Shown here: one piece after another, positions 1 to 60,342 of the stretch
Position numbering within the stretch: the stretch's first letter is position 1
Layout: each line of letters opens with the position of its first letter
Source of the DNA: Acidobacteriota bacterium
Lineage (GTDB): Bacteria; Acidobacteriota; UBA6911; JACQSX01
Direction of reading: 5' to 3'
DNA length: 60,342 nucleotides
Assembly (NCBI GenBank): GCA_036505615.1
Contig: DASXTB010000111.1
Location: 1-60,342, forward strand
The notes under the pieces: model-generated
Seen by the model: the letters and a program-made list of their open reading frames with translations, nothing else
What the model was told of the DNA's origin: nothing
Database searches by the model: none
Program-made: the position numbers and the translations under genes

Positions 1-98
1 GCGCGGTCCGATTCCGTGTGTGGAATCGCTGACCGGGGGTGCCTGGCGCTCCGCGCCTGGACACCCCCGGCTACTGTTATTGGTCCGCTTCGCGGACA
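1..98 (+). repeat. dispersed repeat family B (GACCGGGGGTGCCTGGCGC...GGCTACTGYTATTGGTCCGCTTCGCGGAC)
   Basis: About 90 percent identical to the reverse complement of 42931-43030, and similar to 43163-43237. Confidence 0.85.
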
Positions 99-100
99 GA

Positions 101-212
101 GGCCGCGAAGCGGCGCTATTGGAGAGACGCCCCGCGGGGCGTCTCCTGCACGATGAAAGATTGTGCGGGAGACGGCCCACCGGCCGTCTCTCCAAAATGT
201 CCAAACTTCAGA
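101..212 (+). repeat. dispersed stem-loop repeat family A, copy 1
   Basis: CGCGAAGCGGCGCTATTGGAGAGACGCCCCGYGGGGCGTCTCCTGCACGATGAAAGATTGTGCGGGAGACGGCCC....GGCCGTCTCTCCAAAATGTCCAAAC. Near-identical copies lie at 22444-22552, 26200-26310 and (inverted) 35346-35470. Confidence 0.9.
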
Positions 213-272
213 GGCCGCTGAAAGCGGCCTGGTGCTAAAGCAGCCTCTAAATGCGCCTCTGGTGCGCCCTCG

Positions 273-333
273 AGTTTCTACATTTTGGGAGCAGAGAGAC
301 GGCCTGAAGGCGTCTCTACAAAATGTCCAACCT
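273..333 (+). repeat. family A-like half element
   Basis: GTTTCTACATTTTGGGAGCAGAGAGACGGCCTGAAGGCGTCTCTACAAAATGTCCAAC: same stem type and the same AAAATGTCCAA tail. Confidence 0.8.
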
Positions 334-341
334 CAGACTGG

Positions 342-413
342 CACCCACACCCGGCACCCGAGACCCGGCACCCGAGACCCGACACCCGAGACCCGAAACC
401 CAAGACTCGAAAC
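342..413. repeat. heptamer array, C-rich arm only (CACCCGA/GACCCGA units)
   Basis: About 10 heptads of the GACACCC family abut the stop of the DASS gene (421-423). No complementary arm occurs inside the window. Confidence 0.85.
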
Positions 414-420
414 TTGGTTC

Positions 421-1893
421 TCACCACCATCCAAGCACCTTCCACCATGCAAATCCCACCGTCACCCAAATGAGAATATTCACCACCGACGCGCTCAATC
501 CCAGACGCCACCAGGTGCGCTGGCTGACGTAGCCTGCGCCGTAGTAAATCGGCGCCGGCGTGGTGCCATAGTGAGTCAGCGAAGCAGCCAGATTGGAGAA
601 ATACGCAAGCGATAACGCCGCCACATATTTCGGCGCTCCGGCTGTCAGTATGACGACCAAAAAAGGGAGATACATCGCCGAAGCGTGCGCCGTGATGCTG
701 GCGAAACCGTAGTGCGCGTAGAAATAAATCAGCAGCAACACTGCCAAAGCGCTCCACCACTGCCAGCCCACGGTGAGGCCGGCCGCCCGCTCGGCGAACC
801 ATCGGGTAATCCCCGTATCGCTCAGAGCCTTGGCCATCATCACCAGTCCGCCAAACCAGATAAACACGTCCCACCCCCCCCGTTCTGTTAGCACGTCTTC
901 CCACACCAGAACACCAGTGATCAGAAGCGAACAGATGCCCGCCAGCGCGATCACTGTATAGTCAATGGAATGCCAGGACCCGGTCATCCAAAGCAGCGTC
1001 AGTGCTGCGAAGACTGTCAGCATGATTCTTTCAGCCCGTGACATCGGGCCCAATCGATCCAACTCTGCTTTTGCAACCTCTGCCGCTCCGGGAGTATGCC
1101 GCACTTCGGGCGGAAAAAGCCGATAGATCAGAAATGGCACAAGCACTATGGAAAGCAATCCCGGCAAGAGCGCACCCAAGGCCCAATGGCCATAAGTAAG
1201 GTTGATGCCTGTGGCCTGCCGGGCGAACTTGGCGATCAAAACGTTCGAGGCCTGGCCTGTCAGGAACATGGCGCAGATGATCACGTCGCCCTGATACACC
1301 AGAGTCATCAAGAAGGCCCCCAGTCGTCCTGCCGTGGGTCCTGGCCTTGAGTCGTAAGCTTCAGCCAAGCTCTTGGTGATGGGAAAGGTGATGCCCCCAC
1401 AGCGAGCGCCATTGGAGGGGATGATCATGCCCAGCATCATGTCAGTGCAAACCAGAGCATAACCAAGACCGAGTGACGTGTGGCCGATGGCGCGAATAAA
1501 AAGAAAGGCGATGCGCCGGCCCAGGCCGGTTTTAATCATGCCGCGAGAAATGAAAAAGGCCGTCAGAGTAAGCCACGGAAGAGGGTCTGCATAACCGGCT
1601 AGCGCCTGTGCAGGAGACAATGTTCGCGTCAGAGCGATGGCGCTGATTCCCATCAGCACTACTGCGCCACCGGGCACAGGCTGAAGAATCAATCCCATGA
1701 TCGTAGCGACAAAAATTGCAAGCAGCCGCCACGACTCTGCTGTAATTCCGGAAGGGGCGGGCAAGAGCAGGATGGCGGAGGCGGCCAGCAGGACCCCGCA
1801 CCACTTGGCTAGGCGGATCACACCTGGGGTGAGGTGTATCGGTTCCGCCTTTCGACTCGGCGTCTCGGCTACCCGTGAAGGAATGTCATCCAT
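421..1893 (-). CDS. DASS-family anion:sodium symporter (2-oxoglutarate/malate-translocator-like permease)
   Basis: Long multi-TM ORF with DASS/CitT-like blocks (GLGRRIAFLFIRA, IIPSNGARCGGITFPI, SLTHYGTTPAPIYYG). Start moved from ORF-track 2325 to ATG 1893 (MDDIPSRV...) because the upstream 144 codons are repeat-derived and overlap the divergent gene. Confidence 0.85.
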   Translation of the reverse strand: MDDIPSRVAETPSRKAEPIHLTPGVIRLAKWCGVLLAASAILLLPAPSGITAESWRLLAIFVATIMGLILQPVPGGAVVLMGISAIALTRTLSPAQALAGYADPLPWLTLTAFFISRGMIKTGLGRRIAFLFIRAIGHTSLGLGYALVCTDMMLGMIIPSNGARCGGITFPITKSLAEAYDSRPGPTAGRLGAFLMTLVYQGDVIICAMFLTGQASNVLIAKFARQATGINLTYGHWALGALLPGLLSIVLVPFLIYRLFPPEVRHTPGAAEVAKAELDRLGPMSRAERIMLTVFAALTLLWMTGSWHSIDYTVIALAGICSLLITGVLVWEDVLTERGGWDVFIWFGGLVMMAKALSDTGITRWFAERAAGLTVGWQWWSALAVLLLIYFYAHYGFASITAHASAMYLPFLVVILTAGAPKYVAALSLAYFSNLAASLTHYGTTPAPIYYGAGYVSQRTWWRLGLSASVVNILIWVTVGFAWWKVLGWW

Positions 1894-1959
1894 ATTTGAA
1901 ACGCTCAAGCCCTGGCTGCTAGCAATGTTATTGACAATGACAGGCAGTACTAATATTAA

Positions 1960-2076
1960 GTCGATGTCGCGGTCGAAAGTCGAAAGTCGAAAGTCGAAAG
2001 TCCAAAGTCGAAAGTCAAAACTGCAAGCACTGATCTTGGACTGTGGACCTTGGACTTTGGACCTTGGACAACTGAC
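1960..2076. repeat. tandem-heptamer hairpin (GTCGAAA)n / (TTGGACC)n
   Basis: Left arm 1960-2021, 13-nt spacer, right arm 2035-2076. The arms are complementary except for about one position per heptad. Confidence 0.85.
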
Positions 2077-2083
2077 TACTATC

Positions 2084-2758
2084 ATGACTATATCAAACGC
2101 GAACTTGGACGCCTTACGCAAATTGAGTACTCCGACAGTAGCTAACGCCGTGGAGGTTTTCAATCTACGATCGCGCAGCGCCGGTTTTGCATCACCCGAA
2201 ATTCGCTGTCTTTTTCCCGATCTCGGCGTAATGGTCGGATTTGCCGCTACAGCCCGGTTTGCCGCTGAGCAAGCGCCGGCAAAAACAACGTCCCGATACG
2301 ATTTCTGGAAGTATGTCATGGGCATTCCGGAACCTCGAGTAGTGGTGATGCAGGATTTGGACCAGCCTCCGGGGATAGGCGCCTATTTTGGAGAAGTTCA
2401 ATCTTCAATCCACCGGCGCTTGCGTTGCGTGGGTGTGATAACCAACGGATTTGTGCGCGACCTGGATGAGGTGCGCGCATTGGGCTTTCAGTATTTCGCA
2501 GCCGGGGTGTGTGTTTCCCATGCTTACGTGCATTTGATTGATTTCGGCGGCCCGGTAAAGGTCGGTGGCTTGGTGGTTTGTTCGGGGGATCTGATGCATG
2601 CCGACAAGCACGGCGTGCTAAACGTCCCCAAAGAAGTAGCGCAGGATATTCCTGGGGCCGCGGCGCAAATCGCGCAACGCGAACAGCAGATCATAGCAAC
2701 CTGCAGTTCACCGGATTTTTCGCTGGAAAGACTGCGAGACGTGTACGAGTCGAAATGA
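2084..2758 (+). CDS. RraA-family protein (4-hydroxy-4-methyl-2-oxoglutarate aldolase / oxaloacetate decarboxylase type)
   Basis: 224-aa product from ATG 2084 (MTISNANLDALRKLSTPTVANAVE...). RraA-like blocks GEVQSSIHRRLRCVGVITNGFVRD and GDLMHADKHGVL. The part of ORF 1697.. upstream of 2084 crosses the repeat hairpin and the DASS gene. Confidence 0.8.
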   Translation: MTISNANLDALRKLSTPTVANAVEVFNLRSRSAGFASPEIRCLFPDLGVMVGFAATARFAAEQAPAKTTSRYDFWKYVMGIPEPRVVVMQDLDQPPGIGAYFGEVQSSIHRRLRCVGVITNGFVRDLDEVRALGFQYFAAGVCVSHAYVHLIDFGGPVKVGGLVVCSGDLMHADKHGVLNVPKEVAQDIPGAAAQIAQREQQIIATCSSPDFSLERLRDVYESK

Positions 2759-2763
2759 AAGTA

Positions 2764-2924
2764 GCCATCGGTCATCGGTCATCAGTCATCGGTCATCGGT
2801 TATTGCTAGGAGCTTCGGTCTTCGCAGATTGTTGTTCTGAGACATCTACTTACCGATCATATTTTTGAGAGATAACCAGTCACGATCGCCGATGACCGAT
2901 GACTGATGACTGATGACTGATGAC
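2764..2924. repeat. tandem-heptamer hairpin (CATCGGT)n / (ACCGATG, ACTGATG)n
   Basis: Arms 2764-2800 and 2875-2924, with a ~75-nt unique spacer. Confidence 0.9.
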
Positions 2925-2932
2925 TATTAGCA

Positions 2933-2967
2933 GGCTGAGAGCTGACAGCTGTGAGCTGAGAGCTGAA
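2933..2967. repeat. orphan heptamer array (GCTGAGA)5
   Basis: GCTGAGAGCTGACAGCTGTGAGCTGAGAGCTGA ends 3 nt before the ATG at 2970. The same unit recurs at 20008-20047 and 43532-43599. Confidence 0.85.
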
Positions 2968-2969
2968 TT

Positions 2970-3263
2970 ATGTTAACTCACATCGTCTTGTACAAGCCAA
3001 AGCCGGGCGTCGCAAGAGAGCAGATCGAAGTACTCTTGCGCGAGGCGCGGACGCGGCTTCGCCAAGTACCGGGCGTGGCCAACCTCAAGGCAGGAACCTC
3101 AATTTATAAGGAAGACCCTTATCAATGCGCTCTAGTAATGTACTTTGAAGATATTGCCGCGCTGGATCGATATCGCGTACATCCGGTTCATGTAAAGTTT
3201 GTCGAGGAAGTCGTCAACCCGGTAGTCGACGAAGTGCGACGATTGGATTACGTCGAAGAATAG
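2970..3263 (+). CDS. Dabb-family stress-responsive alpha/beta-barrel protein
   Basis: 97-aa ORF; the full length fits the Dabb pattern (THIVLYKPKPG ... YRVHPVHVKFVEE). Confidence 0.8.
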   Translation: MLTHIVLYKPKPGVAREQIEVLLREARTRLRQVPGVANLKAGTSIYKEDPYQCALVMYFEDIAALDRYRVHPVHVKFVEEVVNPVVDEVRRLDYVEE

Positions 3264-3270
3264 AAAAGAG

Positions 3271-3373
3271 GTCGTAAGTCGCAGGTCGAAAATCGAAAGT
3301 CAGGGGTCGCTCGGCCGAGGGCGAGCAAGGCTCGAAGGGTTGCACTTTCGACTTTCGACCTGCGACTTGCGAG
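3271..3373. repeat. tandem-heptamer hairpin (GTCGNAR)n
   Basis: Arms 3271-3304 and 3341-3373 are about 90 percent complementary; 36-nt spacer. Confidence 0.9.
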
Positions 3374-3394
3374 CTGAGACTAGGACAATCAGCC

Positions 3395-4450
3395 ATGACC
3401 GTTGACCGCTTCCCGATTCCAAGTGAATCGCTCACGGCTTTCTGCGTTTCCTGTTTCAAGAAGCTCGGCCTTTGCGATGAGGACGCCAGGATTACCGCCG
3501 ACAATCTGATTTTTGCCAACCTTCGGGGTGTCGACTCTCACGGTGTGATTCGACTGAAAGTGTATGCGGACCGCTTGCGCGCCGGCGGGACCAATCCCCG
3601 GGCCGTTCCCAAGGTGTCACGAGAGGATCGAACCTGTGCGCTGATCGATGCCGATAACGGCGTGGGGCAGGTAGCCAGTGCTGTGGCGATGAAACTTGCC
3701 ATTTCTAAGGCCGAAGCAAACGGAATCGGCTGGGTGAGTGTGACAAACAGCAACCATTTTGGAGCGGCCGCCTTCTACGCCATGATGGCGCTCCCGTACA
3801 ACATGATCGGCTTAGCCTTGACCAACGCGAGCGCGACCATGGCTCCCAGCGGAGGTCGCGAAGCGCGGCTGGGCAACAACCCGCTCGGTATTGCCGTCCC
3901 GGCTGGAAAGAAACCGCCAGTGGTTCTGGATATGGCCACCGGAGCCGTCGCCAGAGGAAAAATCTTCATTGCACAGCAGGAAAGAAAAAAGATTCCTACT
4001 ACTTGGGCACTCGATAAGAGCGGTGTACCGACCGATGACGCCGATGCTGCCGCCGAAGGACTGATACAACCCCTGGGAGGCTACAAGGGATACGGTCTGA
4101 GCCTGCTAATCGATCTCTTTACAGGAGTGCTGTCAGGCAGCGGATTTTCAACCCACGTTGGTCAGATGTACAAGGATCTGGGCGTGCCTACGCGTTCAGC
4201 GCACGCCTGCGCTGCCCTGCTCATTGACAGGTTCATACCTATTTCCGAATTTCGACAGCGTGTCGATGAGATCATCGATATGATGCAAACCTGCCCGCGC
4301 GCGGCGGGCGTCGATCGCATCTACGTTCCTGGGGAAATCGAGCATGAGACCGAACTACATCGAAGAGCGCACGGCATTCCGCTGAGTGGGGCCCTGAAGA
4401 ATGAACTGGTCGCTCTGGGGTCAGAACTGGGGGTTCAATTCCCGCTTTAG
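3395..4450 (+). CDS. Ldh_2-family oxidoreductase (type-2 malate/L-lactate/sulfolactate dehydrogenase family)
   Basis: Family blocks DSHGVIRLKVY, NSNHFGAAAFYA, GGYKGYGLSLLIDL. Confidence 0.85.
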   Translation: MTVDRFPIPSESLTAFCVSCFKKLGLCDEDARITADNLIFANLRGVDSHGVIRLKVYADRLRAGGTNPRAVPKVSREDRTCALIDADNGVGQVASAVAMKLAISKAEANGIGWVSVTNSNHFGAAAFYAMMALPYNMIGLALTNASATMAPSGGREARLGNNPLGIAVPAGKKPPVVLDMATGAVARGKIFIAQQERKKIPTTWALDKSGVPTDDADAAAEGLIQPLGGYKGYGLSLLIDLFTGVLSGSGFSTHVGQMYKDLGVPTRSAHACAALLIDRFIPISEFRQRVDEIIDMMQTCPRAAGVDRIYVPGEIEHETELHRRAHGIPLSGALKNELVALGSELGVQFPL

Positions 4451-4629
4451 CGCGAGTCCAGTCTGCCATTTGTGAACCTCGCGCGCACCAAGGATAGACC
4501 GGACATTTCACTTCATACAATCAGCCGACATTTCCTCTTGCATACCATACTGCAAGGCGCTCTTGACATCTGTCTCGTATTGCGGTACTGAGTTTTATAT
4601 AGTGAATACGCCGAGACGACTTGGGGAAT

Positions 4630-5451
4630 ATGAAGGCAAGAGTCACAGTAGTTGACAAAGGATCCCCTTACCGGGTTCAGGTGCTGGATCGCGCGCTGGG
4701 TATCCTGGATGTACTGGCGCGTGAAGGCTCCGGAATCGCGCTTGTGGAGATCTCCACTCAACTTGGTCTGCACAAGAGCACCGTCCATCGCCTGTTGAGG
4801 GTGTTGGAGCGCCATCGGGTGGTCATCAAGGACTCACAGAACGGCAGATATCGGCTCGGCTTCAGGCTCTTTGAGTTGGGAAGTCAGGCAATCGAGCAGT
4901 TGGACATACGCGAAAGAGCGCAGCCTTATCTGAAAAACCTCGTCCTTCAGACCGGCGAAACGGCACACATCTGCATTTTGGACCATGGCGAAATGCTGTC
5001 GGTAGCCAATGTGGAGAGTGTGCGCACGATTCGAACGCCGTCGACGGTGGGCCGCCGAACTCCGGCTCACTGCACCGCTGTGGGCAAAGCTCTGCTCGCG
5101 TTCTTGACGGACGGCGAATTGGAAGATTTCATAAAAAAAAATCCTCTGAAAGGCTACACGGGCAAGACGATCACCTCGGCCACCGCGCTTAAGGCGCAGA
5201 TAGAGTCGGTGCGCGAGCGCGGGTATGCAATCGATGATGAGGAGATCGAAGAAGGCCTGCGCTGCATTGGAGCGCCGATCTGGGATTATTCCAGAAGCGT
5301 CATTGCTTCCATGAGCATCGCCGGTCCGGCCTTTCGCATAAAGAAGGAGAAAATCCCAGCCCTCGCGGAATTCGTTGTCAGAGCCGCCCGCCAGCTTTCA
5401 GCGGAACTGGGACACCAGGAGACACTAAAGATAAGAAGAAAGCCAGCGTGA
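4630..5451 (+). CDS. IclR-family transcriptional regulator
   Basis: N-terminal winged HTH (LGLHKSTVHRLLRVLE) and C-terminal IclR effector domain (EEGLRCIGAPI). ATG 4630 preferred to the TTG at 4621 used by the ORF track. Confidence 0.85.
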   Translation: MKARVTVVDKGSPYRVQVLDRALGILDVLAREGSGIALVEISTQLGLHKSTVHRLLRVLERHRVVIKDSQNGRYRLGFRLFELGSQAIEQLDIRERAQPYLKNLVLQTGETAHICILDHGEMLSVANVESVRTIRTPSTVGRRTPAHCTAVGKALLAFLTDGELEDFIKKNPLKGYTGKTITSATALKAQIESVRERGYAIDDEEIEEGLRCIGAPIWDYSRSVIASMSIAGPAFRIKKEKIPALAEFVVRAARQLSAELGHQETLKIRRKPA

Positions 5452-5560
5452 TCGCCAGCGTTAAGAGGAGAAACATAACCTTCCATCACAGATAAGCCTG
5501 ATGCCCACCGGTGAAAGGGGAAGGTCGCCAAAAGAAGAGAAAATCTCGTAGGGAGGGACT

Positions 5561-8500
5561 ATGAGACGACTTGAAATTCGCGCATTAATGGCACTGATCG
5601 TGCTCTTCATACCAGGTTGGCCGACCTTGGGCTGGGCCCAAGTAACCACGGCAACCCTTTACGGAATTGTTCGTGATCCAACGGGCTCCGTAATTCCGGG
5701 AGCGGCGGTAACAATTACGCACCAAGGTACCGGAGCAGTAAAGAAAACGATCACCAGCGATACGGGCGAGTTTGTTTTTGATTTCCTGCACGTAGGTTCG
5801 TACACACTCAAGATTGAGATGCCGGGCTTCAAGACCTCTGTGAGTCAAGGCATTGACCTGGCGGCAGGTCAGGAAGTGCGCCATACGTACGATCTGCAGG
5901 TGGGCGAAGTGGCCGAATCGGTAACGGTGCAGGGTGGGGCTACGCTGGTAAACACCGTGTCGGCCGAGCAGCGTGAGAGCATGAATTCGCTACAGGTCAT
6001 GGAGCTGCCCCTCTCTCGAAGGAATGTCACCAATATTCTTAGGCTCTCTTCAGGAGTGGATGTTGGCGGCGGCAGCGTCCGGATCAACGGCCAAGGTAAG
6101 AGCGGCGCCGGCGTCACAGTGGACGGCACGGATGCCAACGCAAACCCATCCGAGGGCCGGGCGATGGAACAATACGGAGGTCGGAACTACATCGACGTGA
6201 TGAGCATCGAGGCGGTGCAGGAGGTACAACTCCTGCGAGGGATCCTGGCGGCCGAGTACGGTGGCGTGATCAGTGGACAAGTAAACCTGATCAGCAAATC
6301 GGGAACCAACGCTTGGCATGGGAGCCTGTTTGAAAATTATCGATCCCATCTCTTCAGCGCTCGCGACCCGTTTCAGACGAACAGAAGGCCGGATGGCTCC
6401 CTGCTCCCCAGGAATCGAGAGGTTTTTAACCAGTTTGGAGGCGCTTTCGGCGGTCCGATCCTTCGAAACAAAGCCTTCTTCTTCGGGACCTATGAAGGTT
6501 ATCGCGAATCGAGGTTCCAGCGCGTGACGGGCACCGTCCCCACGCCGAAATTGAGAGGTGAAATCCTGCGAGCTTTGCCGTTTCCCGAGACGAAGATCCT
6601 CATGGACGCGATCCCTGAGCCCTCTGTCCCGATTGACGCCGATCGCGGACGATTTGAGGGGGCGGGAAAGCGCGAGAGCACGGAAAATCACTTTATAGTG
6701 AAAGGCGATGTTCTGGTTACTGAGGCCAGCAATCTTTCGGTCACGTACACCAGGAATCGTCCTTTTGGTCTGGATCCCAGCTTTTTCCTCAATGGCGCAA
6801 ATGACCGCACCTATGATTACGCGCAGGATCGACTTACCGCTCAGTACGTCATCGGCAGTAGCCGCTGGACCTCGGAAACCCGGTTTGGTTACAACCATCA
6901 GGATATGGAGCGGCTGGATCAGTTTTTCACATTCACCGATCCTAAGAAAAAAGAAAGCATCGAGTGGCAACGTCGGGTTCCTCGGCTATCGATACAAGGG
7001 ATCGGCGGCTGGGGTGGCGCCGAAGTTTGGCAAATGGAAGGCACGACTTACTCATTCGATCAGAAGATCGGGCGCCAGTTGGGACAACACCTTTTCAAAC
7101 TTGGTGGCCGTTATGTGCGTTACGGCGGCAGCCGCACCAACCCGGAGAACCCATCGTACGCTTTCAACAACAAAGAAGACATGTCTGCCAATATCCCGGG
7201 CACGGTCAATCACACGTTTGGATCTGCCGGTCCTCATAAATCGCGCATGTATGAGTTCGGCTTCTTTGCCCAGGACGATTGGCGGGTGAACCCCAGGCTG
7301 GTCTTGAACCTCGGACTCCGCTATGACTTTTACTCCAATAATGTCGTCAAGCCAACCGGGCCTGTCCCTGTTGCTATCAAGAACCTCTCTCCTCCCAGAG
7401 ATTGGCAAAAGTTCGACTTTGGGCCGCCCCGTCCTTTCGACAATCCCACTGATAATGATCCGGTGAATTTCAGTCCCAGATTCGGTTTTGCGTACAACCC
7501 GGACGGAAAAGGCAGGACCGTCGTTCGCGGAGGTTTTGGAATCCTGTTTGCGGCCCACGTGCCGGCGCTGTTGAGGCAGAGCGTCGCGCATCCGGTTGTG
7601 CCCTTCCGAGTAATCTGGAGTAAGAACGAGGCCCAGCGACTGGGGGTGCGGTATCCCACCTATGCTGAAGAGGCCCTGTCCATTGCCGAGCGGGACGTGG
7701 CTGCAAGCGGACGGATACTTATTTTCTCCGTGCTCAACCCAAAGCTTCAGAATCCCTACACCATGAATTACCAGCTAAACGTTCAGCGCGATTTGAGCCG
7801 AGATCTCATGTTTGAAGTAGGCTACGTCGGTGTGCGCGGGGTGAAGTTTCCGCTGCATCGCCGCTTTAACTTGCCCGACCGTGTGACCGGCGAGCGTCCC
7901 AATCCACTGATTATACCGGGCGGCTACTACGTCGACAATTCAGAGAGCACCGTTTATCACTCTCTGCAGAGTTCCTTAAGAAAGCGCTTTTCCCAAAACC
8001 TGTCCTTTGACGCGCACTACACCCTGGGTAAGGCGCTCGCCTTCGCTGGTGGAGACGTCGGCGTCTATTACGGCACGGATGCCAACGATCAGATCCAGGA
8101 CTTCTTCAACCTCCGCATTGATAGGGGACCGGCAGTTGGAGACGTCACTCACCGCTTTGTCGGCGACTGGATTTACCAACTGCCTTACCTGACGAATTGG
8201 GGAAATCCTTTCTTCAGGCACGTGCTCGGAGGCTGGCAGTTCTCGGGAATTCTTGTGGGCCGTAGCGGCACTCCCGCTTTAGTGACCCAGGGTTGCGCAA
8301 GTGCGTACCACTGCAGGCCGGACTTTCTGGGTGGAGATCCGATTGTCAGTGATTGGAACAAAAACGAAATCACCACCGGCTGCCGCCCGGGCGTGCACTG
8401 CGATGTGCAATACCTGAACGTGGCTGCCTTCGCGCCGGTGCCGTTGACCAAGGCCACTGGAATTGCCATAAGACCTGGAACTGCCGGGAAGAGTCTAATC

Positions 8501-8716
8501 CGCAATCCTGGCTCCTGGAGTACAGACTTTTCGCTGGCTAAGAACTTCAAGCTCAGAGAAGGAATGAGGCTCCAATTCCGGGCGGATATGTTCAATGCCT
8601 TAAACCACGTCAATCTTGGTGGGCCTAATACCAACATCGACAGCCGAGACTTCGGCCGGATCAACGGCGCAGGCGGTATGAGGTCGATGCAGATGGGTCT
8701 GCGGCTGCAGTTTTAG
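5561..8716 (+). CDS. TonB-dependent receptor with N-terminal carboxypeptidase-regulatory-like domain
   Basis: Signal peptide; CarboxypepD_reg-like domain (GIVRDPTGSVIPGAAVTITHQGTG...GSYTLKIEMPGFK); about 900 aa of beta-barrel-type sequence; C-terminal ...GLRLQF. GGGAGGGA RBS before ATG. Confidence 0.85.
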   Translation: MRRLEIRALMALIVLFIPGWPTLGWAQVTTATLYGIVRDPTGSVIPGAAVTITHQGTGAVKKTITSDTGEFVFDFLHVGSYTLKIEMPGFKTSVSQGIDLAAGQEVRHTYDLQVGEVAESVTVQGGATLVNTVSAEQRESMNSLQVMELPLSRRNVTNILRLSSGVDVGGGSVRINGQGKSGAGVTVDGTDANANPSEGRAMEQYGGRNYIDVMSIEAVQEVQLLRGILAAEYGGVISGQVNLISKSGTNAWHGSLFENYRSHLFSARDPFQTNRRPDGSLLPRNREVFNQFGGAFGGPILRNKAFFFGTYEGYRESRFQRVTGTVPTPKLRGEILRALPFPETKILMDAIPEPSVPIDADRGRFEGAGKRESTENHFIVKGDVLVTEASNLSVTYTRNRPFGLDPSFFLNGANDRTYDYAQDRLTAQYVIGSSRWTSETRFGYNHQDMERLDQFFTFTDPKKKESIEWQRRVPRLSIQGIGGWGGAEVWQMEGTTYSFDQKIGRQLGQHLFKLGGRYVRYGGSRTNPENPSYAFNNKEDMSANIPGTVNHTFGSAGPHKSRMYEFGFFAQDDWRVNPRLVLNLGLRYDFYSNNVVKPTGPVPVAIKNLSPPRDWQKFDFGPPRPFDNPTDNDPVNFSPRFGFAYNPDGKGRTVVRGGFGILFAAHVPALLRQSVAHPVVPFRVIWSKNEAQRLGVRYPTYAEEALSIAERDVAASGRILIFSVLNPKLQNPYTMNYQLNVQRDLSRDLMFEVGYVGVRGVKFPLHRRFNLPDRVTGERPNPLIIPGGYYVDNSESTVYHSLQSSLRKRFSQNLSFDAHYTLGKALAFAGGDVGVYYGTDANDQIQDFFNLRIDRGPAVGDVTHRFVGDWIYQLPYLTNWGNPFFRHVLGGWQFSGILVGRSGTPALVTQGCASAYHCRPDFLGGDPIVSDWNKNEITTGCRPGVHCDVQYLNVAAFAPVPLTKATGIAIRPGTAGKSLIRNPGSWSTDFSLAKNFKLREGMRLQFRADMFNALNHVNLGGPNTNIDSRDFGRINGAGGMRSMQMGLRLQF

Positions 8717-8770
8717 CTGCAACTTTCCAATGCGGGCAGGCCTTATGCCCGCCGTGACAGGGGAGGAGAC

Positions 8771-11700
8771 ATGAAGGGGAGCGAAGTGTGGAGGCTGTTG
8801 TGGATTTCCGTGCTGGTGTTAGCCTGTAACGGCATTGCATGGGCTCAGTTCGACACGGGGCAGATTTCCGGGTTTGTTCGGGATAGCGCCGGGTTGGTCA
8901 TCCCCGGGGTTACCATCACGGCCGTCAATGAGGGGAACCGCCAGCAGCGCCAGACCATAAGCAACGATCAGGGCTACTACGTCTTCCCCAACCTGATGGT
9001 CGGGACGTATACCATCACAGCGGAGTTGGCGGGCTTCAAACGTTTCGTGAAGACCGGCATCAGCTTGAGCGCCGCCGCCAAGGTGAGCGCAGATGCCGCG
9101 CTAGATGTCGGAGAGATCTCGGACACAGTCCAAGTGATGTCGTCGTCGGCTGCGGTCCAGACGGACACTGCAGTACTGGGGCGGACGGTGAGCGAGCGGG
9201 AGCTGGCGGTCATGCCGCTGAGCGGACGCAATCCGGTCTTTCTCGCGCGGATGAAGGCAGGAGTGATCGGCGGCCGGCTGTCGAGCTTTGGCGGTGGCGA
9301 CCTGGGTACCGGGATTCAGTCGATCAGTGGCGGCCGCGCGAACGACGTGTTGGTCACCGTCGACGGGGCGATCGCCAACCGGACGCGCTCGACGGACAAC
9401 ACCATGCTGGGGGCCCAAGACATCGAGACCGTGAAAGAAATCCAGGTCCTGACATCCAACTACTCGGCCGAGTACGGGCGGGCCTCATCCGGCATTGTCC
9501 GTATGGTGACAAAGAGCGGAACTCAGCAGTTCCACGGAACCCTGACCGAGCTTTTGCAGAATTCCGTGCTCAACGCCAACACGTGGTCGCGCAATGCCAG
9601 CGGGAATCCGCTGCTGGCCAAGTCTGAACCCTTGCGATACAACCAGTTCGGCTTCACTCTGGGAGGCCCGGTTTTCATTCCCGGGAAATTCAATTCCGAC
9701 AGGAGCAAGCTCTTTTTCTTCTGGGGTGAAGGGTGGATTCGCCGCCGAGAGGAGGCCACGCTGACCCTCACCAGTCCCACTGGTGCCATGCGCAACGGTA
9801 ACTTGAGCGAATTGCTGGATCCTGGAAACGTTTTTTTCCGCCGGTCAAGGGTGGTCACCGATCCCGACTCAGGGAAGCCTTTTCCGAACAACATCATCCC
9901 GACCAATCGGCTCAGTCCCCAGGGTCAGGCGCTTTTAAGAGCCTACCCGGAACCCACACCCGGGTTTCTCCAGGGGACGGCGAACTGGATCGGATCTTTC
10001 CCTTCCTGGACAGACCAGCGCACGGACACGCTCAGGATCGACTACCTGATCAGCAGCCGGCACAGCCTCGCCTTCCGCGGCACACATATTCCGTATCGTT
10101 TCAACAGCCTCAATGGGTCGAGTATCTATGATGAGCTGTGGTCAAGACCCAATCGCACCGCAGCCCTCACCCTCACCAGCTCGTTCTCACGCACCTTCCT
10201 GAACGAGTTCACGCTGTCTGCCAACTCCGATGGGCTCGGCGAGATCGCTGCCGACACGGCTTGCGGCGCGCGTTGCCGCCGGAGCACTTACGGGATCAAC
10301 TTTCCCTTCCTCTTTCCCGTCGCGACCAAACTTGATCCCGAGAAGCCTCCCAGAATCCAGGTGGCGGGGCTGAGTACGCTGGACAACGGGCCCTATCCAG
10401 GCACGTGGGCGGGCTTCGTGTACGCCCTGAGCAACAACATGACCAAGATCGTGGGCAGCCACACAATGAAGTGGGGGATCTTCATCGAGCGTTCGGGACA
10501 GAACGACAAAATTCAGTTCACGACTGCTTCACCCCCCGCTACCAATAACCAGGATGGAGCCTTTCGCTTCTTTGACACGGGACACCCCAAAGCGACAGGC
10601 GTAGCCATAGCCAACGTTCTGCTGGGGAATTTCAACGACTATTCGGAGTTGGGCCAAAAGCCCATGACACCCTTTGTGGCCAACCATTTTGATGGGTTCG
10701 TCCAGGACAGTTGGAAGGTGACGCCGAGGCTGAGCGTGGAGCCCGGGTTGCGGTATTCCCTCTGGCAGCCCTGGCGCAGCAAGTGGAATACGCTGGCTAT
10801 GTTTCATCCGCAATTCTATGATCCGGCTCGGGCGGCGGTGGTGGACCGGGCAGGGGGATTCATTGTGAGCGGCAACCCTTACAACGGGATCGTGATGCCA
10901 GGCAGCCAGCCGTTGGACAGCGCCTTGGGCCGCTTCCCCTTCCTGCGCGACTTCCAGGATCTTTATCACGGTCTGCCCGATGGCTTCGCAAGGACTCACA
11001 AGGGGGACTTTCAGCCCCGGCTCGGAGTGGCCTATGCCGTGAACTCGAAGACCGCTGTCCGGGCGGGTGCGGGATTGTTCTTGAACCGCATCGCCATCAA
11101 TCGCGATATCGCTCTTGGAGGCAATCCACCATTTACCCAGCAGCAGACGGTCATCAACGGCATCGTGGATGCGCCGGGAGGCGCCAGCCGGCGCGACTTT
11201 CCCTTTACTCTGACCATGCAGGATCCCATCCTGAAGCATCCCAGGGCCTGGACGTGGAACGTGGCGGTGCAGCGAGAATTGCCTTCAAGTATCTCTGTGG
11301 AAGTGGCCTACGTCGGCCGTCGCGGCTACTACAACCAGCGCAAGCGCAATATCAACCAGTTGCTGCCCGGGACTGTGCAGGCAAATCCAGGGATCAACGT
11401 GAACGCCTTGCGTCCCTTTCGGGGGATGGGGATTATCGGGCTGTCCGAGAACTCAGGAATTACACGATACAATGCGCTACAGATCAGCGTCGACCGCCGA
11501 ATGAGCTCGGGCCTGCAGTTCGGTTTCGCGTACACTTTCTCCCGGAACATGGATAACGGCTCCGGAGAAACGGAGCTGTTGCCCGACTCCTATGACGACA
11601 AGAGCTACTACGGGATCTCCAACCTGGACCGCACGCACGTGATCTTGGGGCACTTCATTTACGAGTTGCCCTTTGGGGGCGGGCCGCGGCTGACGCGGGC

Positions 11701-12157
11701 GCTGCTCGGCGGCTGGGCGATATCCGGAATTACCCAGATCCAGTCTGGATCCCCTTTCAGCGTTCGCTTCAGCCAAGACTATGCGGGCGTGGGGCCCGGC
11801 AGCGGAGACCAGTTCTGGCAGCAGGTGGGAGATCCACGGATCGATCATACGAGCTTCACGACTTCGGCGGTGTGGTTTAATCGAGCCGCATTCGCACAAC
11901 CAGCCCCCGGGACATTCGGAGCTCAGCCCCGCAATGCCCTGCGCAATCCCGGTTTCTGGGAAGTGAACCTGTCGGTTCGGCGCAGCTTCCGCGTGACTGA
12001 AAATCAAGCTTTCGACTTTCGCTGGGAGGCCTTCAACGCCCTGAACCATCCGACTCTTGGCGGGGCCAACAGCAATCCCACCAGCGGATCCTTTGGGTTA
12101 GTCACCAGCAAGACTGGTAACCGGAACATGCAGGTCGTCCTGCAGTACCGCTTCTGA
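8771..12157 (+). CDS. TonB-dependent receptor with N-terminal carboxypeptidase-regulatory-like domain
   Basis: Same architecture as the upstream paralogue (GFVRDSAGLVIPGVTITAVNEGN...GTYTITAELAGFK; ends ...VLQYRF). GGGAGGAG RBS. Confidence 0.85.
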   Translation: MKGSEVWRLLWISVLVLACNGIAWAQFDTGQISGFVRDSAGLVIPGVTITAVNEGNRQQRQTISNDQGYYVFPNLMVGTYTITAELAGFKRFVKTGISLSAAAKVSADAALDVGEISDTVQVMSSSAAVQTDTAVLGRTVSERELAVMPLSGRNPVFLARMKAGVIGGRLSSFGGGDLGTGIQSISGGRANDVLVTVDGAIANRTRSTDNTMLGAQDIETVKEIQVLTSNYSAEYGRASSGIVRMVTKSGTQQFHGTLTELLQNSVLNANTWSRNASGNPLLAKSEPLRYNQFGFTLGGPVFIPGKFNSDRSKLFFFWGEGWIRRREEATLTLTSPTGAMRNGNLSELLDPGNVFFRRSRVVTDPDSGKPFPNNIIPTNRLSPQGQALLRAYPEPTPGFLQGTANWIGSFPSWTDQRTDTLRIDYLISSRHSLAFRGTHIPYRFNSLNGSSIYDELWSRPNRTAALTLTSSFSRTFLNEFTLSANSDGLGEIAADTACGARCRRSTYGINFPFLFPVATKLDPEKPPRIQVAGLSTLDNGPYPGTWAGFVYALSNNMTKIVGSHTMKWGIFIERSGQNDKIQFTTASPPATNNQDGAFRFFDTGHPKATGVAIANVLLGNFNDYSELGQKPMTPFVANHFDGFVQDSWKVTPRLSVEPGLRYSLWQPWRSKWNTLAMFHPQFYDPARAAVVDRAGGFIVSGNPYNGIVMPGSQPLDSALGRFPFLRDFQDLYHGLPDGFARTHKGDFQPRLGVAYAVNSKTAVRAGAGLFLNRIAINRDIALGGNPPFTQQQTVINGIVDAPGGASRRDFPFTLTMQDPILKHPRAWTWNVAVQRELPSSISVEVAYVGRRGYYNQRKRNINQLLPGTVQANPGINVNALRPFRGMGIIGLSENSGITRYNALQISVDRRMSSGLQFGFAYTFSRNMDNGSGETELLPDSYDDKSYYGISNLDRTHVILGHFIYELPFGGGPRLTRALLGGWAISGITQIQSGSPFSVRFSQDYAGVGPGSGDQFWQQVGDPRIDHTSFTTSAVWFNRAAFAQPAPGTFGAQPRNALRNPGFWEVNLSVRRSFRVTENQAFDFRWEAFNALNHPTLGGANSNPTSGSFGLVTSKTGNRNMQVVLQYRF

Positions 12158-12287
12158 TACGGGCTGATCCCGAGCAAACCGGGCGAGCGGCAGATACAGC
12201 TTTTGGTAACAACGTTTGTCTTCTCCGCTGCCTCGGTCGGGAAATTCGTGATTGATCCTGGCTAGATTCATTTTCCAGGGCTGTACC

Positions 12288-14489
12288 GTGAGATCAAAAA
12301 AGACTTCTTCGAAAGCCATAACCCGCCGCCAGTTCATCGCTCTCGCTGGCGCCTCGGTGATTGTCACCGCAGCCGGAAAGCCGGCGGCAAATGAAAAACC
12401 CTGGTATGCCTCCATGCGGCGCTGCGGGCAGATCAATTTCAATGAGCGCGACCCGCTCACCATGGATGTCGAAGGGTGGGCCGATTATTGGGCGTCGCTG
12501 AAGGTGAATGCCGTGCTGCTCAATGGAGGCGGGATTGTGGCCTTCTATCCGACTCAGGTCCCGTACCATCATCGCAGTGAATTCTTAGGCGCTCGCGATC
12601 TTTTTGGCGAAATGGTCGCTGCCGTTAAGAAGCGCGGCATTCACGCAGTGGCTCGCATGGATTGCAATTATTCTTACGAAGAGGGGCTGCGGGCCCATCC
12701 GGAATGGTTCGAGCGCAATCGCGACGGATCTCCTCGAAAGCACGGAGAGTCTCCGTGGCTGTTCAAAACTTGCATGTTCAGCACATACTTTTCCGAACAA
12801 ATGCCAAAGATTTATCGCGAGATCAATCAACGATACCCGGTTGACGCGTTCTTCACCAACGGCTGGCCCAGCACCGGCGCTCTAACAGTTTGCCATTGCG
12901 CCAGCTGCCAGAAGGTGTACGACAGGGTGGGGGGAGTTCCTCCCGATCAAACCGATGCCACCAGTGCTCTTTATCGAAAGTACTACGGCACATATATGGA
13001 TCGGGTGCTTGAGATCTGGAAACTTTGGGACTCCATCGCCAAGGAGAAAAAGACGGACTCGGTGTACGTAGGGAATCTGGGCGGCGGAATTCGCACTGTC
13101 AAGAGTGTCAAGCAGCTTGGCGAAGTCGCCGGTTGGTTCAATGCCGACCATCAAGGGCGGTCTGGTGATACACCGATATGGGACTGTGCGCAGCAGGGCA
13201 GAGTAGCGCAGTCGGTGATGAAAGGACGGACAATCACCAATGTCACCGGCGCCTACAGCAACAGCAGTCCCACCTGGCGGCACGTGGCCAAGTCCCCCTC
13301 CGAAGCCACGATGTGGATGGCTCAGACCACGGCCAGCGGCATGGTCCCCTGGTTCCACTGGCTGGGTGGCGCGCCGGAAGACAACCGCTGGAGAGAAGTG
13401 GGACGCGCGTTCTTCAACTGGCTGGCAGCCAACGAGCCTCATTTTAGAAACAGGAGCTCAATCGCGGACTTGGGCGTCTTGTATCCGCAGCGCACCATTG
13501 CTTTCTACAGATCCGGTTCAGGACCGGGAAGCTGGAGAGGGGCGGAGAGGAATCAGACGACTGAATACCTGCAGGGGACCTACTACGCGCTGCTGGAGGG
13601 ACGTTTTGTTTTCGATTTTGTTCACCAGGAAGACCTGACGCCCGAAACGCTACGCAAATATCGGGCTCTGCTGATCCCTAATGCGGCTTACCTGAGCGAC
13701 GAAGAGTGCCGGCAGATTCGCCAATATGCCGCGGGAGGCGGTTCGGTGATGGCGACGTTTGAAACATCGCGCTACTGCGAATGGGGCGATCTTCGGCCTG
13801 ATTTTACGCTGGCCGATTTGCTGGGAGCAAGCGTTGCGGGAGAAGTAATCGGTCCGCACGGGAACAGCTACATGCGCATCGAGCAGAGGACTTCCGTTAC
13901 CAGCGGCTTTGAAGGGACCGCGCTGCTGCCCGGACCGGAGAACCGGGTACCGATCCGGGCTCGAGAAACGTCGCCGCCAGTGCTGACTGTCGTACCGCAT
14001 TACCCGGCGTTTCCGCCGGAGATGGTTTTTCCTCGCACTCCGAGAACAGATCAACCGGCGGCGATCTTTCGGGAAAGCGGGAGTTCGCGGGTGGCCTACT
14101 TCGCGGGCGACATCGACCGAACTTTTTGGCGCTCGGGAAGTATCGACCTGAGCCAATTGCTCCGGAATTCTGTCGCCTGGGTGCTGGGCGGCAAGCGCCC
14201 AGTGACCGTGCAGGGTGAAGGCGTCGTCGAGATTTTTGCCTGGGAAACAGAGCCCGGCTACGCCTTGCACGTGCTTAACTACACCAATCCGAACATGACT
14301 CGTGGATTTATGCGGCGGTTTTACGCCATCGGGCCGCAGTCGGTCGATTTTGACGTCCCTGTAGTAAAAAGAATCGCCGGCGTGCGCGCGCTGCGTGCGG
14401 GACGGAACCTGCCGTTCCGACAGGCGGGACGGACAGTTCATTTTCAAATACCGTCGATAGTGGATTACGAAGTGATTGCCTTGACATGA
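12288..14489 (+). CDS. Tat-exported glycoside-hydrolase-like protein (GHL6-like TIM barrel plus beta-galactosidase-trimerisation-like domain)
   Basis: Twin-arginine motif TRRQFIALAGA shortly after GTG 12288. The N-terminal half resembles GHL6-type putative glycosidases (VAFYPTQVPYHHRSEFLG.RDLFGEMV...HPEWF). The C-terminal part resembles the GATase1-like trimerisation domain (ALLIPNAAYLSDEE..GGGSVMATFETS). Function is not proven. Confidence 0.6.
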   Translation: MRSKKTSSKAITRRQFIALAGASVIVTAAGKPAANEKPWYASMRRCGQINFNERDPLTMDVEGWADYWASLKVNAVLLNGGGIVAFYPTQVPYHHRSEFLGARDLFGEMVAAVKKRGIHAVARMDCNYSYEEGLRAHPEWFERNRDGSPRKHGESPWLFKTCMFSTYFSEQMPKIYREINQRYPVDAFFTNGWPSTGALTVCHCASCQKVYDRVGGVPPDQTDATSALYRKYYGTYMDRVLEIWKLWDSIAKEKKTDSVYVGNLGGGIRTVKSVKQLGEVAGWFNADHQGRSGDTPIWDCAQQGRVAQSVMKGRTITNVTGAYSNSSPTWRHVAKSPSEATMWMAQTTASGMVPWFHWLGGAPEDNRWREVGRAFFNWLAANEPHFRNRSSIADLGVLYPQRTIAFYRSGSGPGSWRGAERNQTTEYLQGTYYALLEGRFVFDFVHQEDLTPETLRKYRALLIPNAAYLSDEECRQIRQYAAGGGSVMATFETSRYCEWGDLRPDFTLADLLGASVAGEVIGPHGNSYMRIEQRTSVTSGFEGTALLPGPENRVPIRARETSPPVLTVVPHYPAFPPEMVFPRTPRTDQPAAIFRESGSSRVAYFAGDIDRTFWRSGSIDLSQLLRNSVAWVLGGKRPVTVQGEGVVEIFAWETEPGYALHVLNYTNPNMTRGFMRRFYAIGPQSVDFDVPVVKRIAGVRALRAGRNLPFRQAGRTVHFQIPSIVDYEVIALT

Positions 14490-14549
14490 TCGTCCACGAA
14501 AGCCGGATTATTCACAAGATTTTCGTTCTAAAGATGTGGATGCAGTTGC

Positions 14550-14740
14550 CGTCCCAGAGAGACGGCCCGAAATAGCCCGGCACTTCGGTGCTGGGATTAA
14601 GGAAAGGCAAGCCACATTTATCCAAAAGTCCCTTACGGACAGCTGATTCAGTCGTTCCTGCAGGACTGCTATTCAAACCGCGTGTTGTCGCCTTTCATTC
14701 CCAGCAGTAAACTGCTGGGCTATTATCACGCTGTCCCTAC
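14550..14740. repeat. MITE-like palindromic element (ATAGCCC...GGGCTAT type)
   Basis: GTCCCAGAGAGACGGCCCGAAATAGCCCGGCACTTCGGTGCTGGGA ... TCCCAGCAGTAAACTGCTGGGCTATTATCACGCTGTCCCTACGAC. Related in build to 25948-26196. Confidence 0.75.
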
Positions 14741-14805
14741 GACAATTCTTTCGCACAGGCGACTGACCACGGACAACGGACAACTGACAATCTAAAGGAA
14801 GGTAC

Positions 14806-15339
14806 ATGGACTTAATTCAAATAGACGACAAAGGCTTGCTCTTTGTCGCGCCCGAGATTGACGACTGGGACCTAATTGCCGAACGGCAAATAAAGGTAGT
14901 AATTGATTTGGACGGAGAGGTGGATCTGGGGGTGCCCAGCGTCCCGGATGGCTTGCTTTACCTCTACTTTCCCATTTATGACGAAAACCTTCCTGATCTG
15001 GTAAGACTTCACGGCCTGGGCAGGTTCGCCGCCGAGATGGTACAACAGAAACGTGCCGTGCTGGCTCATTGTTGCATGGGCTTGAACCGTTCTCCGCTGA
15101 TGGCGGGCGTGATACTCACTTACCTTGGCATGAGCGGGGCAGAGGCGATGGGTCTACTGCGCGAGAAACGCCCCGGTGCGCTGTTCAATGAGCGCTTCGC
15201 CAGATATCTCGCGTCGCTTCGTCCGGATGGCAATGCTGGCCGCGTCCCGAAAGCCCCAATGCAAAGTACAAATAAGTCAGGCCGACAGAATAAATCGAAG
15301 GCAGGCGATGCGAGGCGAGGGGCCCGCACGCAGAACTAG
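14806..15339 (+). CDS. dual-specificity/tyrosine protein phosphatase (HCX5R)
   Basis: Active-site loop AHCCMGLNRS in a small DSP-like fold; AAGGAAGG RBS before ATG 14806. Confidence 0.75.
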   Translation: MDLIQIDDKGLLFVAPEIDDWDLIAERQIKVVIDLDGEVDLGVPSVPDGLLYLYFPIYDENLPDLVRLHGLGRFAAEMVQQKRAVLAHCCMGLNRSPLMAGVILTYLGMSGAEAMGLLREKRPGALFNERFARYLASLRPDGNAGRVPKAPMQSTNKSGRQNKSKAGDARRGARTQN

Positions 15340-15427
15340 TCGTCCCCCTTCCGAGACTGTTGCTCAAATCAGAACCGCGAGCGTGAGAAAACGTGCAAAA
15401 ATCAGAACTGCGCCCCTTCAGGGGAGG

Positions 15428-15500
15428 TATGAAAAATTGATTCAATCTGTACGGGCGACCCTGTGTGGTCACCCGTTGCAGAATCCAGCGAATTTTTCTC
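15428..15500 (-). repeat. partial copy of repeat family F
   Basis: GAAAAATTGATTCAATCTGTACGGGCGACCCTGTGTGGTC matches the reverse complement of 57497-57537. Confidence 0.75.
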
Positions 15501-15593
15501 GGCTCCGTTCCGAAAGTCATCCGCGCGAACTGTGCAATTTGTATTTAGATTTAAATTCTGAAGACCTGACCCCTGAACTGGTAGGAGATAGCG

Positions 15594-16640
15594 ATGCAAA
15601 GGTTAAATCCATGGATCACCCCGCAATTGGCCTATCTTTTGATCGTGTTCGTGCTCCTTTATTCAGAGCTCTGCAGCGCTCAAGACAAGAAAGTCGGCGA
15701 CCCAGAGAAAAACCTGCCCTCTCACATCATCCAACTGACCGCCTTTGGCGAGCGCGCCGTCTATTCGCCCGATGGCAAGCGCATCGCCTTCATGGAAAAG
15801 AGCTACGGCGACGCCTTTGAAATCGACCTGCAGACGAAAATGATCCGGCTGTTGACCGGACATTTCCATCATGAAGGATTCCTCCGAGTTCATTACCTTT
15901 CCAATGGCGACTATTTCCTGATTGGTGCGCGAAAATTTACCGATATTCAGGCCACCCGCGCCCGGGATCAGGAAATGTGGGTCATTAGAGCAGACTTGAA
16001 AACTGCGCCTGTCCCGCTGAATCAAAAGATCTCCGAGGGCGTGGCGACTTCTCGGACGCAGATGAAGATTGCATGGGCAAACACTCACGGTCAGTATCCG
16101 GACCACCTGGCGCAGGGGGAATCGGTTCTGTACACAGCCGATGTCGTCTACAAAGACGGCGTGCCGAATTTAGTGAACAAGAAAGAAGTGATCAGGGCGA
16201 AAGCGCCGGAGTGCACTTTGGAAGCTCAGGATTTTCGTTACAACGATACCGAGTTGATCTACACCTGTTATCGCCAGCCGCATTATGCCGATGTGATGGG
16301 GGTCGATCTCAACACGGGGAAAGTAACCGTGTACAGGAAAGTCCCGGACGAGTACAACGAAGTCGAAGGAATCTACCCGGATGGTAGGTACACTCTGGTG
16401 GAATCCAGCCGCGCTCAGGGCGCAGATCGTCAGAACTCAAAATACATCGACCTTTGGAGGTTGAAGCTGGAGCCGAACAGCACTGATTTCGTGCGCATGA
16501 CGCGTTGGGGCGACTACCAGGGTTACAAGGCGTCGAATCCCGTTGTCAGTCCCGACGGGAAATGGTTCGCCTTTCAATCGGCGCGCAATGATGAACCGGC
16601 TGGAGTAGGACATGGAATCTTCCTGTTCAAACTCAAGTAG
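15594..16640 (+). CDS. secreted beta-propeller protein (PD40/TolB-like repeats)
   Basis: Signal peptide (LIVFVLLYSELCSA) and repeated SPDGK(R/W).AF blade motifs. Confidence 0.65.
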   Translation: MQRLNPWITPQLAYLLIVFVLLYSELCSAQDKKVGDPEKNLPSHIIQLTAFGERAVYSPDGKRIAFMEKSYGDAFEIDLQTKMIRLLTGHFHHEGFLRVHYLSNGDYFLIGARKFTDIQATRARDQEMWVIRADLKTAPVPLNQKISEGVATSRTQMKIAWANTHGQYPDHLAQGESVLYTADVVYKDGVPNLVNKKEVIRAKAPECTLEAQDFRYNDTELIYTCYRQPHYADVMGVDLNTGKVTVYRKVPDEYNEVEGIYPDGRYTLVESSRAQGADRQNSKYIDLWRLKLEPNSTDFVRMTRWGDYQGYKASNPVVSPDGKWFAFQSARNDEPAGVGHGIFLFKLK

Positions 16641-16641
16641 C

Positions 16642-18219
16642 ATGATTTTTCGCAGCCCCTATCCAGACGTTGAGATCCCGGACATTTCTTTAACCCCTTT
16701 TGTGCTGCAACAGGCTAGCGTCCTGGGAGAGAAGCCTGCTCTGATCGATGAGGCGAGCGGTCGAACACTGACTTATAGGCAGCTGGAAAGAGAGGTTCGC
16801 TCGGTTGCTTCCAGTCTGGCTCGGCGCGGTTTTAACAAAGGGGACGTGCTGGCCCTTTTGAGTCCCAACCTTCCGGAATATGCCGTCGCTTTTCTCGCTG
16901 TGTCGCTGCTTGGGGGAGTGAATACCACCATCAATCCTCTCTGCACGGCGGGCGAAATCGAAAAGCAGCTTAGGGATTCGAGCGCAAAGTATCTTGTGAC
17001 TACACCGGCATTATTGGAGAAGGCTTTCGAAGCGGCTGCAAGCCGGAAGGTTCAGGATGTGTTCCTCTTCGGCGGAACAACTGCCGAAACGGCAACACCG
17101 TTTGGAAACCTGCTTGAAGGCAACGGACAGATACCGGAAGTGAAGATCAATCCCCGAGAAGACGTTGTCGCCCTGCCTTACTCCAGCGGAACGACGGGAC
17201 TGCCAAAGGGGGTGATGCTGACTCATCGCAACCTGGTGGCCAACATGCGGCAGATGGATGCAGCGGGACACATCGGCCCCGAGGATACGCTGGCTGGCGT
17301 GCTGCCGTTTTTCCACATCTACGGCATGGTCGTAGTGCTGAATCATGCTCTCTACAAGGGCGCAACCATTGTCTGCATGGCTCGCTTTGATCTGGATCAG
17401 TTTCTTCGCGTTCTGCAGGATTACGGCGTGACCTACGCGCATCTGGTTCCCCCCATCGTTCTGGCGCTGGCCAACCATCCGGATATAGAAAAGTACCGGC
17501 TTTCGAAACTGAGAATGATCATGTCGGGCGCAGCGCCGCTCAGTCCGGAAATTGCCGCCCGCTGCGCCCAGCGCCTCGGTTGCGCCATCAAGCAGGGCTA
17601 CGGAATGACTGAGACCAGCCCGGTGACCCACTTGAGCCCGGAAGATCCGCACAGGATCAAACTCGGCTCAGTCGGGCCGTGCGTGTCCAACACGGAGTGC
17701 AAGATTGTTGACCCAGCGACGGGCGTCGAGTTGGGAGCGAACCAGAAAGGCGAAATCTTGGTCCGTGGCCCGCAGGTGACGAAAGGTTATCTAAACCGCC
17801 CGGATGCGACTGCGCAGGTAATCGATGCGCAAGGGTGGCTTCGCACAGGCGATATCGGTTATGCAGACGAAGACTGCTTTTTCTACATCGTCGACCGTGT
17901 CAAGGAGTTGATAAAGTACAAAGGACTCCAAGTCGCGCCGGCAGAACTGGAAGCCGTGCTCCTATCGCACCCGTCGATCGCGGATGCTGCGGTCATTCCC
18001 AGCCTCGACCAGGAAGCGGGGGAGGTGCCCAAGGCCTTCCTGGTTCTGAAGTCGCAAGCGAGCGCTGAAGAGATCATGCAGTTTGTCGCGTCGCGGGTCG
18101 CGCCTTACAAGAAAATCCGCAGGATCGAGTTCGTCGAGCAGATTCCGAAATCCCCGTCAGGTAAGATTCTGCGACGTGTTCTGGTAGAGCGAGATAGGGC
18201 AGGGATAGGTAAGAAGTGA
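16642..18219 (+). CDS. AMP-dependent acyl-CoA synthetase/ligase (4-coumarate-CoA-ligase-like)
   Basis: Motifs YSSGTTGLPKGV, GYGMTETS, GWLRTGDIGY, KYKGLQVAPAELE, PKSPSGKILRR. ATG 16642 directly follows the upstream stop (TAG 16638-16640). Confidence 0.9.
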   Translation: MIFRSPYPDVEIPDISLTPFVLQQASVLGEKPALIDEASGRTLTYRQLEREVRSVASSLARRGFNKGDVLALLSPNLPEYAVAFLAVSLLGGVNTTINPLCTAGEIEKQLRDSSAKYLVTTPALLEKAFEAAASRKVQDVFLFGGTTAETATPFGNLLEGNGQIPEVKINPREDVVALPYSSGTTGLPKGVMLTHRNLVANMRQMDAAGHIGPEDTLAGVLPFFHIYGMVVVLNHALYKGATIVCMARFDLDQFLRVLQDYGVTYAHLVPPIVLALANHPDIEKYRLSKLRMIMSGAAPLSPEIAARCAQRLGCAIKQGYGMTETSPVTHLSPEDPHRIKLGSVGPCVSNTECKIVDPATGVELGANQKGEILVRGPQVTKGYLNRPDATAQVIDAQGWLRTGDIGYADEDCFFYIVDRVKELIKYKGLQVAPAELEAVLLSHPSIADAAVIPSLDQEAGEVPKAFLVLKSQASAEEIMQFVASRVAPYKKIRRIEFVEQIPKSPSGKILRRVLVERDRAGIGKK

Positions 18220-18269
18220 TCAAAACACTGTGAAATCCCCCGCTTTCGCCAAAATTTGGGCGCTGAGCT

Positions 18270-18398
18270 CGATCACGTTCACGTTCACGAGCACGTCAAC
18301 GTCCACGACTACGACCAATCGAATCGTGAGCGATTGTGTATTCTTCGTCCGCGTAGGCATGGACGTGCTCGTGAACGTGGTCGTGATCGGCTTTTATT
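18270..18398 (+). terminator. long repeat-hairpin followed by U-tract (putative intrinsic terminator of the ligase gene)
   Basis: Arms 18270-18316 and 18356-18390 are complementary (CACGTT-type hexamer arrays). They are followed directly by CTTTTATT. Confidence 0.45.
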
Positions 18399-18461
18399 GG
18401 GTTGCGGCTTTGCCGACCCTATGGCCTTGGCGACTCTAAGCAAGATCATCTGGAGGAAAAA

Positions 18462-19940
18462 ATGATAGGACGTAGAAGTTTCTTGCAGAAATCGGCTTTA
18501 ACTCTGGGGGCCGTGGCGATGGAGAAATGGCCTCTTGCCACTGCTCAAAAATCCTCTGCCATGATCGGCATCCAAGTGGGAGCCATTTCGTTCCTAGACG
18601 AGGGCACCGGCAGGGTGCTGGATGGCTTTCAGGAAATGGCGGGAGTCAACACACTGTTCCTTGCGACATTCACTTACGGAAGAGGCATCGCCGGACGACA
18701 GCCTCGCCCCAATCCGCTTCCCGATCATGGCAAGCAGGAATACGACGACCAATTTCACGGAGGAAATTTCGCTACTCCGCATCCGCAATATTACCGCAAT
18801 ACCAGCATCCAGCCGGAGAAAGCGCCCGATCATCCCAACTACGACGTCATCGCCGACGTGCTGCCCGAGGCGCATCGCCGCGGGATGAAGGTGATCTGCT
18901 GGTTCGAGGATGTCTTTCGCAAGGATGTTGCCGGGGTAGACCAAGCCGTCGAGATCGATCTGCACGGCAAGCCGACGACACGCACCTGCATGCGCAACCG
19001 CAACGCGCGGAACTTCTGGCTTGGCCTGGCGGAGGATTATCTCCGTTCCTATGACATCGACGGCTTGATGTGGGGAAGCGAGCGGCAGGGACCGCTGAAT
19101 AATGCTCTGGGCTCAAGCCACGGGGGTGGAGCAAATCCGGCCAACGTGGGGTGTTTTTGCAATTACTGCCAGGAAGCCGCGCGTGAAGAAGGCATTAATG
19201 TTGATCGCGCGCGTCAGGGATATCTTGCGCTGGAGCGGTGGATCTCTGAAATGAAGAATGGCAGGCGTCCCACCGATGGCGCTTTCGTCACTTTCTGGCG
19301 CATTCTGGTGACTCATCCGGAAGTACTGGCGTGGGAGCGACTATGGAATAACGGCCTGCAGGATACTTATCGCGCGATGTACCAGCACGCGCGCTCCATC
19401 AAACCGGCAACACCGGTTGGCTGGCACGTCTGGCACAACAACTCCTTTTCGCCGTTGTATCGAGCAGAACAGGACTATAAGGAGTTCAGTAAATATTCGG
19501 ATTACCTGAAAGTCGTCATGTACAACAACTGCGGCGGTCCACGCATGGCTCAGTACGTTCGAAACGTCAATTCTACACTGTTTGCTGATTTAACACCTGA
19601 GCAGGCACTGGAATTTATCTATAGCGTGCAGCAGTACCCCAATGAAAAACGCCTGGGTCAAATCGCTCACGATGGACTGAGCGCCGACTATGTGCTTCGC
19701 GAAACACGTCGAGCTGTCGCGGGCGTCAATCCAAATGTGAAAATCTGGCCGGGAATTGACATTGATATTCCAACGGGCGCGAACGAAAAGAAGACGCAAC
19801 CAGATGACGTGTACCAAGCGGTGAAAGCAGCTTTTGCAGGGGGCGCGCAGGGAGTGATTCTATCGCGCAAGTATTCGGAGATGAAACTTGCCAACCTTCG
19901 AGCCGCCGGCCGTGCCGTGCGGGAGCTGAAACTGGCGTGA
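18462..19940 (+). CDS. Tat-signal hypothetical protein (possibly glycosidase-like TIM barrel)
   Basis: GGAGGA RBS, ATG 18462, twin-arginine signal GRRSFLQKSALTLGAV; 492 aa. No family recognised with confidence. Confidence 0.6.
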   Translation: MIGRRSFLQKSALTLGAVAMEKWPLATAQKSSAMIGIQVGAISFLDEGTGRVLDGFQEMAGVNTLFLATFTYGRGIAGRQPRPNPLPDHGKQEYDDQFHGGNFATPHPQYYRNTSIQPEKAPDHPNYDVIADVLPEAHRRGMKVICWFEDVFRKDVAGVDQAVEIDLHGKPTTRTCMRNRNARNFWLGLAEDYLRSYDIDGLMWGSERQGPLNNALGSSHGGGANPANVGCFCNYCQEAAREEGINVDRARQGYLALERWISEMKNGRRPTDGAFVTFWRILVTHPEVLAWERLWNNGLQDTYRAMYQHARSIKPATPVGWHVWHNNSFSPLYRAEQDYKEFSKYSDYLKVVMYNNCGGPRMAQYVRNVNSTLFADLTPEQALEFIYSVQQYPNEKRLGQIAHDGLSADYVLRETRRAVAGVNPNVKIWPGIDIDIPTGANEKKTQPDDVYQAVKAAFAGGAQGVILSRKYSEMKLANLRAAGRAVRELKLA

Positions 19941-19950
19941 GAAAGCTGAA

Positions 19951-19985
19951 GGGAGAAGGGAGAAGGGAGAAGGGAGAAGGGAGAA
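19951..19985. repeat. (GGGAGAA)5 perfect heptamer array
   Basis: 35 nt of exact GGGAGAA repeats, starting 11 nt after the stop at 19940. G3N4 pattern. Confidence 0.95.
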
Positions 19986-20007
19986 AGCGGAAGGCAGACA
20001 ACTGGTA

Positions 20008-20047
20008 GCTGGCTGAGAGCTTAGAGCCGAGAGCTGAGAGCTGAGCA
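20008..20047. repeat. (GCTGAGA)-type heptamer array
   Basis: GCTGGCTGAGAGCTTAGAGCCGAGAGCTGAGAGCTGAGCA. Not complementary to the neighbouring GGGAGAA array. Confidence 0.9.
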
Positions 20048-20088
20048 CTGATCGCTCCTTCGCAGCTTCTTTCGTTTGTGCAAAAACC

Positions 20089-21078
20089 ATGGATGCGATC
20101 GTGCTGGGCCGGGGCAACGTTGCGATGGCCCTGCTGCGTTTGTTGAAAGATACTCATTTCCCCTGGTCCGAGCGCCTGAGAATCACCGGAATTGCCAGCC
20201 GTCGCGGAGGGATCGAGGAGGCCGGAATTTCCTTTGCTGGGCAACCTGGCCAGCTACCTGCGGCAGGGAATGCGACGGCTGCAATCTCTGCAGGAAGATC
20301 CGATGGCACAACCACAGAGGAGATTACCAGATGGATCGAACGGCATTCGGCCCATCTGGTGATTGACACGACCTCCCTTGACTCAACTGATTTCCTCGCG
20401 ACGCTTCCCTATGTGCAAGCCGCTCTGTCGGCAGGCAAGCACGTGATTACAGCCAACAAAGGACCGGTGGCTCTCCGCTATTTCGAATTGGCGAGGACAG
20501 CGGCAGCGGCAAAGGTGCAGTTCCTGTTCAAGGCGACAGTGATGGATGGAGTGCCGGTGCTGGATTTTCCGCGCTGGATGCTGCCCGGATGCCGGCTGAA
20601 AAGCTTTCGCGGCGTTTTAAACAGCACCACCAATGTGATCTTGGACCAAGTGGCATCGGGACGACGCTTCCAGACCGCGCTCGACTACTGCCGCAGCATT
20701 GGAGTGACGGAAGGCGATCCGTCGCACGACTTGGAAGGCAAGGACGCGGCTCTGAAGATTGCCATCTGCGCGCAGCACTTCTGGCAGCAGCCCGTCGCAC
20801 TTGGTGAAATTGCGCGCGTCGCGCTTGACGGCGATGTTATGCCGCCGCCTGCCGGCAAGCGTTGGAGAATAATCTGCCGCGGATATCCGGGCGGTGGCCA
20901 AATGGAACTGTCCGCCGTCGCGCCGGAAGATTTGATGTATTCTATCGAAGGAACCAGCAATGCGCTTGAATTTGAGACTGATTTGATGGGACGAATTTCC
21001 ATTGCGGAAATTCATCCCGGCCTGACACAGACGGCTTACGGGATTGTTTATGACTTGTGGAAGATTCTTGGCCAGTGA
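20089..21078 (+). CDS. homoserine-dehydrogenase-family protein (no ACT domain)
   Basis: Blocks ITANKGPVA, ATVMDGVPV, LNSTTNVIL, GVTEGDPSHDLEGKDAALKI. Confidence 0.7.
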   Translation: MDAIVLGRGNVAMALLRLLKDTHFPWSERLRITGIASRRGGIEEAGISFAGQPGQLPAAGNATAAISAGRSDGTTTEEITRWIERHSAHLVIDTTSLDSTDFLATLPYVQAALSAGKHVITANKGPVALRYFELARTAAAAKVQFLFKATVMDGVPVLDFPRWMLPGCRLKSFRGVLNSTTNVILDQVASGRRFQTALDYCRSIGVTEGDPSHDLEGKDAALKIAICAQHFWQQPVALGEIARVALDGDVMPPPAGKRWRIICRGYPGGGQMELSAVAPEDLMYSIEGTSNALEFETDLMGRISIAEIHPGLTQTAYGIVYDLWKILGQ

Positions 21079-21224
21079 GCCTACGCGGGAGTTCCGGCGC
21101 AAAGTCGAGGGCGTGAAGAAGTGTTGCCCAGGTCGATATGTAATCTAATAAGGAAGTCCGCTCCGCGAAGCGGAGCGGGCGACAGCCAATCTATCTGAGA
21201 CAAACCTTTTGATGTGCAATCTTA

Positions 21225-22394
21225 ATGGCTCAAGATAGGACTGGGCTGTCGCCCGAGAGAGAGAAGATTATGCCAGTCAGCAACACCAGAGCGCCCGGAA
21301 GACAATCTTTGATAAACGTATTGCGTACCGTCTCTTTGTGCCTTGGTGCATTGGCGGTGATTGATGCCGAGCAACTCCCCGCGCCCGCCGCGCAGCAGAT
21401 CATTGTAGAAACTTCCATGGGGGCGATCGTGATGGAAGTCTTCCCCGAAGCCGCGCCGAACCACGTGAAGAAATTCCTGGAACGCATTGTAAATGGGTTT
21501 TATGTCGGCACCACGTTTCATCGCGCCGTTCCATTCGGAATTATTCAGGGAGGCGATCCGCTCTCTCGGGACCCAAAGAAGCGAGCCCAGTACGGAACTG
21601 GTGGCTTGAACGAGCTGAAGCGGGAAGTAAACCAGATGTCCCACCTTCGTGGAACCGTCTCGGCGGTTTTGATTCCCGGCAAGCCGGAGAGCGCCGGTTC
21701 GCAATTCTTTATCTGCGTCACCGATCAGACACAACTGGACGGCCAGTTCACTGCCTTCGGTCGCGTCGTTGAAGGAATGGAAGTAGTGCAGAAGATCTCG
21801 CAGCTTCCCACCGACAAGGATCAAAGCATCGAGCAGCGCGTGGAGATCGTAAAGGCTTCTTTGCGGGACCGCCCAAAACCTGAGCCGGTGCCTTTTGCTG
21901 CCGCAACTCCGGAAGAGATGGCCAAATACCGCGTGGTCGTCGCAACCAGCCTGGGAAATATTGAAATAGCGCTCTATCCCGATATGGCACCCGAACACGT
22001 GCGGCAGTTTCTGCGATTTGCGCAATTGGGATTATACGACGGCACGACATTTCATCGCGTGGTCTCCAAATTTGTAATTCAGGCGGGCTCGTTGTCGTCA
22101 CGCAAAGAGCCAGTCGCCCAGAAATACGCCCCGCTGATACAGAATTTGAAAGCTGAATTCAATACTCGCCCTCACGTTCGCGGAGCCGTCTCCATGGCCC
22201 GGGCTTCAGACCCGGACAGCGGCATGGATTCCTTTTTCATTGTCCTCGAACCTCAGCCTCAGCTGGATGGAAAGTACACGGTGTTCGGACAGGTCGTCTC
22301 CGGCATGGACGTGGTCGATGCCATCGCCGCAGTTCCTGTGAATGGAGAAACCCCGATCCAGCCAATCGAAATAAAGATGAAGTTGGTGAAATAA
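21225..22394 (+). CDS. peptidyl-prolyl cis-trans isomerase with two tandem cyclophilin domains
   Basis: Two cyclophilin cores (FHRAVPFGIIQGGDP...SAGSQFFIC and FHRVVSKFVIQAGS...DSFFIV) plus a signal-like N-terminus. The start is either ATG 21225 or ATG 21270. Confidence 0.85.
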   Translation: MAQDRTGLSPEREKIMPVSNTRAPGRQSLINVLRTVSLCLGALAVIDAEQLPAPAAQQIIVETSMGAIVMEVFPEAAPNHVKKFLERIVNGFYVGTTFHRAVPFGIIQGGDPLSRDPKKRAQYGTGGLNELKREVNQMSHLRGTVSAVLIPGKPESAGSQFFICVTDQTQLDGQFTAFGRVVEGMEVVQKISQLPTDKDQSIEQRVEIVKASLRDRPKPEPVPFAAATPEEMAKYRVVVATSLGNIEIALYPDMAPEHVRQFLRFAQLGLYDGTTFHRVVSKFVIQAGSLSSRKEPVAQKYAPLIQNLKAEFNTRPHVRGAVSMARASDPDSGMDSFFIVLEPQPQLDGKYTVFGQVVSGMDVVDAIAAVPVNGETPIQPIEIKMKLVK

Positions 22395-22416
22395 GTCAGC
22401 GCGTTCATCGCCATCC

Positions 22417-22693
22417 GTAGGGGCGGCTCGCGAGCCGCCCGTGTCCGCGAAGCGGCGCTATTGGAGAGACGCCCCGTGGGGCGTCTCCTGCACGATGAAA
22501 AATTGTGCGGGAGACGGCCCTCAGGCCGTCTCTCCAAAATGTCCAAACTCTAGGGTCCGCTTCGCGGACGAAGCCGTGGTTTGAAGCGCACTGCAGCATG
22601 AGAAAATGTAGAAACTCCAGGGGCGGCTCGCGAGCCGCCCGTCTCACAACGAAATCGGCATGCTCCGACGGGCGGTTCACGAACCGCCCCTAC
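22417..22693 (+). repeat. mosaic of stem-loop repeats (family A copy 2 flanked by GGGGCGG..CCGCCC hairpins and family C)
   Basis: Family A lies at 22444-22552. GGGGCGGCTCGCGAGCCGCCC occurs twice. AATCGGCATGCTCCGACGGGCGGTTCACGAACCGCCCCTAC (22653-22693) recurs at 57644-57684 with one mismatch. Confidence 0.9.
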
Positions 22694-22717
22694 AGCCGGA
22701 GTGGAAAAATCCGGCCC

Positions 22718-23992
22718 TTACTTCCGGAAGCGCTTTCTGAAAAGCAAGGTGAAGATCCCGGTGTACAACGCCAGTATCAGACCCAGGATTGTCGCCGCTG
22801 TCGGTCCTCCCCAACGTTGAGCAACTAAGCCGGCCATTAAGCTTCCAAGCGGCATCCCTCCACGGAAAGCCAACCCATACATGCTCATGATCCGGCCTCG
22901 CAACGGGCCCGGTGACTCATTTTGGACCATTGTGTTGAGCATAACGTTCGACGCGATGATGCTGGCGCCGGCTGCCAAGACGATGGCCGAAGAAGTGACC
23001 AGTTGTTTCGACAGCGCAAACATGAAGGTACATAGCACGAAGATAGAAATCGTTATCAAAACGCGATCCACTTTTCTTTTCAACTCAGCCGCTCCAGCCA
23101 CCCAGAGCGCTCCGATGATGGCGCCCGCGCCAAAGAGAGACAACAATTGGCTGAATCCGCTCGCCCCGGCGTGGAGGACGTCACGGGCAAAAAGCGGCAG
23201 CAGCGTAATAAGCGGAGATGCTCCCAACGAAAAGATAAAGACAGAAAGCAGATAGTACTGCAGGAGGTCATGACGTCGCACATACTCGGCGCCCTGAAGT
23301 ACGCTTTTCGTCACGGAAGTATTCCGGCGGAGCGGGCTGGGAATGTGCCGCATCCATGCCAGGCTTATGATGACGGCAAGGAAACTGATGGAGTTTAAAA
23401 GAAAACAGGAGGCGGCTCCGCCATGGAGCAAAAGGATCCCTGCAATTGCCGGTCCGATGACGCGACTGACATTGAACTGCATGCTGTTGAGCGCCACGGC
23501 GCTGGGCAGCACTGGGCGTTGAACTAGTGTGGGCATAAATGAAAGGTAAGTGGGGACGCTGACAGCCTGCACGCAGCCGAACAGAAAGGAAATCGTGATG
23601 ATGTGCCAGACCCGGATCCAGCCGCCATAGGCAAGAATGGCTAGTATTCCGGCCAGGGCCAGTTGGGCTGCCTGCGTCCATGCGAGCAGCTTCTTGCGGT
23701 CTACGCGGTCGGCCGCCACTCCCCCCAAGAGTGAGAACAGCAGCAGCGGAATATCGCTGGCAAATGCGTCTAGACCCAAATAGAACGCGGAATTACTCAG
23801 GGTGAGGACAAGCCAGCTCTGGGCTACCCTTTGCAACCAAGTGCCGACGTTTGAAAGGAACGATCCAAAGAAGATCAATCGATAATTGGGGCTGGAAAGC
23901 GCGCTGAACATGCGCCGCGTGGCCGGAATGGGCGCAGCCCGGCGCGGGGTCTGTACTAAAACCTCAACATCGCGTTCGATCTTTTTCTCCAC
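22718..23992 (-). CDS. MFS transporter
   Basis: Highly hydrophobic 12-TM-type ORF with an MFS-like N-terminus (YRLIFFGSFLSNVGTWLQ). The start is GTG 23992 or ATG 23911. Confidence 0.85.
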   Translation of the reverse strand: MEKKIERDVEVLVQTPRRAAPIPATRRMFSALSSPNYRLIFFGSFLSNVGTWLQRVAQSWLVLTLSNSAFYLGLDAFASDIPLLLFSLLGGVAADRVDRKKLLAWTQAAQLALAGILAILAYGGWIRVWHIITISFLFGCVQAVSVPTYLSFMPTLVQRPVLPSAVALNSMQFNVSRVIGPAIAGILLLHGGAASCFLLNSISFLAVIISLAWMRHIPSPLRRNTSVTKSVLQGAEYVRRHDLLQYYLLSVFIFSLGASPLITLLPLFARDVLHAGASGFSQLLSLFGAGAIIGALWVAGAAELKRKVDRVLITISIFVLCTFMFALSKQLVTSSAIVLAAGASIIASNVMLNTMVQNESPGPLRGRIMSMYGLAFRGGMPLGSLMAGLVAQRWGGPTAATILGLILALYTGIFTLLFRKRFRK

Positions 23993-24005
23993 GAATTGCG
24001 TTCTC

Positions 24006-24294
24006 AGTCACACGTCAGCAAGTCAACAAGTCGCAAGTCAACAGGTTAGCAGGTTACAAGTTAGCAGGTTAGCAGGTTGGTAAGTCGAAGCTCGAAATGA
24101 TCTCCTCAAAGCTGAGTAAGCCCTTGCTTCTCGGCATCGCGAGGAGGAATTCTATCATGCTTAAACCCCGGACTATCAGGCGGAAGTGATGATGTGAAGG
24201 GTTACCTATACTGCCAAGTTTGCCAACTTGCGGAGCTGGAACCTGCCAACCTGCAACCTGTAAACCTATAAACTGGCAAACCCACAAACCTGCA
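24006..24294. repeat. tandem 7-8 nt repeat hairpin (GCAGGTTA / AAGTCAAC units)
   Basis: Left arm 24006-24092 and right arm 24211-24294 (AACCTGC-type units); ~120-nt spacer; imperfect complementarity. Confidence 0.8.
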
Positions 24295-24305
24295 GAAGGT
24301 TCGGG

Positions 24306-24659
24306 TCAGATATCGCGAAGATCTTCCTCTGTCATTCCGAAATGATGTCCGATTTCATGCTGCAGCGTGGCCCGCACCTGCCGTTCCAATTCCTCTTCCG
24401 TGCGGCAAATGCGCTGAATATTTCTCTGAAACAGAAAAACCACATCTGGGGGAATAAATGCCATGAAAGTGGAGCGCTTCGGCTGTGGCACGCCGTGATA
24501 CAAGCCAAGCAACATTCCGCGGAAGGCTCCTTGTTGCTCCCTTGTAGGCTCCTGTTCCACTATCACTTCAACGTTATCGAGCTTGGAACGAAATTCTGGA
24601 GGAAGAGAGTCGATAGCTCGCTGGACCAGCTCCCGGAATCGTTCTTCGGTGACGCGCAT
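24306..24659 (-). CDS. small zincin-like metallopeptidase-family protein
   Basis: 117 aa with HExxH (LQHEIGHHFGM), as in the small 'metallopeptidase family protein' group. Confidence 0.75.
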   Translation of the reverse strand: MRVTEERFRELVQRAIDSLPPEFRSKLDNVEVIVEQEPTREQQGAFRGMLLGLYHGVPQPKRSTFMAFIPPDVVFLFQRNIQRICRTEEELERQVRATLQHEIGHHFGMTEEDLRDI

Positions 24660-24667
24660 AAAGGAAG

Positions 24668-25027
24668 TTTCGGGTTTCGGGTGCCGGGTGTCGAGTGCCG
24701 GGTGTCGGGTGCCGGGTGTCGGGTGTCGGGTTTCGGGTGCCGGGTGTCGGGTGTCGGGTATTGGGTGTCGGGTATTCGGTTTTGGGCTTAACGCCCTTCA
24801 GGTTATCCTAAACTTGGAACCCAACACGTGATTCAGCACCCAATACCTAAGACCCAATACCTAAGACCCAATACCCGACACCCGACACCCGGCACCCGAC
24901 ACCCGGCACCCGAAACCCGACACCCGACACCCGGCACCCGACACCCGACACCCGACACCCGGCACCCGAAACCCGAAACCCGACACCCGACACCCGACAC
25001 CCAACACCCGGCACTCGAGACCAATAC
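24668..25027. repeat. tandem-heptamer hairpin (GGGTGTC/GGGTGCC)n / (GACACCC/GGCACCC)n
   Basis: About 17 heptads at 24668-24786, a ~50-nt spacer, then about 27 complementary heptads at 24837-25027. It fills the whole gap between two minus-strand genes. Confidence 0.95.
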
Positions 25028-25783
25028 CTATCTAGCACAGGTTAACGCCCGCCCTCCGTCAATACTGTAGGTTGCGCCGGTGATCCAACTGGCCTTATCG
25101 GAGGCAAGAAAGAAAATCAGTTCGGCGATCTCATCGGGGCGGCCGACGCGCCCCAGCGGATGTGTCGTCTTGCTGCGCTCGAGGAAAGCGGCATATAGGT
25201 CCTCGTTCATGCCTCCAGCGCGGTGAAGGTTAGTCCGAGTCACACCGGGGTTGACGGCATTGACTCGAATTCCTTTGGCAGCGAGCTCCAGGGCACTGCA
25301 GCGGGTCAATTGATCAAGCGCCGCCTTGCTGACGCAATAAGCGAGGACTCCGGGGAACGAACGCAGGCCATTGACGCTGGAAACATTGACGATGTTGCCG
25401 CGCGTTTTTTCCAGGTGCGGGAGCGATTTTTGCATCAGCCAGAATATAGAGCGAACATTAATCTGCATCATCTCATCCCAATCCGGTAGTGAGGTGTTCT
25501 CAATGGTGCCTGATCGCAGAATCCCAGCGGCATTGACTAGAACATCCAATCTGCCGAGATTCTTCACGACGTCGTCGACCAGGTTTTCCACTTGATCCAG
25601 CTGCGTTAGGTCTGCCGGAAATGACTTGAAGTTCGAGATTTCCTGCTGCAGCCCTTTTGTGTAGTCAGGATGGCGGCTCACACCGGCCACCTGGAAGCTG
25701 TTGTTGGAGAACAGGCGAGCCGTGGCCAGGCCAATGCCGCTGCTCGTGCCCGTGACGAGTACGACTTTTCGTTTTTCATCCAT
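25028..25783 (-). CDS. SDR-family oxidoreductase
   Basis: VTGTSSGIGLA Rossmann motif, NAAG, catalytic YCVSKAAL. Confidence 0.9.
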   Translation of the reverse strand: MDEKRKVVLVTGTSSGIGLATARLFSNNSFQVAGVSRHPDYTKGLQQEISNFKSFPADLTQLDQVENLVDDVVKNLGRLDVLVNAAGILRSGTIENTSLPDWDEMMQINVRSIFWLMQKSLPHLEKTRGNIVNVSSVNGLRSFPGVLAYCVSKAALDQLTRCSALELAAKGIRVNAVNPGVTRTNLHRAGGMNEDLYAAFLERSKTTHPLGRVGRPDEIAELIFFLASDKASWITGATYSIDGGRALTCAR

Positions 25784-25947
25784 GGCTTATGCTTAGTATT
25801 GTGATGAATGATTCATCACAAGCTTCTCGAACTGAGATTCGCGAAGGTCCCACGGATGGCGTGTCGCCCAAATCCCCAGCTCGCCGAACGCGGGCGAAGC
25901 CCAGCACTTCAGTGCTTCAGAGTACAACCGACGTAGTTGCTGAGTCG

Positions 25948-26196
25948 ACCGCTCCGAAGGAGCGGCAGGAACATAGCCAGGGGTGAGCGCTGTTTGCGAA
26001 CCCCTGGACAACGGATCCAAAAATATCATGCCCGCCCCGACGGGGCGGGAGGAATCACCAGAGATGGCGGACTTACGAAAAGAATTTCCAGCCCCCCGCC
26101 CCTCAGGGGGCGGTCCCGATATTACTCCTCAAAACCAGGGGTTCGCAAAAAGCACTCACCCCTGGCTATGCTACGGCCGCTCCTTCAGAGCGGCTA
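25948..26196. repeat. MITE-like palindromic element (ATAGCCAGGGGTGAGCGC...type)
   Basis: Terminal inverted repeats GACCGCTCCGAAGGAGCGGCAGGAACATAGCCAGGGGTGAGCGCTGTTTGCGAACCCCTGG and CCAGGGGTTCGCAAAAAGCACTCACCCCTGGCTATGCTACGGCCGCTCCTTCAGAGCGGCT. Internal GCCCGCCCCGACGGGGCGGG and CCCCCGCCCCTCAGGGGGCGG hairpins. Confidence 0.85.
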
Positions 26197-26330
26197 GGCG
26201 CCGCGAAGCGGCGCTATTGGAGAGACGCCCCGTGGGGCGTCTCCTGCACGATGAAAGATTGTGCGGGAGACGGCCCACCGGCCGTCTCTCCAAAATGTCC
26301 AAACTCCAGGGCCGCTCCTTCAGAGCGGCT
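26197..26330 (+). repeat. family A copy 3, flanked by a duplicated 21-nt hairpin
   Basis: Family A sequence lies at 26200-26310. GGCCGCTCCTTCAGAGCGGCT is present on both sides (26175-26195 and 26310-26330). Confidence 0.9.
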
Positions 26331-26390
26331 GAGCCCGTGCGAAAGTAAGTCTTTGATCATCCGGGACTCTTCTGTGCTTAATGTACCCCG

Positions 26391-29189
26391 TCAAGTCCCT
26401 TCCCGAAGCAGCTGGCGCAAAACGTAGTGCAGAATGCCACCGTGACGGAAGTATGTGGCTTCCTCCGGGGTGTCAACGCGCGCAATGACCTCGAACGGCT
26501 TTTCGGATCCGTCTTCGGAGCGAGCTCTGACCGTTAACTTGCCCCCGGGGGCAATTCCTGATGCGATGCCCTCAACGGTGTACGTTTCCAGGCCCGTCAA
26601 TCCCAGAGACTCGCGATTCTCGCCCTGCTGAAACTGCACGGGAAGAACGCCCATACCGATTAGGTTGCTGCGGTGAATCCGTTCGAAGCTCTCTGCAATC
26701 ACCACTCGCACCCCAAGCAGTCTGGTTCCCTTGGCTGCCCAGTCGCGAGAAGAACCGCTCCCGTACTCCTTTCCTGCAATGACGACCAGCGGAATGCCCT
26801 CCTTCTGGTACTGCATGGCGGCGTCATAAATGGTGGTTACTTGCCCATCGGGCAGATGTTTGGTCAACCCCCCTTCTGTTCCAGGCGCGATCAAATTTCG
26901 CAGCCGGATGTTTGCAAATGTCCCGCGCAGCATCACCTCATGATTGCCGCGGCGGGCGCCGTAAGAATTGTAGTCTCTTGGCTCAACGCCGTGTTCGATC
27001 AGGTAACGGCCGGCAGGGCTGCTTGCCGGGATAGACCCGGCAGGGGAGATGTGGTCTGTGGTCACCGAGTCCCCCAGCATCGCGAGCACACAGGCGTCAC
27101 GGATGTCATTTAACGGCGGCGGCTCTAACGTCATCCCTTCGAAAAACGGCGGATTCTTTATATAGGTAGAATCTTCTCTCCATGCGAAGAGATCCCCTTC
27201 AGCAATTTGCATCGACTTCCAAAGCTCATCTCCCTCAAATACGTTGGAGTACTGCTTGGAAAACATGTCGCTTCGCAATGTTTTGAGGGTCGTATCTTGG
27301 ATCTCTCGCGGACTGGGCCAAATATCCTTCAGGAACACTGGTTTTCCTGAAGTCGATTCTCCCAGTGGCTCGTTGTAAAAATCGATGTCCATCCTGCCGG
27401 CCAGAGCGTAGGCGACCACCAGCGGAGGGGATGCAAGATAGTTAAAGCGCGAGTGCGGGTTGATGCGTCCTTCGAAGTTCCGGTTCCCGCTCAAAACAGA
27501 CACCACAACCAGTTTGCCTGCATCTACGGCGTTGGCGATCGGCTCCGGCAAAGGGCCGCTATTGCCAATGCACGTGGTGCAGCCATACCCTACCAGATAG
27601 AAACCAGTGGCTTCCAGATCGCGGGTCAAACCCGAGGCGTCCAGGTAATCGCTCACTACTTTAGAGCCGGGAGCGAGGCTGGTCTTGACCCATGGTTTTG
27701 CGGTTAAACCCAGAGCATGGGCTTTCCTGGCGAGTAGTCCGGCCCCGATCATCACCGAAGGATTGGATGTGTTGGTGCAGCTGGTAATGGCGGCGATTAC
27801 CACAGATCCATGGGTGAGAGAGAATTTATTCCCGTTGTATTCTACCGGAACAGAATCCCGTGCTTCCGGCTCCACGACAGCTACACTGCTTTCTGACGAA
27901 ACGGGCTGAGGGGTGCCCCCTTCGCCGGTCCATCGCATTACTGTCTGCTGGTTGGGTTTCACGTTAGTTCCGTCGAGCGCCGAGTGCAGTGCCTCCAGGA
28001 AAAGATGCTTTGACTGCTTGAGCGGGACACGGTCCTGCGGGCGCTTGGGCCCTGCCAGGCTTGGTTCTACGCTGCCCAGTTCCAGCTCCAGCGTGTCGGA
28101 GAAGTGAGGTTCTGCTGTCTCAATGGTGTGAATGATTTTCTGTTCGGTGCAATAAGCTCGCACTAGATCTACCAGAGACTGATCCCTTCCCGTGAAAGCA
28201 AGATAATGGAGTGTTTCTTCGTCGACCGGGAAGAAACCGATAGTGGCTCCGTACTCCGGCGACATGTTGGCGATGGTCGCTCGATCGGCGACTTTCAGGC
28301 TCGAAATGCCCGGGCCATAGAACTCCACAAATTTACCCACCACTCCTTTCCCGCGAAGCATCTGGGTGACCGTTAGAACCAGGTCGGTAGCAGTAGTTCC
28401 TACTGGCAATGCTCCGTTTAACCGGAATCCGACCACTTCGGGGATGAGCATCGAGATCGGCTGGCCCAGCATGGCGGCTTCCGCCTCTATGCCACCCACG
28501 CCCCATCCGACCACGCCCAGGCCGTTGATCATGGTGGTATGCGAGTCGGTGCCCACCAGTGTGTCCGGATAAGCACAAGCGTCGCCGTTTTGCCTTGATT
28601 GGACAACTACAGACGCGAGATATTCCAGGTTCACCTGGTGCACGATCCCCGTGTCCGGCGGGACTACGCGAAAGTTCTGGAATGCCGTCTGGCCCCATCT
28701 GAGGAACTGATATCGCTCGCGGTTGCGGTTGGATTCCATTGCGGCGTTGAATCGGAATGCTTCTCTGGATCCGTACTGATCGACCTGAACGGAATGGTCG
28801 ATGACAAGGTCCACCGGCTGGAGCGGATTGATCTTTTTTGGGTCGCCTCCCAGCCGCGCGATCGCGTCGCGCATGGCTGCGAGATCCACCACTGCTGGAA
28901 CCCCAGTAAAGTCTTGCAGGAGAACACGCGCGGGTCGAAATGCGATCTCCTTTGTAGGCTTTCGGCTGGGATCCCAGCGTGCCATCGTTTCGATATCTTC
29001 TCTTTTGACGAACCGGCCGTCTTCATTGCGCAACAGGTTTTCCAGCAGGATCTTCATGCAGAAAGGCATCCGAGAGAAACTGATTCGGAGGGACTTTTCT
29101 AGCGCGTCCAGGCTGAAAATCTGATAGCGCTGCCCCCGGGCCTGCAGCGAGGTTCGTGCGCCAAAACTATTTGGATGCTTGAAGTTCAT
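26391..29189 (-). CDS. acnA: aconitate hydratase A
   Basis: 932 aa with the AcnA/IRP blocks VGTDSHTTMINGLGV, GYGCTTCIGNSGPL, SGNRNFEGRINP. Confidence 0.95.
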   Translation of the reverse strand: MNFKHPNSFGARTSLQARGQRYQIFSLDALEKSLRISFSRMPFCMKILLENLLRNEDGRFVKREDIETMARWDPSRKPTKEIAFRPARVLLQDFTGVPAVVDLAAMRDAIARLGGDPKKINPLQPVDLVIDHSVQVDQYGSREAFRFNAAMESNRNRERYQFLRWGQTAFQNFRVVPPDTGIVHQVNLEYLASVVVQSRQNGDACAYPDTLVGTDSHTTMINGLGVVGWGVGGIEAEAAMLGQPISMLIPEVVGFRLNGALPVGTTATDLVLTVTQMLRGKGVVGKFVEFYGPGISSLKVADRATIANMSPEYGATIGFFPVDEETLHYLAFTGRDQSLVDLVRAYCTEQKIIHTIETAEPHFSDTLELELGSVEPSLAGPKRPQDRVPLKQSKHLFLEALHSALDGTNVKPNQQTVMRWTGEGGTPQPVSSESSVAVVEPEARDSVPVEYNGNKFSLTHGSVVIAAITSCTNTSNPSVMIGAGLLARKAHALGLTAKPWVKTSLAPGSKVVSDYLDASGLTRDLEATGFYLVGYGCTTCIGNSGPLPEPIANAVDAGKLVVVSVLSGNRNFEGRINPHSRFNYLASPPLVVAYALAGRMDIDFYNEPLGESTSGKPVFLKDIWPSPREIQDTTLKTLRSDMFSKQYSNVFEGDELWKSMQIAEGDLFAWREDSTYIKNPPFFEGMTLEPPPLNDIRDACVLAMLGDSVTTDHISPAGSIPASSPAGRYLIEHGVEPRDYNSYGARRGNHEVMLRGTFANIRLRNLIAPGTEGGLTKHLPDGQVTTIYDAAMQYQKEGIPLVVIAGKEYGSGSSRDWAAKGTRLLGVRVVIAESFERIHRSNLIGMGVLPVQFQQGENRESLGLTGLETYTVEGIASGIAPGGKLTVRARSEDGSEKPFEVIARVDTPEEATYFRHGGILHYVLRQLLREGT

Positions 29190-29305
29190 GGGATTCCAGG
29201 GCGAAATTGGGGAAAGACTACTCGATCCCCAACTTCGCTACAGCCGCACGGCTTATTTCAGTGAAATCGAAAGTGGGAATTGAGTTTGTCTATCCCTAAT
29301 TTTGT

Positions 29306-29830
29306 TTACTGAGCCATGAATGAGGCAGAGAGCTTGGTGGTCCCCCAACTCATCTCCAGGGTCCCTTTGTTTCCGGTCGCCGACAGCGAGATGGTAAACC
29401 TCTCTACCGGCGGAGTAAGTTTAGTGGAGGTTAGGGGTGTGGATCCAAGATCGCTCTTAGAGTCATACTCGGTACCCCAGATACCGGTTTTGCTGTTCAC
29501 GATCAGCTTCCAATTATCAGCGCCCGTTCTCTTGGCCCACAGCGTGTACTGGCCTGGTTTCACAGTGAGGTCCTTGAACTTCAGAGCGACCTCCGTCTTC
29601 AGTTCAGTGGCTTCGTTCATGCCCATGCGCCAGACAGTGCCCACGGGAGCCATTCCCAAAAGATCCCGGCCTTTCATCTCAGGCTGTCCATAGTCAATAG
29701 AGATTTTCTTTCCATTGATAGTGACAGATGCCAAACCTCGGTTGGCTTTCGGGCCGGCGGCTGTGTGCGATGGAGCAATCAGGACGAGCATGAAAATTGA
29801 CAACAGGACGACAAAAGACAATCTCCTCAT
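29306..29830 (-). CDS. DUF2911-domain secreted protein
   Basis: Signal peptide; pattern IDYGQPEMKGRDLLGMAPVGTVWRMGMNEAT. GGAGG RBS. Confidence 0.7.
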   Translation of the reverse strand: MRRLSFVVLLSIFMLVLIAPSHTAAGPKANRGLASVTINGKKISIDYGQPEMKGRDLLGMAPVGTVWRMGMNEATELKTEVALKFKDLTVKPGQYTLWAKRTGADNWKLIVNSKTGIWGTEYDSKSDLGSTPLTSTKLTPPVERFTISLSATGNKGTLEMSWGTTKLSASFMAQ

Positions 29831-30377
29831 TTATTTCCTCCTTAAGGAAAGGATGTTGAGTGAAGAACTAGTCTATCAAATCTTCGCGAGGTTTTGGGAC
29901 GTACTCTCCAGGCTCTAACTGCGCACGAAATGGGAACTGAGGGACCGGCTCGCAGGCAACAATTCCGTGGTCGCTTTAGGCAAGATGAAATGTCAACTTT
30001 TTGCTCCCTGTGAAGTCAAATGATGCCGCTTTGACGCTTTGGACGAGAAATCCGCCGAGACTGGAGTCCCTACTTGGAGGTTAGAATTTGGAAATTATCG
30101 AAAGCTCTCCGAAGTTTAAAGCATCGGTGTGATTGAAAGCACCGATTTGGCACAAACTTTGCTTGAAATCACTACACCTTCGGCTCTAACGGACGCATAA
30201 AAGCCGGAGTAGGAAATATTTTATGTCAGTTTATTGGACATCCAGATGGGGCAGATTGAAGTACCCGTCCCCCCTTGCCCCGAATTCACACAGTGAACAC
30301 CAATACCGAGTGCCGGCGCAAATAGACGATCCGTGCTCGGTTATCCGCGTCAATCCGCGTTAATCCGCGGCTAGCCC

Positions 30378-31328
30378 TCAGGACTTGGGAGCAGTGGCCG
30401 CTAGAGAACGGTTTTTGGGAACGCTCAAATATCCTCGGACTTGGTCCTTTACCACCTGGTTGATGACTACTTCGTAGTCCAATCCTTCACGACCCTGTTT
30501 GACGTGAACCGGCTCATTAACGTATACCTTGCTCTTGTCCACTTTTGCGTCGTTTATATAGATCCGAATGTCGGCGCGATGCTTTTTCGAATCTGTGTCC
30601 CGAAGTTCCAGGCGTATGTCTCCCACCGGCTTCAGTCTCTCGCGCTTGCTCAGGGTGAATTGAAAATACTCCCTCTCACCTTTCATGCGCAGAGTCTCTA
30701 AGCCTTCCGCATTGGTGGCGATCAGCTTTCCGTGCTGATCCACGAGCAGATTCAGGCTAGCCAGGTCTTTTCTGGTGCGGTCCAGGTCTGCTTTCGCCGT
30801 CCCCAGATCCTGCTTAACGGCGCCTACTTCAGTTTTAACGGCGCCGACGTTTTGAGATACGTCGCCAATTTGAGCGTTAGTGGTTTCTTTCAGTGCGGCT
30901 ATATCCTGAGTATTGGCCTTCTGGGATATTTCCTCAGAAAGTTGGCGAACATTCTTTTCCTGCTCCGATTTCAATCGGGAGGCCAGGCCGCGCGCGCGAT
31001 CCAGGTCTCGCTGCGTCACTCCTACCCGTTCCTGTGTCACCGTCAACTGGGATTGAAGCTTGGCGAGCCGCGTATCCGAATCGTCCAGCCGTTTTACGAT
31101 CAGCTCGCTGTTGGCGGCTAGTTCCTTTCGTAACTCCTGGTCATGCTGGTTCCAGTGATAGAACATCGCCAGCAAGGCTATGGCAAAGACGATCGCGACA
31201 ACAATCAGCGGCGTGTGGCTGTTGCTTCGCTTGTCAATATACGTAGTCTTCGGCGGCGTGTAGGTGGGACGCTCCGGCTCCCCCTGTCGGGCGGGTTCCG
31301 GTGTAATCCTGTTCCAATCGGGGCTCAT
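30378..31328 (-). CDS. membrane-anchored coiled-coil hypothetical protein
   Basis: One TM helix (LIVVAIVFAIALLAMFY), a long heptad-rich middle region and a beta-rich C-terminus. No family recognised. Confidence 0.6.
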   Translation of the reverse strand: MSPDWNRITPEPARQGEPERPTYTPPKTTYIDKRSNSHTPLIVVAIVFAIALLAMFYHWNQHDQELRKELAANSELIVKRLDDSDTRLAKLQSQLTVTQERVGVTQRDLDRARGLASRLKSEQEKNVRQLSEEISQKANTQDIAALKETTNAQIGDVSQNVGAVKTEVGAVKQDLGTAKADLDRTRKDLASLNLLVDQHGKLIATNAEGLETLRMKGEREYFQFTLSKRERLKPVGDIRLELRDTDSKKHRADIRIYINDAKVDKSKVYVNEPVHVKQGREGLDYEVVINQVVKDQVRGYLSVPKNRSLAATAPKS

Positions 31329-31540
31329 TTAGATTCTCCTCAAGGGTTTAGCAAAGCATCCATCTAAGAGACAGTACATCTCTTCCTATTTGGATGTCTC
31401 GCAAAATCTAAAGTTCAAAGAAAACTTTCTTTCCGATCACGGGCAGGGTTTGATCTCGGAGAGTGCCTGGAAGTACGGATTTTACTCACTTTTATCGTTT
31501 GCAGGCAGCCGGTTAGACCAGCTGCCTGCCTTGGTCTTCC

Positions 31541-34500
31541 TCAGAACTGATAGCGCAGTCCTATCTGGGCCTGGAAGGGCGCGCCGGGATTGTTCACCAG
31601 CAGGAACTGATTGAATCGGGGGGAACTTGGATCGTGGTCGATGATCTGCAGGAAATTCACGTTGCTCGGCGAGCCGAAACCACAATCGCGCGGGACGGGA
31701 CTAGCGCAGAAGTTAGTTACCTGGCTGGCACCGGACAACACGATGTTGTCATAGTTGAAGAGATTGAAAAACTCGAGCGAGAAGATCAACTTGTGCTCCT
31801 CTGCGAACGTGAATCTCTTCTGCACTCGCAGGTCAATCTCTTTTGTTGCCAGGTTTCGGAATCCATTGCGCTTGAACGGCTTCCCAGGTGCGGTATAGGG
31901 TCGATCCGGCCCCCCTCTGTCCTCATTCGCATCAGCCCCGAAACCTGCATCCACCGGGATTCCTGAACGGAGCCTGAGGGTGCTGGCAACGTCAAAACCC
32001 CAGGGCAGAAAGATCACCGGATTTGCCAGGAACTGATGCCGCCGATCCAATCGCGCGTAGTTGTATTCGGGACGCAGGTTGTAATTATCTTCGTAACTGA
32101 CGCCTCCGGCATCGCGCTCGTTGTCGTCGTCGGAAAGCGACTTGGAAAGGGTGTAGAAGGCATTAAACTGCCCCCAGGAACGGTGGAAATTGGTGCGGAC
32201 CGTGAAGGCCTGGTAGCGCGAGCGCGCAGTTGATTCGCGCACCTGAACACTCCCCAGACTCGGAACCGGCCGCGCTGTCCCGCTGCGCAACCCGTAGAAG
32301 GGGCGCCGGGCCGGGTCGTCAGCGCGAATCCTGGGAACAGGCAGGTTGAGCTCGCGGTTGCGCTGCAGATAGTCGGTGTTTATCTGGTTGTATTCGGCGC
32401 CGACGGTCAAATCCCTGGTCAACTGATGTTCGAAACCGCCTCCCCACTGAAAAGATTCGGGATTTCGATAATCATTCGCCCACGTGATCGGCTGCGCCCC
32501 CGTAAAGGGGTCAAACGAAGTGAGCCCCAAGGCCTGCGCGATCGACTGGATCTGCTCGGGCGTGATGTTGGGGAGATTGCCAAGCGAGAATTGATTCAGA
32601 TCAATGCCGATCAGTTTCAACTGCTTGTACAGGGTGTTGTTGGGATTTGACGCTGGTACCGTGAATGGGAGCTGAACGGAGAGATCTCCCGGCGGTAGAC
32701 GGAAGTTATTGAGCGGTCCGGCGAACAGCAACATCGGGCTGCGGGCATAATAGACTCCGGCGAAGGCCCGTATGACCGTCTTGGCGTCGTTACGCGGGTC
32801 CCAGGCGAAACCTATACGGGGAGCCCATTGGTTCCGGTTGTCCGGAATAAATGAAGGATCCACAGTGTGACCCGACGGGAAACGAACATTCTGAACGCGC
32901 GCAAGCAGCGAAGCGTTGTTAGTAACCGGATTGGGATTGAACTCGCCTTCCCATCGCAGCCCATAATTGAGAGTGAGGTTGGGCCGGATGCGCCATGCAT
33001 CCTGCACGAATATGGCCGCGTCGGTCAGGCGCAGATCCAACTGGCCGTTTCCGATCGCGTGCAGGTAGGAAACAGTGGTGCTGTCAAAGCGGTTGGGGAT
33101 GGATCCCCCTACCCCCAGGGTGTCGAGAATCGTTTCCGTGTTAGTCCCGGAGATGCTGAACACGCCAAACTGGTTGAACGCGAAGAACTGGTTTGCGAAG
33201 GTGTGGTTGATTTCGGCTCCTATCTTAACGCTGTGATTGCCGGCGATCACGCTTGTGTTGTTGGCTCCCTGCGCGCGCCAGTCCAGCTCAGTAGTCGGCA
33301 GGAAGTTCACCGTGCCGAAGCGCCCGATATTGTCGGTGACGTTGGGCTGAAGAGCATTGGCCAACCGGGGCCTCTTCTCGCGCGAATACTGGCCGCGGGC
33401 TTCGTTGATCACTTGGCTGCTGAAAATACTGGTCAGCTGGCCGACCACAGTATTTGTTCCGTCCCTCTCGGTCCCGTTGTTGGAAAGAGCGCTGACGGTT
33501 GTGGGGAATAGCTGGTTACCAGTGGCGTTGGCGTTTAGTGCGTTATTGACGCTCCAGCCATAGCGGACGTTGAATCGATGCTCCTCGTTAAATTGATAGT
33601 CAAACCGGCCGGTCACTGCCTTGGCGTCATTGGTCTGGGTGAAGGGAGTCTCCAGCGATTTGTAAAAATCAAACGCTTCCTTGGAGTTGGCCGTCGGCAC
33701 GAAGTTGGTAAGGTTGTCAAAGAGGACCGCCCTCGGGTTCCGCACTCGCTGCTGTTCGTACGCCGCAAAGAAGAACGCCTTGTCTTTCACGATCGGGCCG
33801 CCGAACGATCCGCCGAACTGATGCTGAGTGGGCGCCGCGACCTGGTCGAAGGCGTTCTTCTTGGCCCATTTCTTGGGGCGAAGGAGATAAAAGGCTGATC
33901 CATGAAGGTTATTGGTCCCCGATTTGGTGACTGCGTTGACTACGCCGCCGGTGGAACGACCAAATTCTGCTGAGTATCCGGCCGCAACGACCTGAAATTC
34001 CTTGATCGATTCTTGTGGGATGGTATATGCGGTGTTGGATCGCTCACCGCCGCGAATTCCGCCAAAGAACGGTTGATTGTAATCCGCGCCGTCGACGTTG
34101 ATATTGGAGTTGATTCCGCGCTGCCCCGACATCGAAATCTGTCCGCGCTGGGTGTCGACTTGGGCCGTGGGAGTGAGCGTGATAAAGTCCTGGAAACGCC
34201 GCCCGTTGATGGGAAGATTATCTATAGCGGTGTTGTTTATCGTAGCGCTGGCATTGGGAGCTGTGGTCTCCACTATCGCCTCGGCGCTGACAATTACACT
34301 CTCGGTAGCGCCGGCGACCTGAAGCGTCACCGCGATAGTCCGGCTGGAGCCGACCGTGACCACGATGTCATTAACCAGGGCCTTTTGAAAGCCCGACAGT
34401 TCGGCAGCCAGTTGGTATTTTCCCGGTGGAATTAAGGGAATGGTGTAGATACCTTCGTCATTGGTTACTACTTCACGCGCGTAGCCTGTGTCGGCGCTGG

Positions 34501-34651
34501 AGATCTTTACCGATACTCCCGGCAGAACCGCGCCCGAAGAATCTCTGACCTGTCCAGTCACCTGTCCGGTCGTTGCCTGAGATTGAGGGAACAAGGCAAC
34601 GAATGCAAAACAGAAAACACAGAGCAGCGAAACAATTCGCAGCAGTTTCAA
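31541..34651 (-). CDS. TonB-dependent receptor with N-terminal carboxypeptidase-regulatory-like domain
   Basis: [24 protein letters not shown]...[13 protein letters not shown]; ends ...GLRYQF. TTG 34651 (6 nt after GGAGG) is preferred to the upstream TTG 34675 of the ORF track. Confidence 0.85.
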
Positions 34652-34847
34652 AGTGCACCTCCACAGAAGTTTCAAAGCGCAGATTATATCGATTTCGACT
34701 CAGGAATGAACTTAAAAGAACGTCACAAGGCCGAGATTGGCGATTCAAATTCTCGTGTGGTGATTCAAATTGTTGAATTTCCCTTTTTGCTGAAGATTGA
34801 TCTCATTGTAGCGCCGGCCTCCAGGCCGGCCCTTTGAAGAATCTCGC

Positions 34848-34876
34848 AGAAGGAAATGCCGGCCGGAGGCCGGCGC
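34848..34876 (-). terminator. putative intrinsic terminator after the TMEM14-like gene
   Basis: In minus sense, GCGCCGGCCUCCGGCCGGC is followed by AUUUCCUUCU, immediately after the stop at 34877. A second related GC hairpin lies at 34811-34830. Confidence 0.35.
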
Positions 34877-35182
34877 TTACTTGGAAAATCTGAAAAGAAC
34901 AATCAATTCCATCAGTGAGAGTATCAGCAGCAATCCAGAGGGCAAGAATTTCTTTGTTTTCATCCAGCGCAGCGAAAAAATCGCCGCCAGTAACACCGAT
35001 ACAGTCAAGGCAACTAACACTCCAGAGTATCGGTTTTCACGAATCAAGAAGGCCGCGTAAATCAGCAAGCCGCCGCAGGCAATTCCCGAGAGCAGGGATA
35101 TCCGGCTGCGTGCCTTGGTGTAGCCAAAAATTCCTCCGCCCAGGACCATCGCTCCAAAAATTGCCGTTACGAGCCAATGCAT
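34877..35182 (-). CDS. TMEM14/UPF0136-like small membrane protein
   Basis: 101 aa with about four hydrophobic helices (GGGIFGYTKARS..SLLSG). GGAGGAGAA RBS before ATG 35182. Confidence 0.65.
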   Translation of the reverse strand: MHWLVTAIFGAMVLGGGIFGYTKARSRISLLSGIACGGLLIYAAFLIRENRYSGVLVALTVSVLLAAIFSLRWMKTKKFLPSGLLLILSLMELIVLFRFSK

Positions 35183-35345
35183 TTCTCCTCCATGATCCGG
35201 AAATTCTAGCAGATTGGCCGCCAATTCCTCCCGACAGCTTTCAATCAAATCTAATTCCCTGCGGACTTTCGATGTCGCGCCTTCGGCGCTTTATATTTTT
35301 AGGTTAACCCTCACTTCCGCCCTGACGGGCGGGCCTACCCAATGA

Positions 35346-35470
35346 CGCCGCTCCGCGGCTCTCGGGTTTGGACATTTTGGAGAGACGGCCTGAGGGCCGT
35401 CTCCCGCGCAATCTTTCATCGTGCAGGAGACGCCCCACGGGGCGTCTCTCCAGTAGCGCCCGGTCCGCGG
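35346..35470 (-). repeat. family A copy 4 (inverted orientation)
   Basis: The reverse complement matches copies 1-3 along about 105 nt. Confidence 0.9.
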
Positions 35471-35517
35471 CTGCGATGCATGGCAACGTATACGCGCGAC
35501 GCAAGATGTAAATACTC

Positions 35518-35555
35518 CTTGTATATTTATGCATTTTCGTGCATAAATATGCATC
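35518..35555 (+). promoter_or_regulatory. candidate tandem ARG boxes (ArgR/AhrC-type operator) overlapping the argC start region
   Basis: TGTATATTTATGCA (35520-35533) and TGCATAAATATGCA (35540-35553) are 14-bp imperfect palindromes of the TGNAT-W4-ATNCA type. They are 13/14 identical as inverted copies, lie 20 bp centre to centre, and end 5 nt before the argC ATG. Confidence 0.5.
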
Positions 35556-35557
35556 TT

Positions 35558-36667
35558 ATGGTTCACGAACTGCGGGCGGCCGTGATAGGCGCGACCGGCT
35601 ATTCCGGAAGGGAACTAGTGCGATGGCTGCAACAACATCCTGTGGCGAAGCCCGTCTTGCTCACCGGTTCCAGGAAAGCTTTGCCGGAGTTGCGCCGCTT
35701 TGTCTGCTCTCTTCCGGCCGATGTGTTTGTCCCGTTTCGGTACGGCGAGAATTTCCTTGAGGAGTTGCTGGATGTCGTCGCCCTCAGGAAGGTGGGCGTG
35801 GTGTTTCTGGCCACTGAGATTGAAAGTGCCGTGGGATTGGCACCCGAGCTCCTGCAGCAGGATGTGGTGGTGATCGATCTCAGTGCCGGCTTTCGTATAA
35901 AAAACGAGAAGCTCTACCGCGAATGGTATTCGCTGGTGCATCCGTGTCCCGAACTCCTGGAGCGAGCCGTCTATGGCCTGTCGGAATACCATCGGGAAGC
36001 AATCACCGCCGCCTCGCTGATTGCAAATCCGGGGTGTTACCCTACATCGGTTCTGCTGGCGTTGTTGCCGGCGCTCGAATTCATCGACTGGGAAGCGCCA
36101 GTGATTTGCGACAGCAAGTCCGGCCTGACCGGCGCGGGCCGGAACGCCGATTATATATTCGCCGAAATCAACGAAAACTGTCTGGCGTACAAACTGGGAA
36201 ATCATCGCCATATCCCGGAAATGCTTCAGGGCCTGGGCAAACCCGTGGGAGATGGAATTCCGTTCGTGTTCGCGCCGCATCTGGTTCCGATGAATCGGGG
36301 AATCCTCAGCACTTGTTATTTCCGCGCAAAAGTCGGCGTAAGCGAAGCCGGTTTGCGCCGGCAATATGAAGAGAAATACAAAGGGTCTCCCTTCGTCACG
36401 TTGCTGGCGCCGGGTGTGTTGCCCCAGGTTCAAATGGTGGCACATACCAATCGTTGTGAAATGGCGTTGTTTGTCCATGGCGATTCGCGCATGATGACGG
36501 TGGTTTCGGCTATCGACAACTTGGTAAAGGGAGCCGCCGGTCAGGCGATACAGAATATGAATATAAGGTTTGGGCTGGACGAGGCGGCCGGACTCACGGG
36601 AACGGCACTCGGTGGCCGGCAAGAGGGAGAAGGCAGAAAGCAGAAGGCAGAAAGCAGACGGCAGTAG
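35558..36667 (+). CDS. argC: N-acetyl-gamma-glutamyl-phosphate reductase
   Basis: [14 protein letters not shown], active-site [24 protein letters not shown] 35558; ORF-track codons upstream are REP-derived. The last ~15 codons and the stop lie inside a tandem-repeat array. Confidence 0.9.
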
Positions 36668-37025
36668 GAAGAAGGCAGGAGCCAGGAGGCAGGAGGCAGG
36701 AAGCAGGAGGCAGGAGGCAGAAGGCAGGAAGCAGGAGGCAGGAAGCAGGGTGCAGAAGGCAGAAGGCAGAAGGCCAGAGGGAGAAGGGAGAAGGCAGGCG
36801 CTAGAGATACTAAGTAGGATGCAATGGCCGGAACGCATAGTGGAAAGTGGCAGACAGGAACCGGAAAGCAAACTGCAAGATGTAACGCCCACAAACAGCT
36901 TCCTGCCTCCTGCTTCGTGCCTCCCGCCTTCTGCCTCCCGCCTCCTGTTTCCTGCCTCCTGCTTTCTGCCTCCTGCTTCCTGCCTCCTGCCTTCTGCCTC
37001 CTGCCTTCCGCTTTCTGCCTTCTCT
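36621..37025. repeat. tandem-heptamer hairpin (GGCAGGA/GGCAGAA/AGCAGGA)n / (TCCTGCC/TTCTGCC)n
   Basis: Left arm 36621-36800 (about 25 heptads), 96-nt spacer, right arm 36897-37025 (about 18 heptads). The argC stop (36665-36667) lies inside the left arm. The argB ATG is 11 nt after the right arm. Confidence 0.95.
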
Positions 37026-37035
37026 TACAAAAAAG

Positions 37036-37824
37036 ATGAGACTAGTTATTAAATTAGGCGGTAGCCTCCTGACAGAGATTTCCCGGCGCAGACCTCTTCT
37101 AGAACAGTTAATGCGCGTTCATAACCAGGGACATCGATGCCTCCTGGTTCATGGAGGTGGCAAGCTACTCACCTCTTACCTTGAAAAGGCCGGGATATCC
37201 TCGCAGTTTATTCACGGGCTGCGCGTCACGGATGCGCCGACGCGCGACGCCGCACTGATGGTAATGGGCGGCCTGCTCAACAAACAACTGGTGGTGGAAA
37301 TCCAGAACCTGGGCGGGCGGGCACTGGGAGTTTGCGGCGATGCAGGTCTGATCACCGCGCGCAAGGCAGAGTCCGAGGCGTACGGCGGAGCAGATCTCGG
37401 GTACGTGGGCGAAGTGGAACACGTCGATGGCCGGCTGCTGGCGCAGCTGCACGCGCTCGGTCTTATTGTGGTAATGGCCAGCTTGGCGCCGGATGCGCGG
37501 GGCGAGTTTTACAACATCAACGCCGATCTGCTGGCCGCTTCCTGCGCCGCGGCCCTGCAGGCGGACCGGTTGATTTTCCTGACCGACGTCGATGGAGTAC
37601 TCGATGCCGGCGGCAATCGCCTCAACAATCTCTCCAGAGATCAAGTCGACAGCCTGGTCGCGCAGGGAGCTGTCGGCGGTGGTATGCTTCCGAAGCTGAA
37701 GTCTTGTTTGATGGCCCTGGAAAAAGGGGTACAGTGCGTACGCATCGTGCCGGGTTATGGCGAGGGTAGTCTGTTGAGGGCGCTGGAGCCCAAGTTAGAT
37801 TCGCGAGGAACCGAAATTCGATGA
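37036..37824 (+). CDS. argB: acetylglutamate kinase
   Basis: Amino-acid-kinase fold blocks VIKLGGS, VHGGG, NINAD, GGGMLPKL. Confidence 0.9.
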   Translation: MRLVIKLGGSLLTEISRRRPLLEQLMRVHNQGHRCLLVHGGGKLLTSYLEKAGISSQFIHGLRVTDAPTRDAALMVMGGLLNKQLVVEIQNLGGRALGVCGDAGLITARKAESEAYGGADLGYVGEVEHVDGRLLAQLHALGLIVVMASLAPDARGEFYNINADLLAASCAAALQADRLIFLTDVDGVLDAGGNRLNNLSRDQVDSLVAQGAVGGGMLPKLKSCLMALEKGVQCVRIVPGYGEGSLLRALEPKLDSRGTEIR

Positions 37825-39536
37825 CCAGTAATTTTTCTTCCCAGCAGCTCGAGGATAAGTTCTATCTGCCGGTCTTCAAAAAAGCACCCTTTGAACCGGT
37901 GCGCGGTGAAGGCGTATATCTGTACGAAGAGAGCGGCAAACAATACCTCGATTTTCTGGCGGGCATCGCAGTCAACGCTCTCGGATATAACCATCCTGAG
38001 CTGACCCGCGCCATCCAGGACCAGTCAACCCGCGTACTGCATGTAAGTAATTTGTTCTATCACCCTTATGCCGGTCCGCTGGCGCGCAAACTGGCGAGAA
38101 TGTCCGGATTGCGGCGTGCCTTCTTTACCAACAGCGGGACGGAAGCGGTGGAAGGCGCCATCAAGATAGCCCGCGCGCACTCAAGAGGTGACAAGGACAA
38201 AATCAAGTTTGTGGCGCTGGAAAACTCCTTTCATGGCAGAACTGCGGGTGCTCTTTCGTTGACTCATGGGGAGAAGTATCGGAAACCTTTCGAGCCTCTA
38301 TTGCCGGGTATTCAGTTCGTTCCCCCAAATGACGTCGATGCGCTGAATAAGGCCATCGATGAAGACACAGCGGCCTTTATCGCCGAACCGATTTTGGGGG
38401 AAGGCGGAATCATTTCGCTGACTCCCGATTATTTGAAAGAGGCCAGTGAACTGTGCCATCGCCACAACGCGCTGATGATCCTGGACGAAATCCAATGCGG
38501 GTTAGGGAGGACCGGATATCCCTTTTACTTTCAGAAATCCGGAATTCTGCCCGATGTCGTTCTGCTGGCCAAGTCCCTCGGGGTAGGACTTCCACTGGGC
38601 GCGATTCTGGTGGGCGAGAAGGCCGAGCGGGCGCTGCAGCCGGGGGATCACGGCACCACGTTTGGCGGAGGCCCGCTGGCTTGCCGGGCGGCGTTGACCT
38701 TTTTAGAAATACTGGAGCGTGACAACCTGATGCTTCATGCCGCGCAGATGGGTGACTACCTGCGGTCCCGTCTTGCCGAGCTTCAACAGGAGTTCCCCAT
38801 CCTGGAGATCCGCGGCGAGGGACTGATGGTGGGTGTGGTCTTGGACTTGGATGTTCCGGCGCTGGTAAGGCAGTTGTTGCAGGACGGGATCGTCACCAAC
38901 TGCACGGCGGGGAACGTGCTTCGATTGCTTCCACCTCTGGTAATTCGCACTGAGCACGTGGATGAGTTTATCTCTGGCCTGCGCAACGCGCTGGAGGCGG
39001 CGCGCAAGAAAACGCCGGCGAACATCGTCTCTGTCGGCGGGCAGGGCGACGTGGTTGTTCGCAAGGCGCGCATGTCCGACGTTCCGGCAATGGAGCATTT
39101 GATCAACGGCTACGCACGGGAGAACGTGATGCTGCCTCGAACACGGACTCAGTTATGCGAAACGCTGCGCGAGTTCGTGGTAGCGGAAGTAGACGGCGAA
39201 TTTGCCGCCTGTGGCGCCTTGCATCTGTATAGCATGAATACGGCGGAACTGCGGTCGCTCGCTGTGTCTGAGAAATTCCTGAAACGGAAACTGGGTGCCA
39301 GGATTGTACACGCGTTGCTGGAAGACGCGGCGGAATACGACTTGGAGCGCGTTTATACCTTCACCCTGGTGCCGGATTTCTTTCGTAAGCTGAATTTCCG
39401 GATGGTACCGCACAGCGCCCTGCCGGAGAAAGTGCTCAGTGAATGCGCCGGCTGCCCCAAGAGAGACCAGTGCAACGAAGTTGCCTTGGTCTACGAGGTA
39501 GGCGTCGAGGCGCGCCGCCGGCATACTGGCATCTAG
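37821..39536 (+). CDS. argD: acetylornithine aminotransferase fused to a C-terminal single-domain N-acetylglutamate-synthase-like GNAT
   Basis: Class-III aminotransferase blocks (SGTEAVEGAIK, DEIQCGLGRTG, LAKSLG) up to about aa 400. They are followed by a ~165-aa GNAT (VVVRKARMSDVPAMEHL...EFVVAE...CGALH...ELRSLAV) resembling short NAGS enzymes. The ATG overlaps the argB stop (ATGA). Confidence 0.85.
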   Translation: MTSNFSSQQLEDKFYLPVFKKAPFEPVRGEGVYLYEESGKQYLDFLAGIAVNALGYNHPELTRAIQDQSTRVLHVSNLFYHPYAGPLARKLARMSGLRRAFFTNSGTEAVEGAIKIARAHSRGDKDKIKFVALENSFHGRTAGALSLTHGEKYRKPFEPLLPGIQFVPPNDVDALNKAIDEDTAAFIAEPILGEGGIISLTPDYLKEASELCHRHNALMILDEIQCGLGRTGYPFYFQKSGILPDVVLLAKSLGVGLPLGAILVGEKAERALQPGDHGTTFGGGPLACRAALTFLEILERDNLMLHAAQMGDYLRSRLAELQQEFPILEIRGEGLMVGVVLDLDVPALVRQLLQDGIVTNCTAGNVLRLLPPLVIRTEHVDEFISGLRNALEAARKKTPANIVSVGGQGDVVVRKARMSDVPAMEHLINGYARENVMLPRTRTQLCETLREFVVAEVDGEFAACGALHLYSMNTAELRSLAVSEKFLKRKLGARIVHALLEDAAEYDLERVYTFTLVPDFFRKLNFRMVPHSALPEKVLSECAGCPKRDQCNEVALVYEVGVEARRRHTGI

Positions 39537-39597
39537 CGCCAGACCGATTGCATTTGCGCGGCTCGTTCAAGACCAATTTGCTATCCTCCTAGTCCCC

Positions 39598-39626
39598 TGG
39601 ACATTTCGTTTGCATTCATTTATATT
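39598..39626 (+). promoter_or_regulatory. sigma70-like promoter in front of the toxin-antitoxin pair
   Basis: TGGACA (39598-39603), a 17-nt spacer, then TATATT (39621-39626), about 25 nt upstream of the antitoxin start. Confidence 0.4.
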
Positions 39627-39649
39627 CACTTTGATGCGAGGTGCAGGTG

Positions 39650-39898
39650 ATGACTAGAACCATAACGATGAGGCTGGATGAGGAAACTTATAAGAAGTTG
39701 AAGGCTGCTGCGGCTGCCGAGCGGCGGTCTCTAGCAAATCTCATCGAGACTGCAGCTCTTCGCCATCTGGAAGATAGTGAGTTCGTCGATGATATTGAAA
39801 CGCGTGACATTCTTTCCGATCCTGATCTATTGAAGCGTCTCAGATCCGGACACCTCCAGGCAAGGAAGCGGAAGGGCGCCTTTGTCCGCGGCCTATAG
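39650..39898 (+). CDS. ribbon-helix-helix (CopG-type) antitoxin
   Basis: TITMRLDEETYKKLKAAAAAERRSLANLIETAAL is an RHH pattern. It overlaps the downstream RelE-like ORF by 17 nt. GAGGTG RBS before ATG 39650. Confidence 0.7.
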   Translation: MTRTITMRLDEETYKKLKAAAAAERRSLANLIETAALRHLEDSEFVDDIETRDILSDPDLLKRLRSGHLQARKRKGAFVRGL

Positions 39899-40166
39899 GA
39901 TTTTCGAGACTAAGCAGTTCCAGCGAGACCTGGAGAAATTGGGCCTTTCTGCCAGCCAGCGTATTCGCGAGAAGCTGCGCGGCCACGTTTATCCAGTTTT
40001 GGTCCAGAATCCATGGTTCGGCCCGAATATTAAGCGCCTTCGCCGTCTGGAGCCGTCGACATGGAGATACCGCGTCGGCCAGTGGCGCTTCTTTTACACA
40101 ATCGACGAAGAACAGAACACTGTATTCATGCTTGTTGCCGACAACAGAAGCAGCGCATACCGGTAG
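39882..40166 (+). CDS. RelE/ParE-family type II toxin
   Basis: 94 aa with the pattern ...NPWFGPNIKRL......WRYRVGQWRFFYTIDEE.NTVFMLVADNRSSAY, typical of the RelE/ParE fold. TTG start. Confidence 0.75.
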   Translation: MSAAYRIFETKQFQRDLEKLGLSASQRIREKLRGHVYPVLVQNPWFGPNIKRLRRLEPSTWRYRVGQWRFFYTIDEEQNTVFMLVADNRSSAYR

Positions 40167-40201
40167 ACGGTCATTAGTTGGCCCTGATTTGAGGCCTACA
40201 G

Positions 40202-41590
40202 GTGAACAGTTCTGTGTCTCTACCTCCTTGGAGAAATTGCCCCGGCGGCATCTGCGCGGCTCGAGGCTTCCTGGCCGCCGCTGAGCGCGCGGGTCTCAAG
40301 AAAGCCGGCCTCGATCTGACTATCATTGTCTCTGACCGGCCGGCCAGCGCCGCTGCCTGCTTTACGCGCAACCGCTGCGCGGCGGCGCCCGTCACGGTGA
40401 GCCGTGAACATTTGAAAAAAAACAAAGGCCGCGCTCGGGCGATTCTCGCCAATTCGGGCTGTGCCAATGCAGCCACGGGAGAACGGGGCCTGCAGGATAC
40501 CCGCTCCACCGTCGATGCGCTGGCAAGGAGCCTGGACCTGCCCCCATCCTCTATTTTGGTCTGCTCTACCGGGGTTATCGGTCTGCCGCTGCAGGCCGAC
40601 AGAATCATCGCAAAGCTTCCGGTCTGTGTCAGTCGCCTCAGCCGCAAACAGGCGAGGCGAGCGGCGCAGGCCATCGCGACAACAGATAGCGTCCTTAAGA
40701 TTGAATCTATCGCGTTTCAAGCCGCCAGCGGAGCGGTACGCGTTGGCGGCATTGCAAAGGGCGCCGGGATGATCCATCCGGACATGGCCACAATGTTGGC
40801 GTTCATCACAACCGACGCGGCGATATCACCGGCAATGCTGCAGCGGTGTCTGACCTGGTGCGTGGAGCGGTCGTTTAACTGCATCACCGTCGACGGCGAT
40901 ACTTCGACTAATGATACCGTCATCTTGCTTGCCAACGGCGCCTCTGGGGTTGAGGTTATGGAGGAACCAGCCAGCGGGCGGATAGACTCGCGGACACGGA
41001 GACACGGAGACACGGGGGCCATCGTCGCATCGCCGCGTCCCCGCGTCCCCGCGTCGCGACACTCCCTGTCGCCGCGTTCCCTTATCCCCGCGTCGAAGCC
41101 TGCCGTGTCGTCTCACCTCCAAGACCAGGTATGCGAGGACGACTTCCGCGCTGCTCTGCTGGAAGTCTGTCAGAGGCTGGCGCGAAAGATCGCGTGGGAC
41201 GGCGAAGGAGCGACCCATCAACTGGAAATCCGGGTTACCGGCGCTAGGTCTTTCGAGCAGGCAAGGAATGTCGGCCGTTCCATCGGCCGTTCGAATCTGG
41301 TCAAGACAGCCATTTACGGGCATGATCCCAATTGGGGACGGGTATTGAGCGCCGCGGGCGCGTCCGGTGAGCGCATTGACAGTTCGCGTGTCCAACTGGC
41401 GATCGATGGCCAAGTCGTAGCCGAAGGAGGAGTCTTAAAATACCTGCCTGATTCGGTTTTCACTTCGGTGTGGAAGAAGAAAAAAATTGAAATTGCGATC
41501 GATCTTGGCCTGCGTGACGCCAACGCCACCTGTTGGAGCTGCGACCTGTCGCACCAGTACGTCGATATCAACGCGAGCTACCGAACATGA
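40202..41590 (+). CDS. argJ: bifunctional glutamate N-acetyltransferase / ornithine acetyltransferase
   Basis: GMIHPDMATMLAFITTDA (self-cleavage site), DGDTSTND, DGEGATH, CDLSHQYVDINASYRT. Contains a repeat-derived in-frame insertion (see findings). Confidence 0.9.
   Translation: MNSSVSLPPWRNCPGGICAARGFLAAAERAGLKKAGLDLTIIVSDRPASAAACFTRNRCAAAPVTVSREHLKKNKGRARAILANSGCANAATGERGLQDTRSTVDALARSLDLPPSSILVCSTGVIGLPLQADRIIAKLPVCVSRLSRKQARRAAQAIATTDSVLKIESIAFQAASGAVRVGGIAKGAGMIHPDMATMLAFITTDAAISPAMLQRCLTWCVERSFNCITVDGDTSTNDTVILLANGASGVEVMEEPASGRIDSRTRRHGDTGAIVASPRPRVPASRHSLSPRSLIPASKPAVSSHLQDQVCEDDFRAALLEVCQRLARKIAWDGEGATHQLEIRVTGARSFEQARNVGRSIGRSNLVKTAIYGHDPNWGRVLSAAGASGERIDSSRVQLAIDGQVVAEGGVLKYLPDSVFTSVWKKKKIEIAIDLGLRDANATCWSCDLSHQYVDINASYRT
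40985..41116. repeat. 8-nt repeat arrays (GACACGGA)3 ... (CCCGCGTC)3 inside the argJ ORF
   Basis: CGGACACGGAGACACGGAGACACGGGGG at 40990-41018 and CGCGTCCCCGCGTCCCCGCGTCGCGAC at 41034-41060, plus CCCCGCGTC and CCGTGTCGTCTC further on. Partially complementary arms. Confidence 0.8.
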
Positions 41591-41635
41591 ATGGCGGCCA
41601 GTTGTGAAGTCGGACACTCCCGCCAGCCCGCTTTG

Positions 41636-41760
41636 GAGTTTCTACATGTTGGGAGCGGAGAGACGGGCTGAGGGCCGTCTCTGCTCCGCCTTCGGCGGGC
41701 TTTAACTCGACCTCTCGTTTCAAAAAATGTCCAAACTACAGGGCCCGCCTTCGATGGGCT
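41636..41760 (+). repeat. family A-like degenerate copy
   Basis: GTTTCTACATGTTGGGAGCGGAGAGACGGGCTGAGGGCCGTCTCTGC ... AAAAAATGTCCAAACTACAGGGCCCGCC. Confidence 0.75.
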
Positions 41761-41883
41761 TGAGCCGGTTTTCCGGCCGGCTCTCAAGTGACTGCCCCAG
41801 TGCATGCGGTTCGGGTTCAAAGGACTTGTTGTAAAATATCTAGGGATGAAGAATGATCTACTGATTCTTACATTTTGGAACTT

Positions 41884-42831
41884 ATGAAGCTCAAATTAAT
41901 CATTGTTTTATTCTTTCTCTGCTCGAACGCACTTTTAGGCGCCGCTCCGGCCGGTTTACCCGAAAACGGTGTTCTAATTCTGGCGCATGGTCACAAGGAA
42001 GACTGGAATCGCCGGATTGAGGAACTGACCGCCCGGCTCCCTTTTCCCACCGTGGTAGCATTTGGAATGGCGCACAAAAACGCCATTGCCGAGGGCGTAT
42101 CTTCCTTGGAGGACAGGGGCGTACGCAGCATCGTGGTGATCCCTCTCTATGTTTCCTCCTACAGCCCGATTATTCGGGCCAGCGCTTATCTTCTTGGCTT
42201 GCGCCAGCAGGCGCCCCCCGAGCTGGAAATGTTTAACACCATGTCGCATGGCTTGCAGGATCCCAATGCCGGCCACGCGGCGGATCAACCTGCGGATCTT
42301 TCGCCGATTCGGAGCCATGTTCCCATTTACATGACTTCGGCGCTGGACGATCATCCTCTTGTGGCCGAGATACTTCTGGATCGGGCCCGAAGCATCAGCG
42401 AGCGCGCGGGCGGCGAAACGGTCATATTAGTTGCTCACGGCCCAAACGGCGACGCAGACAACCGGCTCTGCCTTGAGAAAATGGATCGCCTGGCAGACTT
42501 CATTCGAAATCACGGGGGATTTCATCGCGTCGAGGCGGTGACTATGAGGGATGATGCGCCCCCCGCGGTTCGCAATCAAGCCACGGCTCAACTGCGCTCT
42601 CGGGTGGCGGCGGCGGCCCGAACAGGAACTGCGCTGGTCGTACCAGTATTGCTCGCCCGGGGCGGGGTAGAGGATCGACTGGAGGAATCGCTTCAGGGAT
42701 TGAGATACAGGATTCCTGATCAGTTTCTGCTCCCCGATCCTCGCATTGCCCAATGGATCAGGGAACAGGTCGATGCCTCAGCTCGTGGTCAAGCAACCTA
42801 TCAATCATCGCGTGTCAGAGATCCCTATTGA
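41884..42831 (+). CDS. CbiX/SirB-like chelatase-domain protein with signal-like N-terminus
   Basis: Two CbiX-like halves (GVLILAHG..., TVILVAHGPNGD). N-terminus MKLKLIIVLFFLCSNALLGAAPA. ATG 41884 preferred to TTG 41875. Confidence 0.65.
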   Translation: MKLKLIIVLFFLCSNALLGAAPAGLPENGVLILAHGHKEDWNRRIEELTARLPFPTVVAFGMAHKNAIAEGVSSLEDRGVRSIVVIPLYVSSYSPIIRASAYLLGLRQQAPPELEMFNTMSHGLQDPNAGHAADQPADLSPIRSHVPIYMTSALDDHPLVAEILLDRARSISERAGGETVILVAHGPNGDADNRLCLEKMDRLADFIRNHGGFHRVEAVTMRDDAPPAVRNQATAQLRSRVAAAARTGTALVVPVLLARGGVEDRLEESLQGLRYRIPDQFLLPDPRIAQWIREQVDASARGQATYQSSRVRDPY

Positions 42832-42875
42832 TGAAAACATGTGAAGGAATTTTAGCGCCGGCCTGTGGCCGGCAA

Positions 42876-43030
42876 GGCCGGCTCTCGGGTTTGGACGTTT
42901 TGTTAGAGACGGCCTGGAAGGCCCTCTCCTTGTCCGCGAAGCGGACCAACAACAGTAGCCGGGGGAGCCCAGGCGCGGAGCGCAAGGCTACCCCCGGTCA
43001 GCGATTCCCCACACGGAATCGGACCGCGCA
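42876..43030 (-). repeat. family A half element plus family B copy 2 (inverted)
   Basis: GGCCGGCTCTCGGGTTTGGACGTTTTGTTAGAGACGGCC..., then the reverse complement of window positions 1-98. Confidence 0.85.
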
Positions 43031-43162
43031 AGCGGTCCTATTTTTTCCTTCATTTTTCCTTCATTTTTTCTTCGTAAATTCCCTATGACGAGCGTTATCT
43101 TTGGGACGGAGGCATCCATGACTGCCGAACCTGATGGGACCACTTGCGCGGTTCGGGCGATA

Positions 43163-43237
43163 TGGGGGATGGTTGACCGGGGGTGCCTGGCGCTTCGCGC
43201 TTCGGCACCGGCTACTGCTATTGGTCCGCTTCGCGGA
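43163..43237 (+). repeat. family B copy 3
   Basis: GGTTGACCGGGGGTGCCTGGCGCTTCGCGCTTCGGCACCGGCTACTGCTATTGGTCCGCTTCGCGGAC. Confidence 0.8.
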
Positions 43238-43278
43238 CGTCCTGGGTTGCAGCGCACTCCGAATCGAGGTCGGCGCAC

Positions 43279-43461
43279 ATGAAGCCTGTGGATATTCTAT
43301 GGTGGGTTGGCTTCTTATTCTCCGGACTGGGCCTGTTATTGTTGGCCTGCACCACAGTCTTTAACTTAAGAATTGTGCCGAACCGTTTCCGGCCCCATGT
43401 CTTCTGGCTGGCAGTGGCAGCTCTGATATTGGGACTTTCTCTTTCGGTGGTTGGTACGTAG
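43279..43461 (+). CDS. small two-helix membrane protein (hypothetical)
   Basis: 60 aa from ATG 43279, with two hydrophobic stretches. The N-terminal part of ORF 43183.. is REP-derived. Weak call. Confidence 0.3.
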   Translation: MKPVDILWWVGFLFSGLGLLLLACTTVFNLRIVPNRFRPHVFWLAVAALILGLSLSVVGT

Positions 43462-43464
43462 GAA

Positions 43465-43599
43465 GCTGCCAGTTCTCAGCTTTCAGCCAAGAAGCCCAGA
43501 ATCAAGCCCCTGGAGACGAATCTCATTGATAGGGCTGATGGTTGATGGCTGACATCTGATGGCCGAGAGCTGATGGCTGACAGCTGAGAGCTGAGAGCT
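43465..43599. repeat. heptamer hairpin with unequal arms (GCTGAGA/GCTGATG units)
   Basis: Short arm GCTGCCAGTTCTCAGCTTTCAGCC (43465-43488) is complementary to the long array at 43532-43599. That array abuts the ferredoxin stop. Confidence 0.75.
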
Positions 43600-43913
43600 C
43601 AATAGGGCAATTCGCCGTATTTTGCTTCGTAATCCTCGAGCGGAACCATGTCGATAGCATCCCACGGACAGCCGTCCAAAAAGGTTCCGTTCGGCCCCTT
43701 GCTGGTGCATTTCTTGCATCCGATGCACTGGATCGGATCGACCCAGATGCGGCCAGCGGCCATCTGATCGTCCTCGATCCATATCATGCAGTTTTCGACG
43801 GGGCAGTAGGGCTGGCAGGCTGGAGAGCCGGCACAGCCGGTGCAGCATTCGTTGATCACCGCGATTTCCCGCGGTTTCCTCTTTCTCCGGGTAGTTAATT
43901 TCTTCTCTGCCAT
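43599..43913 (-). CDS. dicluster 4Fe-4S ferredoxin-domain protein
   Basis: Two Cys clusters: CTGCAGSPACQPYCP and CIGCKKC...GCP. Confidence 0.75.
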   Translation of the reverse strand: MAEKKLTTRRKRKPREIAVINECCTGCAGSPACQPYCPVENCMIWIEDDQMAAGRIWVDPIQCIGCKKCTSKGPNGTFLDGCPWDAIDMVPLEDYEAKYGELPY

Positions 43914-44028
43914 GTTGACTTTACATTATCACAAGAATGCCCCATTTTGTCGTAAGGTGTCCTGGACTTTGTCGCGATGGTAAGGCGCAGACAGAAACCG
44001 TGGCGCGATTGAATTTGAGGTGACCAAC

Positions 44029-44199
44029 ATGGACTCAGAGCAAGTCATCCGCATGAAAGCACAGGCGTTCGATCATATTGTCCAGGCGTACCGCCAACTG
44101 GAGCAAGGCGCCGGTTTTGCCATGAGCAACTGGGTGATCTTTGGAGAGACGCTGGAGAAGGAAGTTAAGAAGATTAGAGAGGCCGAATCTGCGGATTAG
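44029..44199 (+). CDS. small hypothetical protein (56 aa)
   Basis: ATG 44029 preceded by GAGGTG. Helical, charged product MDSEQVIRMKAQAFDHIVQAYRQLEQGAGFAMSNWVIFGETLEKEVKKIREAESAD. Below the ORF-track length cut-off; it competes with antisense ORF 44035..44226. Confidence 0.3.
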   Translation: MDSEQVIRMKAQAFDHIVQAYRQLEQGAGFAMSNWVIFGETLEKEVKKIREAESAD

Positions 44200-44238
44200 C
44201 CGCCGTGAAATATTGAAGGGGGTCAATAATCAGTCGTG

Positions 44239-45054
44239 TCAGCGCGCGCGGCTTTGTATCGCTCGTGCCGTTTCCTTTGCCTGCCGTTGGATTCGTTCCG
44301 GATAGTTCGTTGATGTGCATTTCGATACATAGGGCAAATCTTCGGGGCTTCCGATCAAGTAGAGAGCTCTCAGCGCTTCCCAGATTTGATTCTCATCGGA
44401 GAGAATGGTAAGCAACGTCTGTCCGGCGCCGACAGAATCACCGTTATGTGTGAGTAATTCGCCCACCGATCCGGGAATCGGCGCCTGCACGTCGTCTGTC
44501 CCTTGAGCATTTTGAATCCTGGCCAACAGCTTTCCAGGTGCGCAGGGATCACCCACTGACACCAGTATGGTTGCTGTTCCGCCGGAGCGGGCGGCTACCA
44601 AATAAGGACGAAGCATGGAGAGAATCTCCTGCTTTCCCGAAAGGTCGTGAAAACGCACCAAGGACAAAGCCGCGTTCCGGCGAACCATCGGTTGCTCATC
44701 ACGCAGCAATTTCAGAAGCGCCTGATGGAACGGAGCGTAAGCTGCATCCTGCCCCATTACCCAGGCGACGGTGATTCGAATTTCCTTTGAAGCGTGGTCA
44801 CTCAACTTTAAAAGTTCCGGATACCAGCGCCGCACGTCAGAGTTTCCATCTACCATTTGCCTTTCTATTTGCACCAGTGCGTGCTGTACTTTTCGGGGCT
44901 TGTCTTTGTCGGCCAAATACTGGCGCATTTGGGACTGAGTCAGTTTGGTTCCGAACCATGTCCCACGCCAAAAAAGATAGGGGATCAACACGAAGACGAA
45001 CAGAAGAGCCGCGAAAGCTAGGGGAAAACGCCTTCTTCTGGGATTGGCTTGCAT
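44239..45054 (-). CDS. membrane-anchored HEAT-repeat protein
   Basis: N-terminal TM helix (LAFAALLFVFVLIPYLF) and HEAT/PBS-lyase-like repeats (EIRITVAWVMG, PMVRRNAALSLVRF). Confidence 0.6.
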   Translation of the reverse strand: MQANPRRRRFPLAFAALLFVFVLIPYLFWRGTWFGTKLTQSQMRQYLADKDKPRKVQHALVQIERQMVDGNSDVRRWYPELLKLSDHASKEIRITVAWVMGQDAAYAPFHQALLKLLRDEQPMVRRNAALSLVRFHDLSGKQEILSMLRPYLVAARSGGTATILVSVGDPCAPGKLLARIQNAQGTDDVQAPIPGSVGELLTHNGDSVGAGQTLLTILSDENQIWEALRALYLIGSPEDLPYVSKCTSTNYPERIQRQAKETARAIQSRAR

Positions 45055-45206
45055 TTCTCTAGTTTCAAGTTTGTATTTTGTCCCTTGTCACTGGACCGTC
45101 GCCATAAAGTGGTTTGCCTAGAGAGTCAGCTTTGCGCACAACGGGCTTCGTCCAGAGGTACAACGGACGACTGACCACTGACAACGGACAAAGTAAAACT
45201 CGGAAC

Positions 45207-45623
45207 CTAGAGTCGGTACAGCATCCAATATACGATAACGCCGGTGACGGAAACATACATCCAGAGTGGAAAAGTCCAGCGAGCGATTTTCTTGTGCTTT
45301 TGAAAATCTCCCCTGAGAGCTCGGCTTACGGTAATTAGTGCCAGCGGAACAATTATCACAGCCAGAAGCGTGTGGCTGAAGAGAATAGACAGATAAACGG
45401 AGCGAATCACGCCGGACTTCTGGAAATGCTTGGAACCGGCGTAATAGTGATAGGTCAGGTAGGAAATTAGAAAGAGCGTTGAAGAACAAAAAGCTGATCC
45501 CATGAGGAAACGGTGCGCGCTGATTTTCCCACTGCGGATGCAAAAGTAGCCCACGGCCAGAAGAATGGCGCTACTGGCGTTGAGGATGGCATTCACCGTC
45601 GGCAGGTTTTGAATCGGTATCAT
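45207..45623 (-). CDS. DUF420-family membrane protein (cytochrome-oxidase-associated family)
   Basis: 138 aa, four TM helices, DUF420-like sequence (NAILNASSAILL..G...I......HR..M). Located directly downstream of ctaA-ctaB. Confidence 0.8.
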   Translation of the reverse strand: MIPIQNLPTVNAILNASSAILLAVGYFCIRSGKISAHRFLMGSAFCSSTLFLISYLTYHYYAGSKHFQKSGVIRSVYLSILFSHTLLAVIIVPLALITVSRALRGDFQKHKKIARWTFPLWMYVSVTGVIVYWMLYRL

Positions 45624-45629
45624 ATTGAG

Positions 45630-46249
45630 TGTCAGTTGTTGGGTGTCGGGTATCGGGTGTCAGGTGACGGGTGTTGGGTGTTGGGTGTCGGGTGTCGGGT
45701 GTCGGGTCGAGTGTCGGGTGACGGGTATCGGGTGTCGGGTGACGGGTATCGGGTGTTGGGTGTCGGGTGTCGGGTATCGGGTGTCAGGTATCGGGTGTCG
45801 GGTGACAGGTCTCGGGTGTCAGGTATCGGGTGTCGGGTGTCAGGTAAGGGGTGACGGGTGTCAGGTGTCAGGTTTCGGGTGTCGGATGCATCAGTCACCG
45901 AAAAGACTCATATCAACAGATTGAAAGATGTTTGCCCAACACCCGTCACCCGATACCCGATACCCGTCACCCAACACCCGTCACCCGATACCCGTCACCC
46001 GACACCCGATACCCGTCACCCGTCACCCAACACCCGTCACCCGTCACCCAACACCCAACACCCAACACCCGTCACCCGATACCCGTCACCCGTCACCCGA
46101 CACCCGATACCCGTCACCCGTCACCCGTCACCCAACACCCGTCACCCGTCACCCAACACCCAACACCCAACACCCAACACCCAACACCCAACACCCGTCA
46201 CCCAACACCCAACACCCAACACCCAACACCTGACACCCAACACCCAACG
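45630..46249. repeat. giant tandem-heptamer hairpin (GGGTGTC family), about 36 + 45 units
   Basis: G-rich arm 45630-45885, ~50-nt spacer, C-rich arm 45935-46248. It occupies the entire ctaB-DUF420 intergenic gap. Confidence 0.95.
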
Positions 46250-46254
46250 TCAGT

Positions 46255-47172
46255 TCATGCCTTGTCCACGACCATTAAAACCAGCAGCAGCGGCAGATAA
46301 ACGACGGAAGCCTTCAGCAATTTGCGCGCGTCTCCTGTAGTGCGTGATTGGGCTACTCGGAAGCCATAAAAGACGAAAAGCGAACCGAGCAGTAGAGCTC
46401 CCGACACGTACACCAAACCTGTCAATCCCAATGCCGACGGCAACAAGCTGATCGGAATAAGTGCCATGGTGTAAATCAGGATCTGTTGTCCGGTAACGAA
46501 ACCATCCCGGTCTTCGAGCGGAAGCATGCGAAAACCGCCGCGCTCGTAATCCTCGCGATACATCCAGGCAATGGCGAGAAAATGCGGAAATTGCCATAGA
46601 AACAGAATAAAAAACAGAGACCAGGCCTTCAGGCTCAGTTCTCCAGTCGCCGCCGCCCACCCGATCAGAGGAGGCGTCGCTCCGGGAAATGCGCCAACCA
46701 GCGTGCACAAAGATGTTTTCTGCTTCAAGGGTGTGTAAACAAACAAATAGCTCGCCAGGACCGCAAGGGCGAGAAAACATGCCAGAACGTTGACTAGATA
46801 TGCCAGATAGGCGAGACCTGCTGCTGAAAGAATTATCCCAAAGATCAACGCGCTGGACGGTTCCAGGCGCCGCGCAGGGAGCGGGCGGTTTTCGGTGCGC
46901 CGCATCATCTTGTCCGTGGCTCGCTCCAGAAACTGATTGAGGACGGCGGCGGCACCCGCGGTCAACGCCGTCCCCGTCAACGTATGCAAGAGCAGCCGCA
47001 GGTTCATGGGCCCGCGGGAACCGAGATAAAAGCCAACGACCGTGGTAATCAACACCAGGGTAGTGACGCGCGGCTTGGTCAGCTCAACGTAATCGGCCAA
47101 TTGCAGCCGTCCGATGTCCCAAATGCTGGGGGGCGCGGAAATTATTTGCTCGTTACTAAGTCGTTTTGACAA
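46255..47172 (-). CDS. ctaB: protohaem IX farnesyltransferase (haem O synthase)
   Basis: UbiA-type blocks YVELTKPRV and DKMMRRTENRPLP. TTG start; position uncertain. Confidence 0.9.
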   Translation of the reverse strand: MSKRLSNEQIISAPPSIWDIGRLQLADYVELTKPRVTTLVLITTVVGFYLGSRGPMNLRLLLHTLTGTALTAGAAAVLNQFLERATDKMMRRTENRPLPARRLEPSSALIFGIILSAAGLAYLAYLVNVLACFLALAVLASYLFVYTPLKQKTSLCTLVGAFPGATPPLIGWAAATGELSLKAWSLFFILFLWQFPHFLAIAWMYREDYERGGFRMLPLEDRDGFVTGQQILIYTMALIPISLLPSALGLTGLVYVSGALLLGSLFVFYGFRVAQSRTTGDARKLLKASVVYLPLLLVLMVVDKA

Positions 47173-47240
47173 GTAGATCTCTAGTTAGCGGCCGCCAATG
47201 AATGCGGGTCATAGAGGCGCGGCATCCCGCGTCTCTGGAT

Positions 47241-47550
47241 TTTGGACACTTATGCCTCCGCTGGGCTTGTCCCAGCAGAGCAGAAGATTGTTCACTAAAA
47301 GCGAAAAAACTAGAATTATCGGTCTCCACCGGCCTCGTGCCGGTGGAGACGAAGTTGATCACTATGGTTCGACGCTCCATTTCAAATTGCTGGCGATACT
47401 GCGCGCACTTTCACCAACAGGAGTCTGTGTTAGCAGGCAATCTTGGCTCCGCCGGAACAGGGCCGGCGGAGGCCGCCTTTTACAGACTCTCTGTTAGTGC
47501 ACAATCTCTCGCTCCGCTGGGACCAGCCCAGCGGAGGCGTTGTGTCACCG
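47241..47550. repeat. MITE-like composite with ~55-bp terminal inverted repeats (family E)
   Basis: GGACACTTATGCCTCCGCTGGGCTTGTCCCAGCAGAGCAGAAGATTGTTCACTA (47243-47297) matches the reverse complement of 47495-47550. A third copy lies at 59049-59106. Internal GGTCTCCACCGGC/GCCGGTGGAGAC hairpin. Confidence 0.8.
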
Positions 47551-47595
47551 TTACAGTGTCAGTACCACAGTGACACACAAACGCAATTGGGGGAA

Positions 47596-48588
47596 TTAAG
47601 TAGTCTGTTCCCAATTTCCATGGTCCCCAATTTCCATCATTCGGGTCCATTTGCGGCCAATGTTCGCCCCTGGGTATCGCCTGTGAATTCTCAAAGCGAG
47701 CAACAGTGCAGAGGCCAAAATGAGCGCGCCCAAAGCAACGTGAGCCGTAGAGCTCCAGACGTACTCGAAGATCGGCTGAGGAGCGCGCAAATTCTCCTTC
47801 TTGATAAAGAAGGTTGCCGTCCCCAAGAGTGCCTGGCCCACCACCAGACCCAGCAGAAAGAGCGAATGCCGATTCAGCTCGCCGGGGTAAAACCTTACCG
47901 TTATTACTGCAAGCCGCGCGGCCAACAGTACAACCACGGCAGCCCCGAGGATGTGCGAACCGATCCCCAAAGCATTATGCCGGTAGCCCGCGCCCAGTAT
48001 CAGCTGCGCGTAAACGGCAGCAACCAGGCAAAGGCTGATCCCACGAAGGCTGGGACGGTCTTCGGGATCCGTCTCAGACTGCTGGCCGGCCCACTTGTCG
48101 CCCGTTACCACCGCCGTAGAGATCGTTAGGCAAAAGAATGCCTGAGCCAGCGAAGCGTGGGCCATGGAAACTGCGGGCGGCAGGAAGTACAGTACGGTAA
48201 TTCCGCCCAGCAGCCCCTGTAGGATCACCGTAGCCATCGCCGTCCATCCGAGTCTGCGTACCCATCTGCGGGGCTCCTTCACTGAAATCCAGACTGCCAG
48301 TATGACGGTGAGCATTCCCACGAAAGCAGCAACCATGCGATGGCTATGCTCGTAGAGAACCCCGCCGGGCATCTCAGGCAACCATTTACCGAAGGAAAGC
48401 GGCCAATCTGGAACTGCAAGTCCGGCATCGTTGCTGGTCACAAGGCCCCCGGCGATGATCAAAAAGAAAGTGCAGACCGCGGTGAAGCAGGCGAAGCGGT
48501 GTAACGATTTCGGATTGCGGATTTCGGATTGCGGATTATTCGATTTCGGATTGCGGATTTCGGATTGCGGATTAAGTCGTGAAGGCAT
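47596..48588 (-). CDS. ctaA: haem A synthase (COX15/CtaA family)
   Basis: Eight-TM COX15/CtaA-type ORF (YEHSHRMVAAFVG, GAGYRHNALG). ATG 48588 (or TTG 48603). The first ~30 codons are the repeat arm (NPQSEIRNPKS twice). Confidence 0.85.
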   Translation of the reverse strand: MPSRLNPQSEIRNPKSNNPQSEIRNPKSLHRFACFTAVCTFFLIIAGGLVTSNDAGLAVPDWPLSFGKWLPEMPGGVLYEHSHRMVAAFVGMLTVILAVWISVKEPRRWVRRLGWTAMATVILQGLLGGITVLYFLPPAVSMAHASLAQAFFCLTISTAVVTGDKWAGQQSETDPEDRPSLRGISLCLVAAVYAQLILGAGYRHNALGIGSHILGAAVVVLLAARLAVITVRFYPGELNRHSLFLLGLVVGQALLGTATFFIKKENLRAPQPIFEYVWSSTAHVALGALILASALLLALRIHRRYPGANIGRKWTRMMEIGDHGNWEQTT

Positions 48589-48743
48589 TTGATTTGCTCT
48601 CAATTTCCATCTCCACTCGAACCGAACTTAAAGGAAGCTAGGCTAAAGTCCACAATCGATCAATCCGAAATCCGAAATCCGCAATCCGCAATTGGGCTAT
48701 CCGCAATCCGAAATCCGCAATTGGGCAATCCGCAATCCGAAAT
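48505..48743. repeat. tandem 7-8 nt repeat hairpin (CGGATTG/CGGATTT)n / (AATCCGC/AATCCGA)n
   Basis: Left arm 48505-48574 (inside the ctaA 5' end), ~80-nt spacer, right arm 48657-48743 (ends 4 nt before the cupredoxin stop). Confidence 0.9.
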
Positions 48744-48747
48744 GGAT

Positions 48748-49530
48748 CTACTTTCCGCTGAAGCTAAAATCGACTGTCTTCGCTTCCTTGGCAGCCACTG
48801 TCACCTTCTGTTCCATCTTATTGTATTTTTCGTGCCAGGCGGCGACGGTGTAGGAGCCCGGAGGCAGTCCCTTTATCTCAAACGTACCGTCCTTGCCGGT
48901 GACGGCGAAAAATGGATTCTTCACCACACCGATATACGCCTTCATCCAGGGATGAATATTGCACTTGACGGGAATCAGAAGCTCTTCGCGGGCAAAAGTC
49001 TTGGTCTTCTTGGGAGCCCCTGGCCCTTGGACCTCATTCCATTCCGGGTTGTTTTTGGGCATGGGATGAATGTTGTGGTTGGTGTTGTCGCTGCTCACTA
49101 TATCAAGGGGCTGTCCTGTCATTACTCCCAGCACGTGAGGTTCGTAACGGCAACCCTTCTGATCCAGTGTCGCCGGCTGCGTCGAAGCTTCGAAGCTCCG
49201 GTCCCCCAGTCCTTCCTCGACCCAAACGAAGACGTTGGCCAGAGTCCCGTTGTCATTTACCACGACGTCCTCGGTTTCGATGGAACCGCCTGGATGCTGG
49301 GCGGCGCAGTACTTGTCCTGTTCCATGCGGATTTTCTTCGGTGCCGGCTTGGCGCCGGTGAAATTTACTTTTCCAGAGACTGTAGCCGCGGTGGATGCGT
49401 CAATGGCGGCCGCCGGTTTTGCCGGCCCCGTCGCTGGTGCAGCTGTCTCAGAACTAGGCGCTTCTTCTTTTCTGCCGCAGGCGAATGCGAGCGCTGCAAC
49501 CAACAGTAAGGCATAAACAGAATGTTTCAT
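48748..49530 (-). CDS. cupredoxin-like lipoprotein with C-terminal CarboxypepD_reg/Ig-like domain
   Basis: Lipobox (LAFACG). Amicyanin-type copper loop CNIHPWM (C-x2-H-x2-M) with upstream His (NHNIHPM). C-terminal GKDGTFEIKGLPPGSYTV. Confidence 0.65.
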   Translation of the reverse strand: MKHSVYALLLVAALAFACGRKEEAPSSETAAPATGPAKPAAAIDASTAATVSGKVNFTGAKPAPKKIRMEQDKYCAAQHPGGSIETEDVVVNDNGTLANVFVWVEEGLGDRSFEASTQPATLDQKGCRYEPHVLGVMTGQPLDIVSSDNTNHNIHPMPKNNPEWNEVQGPGAPKKTKTFAREELLIPVKCNIHPWMKAYIGVVKNPFFAVTGKDGTFEIKGLPPGSYTVAAWHEKYNKMEQKVTVAAKEAKTVDFSFSGK

Positions 49531-49643
49531 GGCTTTCCCCTTCTGATTAGTAAAAGATCACCCCGCGGGCACGCCCCACAGCGATGACGTTTAATGTTTC
49601 CGAACACATCATTCTAAACTGCTCCGCCACAGTGGAGCAAATT

Positions 49644-49982
49644 GAGTTGCCGGTTTCTGGTCCCCAGTTGCCAGTTCCTAGTTGCCAGTCGCCTGTAATT
49701 TTGAAATCGGAACTACGGATCCATGATCTCACTGCAGAGGCGCAGAACCTGTAAAAGAATCAGAACCGCGCCCGTCAGGGCGCGTGCGGAGAATCTTTGT
49801 CAATTCCCGGCGCCTGCAAAACGCTTTGAACTGCCAGCAACTTAGAAAGTTTACGGCGAATCTTGTTACATTCTCCGCGCGCGCCCTGACGGGCGCGGTT
49901 CTGATTCTTGCTGTGGTTCTGCGGTGAATCGTACTACCGATTGCAAAGTTACAGGCAACTAGGAACTGGAAACTGGCAACTG
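49644..49982. repeat. nested double palindrome
   Basis: Outer arms 49644-49703 and 49944-49982 (CAGTTGC/CAGTTCC units). Inner inverted repeat 49742-49803 / 49862-49922 is about 60 nt and highly similar; each copy carries its own GCGCCCGTCAGGGCGC hairpin. Confidence 0.9.
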
Positions 49983-49984
49983 TT

Positions 49985-52900
49985 TTACCGCGATCTGGCC
50001 TGCTCCTCGGGCGTTAGCTCAAACATGTAGCGAACCAGCAGCCGGGCGTGGTCCTTCTGATAGCTCTTGAAGGAATCGGGCAGTGGACCGTTGAAGACCC
50101 ACCGGTCTCCATCGCGGCGAAACAACCCGGAGGGCATAGCGGTGCCCGGAGCGATGATTTGTGGATTTACGATCCAGCGCTCCGTCCAGCTCGGATTGAG
50201 GCGCTCCTTCACAAAGAGGAAATTGGGAGCGCTCGCCGTCTGGTCGTGAGTAGGATTTCCGGTCGCGTGGCATTTCAAGCAAGGAGCTCCCTGAGAATTG
50301 AAAAGCTGACGGGCCATGAGGCGTTCCTCTTCGGTAAGTGGCTCCAGTGGCTGCTTGAGGTAAGGTTGAGGCTGATGGGACAAGCCTTCAAAAAACTTAA
50401 CCAGCTTGCGCAGCTCATCCTCCGAGAAATAGAAAGTGGGCATGCGCACCTTTAAGTAAGATCGGATTCCGTTGCGGTCTCGCTCCCGTTCTGCGGCCGA
50501 CGATGCTTGTGCTCCCTGGAAGGCCTCTGCCTTGGGCTGCGTCTTTGCAGCGTGGGCACTGGCCATCCCCTTCTGACCCAGATTGCCCGAGTTTTCCATC
50601 AGCGAAGGGTCCTTCAGGAATCGAAGCAGCCAGCCCGGATCCACACGGGCCCCTTCACTGAGCAGGTTGGGAGGCAATTGCTCCTTGACTTCGGCGTATT
50701 GGGGGAGCCCGCTAAGCACGGACTTCTGGCCCGGTCTGAGCGTATGACAGCCCATGCAGTTGTACTTCTGAACAATCCACCATCCTTCCTGAACATCCCT
50801 GCGCTGATCTTCTGGTACAAAGAAATAGCGCTTAGGTATTGTGGAATCCACACTGCCCAGCAGAAAAGTTGTGACGGCGTTGATCTCCTCCTTGTCCAGA
50901 TGGGGATTGGGCATCTTGAGTCTCTCGCTCTTCTCTTTGATCTTTCCAATGTCGTAGACGGCCGGATCCGAAAGCTTATGCTCGAAGAATCCTTTGTGGT
51001 TGTACCACCCATCCTTCTTGGCGTCTTCCGTCAAAAGCGCGAAGTCGAGGCGTTCGAGCGGCTTGCTTCCTTCCAGCGTCAATTCAGTGCCAATGCGTTG
51101 CTCGTCTTCCAATCCGGCGATTTCATGACAGCCGGCGCAACCATAATTACGCACCAGGGCCCTTCCTTTGTCCTTCAGTTTGGGATCGTCCATGAAGCCG
51201 GCATCGGGATAGCTGGCCGGTTTCTTTTGCTGTACCAGGTAACTCGCGATGTCGCGCGCTTCGTCCCACGTGAGCCGCAGACTGGGCATGACCGTCATCT
51301 GCTGCACGACGATTTCTGCGCCGTCGTTGGGGCACCGGCTGTGATCCAGATCGAAAACGAAAGGCAGGTTGTGCCTTGCGTAATCTTCGGGAGTGAGGTC
51401 GCGTTTCTCCTTGGGGCAATAAGGCAGCGTTCGCTCGCGAGGGTTGTGAATCCACCGAACCAGGTAATCATAGTTCGCCTTTTCGCCCACTCGAGTCAGA
51501 TTGGCGGCAAAGGTTCCTCCGATCTGCTCGGATCCTTCGCCCATGGAATGGCATGCCAGGCACCCGCGGGACTCAAACGCCTGTTTTCCGCGCACCGCGT
51601 CTCCAGGCGGCTGAGCAGGCAATTTCGGATTTTGGATGGCAGATTGCCAGATGAAAGCAGAGAGGGCGCGTACCTCATCCCGCTCCAAGCGGAAGCGAGG
51701 CATCTTTGTGTTGGGACGGAAATTGTGCGGGTTTTGGATCCAAACGGGAATCCACTCCTTGCGCAGTTTGTTCTGCGCCTCCTTCAAAATGGGTCCCACT
51801 TTCTTCTGTTGAGTCATCAGGCTCTTCAGCTGCAGGTTCAGCTGTTCCACCTGCGAATCGATAGTGCCGCCGCCGACGCGAAGGTTTTCAGCCTGCTGAT
51901 AGAGTTGTTGAGCAGTGGCGTTGTCGGGAGCACGATCGCCCTGTCGCTGCGCCCGGTCGGCTTCTCTCAGGTTAGCGTCCTTCTTCTCCAGCAGAGCAGC
52001 AATATTCTTTTGGATTAGCTGAATCTGCGCCGGCTCGGGATCGAATTTCTCACGCGCATGGCAGCCCCAGCAACCGCGGTGCAGGAAGAGCTGCTTGCCC
52101 TTTTCCAGCACGCTGGAGTGATCGAGAACCACGTCCAGGTCATGGCACTGGTTGCAGCCGGCCTCGGCGTTGGACCGGGCGTGCATGGGCCAGAGCCAGT
52201 GCTCGTAATGGCCATGGGCTTTGTCCACGCTGGTGGTCGCGATTCCATTGCCTCCGTGGCAAGGAGTGCACCCGAAGCGTTCCGGATCGTGAATCTGCAG
52301 CAGTTCCTTGTCTGGGTGGCTGACAAACTCAGGATGTCCCTTCATGTCGCCTCTTGTGAGTGTCAGCGGTTCGCGGATGCCCAAGTGACAGGACTCGCAG
52401 CGCTCAACGAGCCCGACGTCCGGAATATTGATCTGCTTGATTTCCGACACAAAGTTATCCATCTTGCGCTGCAGGCCGGCCAGTTGATCCGCGGTCAAAC
52501 CTTCGATTTGTTTGGCAAGGTATTCATCACGCTCTTTGCGCAAGTCGGCGGAGATCTTCTGTATGGCGCCTTTCTTGGACAGCAGCTCTCCCTGGCGGCG
52601 TTTGAGCTCATTGAACCGGCTTTCCATCTCTTCGAAAGTAAACTCCACTTTTTCAGTCCGATCAGATCCATCCCTGGCGGGCATCTTCGCTACAAAGGGA
52701 CCCTTTCTCAATTCTTTCAGTTGCTCGTCCAATTTCTCTTTGCGCTTGCCCTCAGCCGTTTCCGTCTTATAAGTGAGAGCGCCCACTTCGCTGCGGGCGA
52801 GCTGGAAGGGTTCGGTCAGAGCGTCCAAGTCGCGTCTGACCCCGGCCAGCTCTTTGTCGATTTCAGCAAGTTGAGGCTTTGCCTGGTCCTCGGCGTCTTT

Positions 52901-53203
52901 TAGCGCTTGGTCCAGTTTTCTGTACTCGGCGGACTGCTTGATCTGATTCTCATCCTTTATTTGAACCGGCTTTTCTTTTTTAAGGTAGGCGTTATAGAGC
53001 CTGACGAATTCAACCTGATAGCTTCGCCATGGCCGATGTCCCAGCGCTTCTTCGTACAACGCCCATAGCAGTGAGCCTACCAGTAGCACCGAAGTGATCA
53101 GGATTGGAATAGCTAAGGACTGGCTTACAATCGGATCTTCGATCGGCTCGGTCGAATCGACCTGGTCCCGAGGATCGTTGGGATTCGTCGGTATATCAGG
53201 CAT
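49985..53203 (-). CDS. membrane-anchored octahaem c-type cytochrome (bc-complex associated)
   Basis: Eight CxxCH motifs (CESCH, CTPCH, CNQCH, CWGCH, CLACH, CAGCH, CMGCH, CLKCH). Several are followed by MP-type Met ligands. N-terminal TM helix and ~200-aa coiled-coil-like region. Confidence 0.85.
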   Translation of the reverse strand: MPDIPTNPNDPRDQVDSTEPIEDPIVSQSLAIPILITSVLLVGSLLWALYEEALGHRPWRSYQVEFVRLYNAYLKKEKPVQIKDENQIKQSAEYRKLDQALKDAEDQAKPQLAEIDKELAGVRRDLDALTEPFQLARSEVGALTYKTETAEGKRKEKLDEQLKELRKGPFVAKMPARDGSDRTEKVEFTFEEMESRFNELKRRQGELLSKKGAIQKISADLRKERDEYLAKQIEGLTADQLAGLQRKMDNFVSEIKQINIPDVGLVERCESCHLGIREPLTLTRGDMKGHPEFVSHPDKELLQIHDPERFGCTPCHGGNGIATTSVDKAHGHYEHWLWPMHARSNAEAGCNQCHDLDVVLDHSSVLEKGKQLFLHRGCWGCHAREKFDPEPAQIQLIQKNIAALLEKKDANLREADRAQRQGDRAPDNATAQQLYQQAENLRVGGGTIDSQVEQLNLQLKSLMTQQKKVGPILKEAQNKLRKEWIPVWIQNPHNFRPNTKMPRFRLERDEVRALSAFIWQSAIQNPKLPAQPPGDAVRGKQAFESRGCLACHSMGEGSEQIGGTFAANLTRVGEKANYDYLVRWIHNPRERTLPYCPKEKRDLTPEDYARHNLPFVFDLDHSRCPNDGAEIVVQQMTVMPSLRLTWDEARDIASYLVQQKKPASYPDAGFMDDPKLKDKGRALVRNYGCAGCHEIAGLEDEQRIGTELTLEGSKPLERLDFALLTEDAKKDGWYNHKGFFEHKLSDPAVYDIGKIKEKSERLKMPNPHLDKEEINAVTTFLLGSVDSTIPKRYFFVPEDQRRDVQEGWWIVQKYNCMGCHTLRPGQKSVLSGLPQYAEVKEQLPPNLLSEGARVDPGWLLRFLKDPSLMENSGNLGQKGMASAHAAKTQPKAEAFQGAQASSAAERERDRNGIRSYLKVRMPTFYFSEDELRKLVKFFEGLSHQPQPYLKQPLEPLTEEERLMARQLFNSQGAPCLKCHATGNPTHDQTASAPNFLFVKERLNPSWTERWIVNPQIIAPGTAMPSGLFRRDGDRWVFNGPLPDSFKSYQKDHARLLVRYMFELTPEEQARSR

Positions 53204-53277
53204 CGTTTCCTAGTTTTGAGACACTCTTCAACAAACTGCGTCTGTCCAAGTGACCTGGGCAGGCATGAAATAGAATA

Positions 53278-54222
53278 TTAAATGTTGAAGAACGGAGTTA
53301 CCCACACGTACTTCACGCGGAACAACTGGCGCAGCAGAATCTTTAGGGGAAGCGCCAGCATTAAGATCAGCAGCAACTGCACTGTTACGATCTGAAAAAA
53401 ATTCATGCGATCGAACGCCGCCTTCAATCGGGTCCGCGTGAAAAACAGATGCGTGACCACAAATCCCCCGATGAAATAAGCTCCCACGACTACAGCACCG
53501 AACAGGGCCACCCACCATCGGTTCTCGATGGTCAGCTTGATTCCGATGACCTCATGAAGGTCTCGATTGGCCTCATGAATCAGCCGATGCGGATCCCAAG
53601 TCATCCCGGGCCAGAACCACATCCAACCCGGACCCCGGATGAAAGTCCCGATCACAATCAGCATGATCCACAGGACCAGGAACCCAAAGCAGAATGTAAC
53701 GATGGCAAACTTACGCTGCTTGAAGGTGTAGTAGCCGTTGCCCAGAGGATTCGGATCGAGATAGGGAATCAACATCAGGCCGATCAGTACAAGGGTGGGC
53801 ATCAGCACGCCGGCAATCCAGGGATCAAAGTAAACCAGCATTTCCTGGAGTCCTAAGAAGTACCAGGGAGCTTTGGCCGGATTCATGGTCAGCGTAGGGT
53901 TGGAAGGTTCCTCCAGCGGCGCATTCAGAGTAATTGACCAAACCATCAATATGAAGGTGACAATCAGAGCGACGAGGAATTCGATTCGCAGCAGGTACGG
54001 CCAGACATGGAGCTTTTCTTCCCATCCCTTACGCCAGGGGTAGGTCTTGCGATGGTGCGTCTTAGCAAGATCGGGGTTGGCTTCCAGCCGTTCAATCAGC
54101 TGATCGTTCTGCAGAGCCTGTCGGAAGCCATACCAGGTAAAAAACGGAATCAGGAACAGCAACGCAACGATGGGGACATTATCAGGGGCTGAAGCGATCT
54201 CCCAAAGCTGATGCCAGTTCAT
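53278..54222 (-). CDS. cytochrome b C-terminal / subunit-IV-like membrane protein
   Basis: PetD-like block NPAKAPWYFLGLQEML; multi-TM; immediately downstream of the cytochrome b N-terminal gene. Confidence 0.8.
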   Translation of the reverse strand: MNWHQLWEIASAPDNVPIVALLFLIPFFTWYGFRQALQNDQLIERLEANPDLAKTHHRKTYPWRKGWEEKLHVWPYLLRIEFLVALIVTFILMVWSITLNAPLEEPSNPTLTMNPAKAPWYFLGLQEMLVYFDPWIAGVLMPTLVLIGLMLIPYLDPNPLGNGYYTFKQRKFAIVTFCFGFLVLWIMLIVIGTFIRGPGWMWFWPGMTWDPHRLIHEANRDLHEVIGIKLTIENRWWVALFGAVVVGAYFIGGFVVTHLFFTRTRLKAAFDRMNFFQIVTVQLLLILMLALPLKILLRQLFRVKYVWVTPFFNI

Positions 54223-54232
54223 TTTCAGTCTC

Positions 54233-55159
54233 CTACGCCGCAGGTTTCTTCATTACTTCCGATTCCAGAACCACCGGCGCCGGGCCCGAAATGCTTCCAT
54301 CCTTGCGCACGCGCCAGAAATGTACGATCAGGAAAATGGAAAGCACGATGGGAATCCCGATGCAATGCCAGATATAAGCGCGGAGCAAAGCATTGGCGTC
54401 TACGATTGAACCGCCCAGCAGAGCGAATCGAACATCGTTGTAAGGAGTCATGCCGAGCTGCGAACCGAAAGGACCTTCATGTCCCAACATGGGTGTGGCG
54501 CGCGCCATGTTTGTCCCCACCGTGACGGCCCAGAAGCCCAACTGGTCATCCGGCAAGAGGTATCCGGTGAAGGACAACAGCAGTGTAAACAGCATCAGGA
54601 TCACGCCCACTACCCAGTTGAATTCCCGCGGCGGCTTGTAGGAGCCGGTCAGAAACACGCGAAACATGTGCAGCCAGACGGTGATGATCATCAGGTGTGC
54701 CGCCCAACGGTGCATGTTGCGCAACAGCAGTCCGAAGGGGACGTCATGCTCCAGGTACATGATGTCGCGGTAAGCCTGCATCTTGCTGGGATGGTAGTAA
54801 AACATGAGCAGCGCCCCGGTGAATGTCAGGACAATGAATAAATAAAAGGTAATCCCTCCCATTCCCCAAGTGAACCTGAATCGGACCGCGTCGCGGTTTA
54901 CCTTGGCCGGGTGCAGATGCAGAAAAACATTGGTTAGAACCGCCAAAGCCCGGTTGCGAGGAGAATCGTCCAGCTTGTGGCGGATCACGGATCGCCAGAG
55001 CTGTGTTTTCTTGGGCTCGCGCAGAACCTCTTTGGTGTCTGCGGCAGCTTTTTCGACCAGAGGTTTGATTTGCTCGCGCAGCCTGGCAACGCCGGACAGA
55101 GATTTCTCTTCGGCCTTGGTTTCCGTCTTTACAATCTTGTCGTCCTTGTCTTCAGCCAT
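54233..55159 (-). CDS. cytochrome b (b6-like N-terminal four-helix part)
   Basis: Blocks FTWGMGGITFYLF, LLRNMHRWAAHLMIITVWLHMFRVFLTGSYK, SFTGYLLPDDQLGFWA. Confidence 0.9.
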   Translation of the reverse strand: MAEDKDDKIVKTETKAEEKSLSGVARLREQIKPLVEKAAADTKEVLREPKKTQLWRSVIRHKLDDSPRNRALAVLTNVFLHLHPAKVNRDAVRFRFTWGMGGITFYLFIVLTFTGALLMFYYHPSKMQAYRDIMYLEHDVPFGLLLRNMHRWAAHLMIITVWLHMFRVFLTGSYKPPREFNWVVGVILMLFTLLLSFTGYLLPDDQLGFWAVTVGTNMARATPMLGHEGPFGSQLGMTPYNDVRFALLGGSIVDANALLRAYIWHCIGIPIVLSIFLIVHFWRVRKDGSISGPAPVVLESEVMKKPAA

Positions 55160-55164
55160 AAGAC

Positions 55165-55276
55165 TGCAGGTTGCAAAGTTAGCAAGTTAGCAGGTTCGCA
55201 AGTTAACAACTTGGCACGTTAGGGGTCTCTGGCTCGCGGACCTGCTAACTTGTTAACCTGCAAACCTGCAAACAAG
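55165..55276. repeat. tandem 7-8 nt repeat hairpin (GCAGGTT/GCAAGTT units)
   Basis: Arms 55165-55215 and 55240-55276, located between the Rieske stop and the cytochrome b start. Confidence 0.85.
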
Positions 55277-55278
55277 AG

Positions 55279-56175
55279 CTAAGCCGGCAAAAATGCTCCT
55301 GGATCGTGAAACTCCGAACGGCTGCCTTTGGGCCACTGATATAACTTGGCGGTGTCCACTTTAATCTGGCCGTCTGCGTCCAACTCGATCCTCGCCCGAT
55401 CCATGGGACGTGGCGCCGGTCCCTCAAAATTGATCCCTTCGCTGTCGTAGCCGCTTCCGTGACAGGGGCATTTGAACTTGTTTTCGCTTGCGATCCAATC
55501 GGGAGTGCAGCCAAGGTGCGTACAACGCGCATAAATAGCAAAGATCCCTTCAGAGGTGCGCACTACCCAGATGCGATAATCTTTCTGAAACTTGGTATCC
55601 ACGCCAAAACCAAAGTCGGAAGGATATCCAATTTTGAACACAGTCTTTGGCTCGAACAAGACCCTGGGGAAAAAGAAGCGCGCAAACATCACCAGATTCG
55701 TAGCTAGAAAACCGAAGACGCAGGTTACGGCAAATCTCCGCCGCCGCATCAGCCTTGCTTCAGACTCGATTACCTCCGGTCTCTTGGGAATCTCTACAGC
55801 GGGGGCGGGAGGCTTGGCGGCAGCAACCGTTTTGGCGGGAACGGCAGGTGGTGCGGCCGCGGCCGGGCGGGGCGCCACCGGCGCGGGGGAAATAGCGGCG
55901 GGCGTAGCCGGAGTGGCGGAGCCGGGTCTCCCTTTCCACACCTTGGGCTGCTTTCGTGGCTTCTCGCCTGCCGGCGCGCCTTCGGATGCAGGTGTTGCCT
56001 CCGCAACGGCAGGGGTTTCCGAAGCCGCGGGCGCGTCGGCCTGCGCATCGGAGGACGCGGCAGGGGGCGTGGCGGCGACCGGCGCCGGAGGGCCACCGGC
56101 TGCGCGCGGCGGCCACGGTCTCGGTTGTTTTTTTGGTTTGTCCTCAGGCTTTTGCGGAGTATCAGGGTCAGACAT
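55279..56175 (-). CDS. Rieske 2Fe-2S subunit with long Pro/Ala-rich N-terminal extension
   Basis: CTHLGC...CPCHGS Rieske boxes; RRRRF Tat-like motif followed by a TM helix. About 140 aa of low-complexity P/A/E-rich sequence precede this. Confidence 0.9.
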
Positions 56176-56530
56176 ATTTGTTCAAAACCTCACCTTTTCC
56201 TGCGTCAGGAGATTTCGTTGTGACCGAGTCAGTCTTTGTTCGCTTGGAACTGCTTTCATGCAGCGCAAACATTCCACCGACGATTTTTGTGGATTTGGCG
56301 GAGCGGGATCGCGTTTCCTCCCATCGGTGTCCCGATAGGCAAATGGCGGGTGGTCATCATGTCTGAAGATATAAATTCAGCCTGCAGTATCACCTTCGGT
56401 CGATTGCCTCCAGACCTTCGGTGGGTCACACAGATAATTAAGGTGCCCGGCGATCCAACCACTTCTATTCCACATCGTTGCAGTGGATACGGCTTGGTTT
56501 TACTTCTATGACAGCACAAAAGTCAAGATA

Positions 56531-56741
56531 GTCCGTTGTCCGTTGTCAGGTCGCAGGTAGCAAGTCGCAGGTCGAAAGTCGCAAGTCGCAGGTCGAAAGT
56601 CGCAGGTCGAAAGTCGATTGGCTGGCGTTTGAGTGGGAACCCACGAGTGAAATTTGAAAATTGGATTTAGAGCTTCCCACTTTCGACTTTCGACTTTAGA
56701 CCTTCGACTTTCGACCTTCGACTTTCGACCTTCGACTTTCA
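56531..56741. repeat. tandem-heptamer hairpin (GTCGCAG/GTCGAAA)n / (CTTTCGA/CCTTCGA)n
   Basis: Left arm 56531-56616 (starts with GTCCGTT x2), ~60-nt spacer, right arm 56678-56741, ending 12 nt before the stop of the CMD-like gene. Confidence 0.9.
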
Positions 56742-56752
56742 GCCTAGGATCA

Positions 56753-57283
56753 TCAACCCAGATCTGGCACCACTTGCAGCGCGTCGTTGAATCGGTTTGT
56801 GAAATTGGCGACGCAGATTGTCAGCGTCAGTTCCACGATCTGTTCTTCGCTGAAGTGCCTCTTCAGCTCCTCCAATGTCCCCTCACGGATCGCAGCCGCT
56901 CCCCGTGTGACCCGTTCTGCATAGAGGAGCACGGCCTTCTCCTTTTCATCAAACACCTGGCTGCGCTGAGCGAAGGGTATGGCTTTGATCTGTTCGTCGG
57001 TAACGCCGTTCCGCTTCGCCGAAGCGGTATGCGCGCGAGTTCAGTATTCGCAGCCATTGACCGTTGATGTTTTCAGATAAGCCAGTTCTTTGTATTTCGG
57101 CTCGACAGTGCCTTCCGAGATCACCGTCTTATAAAGTGACAGGAAACTCTTGAGTGCCGCTGGCCGGTGGGCCATGACGGCGAAAATGTTGGGCACTCGG
57201 CCGGGCTTCTTAGCCAAGCCATCGTAGATTTCCTTCACCTCCGCGGTGGCTTTTTCTGCTGGAATTGGATTAACAGTTGGCAA
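56753..57283 (-). CDS. carboxymuconolactone-decarboxylase/AhpD-like protein with in-frame TGA (candidate selenocysteine) in the CxxC motif
   Basis: ORFs 57041..57388 and 56753..56956 are in the same frame and are separated only by TGA 57041-57043. Read-through gives ...STVNGCEY-U-TRAHTASAKRNGVTDEQI..., the CMD-family NGCxYCxxxH core. AAGGAGG RBS lies 7 nt before TTG 57283. Confidence 0.7.
57011..57027 (-). promoter_or_regulatory. candidate bacterial SECIS hairpin
   Basis: The mRNA sense reads CCGCUUCGGCGAAGCGG (6-7 bp stem, G-rich apical loop). It starts 13 nt after the in-frame UGA at 57043-57041, placing the loop roughly 20-25 nt from the UGA. Confidence 0.45.
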
Positions 57284-57301
57284 GGCAATGCCTCCTTTGT
57301 T

Positions 57302-57349
57302 TCTCGAATGATGAAAGAAGTCTAGTCTCGAATGATGAAAGAAGTCTAG
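57302..57349. repeat. perfect 24-bp tandem duplication
   Basis: TCTCGAATGATGAAAGAAGTCTAG occurs twice (57302-57325 and 57326-57349), 19-66 nt upstream of the CMD-like gene start. Confidence 0.95.
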
Positions 57350-57418
57350 CGGTCGAGAAACGGGCGCGCAAGGTGAACTAGAACGCAAAGCTCAAAGGGG
57401 TCTCCCCCGGCCTTGGAA

Positions 57419-57541
57419 CGTGTGAAAAATCAATTTGATTGTAGGGGCGGCCCTGCGTCGCCGCCCGGACCCGCGGCCCTTGTTGGAGAACGGACGACCA
57501 GACAGGGTCGCCCGTACAGATGAAATCAATTTTTTCACACG
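57419..57541. repeat. palindromic element, family F (GTGTGAAAAA..TTTTTTCACAC termini)
   Basis: CGTGTGAAAAATCAATTTGATT ... ATGAAATCAATTTTTTCACACG, with an internal GGGGCGGCC..GCCGCCC hairpin. A partial copy lies at 15428-15500. Confidence 0.8.
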
Positions 57542-57730
57542 CTCTTGTGCCGGGGGAACCGAGATTTTTCACCAGAGCGAGGCACACCTGATAAACAGCA
57601 CTCAGCCGGACTTGGCCCGGTGGGGCGCAAGATTTTCGCACGCAATCGGCATGCCCCGACGGGCGGTTCACGAACCGCCCCTACGGAAGAGCGGGTCGGC
57701 CAAACCGGCTTGGGCAACACCCCTCAGCAA

Positions 57731-57859
57731 TGTGTGAAAAAATACTGAGCCGCGCGCGTAGGCAAGCGGACACTCCCACCTGCAAAGCTCGGGCTGTCTT
57801 TAATTGGTTCGATCGCGGGTCCGCTTGCTGACGCGCACGGCTCAGTAGTTTTTTCACAG
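57731..57859. repeat. palindromic element with the same GTGTGAAAAAAT / TTTTTTCACAG termini
   Basis: TGTGTGAAAAAATACTGAGCCGCGCGCGTAGGCAAGCGGAC ... GTCCGCTTGCTGACGCGCACGGCTCAGTAGTTTTTTCACAG. Confidence 0.85.
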
Positions 57860-57895
57860 CTTCTTAGGATCGCGGCTCGGATCTTATGTACGAAT

Positions 57896-58099
57896 CTAGG
57901 AGCGCATCATTTTAAAAAGAGTGCGCAGCAGCAAGAAGCTTACGAAGCCGCCGGCCAGTATAACCGGCACCAATCCCGAGGGGTCTCGGATGGGTCGAAA
58001 TTCCGAACTGCCGTTTTTCAATTCGATATAACCGAGCGGTGAAATCACAATGGCGCCGCCTCTGGAATTTTGACTATCCGTTTCCACCTCGTCAGACAT
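57896..58099 (-). CDS. small hypothetical protein with C-terminal TM helix
   Basis: 67 aa from ATG 58099 (AGGAAGG RBS). Sequence GGAIVISPLGYIELKNG then a hydrophobic tail. Family uncertain. Confidence 0.35.
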   Translation of the reverse strand: MSDEVETDSQNSRGGAIVISPLGYIELKNGSSEFRPIRDPSGLVPVILAGGFVSFLLLRTLFKMMRS

Positions 58100-58367
58100 G
58101 GTGCACCTTCCTTTCCTTTTCCTATGCAAAAGATATTGAACATGCGATCCGCAGAACGTGGGAAAAAATTAGCCCATTAAGGCACAAGGGGCACCAAGCA
58201 AGGAAAACGTTCATTCCTGAGTGCCGTAAGTGCCGGCAAAAGCGGGTTTTCCGCCCGATCGCATAATTTCGCAGTCTACGTGAAACCTTTCAGTGTCTCG
58301 GTTCATCTCACTGGTTGATAAGGTTAAATACCTAAGAAACCCTAAGGAAATCGAGGTACTAATTAAC

Positions 58368-58985
58368 GTGACCAGCAACTTTTCTCTCTCAATACGCCGG
58401 AAGAACAGGGCCCGGGCTGCGCTTTTGGCGTTGACTTTAGCCGCTAGCCCTTTTTGGGCGCTTGCCAGCCGCGCAAATATCAGCGTCAAGAATTTCGGCA
58501 AAGTGAACGAAAACCTCTACCGTGGTGGACAGCCGAGCCGCGACGGATTTCGAGAACTTAAGAACCTGGGAGTGCGCACCGTTGTGGATCTGCGAACGGG
58601 CGATCGCTCCGAGGAAGCACAAGAAGTAGGATCGCTCGGTATGAATTACGTCAATATTCCCATGGATGACAGCGATCGAACATATGACCCTCAGGTTTCA
58701 AAATTCCTGGCCCTCGTTCAAGATCCGAACAATGGACCGGTCTTCGTGCACTGTGCCGGCGGAAGGCATCGCACCGGAACAGTCGTCGCAGCGTACCGCA
58801 TGAGTGTCGACGGGTGGGATATCGGTCGATCCTACCAGGAAATGAAGGACTATGACTTCTATACCGCCGGGGGACATGGCGGCTACAAGACATATGTCTA
58901 TGATTACTACGATCGATTAGAGCGCCAGCATCGCGGCGCGCCGGTTTCTGAAAAGGCTATCGCCGCCACAGGCGCGCAGAGGTAA
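58368..58985 (+). CDS. secreted tyrosine/dual-specificity phosphatase (HCX5R)
   Basis: VHCAGGRHRTG active-site loop and NLYRGGQP motif. Signal peptide after GTG 58368 (ALLALTLAASPFWALA). Confidence 0.75.
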   Translation: MTSNFSLSIRRKNRARAALLALTLAASPFWALASRANISVKNFGKVNENLYRGGQPSRDGFRELKNLGVRTVVDLRTGDRSEEAQEVGSLGMNYVNIPMDDSDRTYDPQVSKFLALVQDPNNGPVFVHCAGGRHRTGTVVAAYRMSVDGWDIGRSYQEMKDYDFYTAGGHGGYKTYVYDYYDRLERQHRGAPVSEKAIAATGAQR

Positions 58986-59002
58986 TCTCTGTCTCAAGAC
59001 TC

Positions 59003-59976
59003 TCAAGAACGGAAGTGAGGAGGCGGCCCTGCCTGGCCGCTTCTTTCATTTGGACATTTAGGCCTCCGCCGGGCTTGTCCCAGCAGAGCAGTAGATCGTT
59101 CACTAGAGAGTACGGTGACGACCACTTCAGGAGACTTGTGCCCGTAAATATCGTAATTTTCCACGCTTCCCATCCATACTGAAAAAAGTATGCAGCTTTC
59201 TCTCCCGCTATGCAGTGTGCAATTCTCGATTGTGGCAAAAGCGCGCGTTGATACTTCGGTATCTGAGTTCCCTTGGCCAGAAAACTCCGAGCCGCGGATT
59301 GAGGTGTTACTTTCCTCAATGACCTTGGCACCTTCCTTGGCGTTATTGAAAATCTTGCAGTCCTCTACCTTGCCCCGCGCCTGCTTCCAGAAAAGGAAAG
59401 CCGAGCTCAACCCGTCGTGAATCTTGCAGCGCGAATGATCGGATAACCCCTTCCTTAACCTCAAAAGCCGTCATGGATCTTGCAACCCCGGACCAATGAT
59501 TTCGCACGCGTATCTACGCGGATACCATTCCAAACCGTACCAAATATTTCGCAGTCCTCGAGTGTCGCGTTGGCTTCCTCGGAAACGCGCACGCCGTTCC
59601 AATACCCGTCATGGATTGTGCAGCGCCGCAGCACTGGATTCGAAGCCGATCTCCACACCATCACTCCGGCTAGCAACTCCGAATAAATGTGGCAATCCTC
59701 CAACACCAGTTCTCCTTGCGGTGCTTCCACCGCAGCTCTCTCTTAGGGTAGCTTGATGACCCACTCATTTCCTGGCATTGAGCGAAGCCAGGGCCCGGCG
59801 CGACTGCGCTCAGCCTTTCGAGCCAGTGAAGCCAGAGTACGCACTCTCATCCGACTCACTGGCGCCAGGCTGGCATGCATTACGATGCAACTTGCTTCCG
59901 TGTTTTCGATGATCACTTCCTTGGCCGGTCCCGCCGGTTGGCCAACGATCTCCAACTGGCGATCAATCACAATCAT
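59003..59976 (-). pseudogene. disrupted right-handed parallel beta-helix repeat protein
   Basis: Three consecutive ORFs (59743..59976, 59461..59730, 59003..59464) all carry beta-helix repeat motifs (C.IHDG, EDC.I). They are separated by an in-frame TAA (59743-59745) and a frame change near 59461-59464. The tail of the last ORF is repeat-derived. Confidence 0.5.
59049..59106 (+). repeat. family E terminal-repeat copy
   Basis: TTGGACATTTAGGCCTCCGCCGGGCTTGTCCCAGCAGAGCAGTAGATCGTTCACTA is about 85 percent identical to 47241-47297. Confidence 0.8.
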
Positions 59977-59985
59977 CTCGTTGTA

Positions 59986-60074
59986 GCAGACTAACTCCGA
60001 GCAGACTAACTCCGGAGCAGACTAACTCCGCGTCTCACGTTTGAGCGCGAGCAGACTAACTCCGGACTAACTCC
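59986..60074 (+). repeat. short direct repeats (GCAGACTAACTCCG x4, ACTCCGC.TCTCA)
   Basis: GCAGACTAACTCCG occurs at 59986, 60001, 60017 and 60051. Confidence 0.85.
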
Positions 60075-60311
60075 GCATCTCAACTCCGCATCTCACGTTT
60101 GAGCAGGTAATTTGCCATTTTGACGCTGACTTACCGCTCTGTAGCGGTCGTTTTCGATCTCCCTTTCCCAACAAATTTTACAGTCCCGATCACGCATCTC
60201 AACTCCGCATCTCACGTTTGAGCAGTTAATTTGCCATTTTGACGCTGACTTACCGCTCTGAAGCGGTCGTTTTCGATCTCCCTTTCCCAACAAATTTTAC
60301 AGTCCCGATCA
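60075..60311 (+). repeat. two tandem copies of a 118-nt unit (period 119)
   Basis: 60075-60192 and 60194-60311 differ at two positions. Each copy contains an ACCGCTCTGNAGCGGT hairpin. Confidence 0.95.
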
Positions 60312-60342
60312 TTTTTCTTTCGCAAATTTCGCCCCAGGCCAG

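Follow-up and report, generated by a model that had tools for sequence, protein, structure and literature searches.

The window analysed here is the whole stretch of 60,342 nucleotides of an Acidobacteriota contig, with genes mapped by Pfam matches. Its longer intergenic gaps are mostly occupied by long stem-loops whose complementary arms consist of 7-base units. Tandem Repeats Finder combined with a lag scan (periods 5 to 9, overlaps merged) gave 31 short-unit tandem arrays, with a period of 7 nt in 24 cases, 8 nt in four, 6 nt in two and 5 nt in one. In second-order Markov simulations (n = 30) the mean was 0.47 arrays and the maximum 2, and inverted pairs were never obtained. The paired inverted arrays that had been predicted from the sequence are therefore real, the pairs being visible both in the sequence and in the folds. 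The original prediction also counted 16 or more hairpin loci: every coordinate that it gave does correspond to a short-unit array, but since those at 342-413, 2934-2966 and 19939-20045 are unpaired, the number of inverted pairs comes down to 14 to 15 loci, with hairpins of 80 to 625 nt. Arms are only 75 to 82% complementary, whatever the register, and their higher-order periods (14 to 36 nt) differ from one arm to the other, which shows independent multi-unit duplications. Copy numbers, being drawn from short-read assemblies, are unreliable. An Rfam search of the elements gave no match; they are neither CRISPR arrays nor classical REP/BIME elements, as had been proposed.

At the left end, about ten CACCCGA/GACCCGG heptamers (342-413, unstranded, detected by Tandem Repeats Finder), the reverse complement of the GGGTGTC family, lie just 3' of the stop codon (421) of a Na/sulfate symporter gene, and no partner array is found within 700 nt. 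The divergent gap between the symporter (minus strand) and an RraA-like gene (plus strand) contains a hairpin at 1972-2069 (unstranded; -42 kcal/mol, z -4.5), whose arms, GTCGAAA x7 and CTTGGAC x5, are complementary at six of seven positions, with a lag-7 identity of 0.61. On the plus strand, the RraA-like/Dabb gap holds a hairpin at 2766-2925 (CATCGGT x5 and GATGACT x5, 90-nt spacer), in which G·U pairs favour the plus, or sense, strand, and an unpaired GCTGAGA array (2934-2966) ending 3 nt 5' of the Dabb ATG. The Dabb/Ldh_2 gap is occupied at 3271-3381 (-66 kcal/mol, z -8.3) by GTCGTAA/GTCGCAG/GTCGAAA units facing TTTCGAC/TTGCGAC. A hexamer-armed hairpin (18258-18416, inverted pairing at 18265-18389; CACGTT/CACGAG/CACGTC and complement) precedes a terminator-like GGCTTTTATTGGG. 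As claimed, the elements in general are no canonical intrinsic terminators, except for this one: the stretch 18265-18401 is followed by TTTTATT, and no other element has a U-tract. At 19939-20045, between the unk512 ORF and homoserine dehydrogenase, two unpaired arrays (GAAGGGA x5 and GCTGAGA x5) adjoin without mutual complementarity. Extension into coding sequence, also foreseen, was found twice on the plus strand. The left arm of the argC/argB hairpin (36624-37023; GGCAGRA x25 and TCCTGCC x15-17, z -15.9) encodes the final codons of the argC ORF, and a small octamer hairpin (40984-41057; GACACGGA x3 / CGCGTCCC) sits within an extra low-complexity loop of about 40 codons in argJ, an insertion that splits the Pfam ArgJ match in two and is absent from the related genome L001.

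The remaining hairpins are on the minus strand, save the last, which is unstranded. At 24006-24294 (Zincin_1/MFS gap), 7-8-nt units GCAAGTCA/GCAGGTTA face AACCTGC; at 24670-25022 (SDR/Zincin_1 gap), about 15 and 26 units of GGGTGTC/GCC/TTC variants fold at -295 kcal/mol, and the minor variants are common to both arms (between-arm cosine 0.97). A convergent-gene gap directly 3' of a 104-aa ferredoxin-like gene carries AGTTCTCAGCTTTCAGC and GCTGAGA-type units (43464-43599), the partner arm lying upstream of the start originally given. The small hairpin of the DUF420/HEAT gene gap (45055-45206, lag-7 identity 0.47), which had been overlooked, has about two CTTGAAA-type units, for 5-6 in its orthologue in the relative L161. 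The largest hairpin (45629-46245) fills the ctaB-DUF420 gap with 37 and 44 GGGTGTC-family heptamers around a 49-nt spacer. Between a CarboxypepD_reg protein gene and ctaA, TTGCGGA/TTTCGGA units make up both arms of a hairpin (48506-48743), each arm with its own higher-order duplication (36 and 29 nt). A near-perfect palindrome of 345 nt (49645-49982; -190 kcal/mol, z -15.7) has an outer stem of CAGTTGC-type heptamers and an inner, non-periodic part of about 170 nt that is an ordinary long palindrome; its orthologue in L161 is reduced to the gene-proximal arm, adjoining an IS transposase. Octamer arms (GCAGGTTG/GCAAGTTA against ACCTGCAA; z -6.3) occupy the Rieske/cytochrome b gap (55166-55273), and upstream of the Rieske gene lies a hairpin with GTCGCAG/GTCGAAA x10 and ACTTTCG/ACCTTCG x9 (56531-56740; -91 kcal/mol).

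The gene map confirms the placement described in the original prediction, namely gaps between co-directional genes, positions inside operons and one divergent region. Many hairpins are intra-operonic, in the arg genes and in those for cytochrome bc/haem-copper oxidase assembly, and would thus be transcribed as long RNA hairpins, G-rich arm first. They extend from 2-11 nt past a stop codon up to 3-13 nt ahead of the next start, and a Shine-Dalgarno motif precedes one of nine genes abutting hairpins but 14 of the 23 others (Fisher P = 0.018). The G-rich arm comes first in 36 of 43 hairpins and in 15 of 20 unit families, equally on both strands, so that this polarity is independent of gene direction. 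The hairpins are probably transcribed. For the largest, folding is much better on the sense strand (-511 kcal/mol on the minus strand versus -447, with 28 versus 4 G·U pairs); over 32 hairpins, a G·U strand-asymmetry test for RNA structure was null (19 sense, 13 antisense, P = 0.38).

The units had been thought to differ at each locus. This was overstated, as a handful of families is shared among loci, related genomes and phage contigs: 35 pairs of loci have units within one mismatch, for 8.7 expected, and the exact unit GCTGAGA is present at three unlinked loci. In another genome, L164, a near-copy of 18258-18416, sharing 44 identical nt in a row as well as a conserved tail, is found at an unrelated locus, nested within the hairpin downstream of ctaB; nesting is also seen at 49645-49982. 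The GATGACT plus AGCTGAC composite of the 2766-2966 region recurs at another locus in L164 as well. Contigs with phage portal, capsid and terminase genes display the same architecture and unit families, and several other phyla have paired arrays too, though sparsely (11 pairs in 1.37 Mb). Unit families are thus few, and they are shared by unlinked loci, by related genomes and by phage contigs. Dispersal itself is deduced from two or three inter-genome cases together with this recurrence, which might also arise if some heptamer sequences were more prone to expansion than others.

Comparison of orthologous intergenic regions, a check proposed at the outset, revealed both unit-number variation and presence/absence between relatives. 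Three metagenome contigs of the same species (L163, L167 and L168), 99.4-99.9% identical to the window over 17.0 kb, differ from it by 14 substitutions and by only three small indels (7, 8 and 14 nt), all of which are integral numbers of units inside arrays (P ~2e-4, on position alone). They are one 7-nt unit at 2934-2966 in L168, the sole indel in 9.1 kb, and, in L167, one 8-nt unit at 24006-24294 and one 14-nt double unit at 24670-25022. Arrays therefore gain and lose whole units. The 48506-48743 hairpin is identical in L163; the ctaB-DUF420 hairpin is 567 nt shorter there, which could be an assembly collapse.

In L161 (CtaB identity 88%), hairpins stand at the same junctions, but their dominant unit variants differ from those of the window, on one arm as on the other. 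At the CarboxypepD_reg/ctaA junction (J1), TTGCGGA/TTTCGGA on both arms of the window is replaced by ATGCGGA on both arms in L161. Both arms of an element can therefore go over to a new unit variant, and minor variants are likewise common to the arms of one locus and unlike between loci of the same family. The L161 orthologue of the ctaB-DUF420 hairpin measures 272 nt, and the L161 gap orthologous to 43464-43599 holds a GCGGATT-type hairpin instead, between flanks conserved to the stop codon. The syntenic relatives L165 and L166 (66-69%) have the same gene order with compact junctions and no arrays: ctaA and ctaB overlap, and the ctaB-DUF420 gap is 21-27 nt, with a Shine-Dalgarno site. In L001, argC directly abuts argB, without a gap. 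Directly 3' of ctaB, a hairpin is found in the window, in L161, in L164 and in at least 15 contigs of distant soil Acidobacteriota, with unrelated arms (GGGTGTC, CACGGGGAA, GTAAATG, CCTGAAA, GGTTTAG, or non-periodic), so that the hairpin is conserved in position but changes in sequence. The elements are fast-evolving and lineage-specific.

A cyanobacterial framing, based on the heptameric STRR repeats, does not apply, since the window is from Acidobacteriota (CarboxypepD_reg/OMP_b-brl_4 receptors; nearest relatives are Acidobacteriota MAGs). Nor is it correct that no class of paired inverted arrays has been described: Xanthomonas genomes contain 70-75 pairs each of convergent GGGAATC heptamer arrays, whose stem-loop or cruciform potential was remarked upon and for which G4 formation in vitro has been shown (Rehm et al. 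2015, PMC4692102). The window is an extreme, multi-family case, with hairpins up to 625 nt, and full-text literature searches returned no description of this multi-family, operon-filling version in Acidobacteriota. The elements thus extend a little-studied repeat type, reported once.

We favour, with a probability of about 0.55, the view that these are non-coding stem-loops with microsatellite-like arms (arrays of a 7-nt, sometimes 6, 8 or 9-nt, unit), belonging to dispersed, lineage-specific foldback repeats of the REPIN/MITE kind that grow by 7-nt slippage and whose arms evolve in concert. Replication slippage would expand the arms in 7-nt steps, and exchange between arms, by quasi-palindrome template switching or by recombination between inverted arms, would preserve complementarity. 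A limited set of family seeds may spread like non-autonomous REPIN/MITE-type elements, being tolerated only in the gap that separates a stop codon from the following start, which they fill completely. The likeliest effect would be on the mRNA, by replacement of the downstream gene's Shine-Dalgarno region; neighbouring cistrons may also be uncoupled, and double-stranded RNA offered for processing or 3'-end protection. We regard such effects as a by-product rather than as a demonstrated selected function.

Could the hairpins instead be selected as RNA? A long stem-loop in a polycistronic transcript might provide an RNase III processing site, block decay from the 3' end, uncouple cistrons as an insulator, shield the RNA between cistrons from Rho or, where genes converge, terminate transcription in both directions, heptamer arrays being simply the way stems mutate. 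The conserved position downstream of ctaB with unrelated arms, the compensatory unit changes, the convergent-gene gap filled by a different family in each of two genomes, the exact stop-to-start placement with loss of the Shine-Dalgarno motif and the better sense-strand folds of the largest hairpins all speak for this, and the G-first polarity would be expected if exposed C-rich RNA, to which Rho binds, were avoided. However, L165 and L166 do without hairpins, the sense-strand G·U preference is absent over 32 hairpins, arm complementarity is loose, unpaired arrays and an intragenic copy occur, and a U-tract is present at a single element; moreover, arm-to-arm template switching accounts for compensatory changes without selection. 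We consider this proposal possible but doubtful. Rather less credible is an origin in place, from ordinary intergenic palindromes and without movement between loci, in a lineage whose replication and repair machinery slips by 7 nt, and switches template at quasi-palindromes, with unusual ease, recurring units reflecting the bias of the process. In many bacteria, long simple-sequence repeats are indeed most often heptameric, which has been attributed to polymerase slippage (Mrazek 2007, summarised in PMC4679880 and PMC4692102), and unit-step indels, unpaired arrays, the sparse pairs of other phyla and the phage contigs (if a host process imprints resident DNA) would all follow, while array-free near relatives suggest a host-factor switch. 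Local growth does not readily explain a near-identical element, non-repeat tail included, at unrelated loci of two genomes, nor the shared two-family composite, the unrelated families in an orthologous gap and exact units such as GCTGAGA at three unlinked loci.

A role at the DNA level, in which the arrays would bind proteins, extrude cruciforms or form G-quadruplexes and so act in chromosome organisation or in the modulation of replication or transcription, appears highly improbable. Like the GGGAATC arrays, (GGGTGTC)n does fit the G3-N4 quadruplex pattern, three units make 21 bp, or two helical turns, and the polarity ignores gene direction; but most families (GTCGAAA, GCTGAGA, CATCGGT, GCAGGTTA, GCGGATT) have no G-tracts, the elements avoid only coding sequence, and the rapid turnover of units argues against a sequence-specific binding protein. 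Assembly artefacts, the concern raised originally, can be set aside almost entirely: short-read assemblers mishandle such repeats, as the 567 nt missing from L163 may illustrate, but at least six independently obtained assemblies or metagenomes (L001, L161, L163, L164, L167, L168), counting relatives, share the structures, as do phage contigs, and three hairpins are base-for-base identical or one unit apart between assemblies.

Some observations run counter to the foldback reading. A search among the elements found no target-site duplication, conserved termini or shared spacer, and the Pfam map of the window contains no transposase or RAYT gene; the null G·U strand test belongs here too. Finally, for the hairpin downstream of ctaB, which persists in distant Acidobacteriota with other units, a selected structure is no poorer an explanation than a selfish element.

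The window contains 31 short-unit arrays of periods 5 to 9, once overlaps in the Tandem Repeats Finder output are merged: 24 of period 7, four of period 8, two of period 6 and one of period 5, which in sum span 2.1 kb. A lag-identity scan, independent of Tandem Repeats Finder, returned period 7 almost exclusively. In 30 second-order Markov simulations, chance produced a mean of 0.47 arrays, against the 31 observed, and never an inverted pair. The original prediction had placed short tandem units at a series of loci, and the two methods recovered an array at every one of them; its count of at least 16 hairpins stood only in part. Sequence reading, an inverted-repeat finder and folding give 14 to 15 inverted paired arrays in 60 kb. 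Fourteen of the predicted loci consist of two reverse-complementary runs around a spacer, and 45055-45206, absent from the prediction, is built likewise, but the arrays at 342-413, 2934-2966 and 19939-20045 are unpaired. At 49645-49982, heptamer periodicity is confined to the outer stem, the inner ~170 nt being an ordinary long palindrome. In the largest hairpin, 45629-46245, arms of 37 and 44 heptamers enclose a spacer of 49 nt; the minus strand folds at -511 kcal/mol, and the arms pair at 75 to 82% whatever the register. Paired heptamer arrays are a real and striking feature of this DNA, and no artefact.

The units in the arms measure 6 to 9 nt and are contiguous, and the two runs of a locus are inverted. 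At least eight unit families occur in the window; G3 tracts are found in GGGTGTC only, the longest arm holds 44 units, and comparison of the arms gave no consensus common to loci of different families. The proposal that each locus has a unit of its own did not survive: GGGTGTC is present at three window loci and in L161, a syntenic relative, GCTGAGA at three loci, GTCGMAR at four, and GCGGAWT units at six loci in three genomes. Altogether 35 locus pairs have units at most one mismatch apart, compared with 8.7 expected (maximum 17 in 300 trials). Recurrence and relocation of unit families is well supported but falls short of proof. Minor unit variants, for their part, are common to both arms of a locus and differ between loci of one family: GTC/GCC/TTC/ATT variants are found in both arms of 24670-25022 (cosine 0.97), and GTC/ATC/GAC/GTT variants in both arms of 45629-46245. 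The order of variants is unmirrored between arms, and the two arms of 48506-48743 have different higher-order periods (36 nt versus 29 nt), so that each arm expands on its own once variants have been shared.

The G-rich arm is the 5' arm in 36 of 43 scorable hairpins (window plus contigs L001-L191, same-species duplicates removed), and in 15 of 20 when unit families are counted (P = 0.04). Since an inverted repeat reads alike on both strands, gene direction has no bearing on this polarity. Of seven large hairpins that separate co-directional genes, six have more units in the arm on the side of the upstream gene; this count draws on 24670-25022, 36624-37023, 45629-46245 and 48506-48743, together with J1 and J3, two orthologous junctions of L161.

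Pfam assigns to the window TonB-type receptors (CarboxypepD_reg + OMP_b-brl_4), an argC-argB-argD...argJ cluster, an aconitase, and a minus-strand respiratory cluster comprising Rieske, cytochrome b, multihaem cytochrome c, a CarboxypepD_reg protein, ctaA, ctaB and DUF420. Hairpins extend from 2 to 11 nt past the stop codon to 3 to 13 nt short of the next start codon, so that the gap is wholly filled; the junctions concerned include five of the respiratory cluster and argC-argB. A Shine-Dalgarno-like motif was found for one of nine hairpin-abutted genes versus 14 of 23 other genes (P = 0.018), the start regions at 2970, 18402 and 37036 and, on the minus strand, at 23992, 24659, 45054, 45623 and 55159 being mostly devoid of it. 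The DUF420 orthologues of two hairpin-free relatives, L165 and L166, do have the motif.

Some repeats touch coding sequence. At 40957-41148, ArgJ has an extra low-complexity loop of ~40 residues (…SGRIDSRTRRHGDTGAIVASPRPRVPASRHSLSPRSLIPAS…) that an octamer hairpin encodes and that the relative L001 lacks. A ParD-like (ribbon-helix-helix)/ParE toxin-antitoxin pair (39641-40166) separates argD from argJ, and the same junction in L001 holds a heptamer hairpin. One frame of the period-6 CACGTC/CACGAC arrays (window 18265-18308; L161 12040-12620, where they overlap small called ORFs) would read as His-rich dipeptide repeats, HVHVHEHV…; such a coding reading was considered for the hexamer arrays alone, where it may apply.

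Three metagenome contigs of the same species (L163, L167 and L168, from JGI metagenome 3300036862) align with 17.0 kb of the window at 99.4 to 99.9% identity, and differ from it by 14 substitutions and three small indels. All three indels fall inside arrays and are whole units: the GCTGAGA array at 2947 differs by a single unit of 7 nt, the left arm of 24006-24294 by a single unit of 8 nt, and 24838-24875 by a double unit of 14 nt. Arrays account for ~6% of the sequence that was aligned (P about 2e-4). The 238-nt hairpin 48506-48743 is identical in L163. Two larger differences were left uncounted, because short-read assembly could have collapsed either. L163 lacks 45652-46218 (567 nt, corresponding to 3172-3174 of L163), the interior of the largest hairpin, so that it has ~60 nt of the 617-nt ctaB-DUF420 hairpin; L163 may carry a true deletion allele of this palindrome, or its short reads may have been collapsed in assembly. 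L167 (99.4% identical) lacks 25899-26335, a 437-nt composite palindromic block that includes one copy of a 117-nt MITE-like element and is flanked in the window by the direct repeat TTCGC; here too, a true insertion or deletion may separate the two sequences, or the assembly may have collapsed the block.

Beyond the species, all relatives found are Acidobacteriota. One scan of genome contigs with ArgJ and one of metagenomes with CtaB reached at most 64% and 61% identity, closer relatives being retrieved by protein search only. Of these, L161 (GCA_030157145.1; CtaB 88% identical, nucleotide identity about 80%) shows synteny with 41.8-49.6 kb of the window and has hairpins at matching junctions; 16 arrays were counted in its 15 kb. 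Its ctaB-DUF420 hairpin belongs to the same family and measures 272 nt, with GTCAGGT as the dominant unit versus GTTGGGT/GACGGGT in the window. At the CarboxypepD_reg-ctaA junction, both arms are made of TTGCGGA/TTTCGGA in the window, and both of ATGCGGA in L161, where a few old-type units persist, so that both arms have taken up the same substitution in the unit. The gap 3' of a 104-aa ferredoxin-like gene contains a GCTGAGA-type hairpin in the window versus a GCGGATT-type hairpin in L161, the flanks aligning up to the stop codon. In the L161 orthologue of 49645-49982, the gene-proximal heptamer arm alone is kept, beside a DDE_Tnp_1 transposase gene (69-2039 of L161) that lies at the expected site of the distal arm.

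In the more distant L164 (CtaB 75%), the hairpin downstream of ctaB is made of CACGGGGAA units, and nested in it is a near-copy of the window hexamer hairpin 18258-18416, in an unrelated genomic context; the two are identical over 44 nt and have the tail GATCGGCTTTTATTGGGTTG in common. A GATGACT array with AGCTGAC behind it, like 2891-2966 of the window, is likewise present in L164, in a different context. Further away, L165 and L166 (CtaB 69% and 66%) keep the gene order, and no array at all was found in their syntenic contigs: ctaA and ctaB overlap by 8 nt, and the ctaB-DUF420 gap is 21 to 27 nt long with a Shine-Dalgarno site. In L001 (ArgJ 64%), argC and argB abut, and GCGGAAG- and GCGGAAT-type hairpins occupy other junctions. 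The array-free contigs and the abutting argC-argB indicate that the elements were gained within a sub-lineage. Variation in unit number and presence or absence among related genomes, the comparisons by which the original prediction was to be checked, are thus both found. This is direct evidence of how the arrays evolve: units are gained and lost one step at a time, the two arms change in concert, and the elements were gained in particular lineages.

Soil Acidobacteriota contigs totalling 658 kb yielded 15 inverted pairs, and, strikingly, many of these contigs have a hairpin directly 3' of ctaB with arms that are unrelated between contigs: GTAAATG units in a group that varies in copy number, CCTGAAA x8, GGTTTAG, or the aperiodic GACAAACTTTAGTTTGTC. 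Contigs of other phyla (1.37 Mb) gave 11 pairs, clustered in a few Chloroflexota, Planctomycetia and Gemmatimonadota contigs. Hairpins of the same architecture are also present between structural genes of two phage contigs, L170 (IMGVR_UViG_3300043331_002813; 14 arrays and 4 pairs in 13 kb) and L186 (IMGVR_UViG_3300037195_001448), which were picked by their GGGTGTC/GGTGTCA units and encode portal, capsid and terminase proteins. Further units in these two contigs are TTCGACA, AATCCGA, TGGATAG and GTAGTGGA, and (GACACCC)n runs stand directly 5' of several start codons.

The question arises as to whether these elements belong to a known class. Contrary to the initial view that no class of paired inverted arrays had been described, convergent GGGAATC heptamer pairs are reported in Xanthomonas, at 70 to 75 per genome, with stem-loop or cruciform potential, lengths that differ between species and no known function (Rehm et al. 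2015, PLoS One, PMC4692102). They are the closest published case; a full-text literature search gave no description beyond Rehm 2015 and MacGregor 2015. As in the window, they are non-coding tandem heptamers, with opposite-strand arrays often close together, flanked by the same genes in related species and varying widely in length and sequence. However, Xanthomonas uses a single G4-prone unit genome-wide, most arrays having ~4 units, whereas the window has its eight or more families mostly without G-tracts, arms reaching 44 units, and hairpins that fill operon junctions completely. Among paired heptamer arrays, those of the window form a variant that comprises several families, is very long and fills operon junctions, and that occurs in an Acidobacteriota lineage and in what are probably its phages. 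They are head-to-tail iterations of 5-11 nt units beyond chance, unstable in unit number, as in the long simple-sequence repeats for which slippage is the proposed cause, an explanation attributed to Mrazek 2007. Those repeats, cyanobacterial STRR heptamers included, are likewise foremost heptamers, biased to intergenic regions and sporadic in phylogenetic distribution, but are described as direct arrays, those of the window forming 14 to 15 inverted pairs. In the Beggiatoa TAACTGA set, one case only is inverted. The parallel with STRRs suggested at first was dropped on gene content: the host and its nearest relatives are Acidobacteriota, and the units match none of STRR1-3. Cyanobacterial STRR units are CCCCAGT and others.

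By architecture and dynamics, REPINs come closest: inverted arms with a short spacer forming a hairpin, intergenic, multicopy, evolving within the genome and without target-site duplications (Bertels & Rainey 2011, PMC3116915; REP reviews). Their arms are nevertheless one conserved 20-40 nt palindromic unit tied to a RAYT transposase, while those of the window are tandem 6-9 nt units with no conserved consensus, so that the distinction from REP/BIME drawn at the outset holds; no RAYT or other transposase was found among the 59 ORFs of the window scanned against Pfam. By arm construction, the nearest likeness, as an architectural analogy only, would be to eukaryotic foldback transposons, with their unequal arms, unique central loop and size variation. 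The latter, such as Drosophila FB, are kilobase-scale, transposase-associated elements with inverted arms of short tandem subrepeats. Set beside MITEs, whose terminal inverted repeats are flanked by a target-site duplication, the window elements have inverted arms with fuzzy boundaries. No clear target-site duplication and no conserved termini were found, flank-inclusive folding merely lengthening the stems spuriously; a candidate direct repeat of 7 nt, AACTGAC, lies on either side of 45629-46245, with no counterpart in L161 or at other loci, and the empty sites of L165 and L166 are too diverged for locating an insertion point. Among window loci and relatives, no shared spacer or non-repeat part was found save in the hexamer hairpin (18258-18416 and L164), whose dispersed copies have internal sequence in common. 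A CRISPR array, which needs direct repeats of 23-50 nt at regular intervals with unique spacers, was rightly set aside in view of the contiguous 6-9 nt units in two inverted runs. Scans of the window gave no Rfam match at gathering score and no tRNA.

Alternatively, the hairpins may be structures kept by selection for a function, an explanation that we keep alive as a hairpin 3' of ctaB recurs in distant lineages. Intrinsic terminators are also stem-loops at gene ends, and 43464-43599, between convergent genes, is where one would be expected; but the window stems are 10 to 30 times as long as those of terminators, and many lie inside operons. A U-tract (TTTTATT) follows the hexamer hairpin only (18265-18401), other sense-read hairpins ending in sequences such as CTTACAAAAAAG or AACTGACACTCAAT, and for lack of U-tracts the terminator reading was abandoned, in line with the prediction. 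A G-quadruplex role was likewise dropped as a general explanation, since most units have no G-runs. To distinguish RNA from DNA structure, sense and antisense G·U pairing was compared: the six sense-favoured cases of the window (the largest at -511 versus -447 kcal/mol) dissolved over 32 hairpins into 19:13 (P = 0.38), and transcription-coupled deamination would confound this test anyway. This null result, and the relatives that manage without hairpins, speak against a putative RNA-level function.

In the boldest reading, to which we give a probability of about 0.3, these hairpins with arms of tandem heptamers could be prokaryotic foldback elements of a class not recognised before, which would be active in colonising the intergenic gaps of this lineage and its phages by a hairpin- or single-strand-dependent process without target-site duplication. 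Inflation by slippage, translational uncoupling in operons and replacement of Shine-Dalgarno sites would follow, and the G-first polarity would stem from transcription (Rho avoidance) or from the insertion mechanism. As to mechanism in general, arms would be enlarged by replication slippage in 7-nt steps, an explanation attributed to Mrazek 2007. Variants may pass from arm to arm through template switching in the quasi-palindrome or because the inverted arms recombine, and spread between loci may be of the REPIN/MITE kind. Both template switching at quasi-palindromes and recombination between inverted arms are established in E. coli. Being inside operons, the elements are expected to be transcribed. 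If the G-rich arm emerges first, it would at once sequester the C-rich arm behind it; in a C-first hairpin, hundreds of nucleotides of RNA rich in C and poor in G would lie exposed, ideally suited to Rho loading. That avoidance of such RNA accounts for the polarity is speculative.

In many bacteria, no long microsatellite is as frequent as long heptamer repeats. The present lineage offers an extreme and tractable case, with dozens of hairpins per 100 kb and unit-step polymorphism between strains. Given array-rich and array-free close relatives, such as GCA_030157145.1 and GCA_016191055.1 respectively, and arms that turn over together between species, the cause is open to comparative genomics; candidates are the replication or repair machinery of the host, an enzyme that mobilises the elements, and phages acting as vectors. 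Moreover, the operon-internal position makes effects on mRNA processing, Rho and translation initiation accessible to transcript mapping. In practice, such arrays break or collapse short-read assemblies, and yield spurious ORFs and wrong start codons.

Intergenic gaps of high lag-7 identity have folding z-scores of -6 to -30, and several further gaps are equally structured but aperiodic, containing the 117-nt MITE-like repeat and small GC-rich palindromes; the genome is thus rich in extragenic palindromes in general. The internally palindromic 117-nt element is present in four copies, 93 to 96% identical (103-219, 22445-22561, 26201-26316 and 35366-35470), with the core TTGGAGAGACGCCCCGTGGGGCGTCTCC...GGAGACGGCC...GGCCGTCTCTCCAA, and its GAGACGCCCC..GGGGCGTCTC motif is also found in an L161 hairpin loop. 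The ctaA-ctaB gap (47173-47595) and 22404-22706 are densely filled by small GC-rich REP-like palindromes, for example GGGGCGGCTCGCGAGCCGCCC (two exact copies and one diverged) and CTCCGCYGG..CCRGCGGAG. Direct repeats of a different kind occupy 59985-60311, where AGCAGACTAACTCCG is repeated three to four times and followed by two copies of a 119-nt unit (98% identical), and a perfect 24-nt repeat is present twice at 57302-57349.

Follow-up and report, generated by a model that had tools for sequence, protein, structure and literature searches.

Heptamer repeats occur in excess in bacterial genomes, a finding that dates from about 2007 and is still unexplained. In cyanobacteria (Calothrix and Anabaena), heptanucleotide repeats designated STRR were reportedly described by Mazel et al. 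in 1990; several tandem heptamers are scattered over the intergenic regions of one genome, operons included, and the arrays are usually described as single direct arrays. The hairpin-forming repeats REP/BIME (E. coli), Correia/NEMIS, and ERIC are tolerated within operons, where, as exonuclease barriers or RNase III sites (Correia/NEMIS and ERIC elements being processed by RNase III), they shift the relative expression of the flanking cistrons; they constitute families of near-identical, conserved sequence, some of which are mobilised by RAYT or other transposases. Detailed literature on heptamer repeats was scarce as of 2015 (PMC4692102). That study (Rehm et al. 2015, PMC4692102) described the heptameric repeats GGGAATC of Xanthomonas and GGGGAYT of Nostoc, inverted repeat pairs included. 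A single G3-containing unit dominates in Xanthomonas, most arrays have about 4 units (up to 14–18), and 70–75 convergent array pairs are potential stem-loops; the arrays lie mainly between same-direction ORFs, near or overlapping the upstream stop codon, and related species have them at the same positions with differing lengths. The repeats are transcribed, G-quadruplex formation has been proposed, and the function is unknown (PMC4692102). The TAACTGA direct repeats of Beggiatoaceae and cyanobacteria are found at about 170 places between genes, in many cases with the last base 1 nt ahead of a start codon, in 2–6 copies of a single unit, with stop codons in the forward orientation, one inverted case, and no evident dispersal mechanism (MacGregor 2015, PMC4679880). 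[quoted passage not shown] 2025, PMC12721329). An STR survey does not mention heptamers (PMC12699852), and we found no description of heptad hairpins for the phylum Acidobacteria in the literature.

Here we analyzed the argC–argB junction of a soil acidobacterium, where two facing arrays of 7-nt repeats flank a unique 103-nt spacer (Table 1), within a window of 60,342 nt, that is, the whole stretch of DNA studied. Tandem Repeats Finder (TRF) assigned period 7, 24.9 copies, and the consensus AGGCAGA to the left array and, to the right one (36901–37006/37023), period 7 (also 14, 21, and 28), about 15–17.5 copies, and the consensus TCCTGCC, in agreement with a preliminary description that, from the letters alone, had placed a hairpin of (GGCAGGA)n arms of about 25 and 18 heptads between the two genes. 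The upstream edge of the left arm consists of degenerate lead-in heptads from about 36612. An inverted-repeat search revealed 85% complementarity across 123 nt between 36627–36749 and 36902–37024, with 152 nt in between, and the outermost ends of the element are good inverted repeats (GGGAGAAGGCAGAAAGC / GCTTTCTGCCTTCTC). The RNA of 36600–37050 folds in prediction at −252.3 kcal/mol, versus −175 ± 6 for 100 dinucleotide-preserving shuffles (z = −12.6), none of which matched the native energy. The predicted fold contains dozens of consecutive pairs, more than the double-stranded stem of about 20 bp expected of RNase III sites, and places the argC stop codon in an internal loop directly above a 17-bp basal helix, the partner strand of which ends 11 nt ahead of the argB ATG; the argB start codon itself is outside the stem. 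This ATG, which agrees with the MKLVIKLGGSLL of the orthologues, lies 12 nt past the end of the TRF array, the 11 nt given previously being valid for the end coordinate then used. No Shine–Dalgarno-like motif was seen in the linker, and such motifs appear to be absent beside the arrays.

Table 1 Features of the argC–argB junction and adjacent genes, with positions in the window
Feature	Position	Strand	Description	Evidence
Promoter/operator region	35517–35557	+	Directly 5' of the argC ATG; two ARG-box-like palindromes, TGTATATTTATGCA / TGCATAAATATGCA	
argC, ancestral part	35558–36598	+	Residues 1–347	Pfam Semialdhyde_dh + Semialdhyde_dhC_1; orthologue alignment; PDB homology
argC, extension	36599–36667	+	22 codons + TAG; last 14 codons and stop in the left array	
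Left arm	36624–36797	+	About 25 units (GGCAGRA)n, purine-rich, 174 nt	TRF, inverted repeats, fold
Spacer (loop region of the hairpin)	36798–36900	+	Unique, 103 nt	
Right arm	36901–37023	+	About 17.5 units (TCCTGCC)n, complement of the left arm	TRF, inverted repeats, fold
Linker	37024–37035	+	A-rich, 12 nt, TCTTACAAAAAAG, from the right arm to the argB ATG	Sequence
argB (acetylglutamate kinase)	37036–37824	+	Start conserved in relatives	Pfam AA_kinase
argD-GNAT	37821–39536		Start overlapped 4 nt by the argB end	

Rfam 15 at the gathering score gave no match anywhere in the whole window, a tRNA scan of the same stretch found nothing, and BLAST of the spacer detected no counterpart among the other elements' spacers, elsewhere in the window, or in relatives. 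Neither a CRISPR nor an H-DNA reading fits the arg unit or the other arrays of the window. A G-quadruplex reading fits neither of them, there being no G3 tracts: the tracts of at least three G that characterize the Xanthomonas type are absent from the GGCAGGA unit, which has GG runs only, and at most weak two-tetrad structures are conceivable.

Pfam domains at the locus identify ArgC, ArgB, and an ArgD-GNAT fusion. The real start of argC is at 35558, rather than at the first ATG of the open frame, and gives a product of 369 aa. The reading frame runs 44 nt into the TRF array before it meets the TAG at 36665–36667, so that the array provides the last codons and the stop of argC, as had been noted earlier with an overlap of about 45 nt; the first 8 residues of the extension (GTALGGRQ) derive from the degenerate lead-in, and only the last 14, together with the stop, lie in the clean array. 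The four closest unextended ArgC orthologues (65–75% identity) terminate at ...AGL(T/A/R), and 17 unrelated ArgC proteins, taken from control loci that a metagenome contig scan with a second sequence pattern had retrieved from unrelated taxa throughout, end 1–9 residues past GL. Moreover, the homology to solved ArgC structures runs out at residue 347–349, and AlphaFold pLDDT is below 50 over residues 350–369. By alignment, the 22-residue tail is extra relative to the ancestral end, since the closest unextended orthologues stop right after ...AGL(T/A/R); it is also predicted to be disordered. The preliminary description had named, as an outcome that would speak against it, orthologues from element-free genomes carrying the same tail; the comparison was made, and these orthologues end at ...AGL(T/A/R). 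A longer C-terminus in another ArgC (P0009), considered as a further array-derived tail, is really a 17-nt overlap of argC and argB.

A relative whose ArgC is 75% identical (L081) has the same heptad arms at its argC–argB junction and a second hairpin nested inside. Its arms measure about 72 and 50 nt, versus 174 and 123 nt in the window, and the element folds as one continuous hairpin (−156 kcal/mol, z = −12.2). The ArgC of L081 is also extended, by a 34-aa tail with the same GT..GRQ lead-in, and from this shared lead-in the extension in both genomes is probably one ancestral event. Hence, the earlier claim that the array rewrote the C-terminus of a conserved enzyme stands as far as the tail is absent from the four closest unextended orthologues, whereas, as judged from the sequence of L081, which shares it, the loss of the stop and the element are neither recent nor unique to this genome. 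In other relatives, the argC–argB gap is 0 nt (L084, where the junction reads TGAATG), −4 nt (L090), or 47–48 nt (L082 and L087), the last two gaps being largely degenerate heptads. An array of 154 nt opens the contig of L090, and the contigs of several relatives stop within or close to arrays. Searches of databases found no close relative with ArgC identity above 75%; in a scan of genome contigs with the generic ArgC motif QAIQNMNI, the best among the matches listed were only 40–45% identical, with no relative among them, and a metagenome contig scan with the clade-specific pattern FPFRYGEN gave 0 matches. The element is real and long-lived, with its position conserved while its length changes. 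The retention of the heptad at the same junction despite an ArgC identity of 75% could reflect selection for function rather than neutral turnover. L081 carries (TCATTGG)n as its inner array, a unit that on rotation reads TTGGTCA, presumably the STRR2 unit of cyanobacteria.

About 20 period-7 loci were found in the 60-kb window, nearly all outside Pfam-supported coding sequence, and about 3% of the bases of the contig belong to 7-nt arrays, with arms of up to 300 nt. The period is specific: 1069 sliding windows passed the test for period 7, versus 0–7 for periods 5, 6, 8, and 9. Period-7 segments make up 1893 nt of the window, versus 101 nt of 622 kb at 80 unrelated argC loci, corresponding to a density about 190-fold that of the latter. 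At least six to eight unit families co-exist, with arms reaching 25–44 units, in which the copy numbers of the homogeneous core could be mis-assembled. For each of the units ACACCCG, AGAGCTG, and AACGGAC, there are 3 unlinked loci, and this recurrence points to some dispersal or sequence-specific process beyond simple local slippage. Nine inverted heptad or octad pairs, the arg element included, have fold z scores from −5 to −30. Five pairs lie between same-strand genes with both arm ends 5–13 nt from coding sequences. Same-strand genes also flank three further pairs, namely the arg element and those at 48.5 kb and 49.6 kb, in which one arm end or both lie 2–12 nt from a coding sequence. Hairpins equivalent to the arg element separate the Rieske and cytochrome b genes, with flanks of only 5–6 nt, and ctaB and DUF420, gene pairs that look like operons; such hairpins are therefore no peculiarity of the arg operon. 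The nine elements have unrelated spacers, BLAST of which against the window and the relatives returned only chance 11–14-mers. When the mirrored order of heptad variants was compared with shuffles, the observed score was reached in 1/500 at 24.7 kb, 0/500 at 48.5 kb, and 36/500 at the arg element, and by most or all shuffles for the pairs at 45.6 and 56.5 kb; with this mixed outcome across elements, neither strict copying of one arm from the other nor full independence of the arms is general.

Compared with the described systems, the elements resemble the Xanthomonas pairs in having tandem 7-nt units at many intergenic sites between same-direction genes, inverted arrays, and an upstream stop that is very near or overlapped. 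In contrast to Xanthomonas, however, there are at least six to eight unit families, arms of 25–44 units, and an arg unit with GG only, and operon junctions are taken up by the pairs except for a few nt, one pair extending a conserved enzyme. As in hmw1A, a heptanucleotide repeat forms an arm of a long hairpin, the transcription of which is presumed here; unlike hmw1A, both arms are arrays, and the element lies between two cistrons of a biosynthetic operon. The dispersal of multiple heptamer units in one genome recalls STRR, whereas the phylum is another one and the arms are long and paired. The TAACTGA repeats likewise are tandem heptamers in intergenic sites, but the present arrays are long, inverted, and of several units. 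Unlike REP/BIME, Correia/NEMIS, and ERIC, the present elements share a periodicity and a few unit types and no core sequence.

Collectively, we consider it reasonably probable that the element is an inverted pair of heptanucleotide SSRs (an "SSR hairpin") that is co-transcribed and serves as an RNase III/stability site rather than a terminator. It is an example of the known heptamer-repeat phenomenon and no new kind of regulator; as far as the window and the relatives show, it belongs neither to the transposable elements nor to the conserved RNA genes or intrinsic terminators. Indeed, as in heptanucleotide SSRs, head-to-tail units occur beyond chance and are dispersed, mainly intergenic, and recurring; as in the inverted pairs of the Xanthomonas type, opposite-strand arrays share one intergenic region, with a conserved position and a variable length. 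Presumably, the element originated at a formerly tight argC–argB junction, in an ancestor from which the organism of contig DASYPF010000420 also descends, as a member of a lineage-specific population of hairpins that draws on a small heptad repertoire and fills the gaps between same-strand genes. Each arm would later have grown or shrunk by 7-nt replication slippage, independent slippage of the arms being supported by a variant order that is mirrored in some elements only, and template switching between the arms may have copied units across. The ancestral argC stop was lost, and the frame now extends 22 codons to a TAG from a T-containing variant heptad, leaving ArgC with a charged tail of predicted disorder. 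Since heptads do not divide evenly into codons, each one gained or lost ahead of this stop would reset the tail length.

The arg operon is presumably transcribed through the element from the operator/promoter region 5' of argC, which is about 90% conserved in L081, L082, and L084, while the flanking DNA is unalignable; argC looks nearly leaderless. Pairing of the arms in the transcript would produce an imperfect stem of about 120 bp that loops out about 340 nt and places the argC stop, which falls in an internal loop towards the foot of the stem, near the argB start, itself 12 nt beyond the helix. A structure of this kind would be a natural RNase III substrate and a barrier to 3' exonucleases, and its likeliest effect would for this reason be processing or differential stability of the argC and argB–argD segments rather than termination. 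The effect on read-through, coupling, or mRNA stability that the preliminary description had expected is an inference, and the features open to checking argue against a terminator; the net fitness effect is probably small.

It is also conceivable, though rather doubtful, that the hairpin is a selected cis-regulatory device that masks or positions the argB initiation region, that couples argB through argC-terminating ribosomes melting the stem base, or that tunes the argC:argB ratio. The predicted position of the argC stop above the basal helix, with the partner strand ending so close to the argB ATG, would suit such a device, as would the entry of argC into the left arm in both arm-carrying genomes, the retention of element and heptad at 75% ArgC identity, and the fact that the in-frame TAG takes one of only two T residues in the 174-nt left arm. 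However, the extension shared by the two genomes is probably one ancestral event and provides no independent replication, the arm lengths are very different between them, and gaps of 0, −4, or about 47 nt suffice in four close relatives. Moreover, no confirmed upstream coding sequence enters an arm in the other eight pairs of the window, and the argB start codon is not within the stem.

Phase variation, in which 7-nt slippage before the stop toggles short and very long ArgC tails and thereby alters the enzyme or downstream expression across the population, is unlikely. The unit length is not divisible by 3 and the last 44 nt of argC are array, so that slippage would shift the frame; in simulated slips, the tail went from 22 to 15–155 aa (63–155 aa after ±1 or ±2 heptads), one product crossing the whole hairpin into the argB start, and the present frame belongs to the shortest-tail class. 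Heptamer repeats are, furthermore, known to mediate phase variation (PMC12721329). Against this, the heptads ahead of the stop are variant-rich and not identical, which would lower the slippage rate there, and a housekeeping biosynthetic enzyme is an improbable target. Just as unlikely is a broader possibility, namely that heptad hairpins are actively generated operon punctuation: RNase III would cut the arrays into near-leaderless cistrons, transcription and RNase III would drive array growth in the manner of H. influenzae hmw, a sequence-specific process would seed a few recurring heptads at many junctions, and array length and frame-dependent tails would tune cistron stoichiometry.

Even less credence can be given to a terminator or insulator dividing argC from an independently transcribed argB–argD. 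In its favour are the great stability of the stem, the 368 nt of untranslated RNA before the next start, and the C-rich, G-poor right arm (60 C, 18 G, and 0 A), which resembles Rho utilisation sites, if it is ever single-stranded. Nevertheless, there is no canonical intrinsic terminator in 36600–37040, where the stem is followed by CUUACAAAAAAG and no U tract; a scan of the junction, spacer and linker included, revealed no sigma-70-like promoter, although the promoters of the phylum may differ; and the only ARG-box-like operator in the window lies 5' of argC. A like hairpin also splits Rieske and cytochrome b, where termination would abolish an essential complex. Insertion of a MITE or REP-like element between argC and argB is very improbable: the good inverted repeats at the outermost ends, the hairpin nested in a hairpin in L081, and the repetition of heptad units at unlinked loci would be compatible with it, but the spacers of different elements, searched in the 60-kb window and the relatives, share no common core, which argues against a MITE family, the flanks show no visible target-site duplication, the arms are tandem arrays of variable length instead of fixed terminal repeats, and the window contains no transposase or RAYT-like gene. 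Finally, an assembly artefact of low-complexity sequence can practically be dismissed, for although identical 7-mer arrays are hard to assemble and contigs of several relatives break off in or near them, the same architecture is present in the independently assembled L081, L084, and L085 and at nine places here, and the frame-setting part of the array consists of non-identical variant heptads.

As to the significance of the SSR hairpin, this contig is an extreme case of the heptamer phenomenon, with its arrays belonging to several unit families and usually paired as hairpins that fill gene junctions. The argC–argB element shows that such arrays persist at one junction over long evolutionary times while changing in length, that they are able to remove a stop codon and append a low-complexity tail to a conserved enzyme, and that they are compatible with tightly packed operons. 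From this it would seem that insertions between coupled genes are tolerated only when they fold on themselves. If the punctuation reading were true, array length and ArgC-like tails would be a heritable, tunable control of cistron stoichiometry. With a cultured or long-read-sequenced relative, the system could serve to test how general the transcription- and RNase III-dependent repeat dynamics of Haemophilus are.

The junction between argC and argB is occupied by two opposed tandem arrays of a 7-nt unit, (GGCAGRA)n and (TCCTGCC)n, lying within 36621-37025 and called by Tandem Repeats Finder (hereafter designated the arg element). In the best pairing register, 36627-36749 and 36902-37024 are 85% complementary, and the RNA of 36600-37050 is predicted to fold with -252.3 kcal/mol (z = -12.6), as compared with -175 +/- 6 kcal/mol for dinucleotide-preserving shuffles. 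In this predicted fold, an internal loop located above the basal helix of 17 bp contains the argC stop; the sequence after the stem is CUUACAAAAAAG, and the argB ATG (37036) is located 12 nt past the right array. Of the 174 nt of the left arm, only 2 are T, and one of these forms the in-frame TAG (36665-36667) that ends the argC frame 44 nt into the array. Thus, the proposal in the preliminary description that the array supplies the last codons and the stop of argC was borne out; its coordinates and counts, including about 25 + 18 heptads, agreed with the array calls, frame ends, and argB start on rechecking. No two of the heptads that determine the frame of argC are alike, so the assembly is likely correct there.

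ArgC of the window carries a tail at its C-terminus. The closest unextended ArgC proteins (P0003, P0004, P0005, and P0007; 65-75% identity) end in ...E(T/S)AGL(T/A/R), and P0006 is four residues longer; an orthologue alignment, proposed earlier as a check, thus revealed unextended relatives lacking the tail. Among 17 unrelated metagenome ArgC genes, the ends fall 1-9 residues past GL, and none has arrays downstream. Moreover, homology to solved ArgC structures stops at residue 347-349 of 369, and in the AlphaFold model residues 350-369 show pLDDT <50, versus a mean of 85 for the core. Judged from the relatives' ends, the limit of structural homology, and the low pLDDT, the extension comprises 22 residues beyond the presumed ancestral end, the first 8 being derived from a degenerate lead-in and the remainder, with the stop, from the array. 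A heptad is not a whole number of codons, so heptad changes alter the tail length: simulated gain or loss of 1-2 heptads before the stop gave tails of 63-155 residues, and one simulated frame read through the entire hairpin.

The same junction in relatives, whose loci range from tightly joined genes to nested hairpins (see table), gives an indication of its age. In L081 (ArgC 75% identical), the outer arms are (GGCAGGA)n/(TCCTGCC)n as in the window, with a second hairpin, (GTCATTN)n/(CCAATGA)n, nested within them, and the junction is predicted to form one continuous hairpin (-156 kcal/mol, z = -12.2). The argC frame of L081 spans the entire outer arm, so that its product ends in a 34-residue tail with a GT..GRQ lead-in common with the window. 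From these comparisons, which reach no closer than 75% ArgC identity, the nearest in the searched collections, the arg element is judged to be old and variable in size. In the simplest history, an originally tight junction would have acquired heptad sequence, the argC stop would have been lost a single time, ahead of the split between the window and L081 lineages, and the arm lengths would have drifted afterwards. Arrays or remnants of (GTCATTN)n/(CCAATGA)n lie at the argC-argB junctions of L081 (5575-5702) and L087 (1515-1560); this unit is a rotation of TTGGTCA, which we take to be the cyanobacterial STRR2.

Repeat arrays and inverted pairs in the window, and the argC-argB junction in related loci. 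Junction gaps run from the argC stop to the argB ATG. Copy numbers may be imprecise in the homogeneous array core.
Feature	Coordinates	Size, copies, or gap	Remarks
arg element, left array	36624-36797	24.9 copies	consensus AGGCAGA/GGCAGGA
arg element, spacer		103 nt	non-repetitive
arg element, right array	36901-37023	~17.5 copies	TCCTGCC
Inverted pair	2766-2925
Inverted pair	24006-24294		8-nt units
Inverted pair	24670-25022		between zincin and short-chain dehydrogenase
Inverted pair	45629-46245	617 nt	largest; -505 kcal/mol; between ctaB-like UbiA and DUF420
Inverted pair	48506-48743
Inverted pair	49645-49982
Inverted pair	55166-55273		8-nt units; between Rieske protein and cytochrome b
Inverted pair	56547-56740
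Junction, L084		0 nt (TGAATG)	no element
Junction, L090		-4 nt (ATGA overlap)	no element
Junction, L082		47 nt	mostly degenerate heptads (GTCAGTN)
Junction, L087		48 nt	mostly degenerate heptads (TCATTGG-like)
Junction, L108		>=82 nt	contig end falls in spacer
Junction, L081		152 nt	behind extended argC; outer arms and nested hairpin
Junction, window		368 nt	behind extended argC; arg element

The arg element belongs to a wider population of such arrays. In a period-7 test of the window, 1069 sliding windows passed, versus 0-7 for periods 5, 6, 8, and 9, and period-7 sequence covered 1893 nt of the 60-kb window but just 101 nt across 80 unrelated argC loci totalling 622 kb, showing that the period is a property of this DNA and not due to chance. 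Nine inverted array pairs, two of them with 8-nt units, were found (fold z, -5 to -30). Five separate genes of the same strand, and both of their array ends come to 5-13 nt from the coding sequences; the arg element and the 48.5- and 49.6-kb pairs are likewise flanked by same-strand genes, at least one of the arm ends of each being 2-12 nt away from a coding sequence. argC is the only confirmed upstream gene reading into an arm. Three units each recur at three unlinked loci: ACACCCG (340-413, 24670-25022, and 45629-46245), AGAGCTG (2934-2966, 20012-20045, and 43565-43599), and AACGGAC (14765-14790, 45160-45191, and 56531-56547). The arg unit family (AAGGCAG/AGGAGGC) is found again at 19939-19998 and, in L084, at another junction. 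At least 10 coincident unit pairs were thus observed versus about 0.16 expected by chance (hand arithmetic for 1172 strand-symmetric heptad necklaces and about 20 loci), suggesting some dispersal or sequence-specific amplification, for which local slippage is insufficient. Copies of a mobile unit were rejected as the source, since the spacers of the window's elements share no sequence detected by us and no transposase-like gene was found in the window. In relatives, further junctions are occupied by arrays (L084, 4357-4641; the start of L090), and some junctions with arrays in the window have none; this sequence comparison indicates continuing gain and loss.

Only some elements have their heptad variants arranged in mirrored order in the two arms, as judged from the shuffles matching the observed score (1/500 for the 24.7-kb pair, 0/500 for 48.5 kb, 36/500 for arg, 488/500 for 45.6 kb, and 500/500 for 56.5 kb). 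This pattern is consistent with an inverted duplication whose arms then slipped independently. In Escherichia coli, new units are known to pass between arms by template switching in quasi-palindromes, which might also occur here. Such repeats are usually explained by arm growth through 7-nt slippage, according to the summary of Mrazek et al. 2007 in PMC4679880.

Other repeats are also present. A GC-rich, REP-like palindromic repeat with the core CGCGCCCGTCAGGGCGCG occupies at least five intergenic sites (about 15367-15415, 19748-19761, 34523-34536, 35318-35331, and 49760-49900), and two of its copies, at 49735-49920, pair as a hairpin enclosed by heptad arms. At the right window end (59985-60311), 15-16-nt tandem repeats (AGCAGACTAACTCCG) precede a duplicated 119-nt unit whose copies are 98% identical. 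No Shine-Dalgarno-like purine run was found in the bases between array and start codon at 24657-24675, 45621-45640, 55157-55170, and 37024-37038; the lineage's reliance on such motifs may be small.

Pfam assigned semialdehyde dehydrogenase domains to argC and an amino-acid kinase to argB, followed by an argD-GNAT fusion, and the order TonB-like outer-membrane protein, Tmemb_14, argC, argB, argD-GNAT, and argJ is kept in relatives. The fusion of acetylornithine aminotransferase with a C-terminal GNAT acetyltransferase domain (37821-39536, 571 aa) is shared with L084 (572 aa), and the fusion may provide an ArgA-like activity. Between argD-GNAT and argJ lies a type II toxin-antitoxin pair (39641-40166; ribbon-helix-helix antitoxin and ParE-family toxin), where L084 has only a 287-nt gap with no gene called. 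Relative to the L084 orthologue, about 40 residues of low-complexity sequence are inserted into ArgJ (40202-41590) at 40984-41057, where 8- and 16-nt tandem repeats are located, indicating short-repeat expansion also inside a coding region of this genome. In the more distant relatives L088 and L109, an argR gene is directly upstream of argC.

Among described systems, the most similar one is the GGGAATC heptamer repeat of Xanthomonas, which has about 186 sites, 89-93% intergenic and mainly between same-direction ORFs, at a mean of 28 nt from the upstream ORF and at times overlapping its stop; 70-75 are inverted pairs, position and type are conserved across two species with variable length, and the repeats are transcribed (PMC4692102). 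The window's elements share all these features save transcription, which we infer here, and the Xanthomonas unit has a G-quadruplex-forming G3 tract that the arg unit lacks. Related phenomena are the cyanobacterial STRR repeats, the TAACTGA repeats of Beggiatoaceae (PMC4679880), and heptamer-derived satellites of Burkholderia and Chloroflexus (PMC6749651). Heptamer repeats as such are already known; what differs here is the very long arms (up to 44 units), the co-occurrence of several unit families and 8-nt versions in one genome, nested composites, exactly filled operon junctions, and the extension of a conserved enzyme. Our literature searches turned up no account of comparable elements for Acidobacteriota.

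Whereas anatomy, tail, inheritance, and family context are established, the molecular effects are inferential. An ARG-box-like palindrome pair (TGTATATTTATGCA ... TGCATAAATATGCA; 35517-35557), the only copy within the window, stops a few bases short of the argC ATG (35558) and is about 90% conserved in three to four relatives (including L081, L082, and L084), pointing to control by ArgR and to an argC leader that is very short or missing. Since neither a sigma-70-like promoter nor a stem-plus-U-tract terminator was found in the argC-argB junction, argB is most likely transcribed through the element. In the transcript, the arms would pair as an imperfect stem of about 120 bp, looping out about 340 nt and bringing the argC stop beside the argB start. 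The most likely effect would be processing or differential stability of the argC versus argB-argD segments, because long double-stranded RNA is a substrate of RNase III and a precedent exists in Haemophilus. Indeed, the heptamer-repeat hairpin of H. influenzae, the sole experimentally studied case that we found, is cleaved by RNase III, and its change in repeat number needs transcription, the hairpin, and RNase III (PMC12721329). Termination at the arg element is considered unlikely, and the occurrence of equivalent hairpins within the cytochrome bc and cta clusters speaks against it as well. A self-folding insertion may be the least disruptive occupant between formerly coupled genes, which would explain both the mostly paired state of the intra-operon arrays here and their position directly beside coding sequences.

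Follow-up and report, generated by a model that had tools for sequence, protein, structure and literature searches.

The window (the whole 60,342-nt stretch of Acidobacteriota DNA that was analysed) contains the arg genes argC, argB, argD-GNAT and argJ. The last of these is an intact ORF for a 462-aa ornithine acetyltransferase / glutamate N-acetyltransferase, and an array of octanucleotide units lies in frame inside it (Table 1). The argJ ORF matched PF01960 of Pfam (E 4.9e-139, 463.7 bits), the insert breaking the match into two stretches, and a sequence search matched its product to the ArgJ/OAT chains of the PDB (best E 3.5e-63). The OAT fold was predicted by AF2 (mean pLDDT 87, pTM 0.87); comparison of this model with 1vz8_B by Foldseek gave an E-value of 6.5e-40 and a target-normalised TM of 0.90, and the model superposes on the OAT structures 1vz8 and 1vz6. 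The beta chains in the PDB start at the residue aligned with Thr197, and in an alignment of 70 ArgJ sequences T197 and 60 further invariant columns were kept in the window ArgJ.

Table 1. Positions of argJ, of its nucleophile and of the parts of the octamer module (window coordinates)
Feature	Position	Strand	Composition and basis
argJ	40202-41590	+	462 aa intact ORF; ornithine acetyltransferase / glutamate N-acetyltransferase
Thr197 codon ACA, ATML motif; autoproteolysis and catalytic nucleophile	40790-40792	+	invariant in 2 alignments; 1vra_B beta chain aligned from query residue 197
Variable loop, residues 250-314, LANGASG strand to FRAALLE helix	40949-41143	+	65 aa
Outer 11-mer GGTTATGGAGG	40954-40964	+	82% complementary to CCTCCAAGACC; flanks the whole module
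Inserted segment, codons 255-308, EPASGRIDSRTRRHGDTGAIVASPRPRVPASRHSLSPRSLIPASKPAVSSHLQD	~40964-41125, limits +/- ~10 nt	+	gap vs 1vz6; L165/L166 alignment; translation
Left arm, purine-rich	40985-41016	+	4 octamers: GACTCGCG, GACACGGA, GACACGGA, GACACGGG
Spacer (loop) between arms	41017-41029	+	GGCCATCGTCGCA, 13 nt
Right arm A, pyrimidine-rich	41030-41061	+	TCGCCGCG, TCCCCGCG, TCCCCGCG, TCGCGACA
Right arm B	41069-41100	+	TCGCCGCG, TTCCCTTA, TCCCCGCG, TCGAAGCC
Distal piece TGCCGTGTCGTCTC	41101-41114	+	complementary to GAGACACGG of left arm; closes outer stem in predicted fold
Outer 11-mer CCTCCAAGACC	41116-41126	+	partner of 40954-40964

The octamer module and the loop that holds it

The first-pass annotation had claimed an in-frame insertion of about 50 aa, with 94 aa between two conserved blocks that are separated by some 40 aa in ArgJ proteins of the Bacillus type. 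The DGDTSTND-to-DGEG spacing was indeed 94 aa in the window, and 148 diverse ArgJ genes, drawn from genomes and metagenomes, had 35-48 aa (mode 41); it was 87-94 aa in the insert-bearing genes and 54 aa in the relative L004. The loop from LANGASG to FRAALLE measures 65 aa in the window and 11-12 aa in the closest insertion-free relatives, and query residues 250-308 were unmatched in PDB 1vz6, where chain residue 233 directly precedes 234. The net insertion is ~53 aa (159 nt), slightly larger than had been claimed, and the segment is absent from the unrelated ArgJ proteins encoded by the 148 genes, the insertion being unique to the clade. The limits given at first, 40985-41116, hold for the repeat core, whereas the insert as a whole is slightly wider.

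Within those limits the sequence reads as had been claimed, with 8-nt arrays in partly complementary arms. The low-complexity peptide SRTRRHGDTGAIVASPRPRVPASRHSLSPRSLIPAS is the in-frame translation of this part of the ORF, and HGDTGAIVASPR is an example of a peptide spanning the insert. The units are of the GACACGGA type in the left arm and of the CCGCGTC type in the right arms, and their register is held over four units per arm; TRF reported a period of 8 for the left arm (2.9 copies, 100% match, 40993-41015). Right arm A pairs with the left arm save for one A.C mismatch per unit, and right arm B repeats arm A directly, 39 nt further on, in degenerate form (72% identity). When the 60-kb window was searched with GACACGGAGACACGG, allowing up to 2 mismatches, 2 matches were obtained vs 0.17 expected, and CCCCGCGTCCCCGCGTC gave 2 vs 0.02 expected, all of them inside the insert only. 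The octamer is stop-free in every phase of both strands and, since 8 and 3 are coprime, all of its frames give the same 8-aa periodic peptide. A stop-free unit with a frame-independent peptide means that selection on ArgJ need act only against gains and losses of a length not divisible by 3.

The insert is rich in Arg, Ser, Pro, Gly, Asp and Thr. In the AF2 model, residues ~254-303 had a pLDDT of 35-47 and no secondary structure, with values above 90 in the rest of the protein, and the insert site is predicted at the tip of a beta-hairpin (strand 251-253 to strand 309-311). Across bacteria, ArgJ varies in length only at this site. The location in a loop, which had been anticipated, thus agrees with the model, where the insert looks like a disordered loop that leaves the Ntn-hydrolase fold and the catalytic residues unaffected.

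Orthologous inserts, array turnover and selection

Inserts made of the same octamer units were found at the same site and in the same codon phase in two relatives, whose ArgJ cores are 86% and 74% identical to that of the window and whose copy numbers differ; two further relatives retain shorter remnants and two others carry no insert. The loop lengths over the clade were 65, 64, 58, 35 (P0005), 25, 12 and 11 aa, so that the presence/absence and length polymorphism suggested for close relatives does exist. The frame is kept at loop lengths of 195, 192, 174 and 75 nt, no stops are present, and all insert lengths are multiples of 3. The orthologous insert was recovered from independent assemblies, namely L164 (JGI), L001 (NCBI MAG), L002 (Logan) and L003 (JGI). 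One search limitation applies to the peptide: with the 51-aa insert peptide as query, a word-indexed search missed even the near-identical P0001 (probably through low-complexity masking), while phmmer recovered P0001 and found P0122. The 3949-aa repetitive adhesin-like protein P0121, which matched the insert with an E-value of 1.5e-5, was discarded as a chance low-complexity match to its ATGRPRLTAS repeats. An ArgJ scan of metagenome contigs returned only relatives of ~38-45% identity, and that of genome contigs returned one clade member, L004.

The units have turned over within these inserts. At matching codon phase the left-arm unit is GACGCGGC in L001 and GACACGGR in L003, and the difference is concerted, the left arm being all GACACGG in the window and L003 and all GACGCGG in L001. 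Unit counts are 4+4+4 in the window, ~8+9 in L001 and 4+4+4 plus a 72-nt duplication in L003; this duplication is direct and in frame, as is one of 39 nt in the window. Short head-to-tail units that vary in copy number, and change in concert, from one relative to another mark the insert as an SSR. The arms of L001 are 47 nt long and 81% complementary, and even a non-repeat irregularity (GGATAC/GTATC) is mirrored in them. The insertion-free L166 carries GACGTGCGCCGCGGG at the insert site, a possible seed for the array. In the NJ tree the insertion-free P0004 fell inside the insert-bearing group, which requires either a clean loss or a wrong topology.

The dN/dS ratio of the ArgJ core was 0.13 (vs L001) and that of the insert ~0.8, the latter from an alignment made uncertain by repeat turnover. 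The window and L164 are 99.88% identical, with 6 SNPs over 5015 nt; two of the six, 41061 A/T in right arm A and 41078 T/C in right arm B, lie within the insert, which is 162 nt long (binomial P = 0.014), and each is non-synonymous. On these sequence comparisons the core is under strong purifying selection and the insert near neutral at the protein level. The core ratio and the gene context are consistent with a functional ArgJ; with the residues invariant in 70 ArgJ sequences, Thr197 included, also kept, the gene does not qualify as a pseudogene by sequence criteria, an objection that the first-pass annotation had itself raised.

Distribution of the arrays and origin of the module

At least 11 intergenic inverted-array loci, each an array, a spacer and an inverted array with arms of up to ~180 nt, were found in the window. 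Intergenic paired arrays of 7-8-nt units in a like style are present in L001, L003 and L004, and the array between argC and argB is orthologous in the window and L001, its unit being kept. When spacers were compared over 13 hairpin loci in the window, no common core emerged, only 8-nt chance matches, and the octamer unit of the insert was not found elsewhere in the 60 kb. Accordingly, the proposal that the insert is one of the intergenic hairpin elements stands for its anatomy, which is common to at least 11 hairpins of the window, but not for its unit, nor is there a spacer core to unite them. This indicates that the insert is not a copy of a local mobile-element family and that its tie to the local hairpins is one of architecture only.

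Outside the window, arm-spacer-arm hairpins of GACRCGGR / YCCGCGTC occur at many sites in other contigs, several per contig, and the contigs with the octamer unit range from 44% to 70% GC. GACRCGGR accounts for 96 of the 140 octamer arrays in the unit-bearing contigs, while the heptamer units there are very diverse. Two hairpin copies in L199 share the spacer GAACGCGCYTCTG, and an irregular third unit of the CCCTT type recurs in the right arm in window/L164, L167, L183 and L203. Inspection by eye of the flanks of 22 hairpin copies revealed no obvious direct duplications or shared termini. In variants of the type GGGGACGC, found elsewhere, a G-quadruplex is conceivable; the G-runs of the window units are only 2 long.

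Arrays of the insert's octamer were also found in frame in unrelated proteins: an M10 peptidase (twice), a phage portal protein, a capsid protein, SWIM-type phage proteins and another phage protein. Where checked, these arrays always lay outside or between Pfam domains, and in the M10 peptidase and the SWIM-type/other phage proteins the peptide is nearly that of the insert (TRRHGDTG...ASPRPRV). The description of the argJ case as rare is therefore probably not justified. A crude GC3 test for location inside a coding ORF gave 30/89, a rough figure, since the test misses the window's own argJ. In one phage capsid family an array of this octamer fills a hypervariable linker whose overall length matches that in homologues, which shows that such an array can form inside an ORF with no need for an insertion. 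The triplicate (GACRCGGN)3 was present in 68 viral contigs; this count was rejected as proof of a specific family, because permuted control units gave 11 and 54 and abundance alone is hence not diagnostic.

The explanation that we favour, with a probability of about 0.65, is that the argJ segment is a translated palindromic octanucleotide SSR module in a tolerated loop, the product of a mutational habit of the lineage, and that it grew in place. The module consists of purine-rich (GACRCGGR)n, a short spacer and pyrimidine-rich (YCCGCGTC)n, presumably translated straight through and probably neutral for the enzyme. At least three species-level Acidobacteriota lineages probably inherited it from a common ancestor. 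Its arrays would later have turned over by concerted unit changes, by the 39- and 72-nt in-frame duplications and, in L001, by arm-to-arm homogenisation, with decay or loss in other relatives and near-neutral drift of the peptide. The same lineage-wide habit would fill intergenic DNA with paired inverted 7-8-nt arrays, most likely by replication slippage and intrastrand template switching, and in argJ it may have nucleated and expanded in place from a GC-rich loop coding for Arg and Gly.

One question is whether the module was instead imported as a block, as a ready-made palindromic octamer element (RPE-like or of the MITE/REP type) arriving by transposition, recombination or template switching and surviving through a chance in-frame, stop-free fit. 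We regard this as rather unlikely, although much of the distribution above could be read in its favour: the widespread hairpins with the L199 pair that shares a spacer, the dominance of one octamer beside diverse heptamers, and the near-identical in-frame peptides in unrelated proteins. In particular, the occurrence of the unit and of its irregular CCCTT variant in unrelated genes, and in contigs of such different GC content, could reflect the spread of a ready-made element. The likeness of the peptides, however, follows automatically from the identity of the units, as all frames of an 8-mer encode one peptide, and the arrays formed by permuted control units in viral contigs suggest that octamer arrays arise readily. 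The spacers vary by locus without a conserved core, the flanks lack obvious duplications or shared termini, and there is no second copy within 60 kb of the genome. Import also gains from the fact that stepwise 8-nt growth in an essential ORF passes through frameshift intermediates, so that growth in place needs three-unit jumps, same-length conversion or compensated events. The inference that block insertion is required is weakened by the phage capsid, whose array replaces a linker of equal length and adds no block; same-length conversion is thus possible.

Exaptation, which the first-pass annotation had offered beside tolerance, would give the loop a role in interaction, regulation or localisation, or give the nucleic acid one as a hairpin (antisense RNA, pause or processing site, Arg-codon sensor). 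The insert is kept in three lineages with cores 74-86% identical, but it is absent or reduced in 4 of the 7 clade members, and the peptides of the three lineages align only at coinciding repeat units. The enzyme belongs to the arginine pathway, and arginine makes up 12% of its insert vs 8% of the core, with as many as 13 residues of 64 in L001; this richness is nevertheless a direct consequence of the CGN-rich unit, and added Arg codons would be counter-productive for arginine biosynthesis under starvation. The antisense strand of the window insert folds at -73.5 kcal/mol (z -2.9, none of 200 shuffles as good), whereas folding was unremarkable on the window mRNA strand (z -1.3) and on both L003 strands. 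Nothing matched when the whole window was scanned against Rfam at gathering thresholds, so that the hairpin is not explained by any known RNA family. A strong arm asymmetry was seen in 14 hairpin copies, where one arm has 24 GACACGG vs 29 GACGCGG and the other 1 CCGTGTC vs 46 CCGCGTC (Fisher P = 2.5e-7). Such one-sided G/A variation means that one strand keeps G.U pairing, and neutral drift alone does not explain it. On the other side stand the near-neutral ratio of the insert (~0.8, against 0.13 for the core), its share of the SNPs between nearly identical assemblies and its lack in a close relative, and we consider exaptation improbable. Far less credible still is the idea that the insert belongs to no mature protein or live gene, whether as an assembly artefact, as part of a pseudogene or as a bypassed or removed element (hop, intein, intron). 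Non-triplet repeats are odd in coding DNA and repeats can mislead assemblers, yet the insert is present in four assemblies that are independent and differ in source, the frame is held without stops at every loop length listed above, and the core is under strong purifying selection. Intein and intron features are absent, Rfam gave no match, and bypassed elements need not hold the frame, as every version here does. This reading is close to refuted.

Beyond the tolerated module in argJ, a doubtful but broader conjecture is that GACRCGGR / YCCGCGTC marks an undescribed and widespread set of 'coding-compatible' hairpins in soil bacteria (Acidobacteriota and others) and their phages. These would be seeded, by themselves or by a specific mechanism, at sites upstream of genes as well as in the linkers and loops of proteins, among them core enzymes such as ArgJ and the virion proteins portal and capsid. 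If so, the one-sided G/A variation of the arms would reflect selection on one hairpin strand (RNA or ssDNA), the modules would be functional or selfish entities instead of debris left by mutation, and in argJ one could follow the birth, homogenisation and decay of a module along a dated series of orthologues.

Significance and comparison with known systems

Coding DNA is normally cleared of tandem repeats whose unit is not a triplet. In this core biosynthetic enzyme two inverted 8-nt arrays have stayed in frame across species, a drifting passenger in a constrained host. The case can serve as a natural experiment on the unstructured sequence that an Ntn-hydrolase loop tolerates, on the reading-frame filter that acts on repeat turnover, and on the birth of low-complexity protein segments from processes at the DNA level. 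It also draws attention to a lineage with a genome saturated by long palindromic arrays of 7-8-nt units, themselves of unexplained origin and tolerance. In practical terms, such inserts split domain matches and can mislead the annotation or alignment of housekeeping markers in metagenomes.

Several known systems resemble the argJ module in part. Programmed bypass (T4 gene 60, mitochondrial byps) involves a frame-breaking or stop-bearing gap, whereas all argJ versions are stop-free and multiples of 3 nt. In heterocystous cyanobacteria, STRR heptamer arrays reportedly lie inside the RNase P RNA gene, as Vioque is said to have described in 1997. The likeness is that of a lineage-wide repeat at a permissive peripheral site of an essential gene; that host, however, is an RNA gene with no reading frame to keep, while argJ encodes a protein. 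MITEs and REP/BIME elements are described as small, hairpin-forming, non-coding and mostly intergenic, with occasional in-frame ORF fusions (PMC10969869). The argJ module is unlike a MITE in that the flanks of the 22 copies appeared free of duplications and shared termini by eye and that a conserved core and near-identical copies are lacking.

A closer parallel is offered by long SSRs. Units of 5-11 nt, heptamers especially, are over-represented in some bacterial genomes, among them those of Burkholderia, Xanthomonas and Nostoc (Mrazek et al. 2007, cited by PMC4679880 and PMC4692102), and some long SSRs are noted to occur as inverted pairs (PMC4692102). Burkholderia stagnalis has arrays of the insert's own unit, and Gemmatirosa has octamer pairs in inverted orientation. 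The likeness extends to head-to-tail 7-8-nt arrays, mostly intergenic and near gene ends, that vary in copy number and unit between relatives. Published long SSRs are overwhelmingly intergenic, however, while the argJ pair lies inside a coding gene, and our literature search found no account of inverted non-triplet arrays in frame in a core biosynthetic enzyme across species.

The Rickettsia palindromic elements (RPEs) come nearest in their relation to the host gene. These are 100-150 nt of palindromic DNA inserted in frame in housekeeping and other genes and translated there as an additional peptide, found also between genes, and inherited (PMC10969869). An RPE belongs to a consensus family of ~150 bp with a conserved peptide. 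The argJ module shares only an 8-nt unit with its counterparts: both the unit and the arm-spacer-arm plan come back in many contigs and in several proteins, but with varying spacers and copy numbers, the window holds no second copy, and the arms turn over by unit. The hosts also differ, being Acidobacteriota and their phages and not Rickettsia, and an octamer array is unlike the RPE consensus sequences as described. As in RPEs, the DNA can form hairpins, strongly in L001 (z -4.75 and -5.2), in degenerate form in the window (z -1.3 for the mRNA and -2.9 for the antisense strand) and not significantly in L003. Like an RPE, too, the module is in frame and stop-free, keeps the downstream frame and occupies a site compatible with the fold. 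The argJ insert thus looks like a variant of the protein-coding palindromes, with no new function evident, and free-living soil bacteria, probably with their phages, would harbour an equivalent of what has so far been a curiosity of Rickettsia.

The argJ gene and its insert

The ORF encoding ArgJ (462 aa) matched PF01960 in two stretches in a Pfam search (E 4.9e-139). All 61 columns that are invariant in 70 aligned ArgJ sequences, including the nucleophile Thr197, are kept in this protein, and the dN/dS of its core was 0.13 against the relative L001 (0.05-0.11 against other relatives, more distant pairs in which synonymous sites are saturated). The AlphaFold2 model built on the 70-sequence alignment had a mean pLDDT of 87, with values above 90 nearly everywhere outside the insert, and its superposition on OAT structures gave a target-normalised TM of 0.90. 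The gene order is argC, argB, argD-GNAT, a putative toxin-antitoxin pair, and argJ. We take argJ to be a live gene; the core dN/dS and the invariant columns speak against the pseudogene that the first-pass annotation had named as a possible objection.

The spacing between the DGDTSTND and DGEG blocks is 94 aa, as that annotation had counted, against 35-48 aa (mode 41) in 148 ArgJ genes, a diverse set from genome and metagenome collections; this indicates that the extra segment is not conserved in unrelated ArgJ proteins. The repeat-built, in-frame insertion was confirmed with a net size of ~53 aa (~50 aa had been proposed), and the peptide first read from it is the true translation of the ORF. 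By sequence comparison, ArgJ residues 250-308 are unmatched in solved ArgJ/OAT structures, and in 1vz6 chain residue 233 is directly followed by 234. Residues ~254-303 were modelled with pLDDT 35-47 and no secondary structure, and, since short strands (251-253 and 309-311) flank this stretch, the insert is predicted to lie at the tip of a beta-hairpin. At the DNA level, it consists of facing octamer arrays (see table) and contains a 39-nt direct duplication. Its two array motifs had 2 matches each in the 60-kb window, against 0.17 and 0.02 expected by shuffling.

Upstream, ArgD, a class-III aminotransferase, carries a fused GNAT acetyltransferase domain at its C-terminus (571 aa in total), a fusion kept in L001 and in the relative L164. 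The GNAT domain might provide N-acetylglutamate synthase activity alongside ArgJ. The two small overlapping ORFs that follow were read as a putative antitoxin (85 aa, ribbon-helix-helix-like N-terminus) and a putative RelE/ParE-like toxin (94 aa); they are present in L164, and in L001 no gene was called in the corresponding gap of 614 nt.

Variation of the loop among relatives

The window ArgJ belongs to a clade of seven proteins with 62-100% identity, all others being at or below 47%. Only one member comes from a named genome (L004, an Acidobacteriota MAG), and six of the seven were compared at the DNA level. Presence/absence and length polymorphism, which the first-pass annotation had suggested looking for, were both found: counted between LANGASG and FRAALLE, the loop has 65 aa in the window and L164, 64 in L001, 58 in L003, 35 in P0005, 25 in L004, and 12 and 11 in the insertion-free L165 and L166. 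The three long versions use an identical octamer family and share both the insertion site and the codon phase, which indicates that they are orthologous; their peptides read R-R-H-G-D-T-G, R-R-R-G-D-A-G and G-R-H-G-D-T-G, each followed by A-S-P-R-x-R-V. The presence of the insert in four independent assemblies indicates that it is not an artefact.

The L001 insert (~8 left and 9 right units) forms a long hairpin whose 47-nt arms are 81% complementary, with a non-repeat irregularity mirrored as well, and its fold z-scores were -4.75 and -5.2. In L003 the right arm is duplicated as a 72-nt direct, in-frame copy. All left-arm units are GACACGG in the window and L003, and all are GACGCGG in L001, a concerted change typical of array turnover. 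In an NJ tree of the ArgJ core, the insertion-free P0004 falls among insert-bearing genes on short internal branches, implying either loss of the insert or an unresolved topology.

The insert showed a dN/dS of ~0.8, a value subject to its uncertain alignment. Over 5015 nt, window and L164 share 99.88% identity; of the six differences between them, two fall within the 162-nt insert (P = 0.014) and both alter the peptide. With the predicted disorder, these results give no sign of the exaptation that had been envisaged. We conclude that argJ carries the insert as a loop that is free of constraint and probably disordered, and that the insert is probably neutral.

Repeat arrays in the window and in other genomes

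Arrays of 7-nt units, and some of 8-nt units, number in the dozens in the window. At least 11 intergenic loci hold an array facing its own inverted complement across a 5-150-nt spacer, and such pairs (units of 6-8 nt) occupy most intergenic regions; the largest has arms of up to ~180 nt and 37-44 copies. Units vary from locus to locus, although TCGGGTG recurs at three and GCTGAGA at two. L001, L003 and L004 show the same paired-array style, and the argC-argB array of window and L001 has the common unit AGGCAGA. The suggestion that the insert is one of the intergenic hairpin elements holds for the array-spacer-inverted-array anatomy, but its octamer unit has no other occurrence in the window, no shared core was found in the spacers of the window hairpins, and by eye the copies had no obviously matching flanks, whether as direct duplications or as shared termini. 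The window hairpins thus share an architecture and are not copies of one mobile sequence. No description of such paired arrays in Acidobacteriota was found in the literature searched.

The reading frame of argC ends within the adjacent (AGGCAGA)n array, which contains its stop codon. Beyond the canonical ...FGLDEAAGL, the ArgC tail has 25 aa in the window and 44 aa in L001, mostly array-encoded, and is a second case of translated array DNA in the same operon.

Coordinates of argJ, its insert and related features
Feature	Location	Details
argJ	40202-41590 (+)	
Insert, left arm	40985-41016	GACTCGCG, GACACGGA, GACACGGA, GACACGGG
Insert, spacer		13 nt
Insert, right arm A	41030-41061	TCGCCGCG, TCCCCGCG, TCCCCGCG, TCGCGACA
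Insert, right arm B	41069-41100	degenerate second copy
Insert, distal piece	41101-41114	complement of left arm
Paired inverted arrays, window	340-413, 1972-2069, 2762-2926, 3269-3375, 18262-18391, 24006-24294, 24667-25022, 36624-37024, 45629-46245, 48505-48743, 49664-49982, 55165-55273, 56531-56745	largest: 45629-46245
argC and its array, window	35342-36667; 36624-36797	
argC and its array, L001	1-1284; 1177-1540	
argD-GNAT	37821-39536	
Putative toxin-antitoxin pair	39641-40166	
Repeats at window edge	60074-60311; 59985-60095	119-nt unit x2, 98% match; preceded by 11-16-nt repeats
P0122 gene, L167	78-2249	octamer arrays 1613-1654, 1925-2011
In-frame (GACRCGGR)3-5 arrays, viral contigs	L186 4135-4157; L222 4006-4028; L228 8259-8281; L177 2092-2114; L215 2481-2503, 10393-10423; L233 1100-1347; L183 13177-13256; L203 11658-11737 (reverse strand)	also L212, L202, L231
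Single-arm arrays 5' of ATG (examples)	L181 2392-2430; L187 1015-1045; L175 4577-4599; L186 3701 (reverse strand)	
Burkholderia stagnalis YJ-2 (L297)	NZ_CP156686.1 ~2486659-2487896	composite array
Gemmatirosa kalamazoonensis plasmid 1 (L298)	~214390-215627	inverted pair

An index-free phmmer search of 1.84 billion representative proteins with the insert peptide matched the near-identical ArgJ P0001 and a matrixin-like, M10-type peptidase, P0122, from a contig of 70% GC. The C-terminal part of P0122 carries GRGDTETRGHGDTGS...SASPRPLVPAS twice, encoded by (GACRCGGR)5, a spacer and then CCGCGTC units; both modules appear to lie within a ~100-aa segmental duplication (ELLDRLFARSA / EWLDRLFDPSA). 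When viral contigs were scanned for the pattern of three consecutive units, 68 stretches were obtained (GC 44-70%), several contigs having multiple sites, and the full arm-spacer-arm form was represented by 22 distinct sequences, including the argJ copies and both orientations of some palindromes. Wherever a host ORF was identifiable, the array was in frame and between or outside Pfam domains. Among the hosts, a Mu-type portal-MuF fusion was joined by one more portal-MuF protein; HK97-type capsid proteins had the array on the N-terminal side of the capsid domain; and the others were a protein whose capsid domain is C-terminal, SWIM-type proteins and one further phage protein. The encoded peptides included DAGTRGRGDA and TRRHGDTG. 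Two cautions apply to this distribution. As 8 and 3 are coprime, all frames of an octamer array give the same 8-aa period, so that insert-like peptides in unrelated proteins arise automatically. Permuted control units formed arrays too, in 11 viral contigs for one unit and 54 for the other. Even so, in the viral contigs with octamer arrays, 96 of 140 such arrays were of the GACRCGGR family, and heptamer arrays comprised dozens of different units.

Many single-arm (GACGCGGR)n arrays in the viral contigs L168-L235 stop a few to tens of bases 5' of an ATG and, as the unit contains GGAG, look like reiterated Shine-Dalgarno-like sequences. Related octamers occur in cultured B. stagnalis YJ-2, in a long composite array drifting through GGAGACGC, GGAGGCAC, GCAGACAC and GGAGACAC, and in the G. 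kalamazoonensis plasmid, where (GGCGCGGA)4 faces (TTCTCCGCG)n across ~100 nt, resembling the window pairs. The octamer strings were not found in the literature searched, and searches on heptamer and octamer repeats gave intergenic simple sequence repeat (SSR) studies alone.

Origin of the insert and comparison with known systems

The favoured account is array turnover. The lineage would be strongly prone to forming arrays of 7-8-nt units, homogenising them and converting them into palindromes, which replication slippage and intrastrand template switching would fit; heptamer-scale slippage favoured by the polymerase is a proposal from the literature (as cited in PMC4679880 and PMC4692102). In argJ, this process would have acted on the one indel-tolerant loop. 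The octamer unit lacks stops in all phases on both strands, so an array of it is always open, and purifying selection on ArgJ would let a variant through only if its total length is divisible by three, a filter that the loops of 195, 192, 174 and 75 nt and the duplications of 39 and 72 nt fit. Within this account the module may have nucleated and grown in place, as suggested by GACGTGCGCCGCGGG at the insert site of the insertion-free L166 and by a phage capsid family whose array lies in a hypervariable linker as long as that of array-free homologues. It may instead have been imported as a block: the octamer unit, like some irregular units, is found again in unrelated genes, and single-unit steps within an ORF would cause frameshifts.

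The two arms do not vary alike. In 14 hairpin copies (window 40985-41061, L001, L003, L167, L171, L183, L191, L192, L199, L202, L203, L212 and L231), the purine-rich arm had 24 GACACGG against 29 GACGCGG and the other arm 46 CCGCGTC against 1 CCGTGTC (Fisher P = 2.5e-7, the copies being not all independent). Mismatches are consequently of the A.C type on one strand and of the G.U type on the other, with wobble pairing on one strand only; the 73-nt core of the window insert folded at -34.6 kcal/mol on the mRNA strand and -50.5 kcal/mol on the antisense strand. A mutation bias specific to one strand, or selection acting on a single strand, could underlie this asymmetry, which keeps a functional or selfish reading of the hairpins alive.

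The argJ insert is real, well delimited and informative on evolution, and it exposes a broader phenomenon of octamer and heptamer hairpins that is of higher interest than argJ itself. Among known phenomena, the Rickettsia palindromic elements (RPEs), in-frame translated palindromes in housekeeping genes (PMC10969869), come closest; among known sequence classes, the long-unit SSRs of SSR-rich bacteria do. The insert behaves like an RPE and has the construction of a long-unit SSR. It has neither the conserved full-length consensus of an RPE nor the terminal repeats with target duplications of a MITE.
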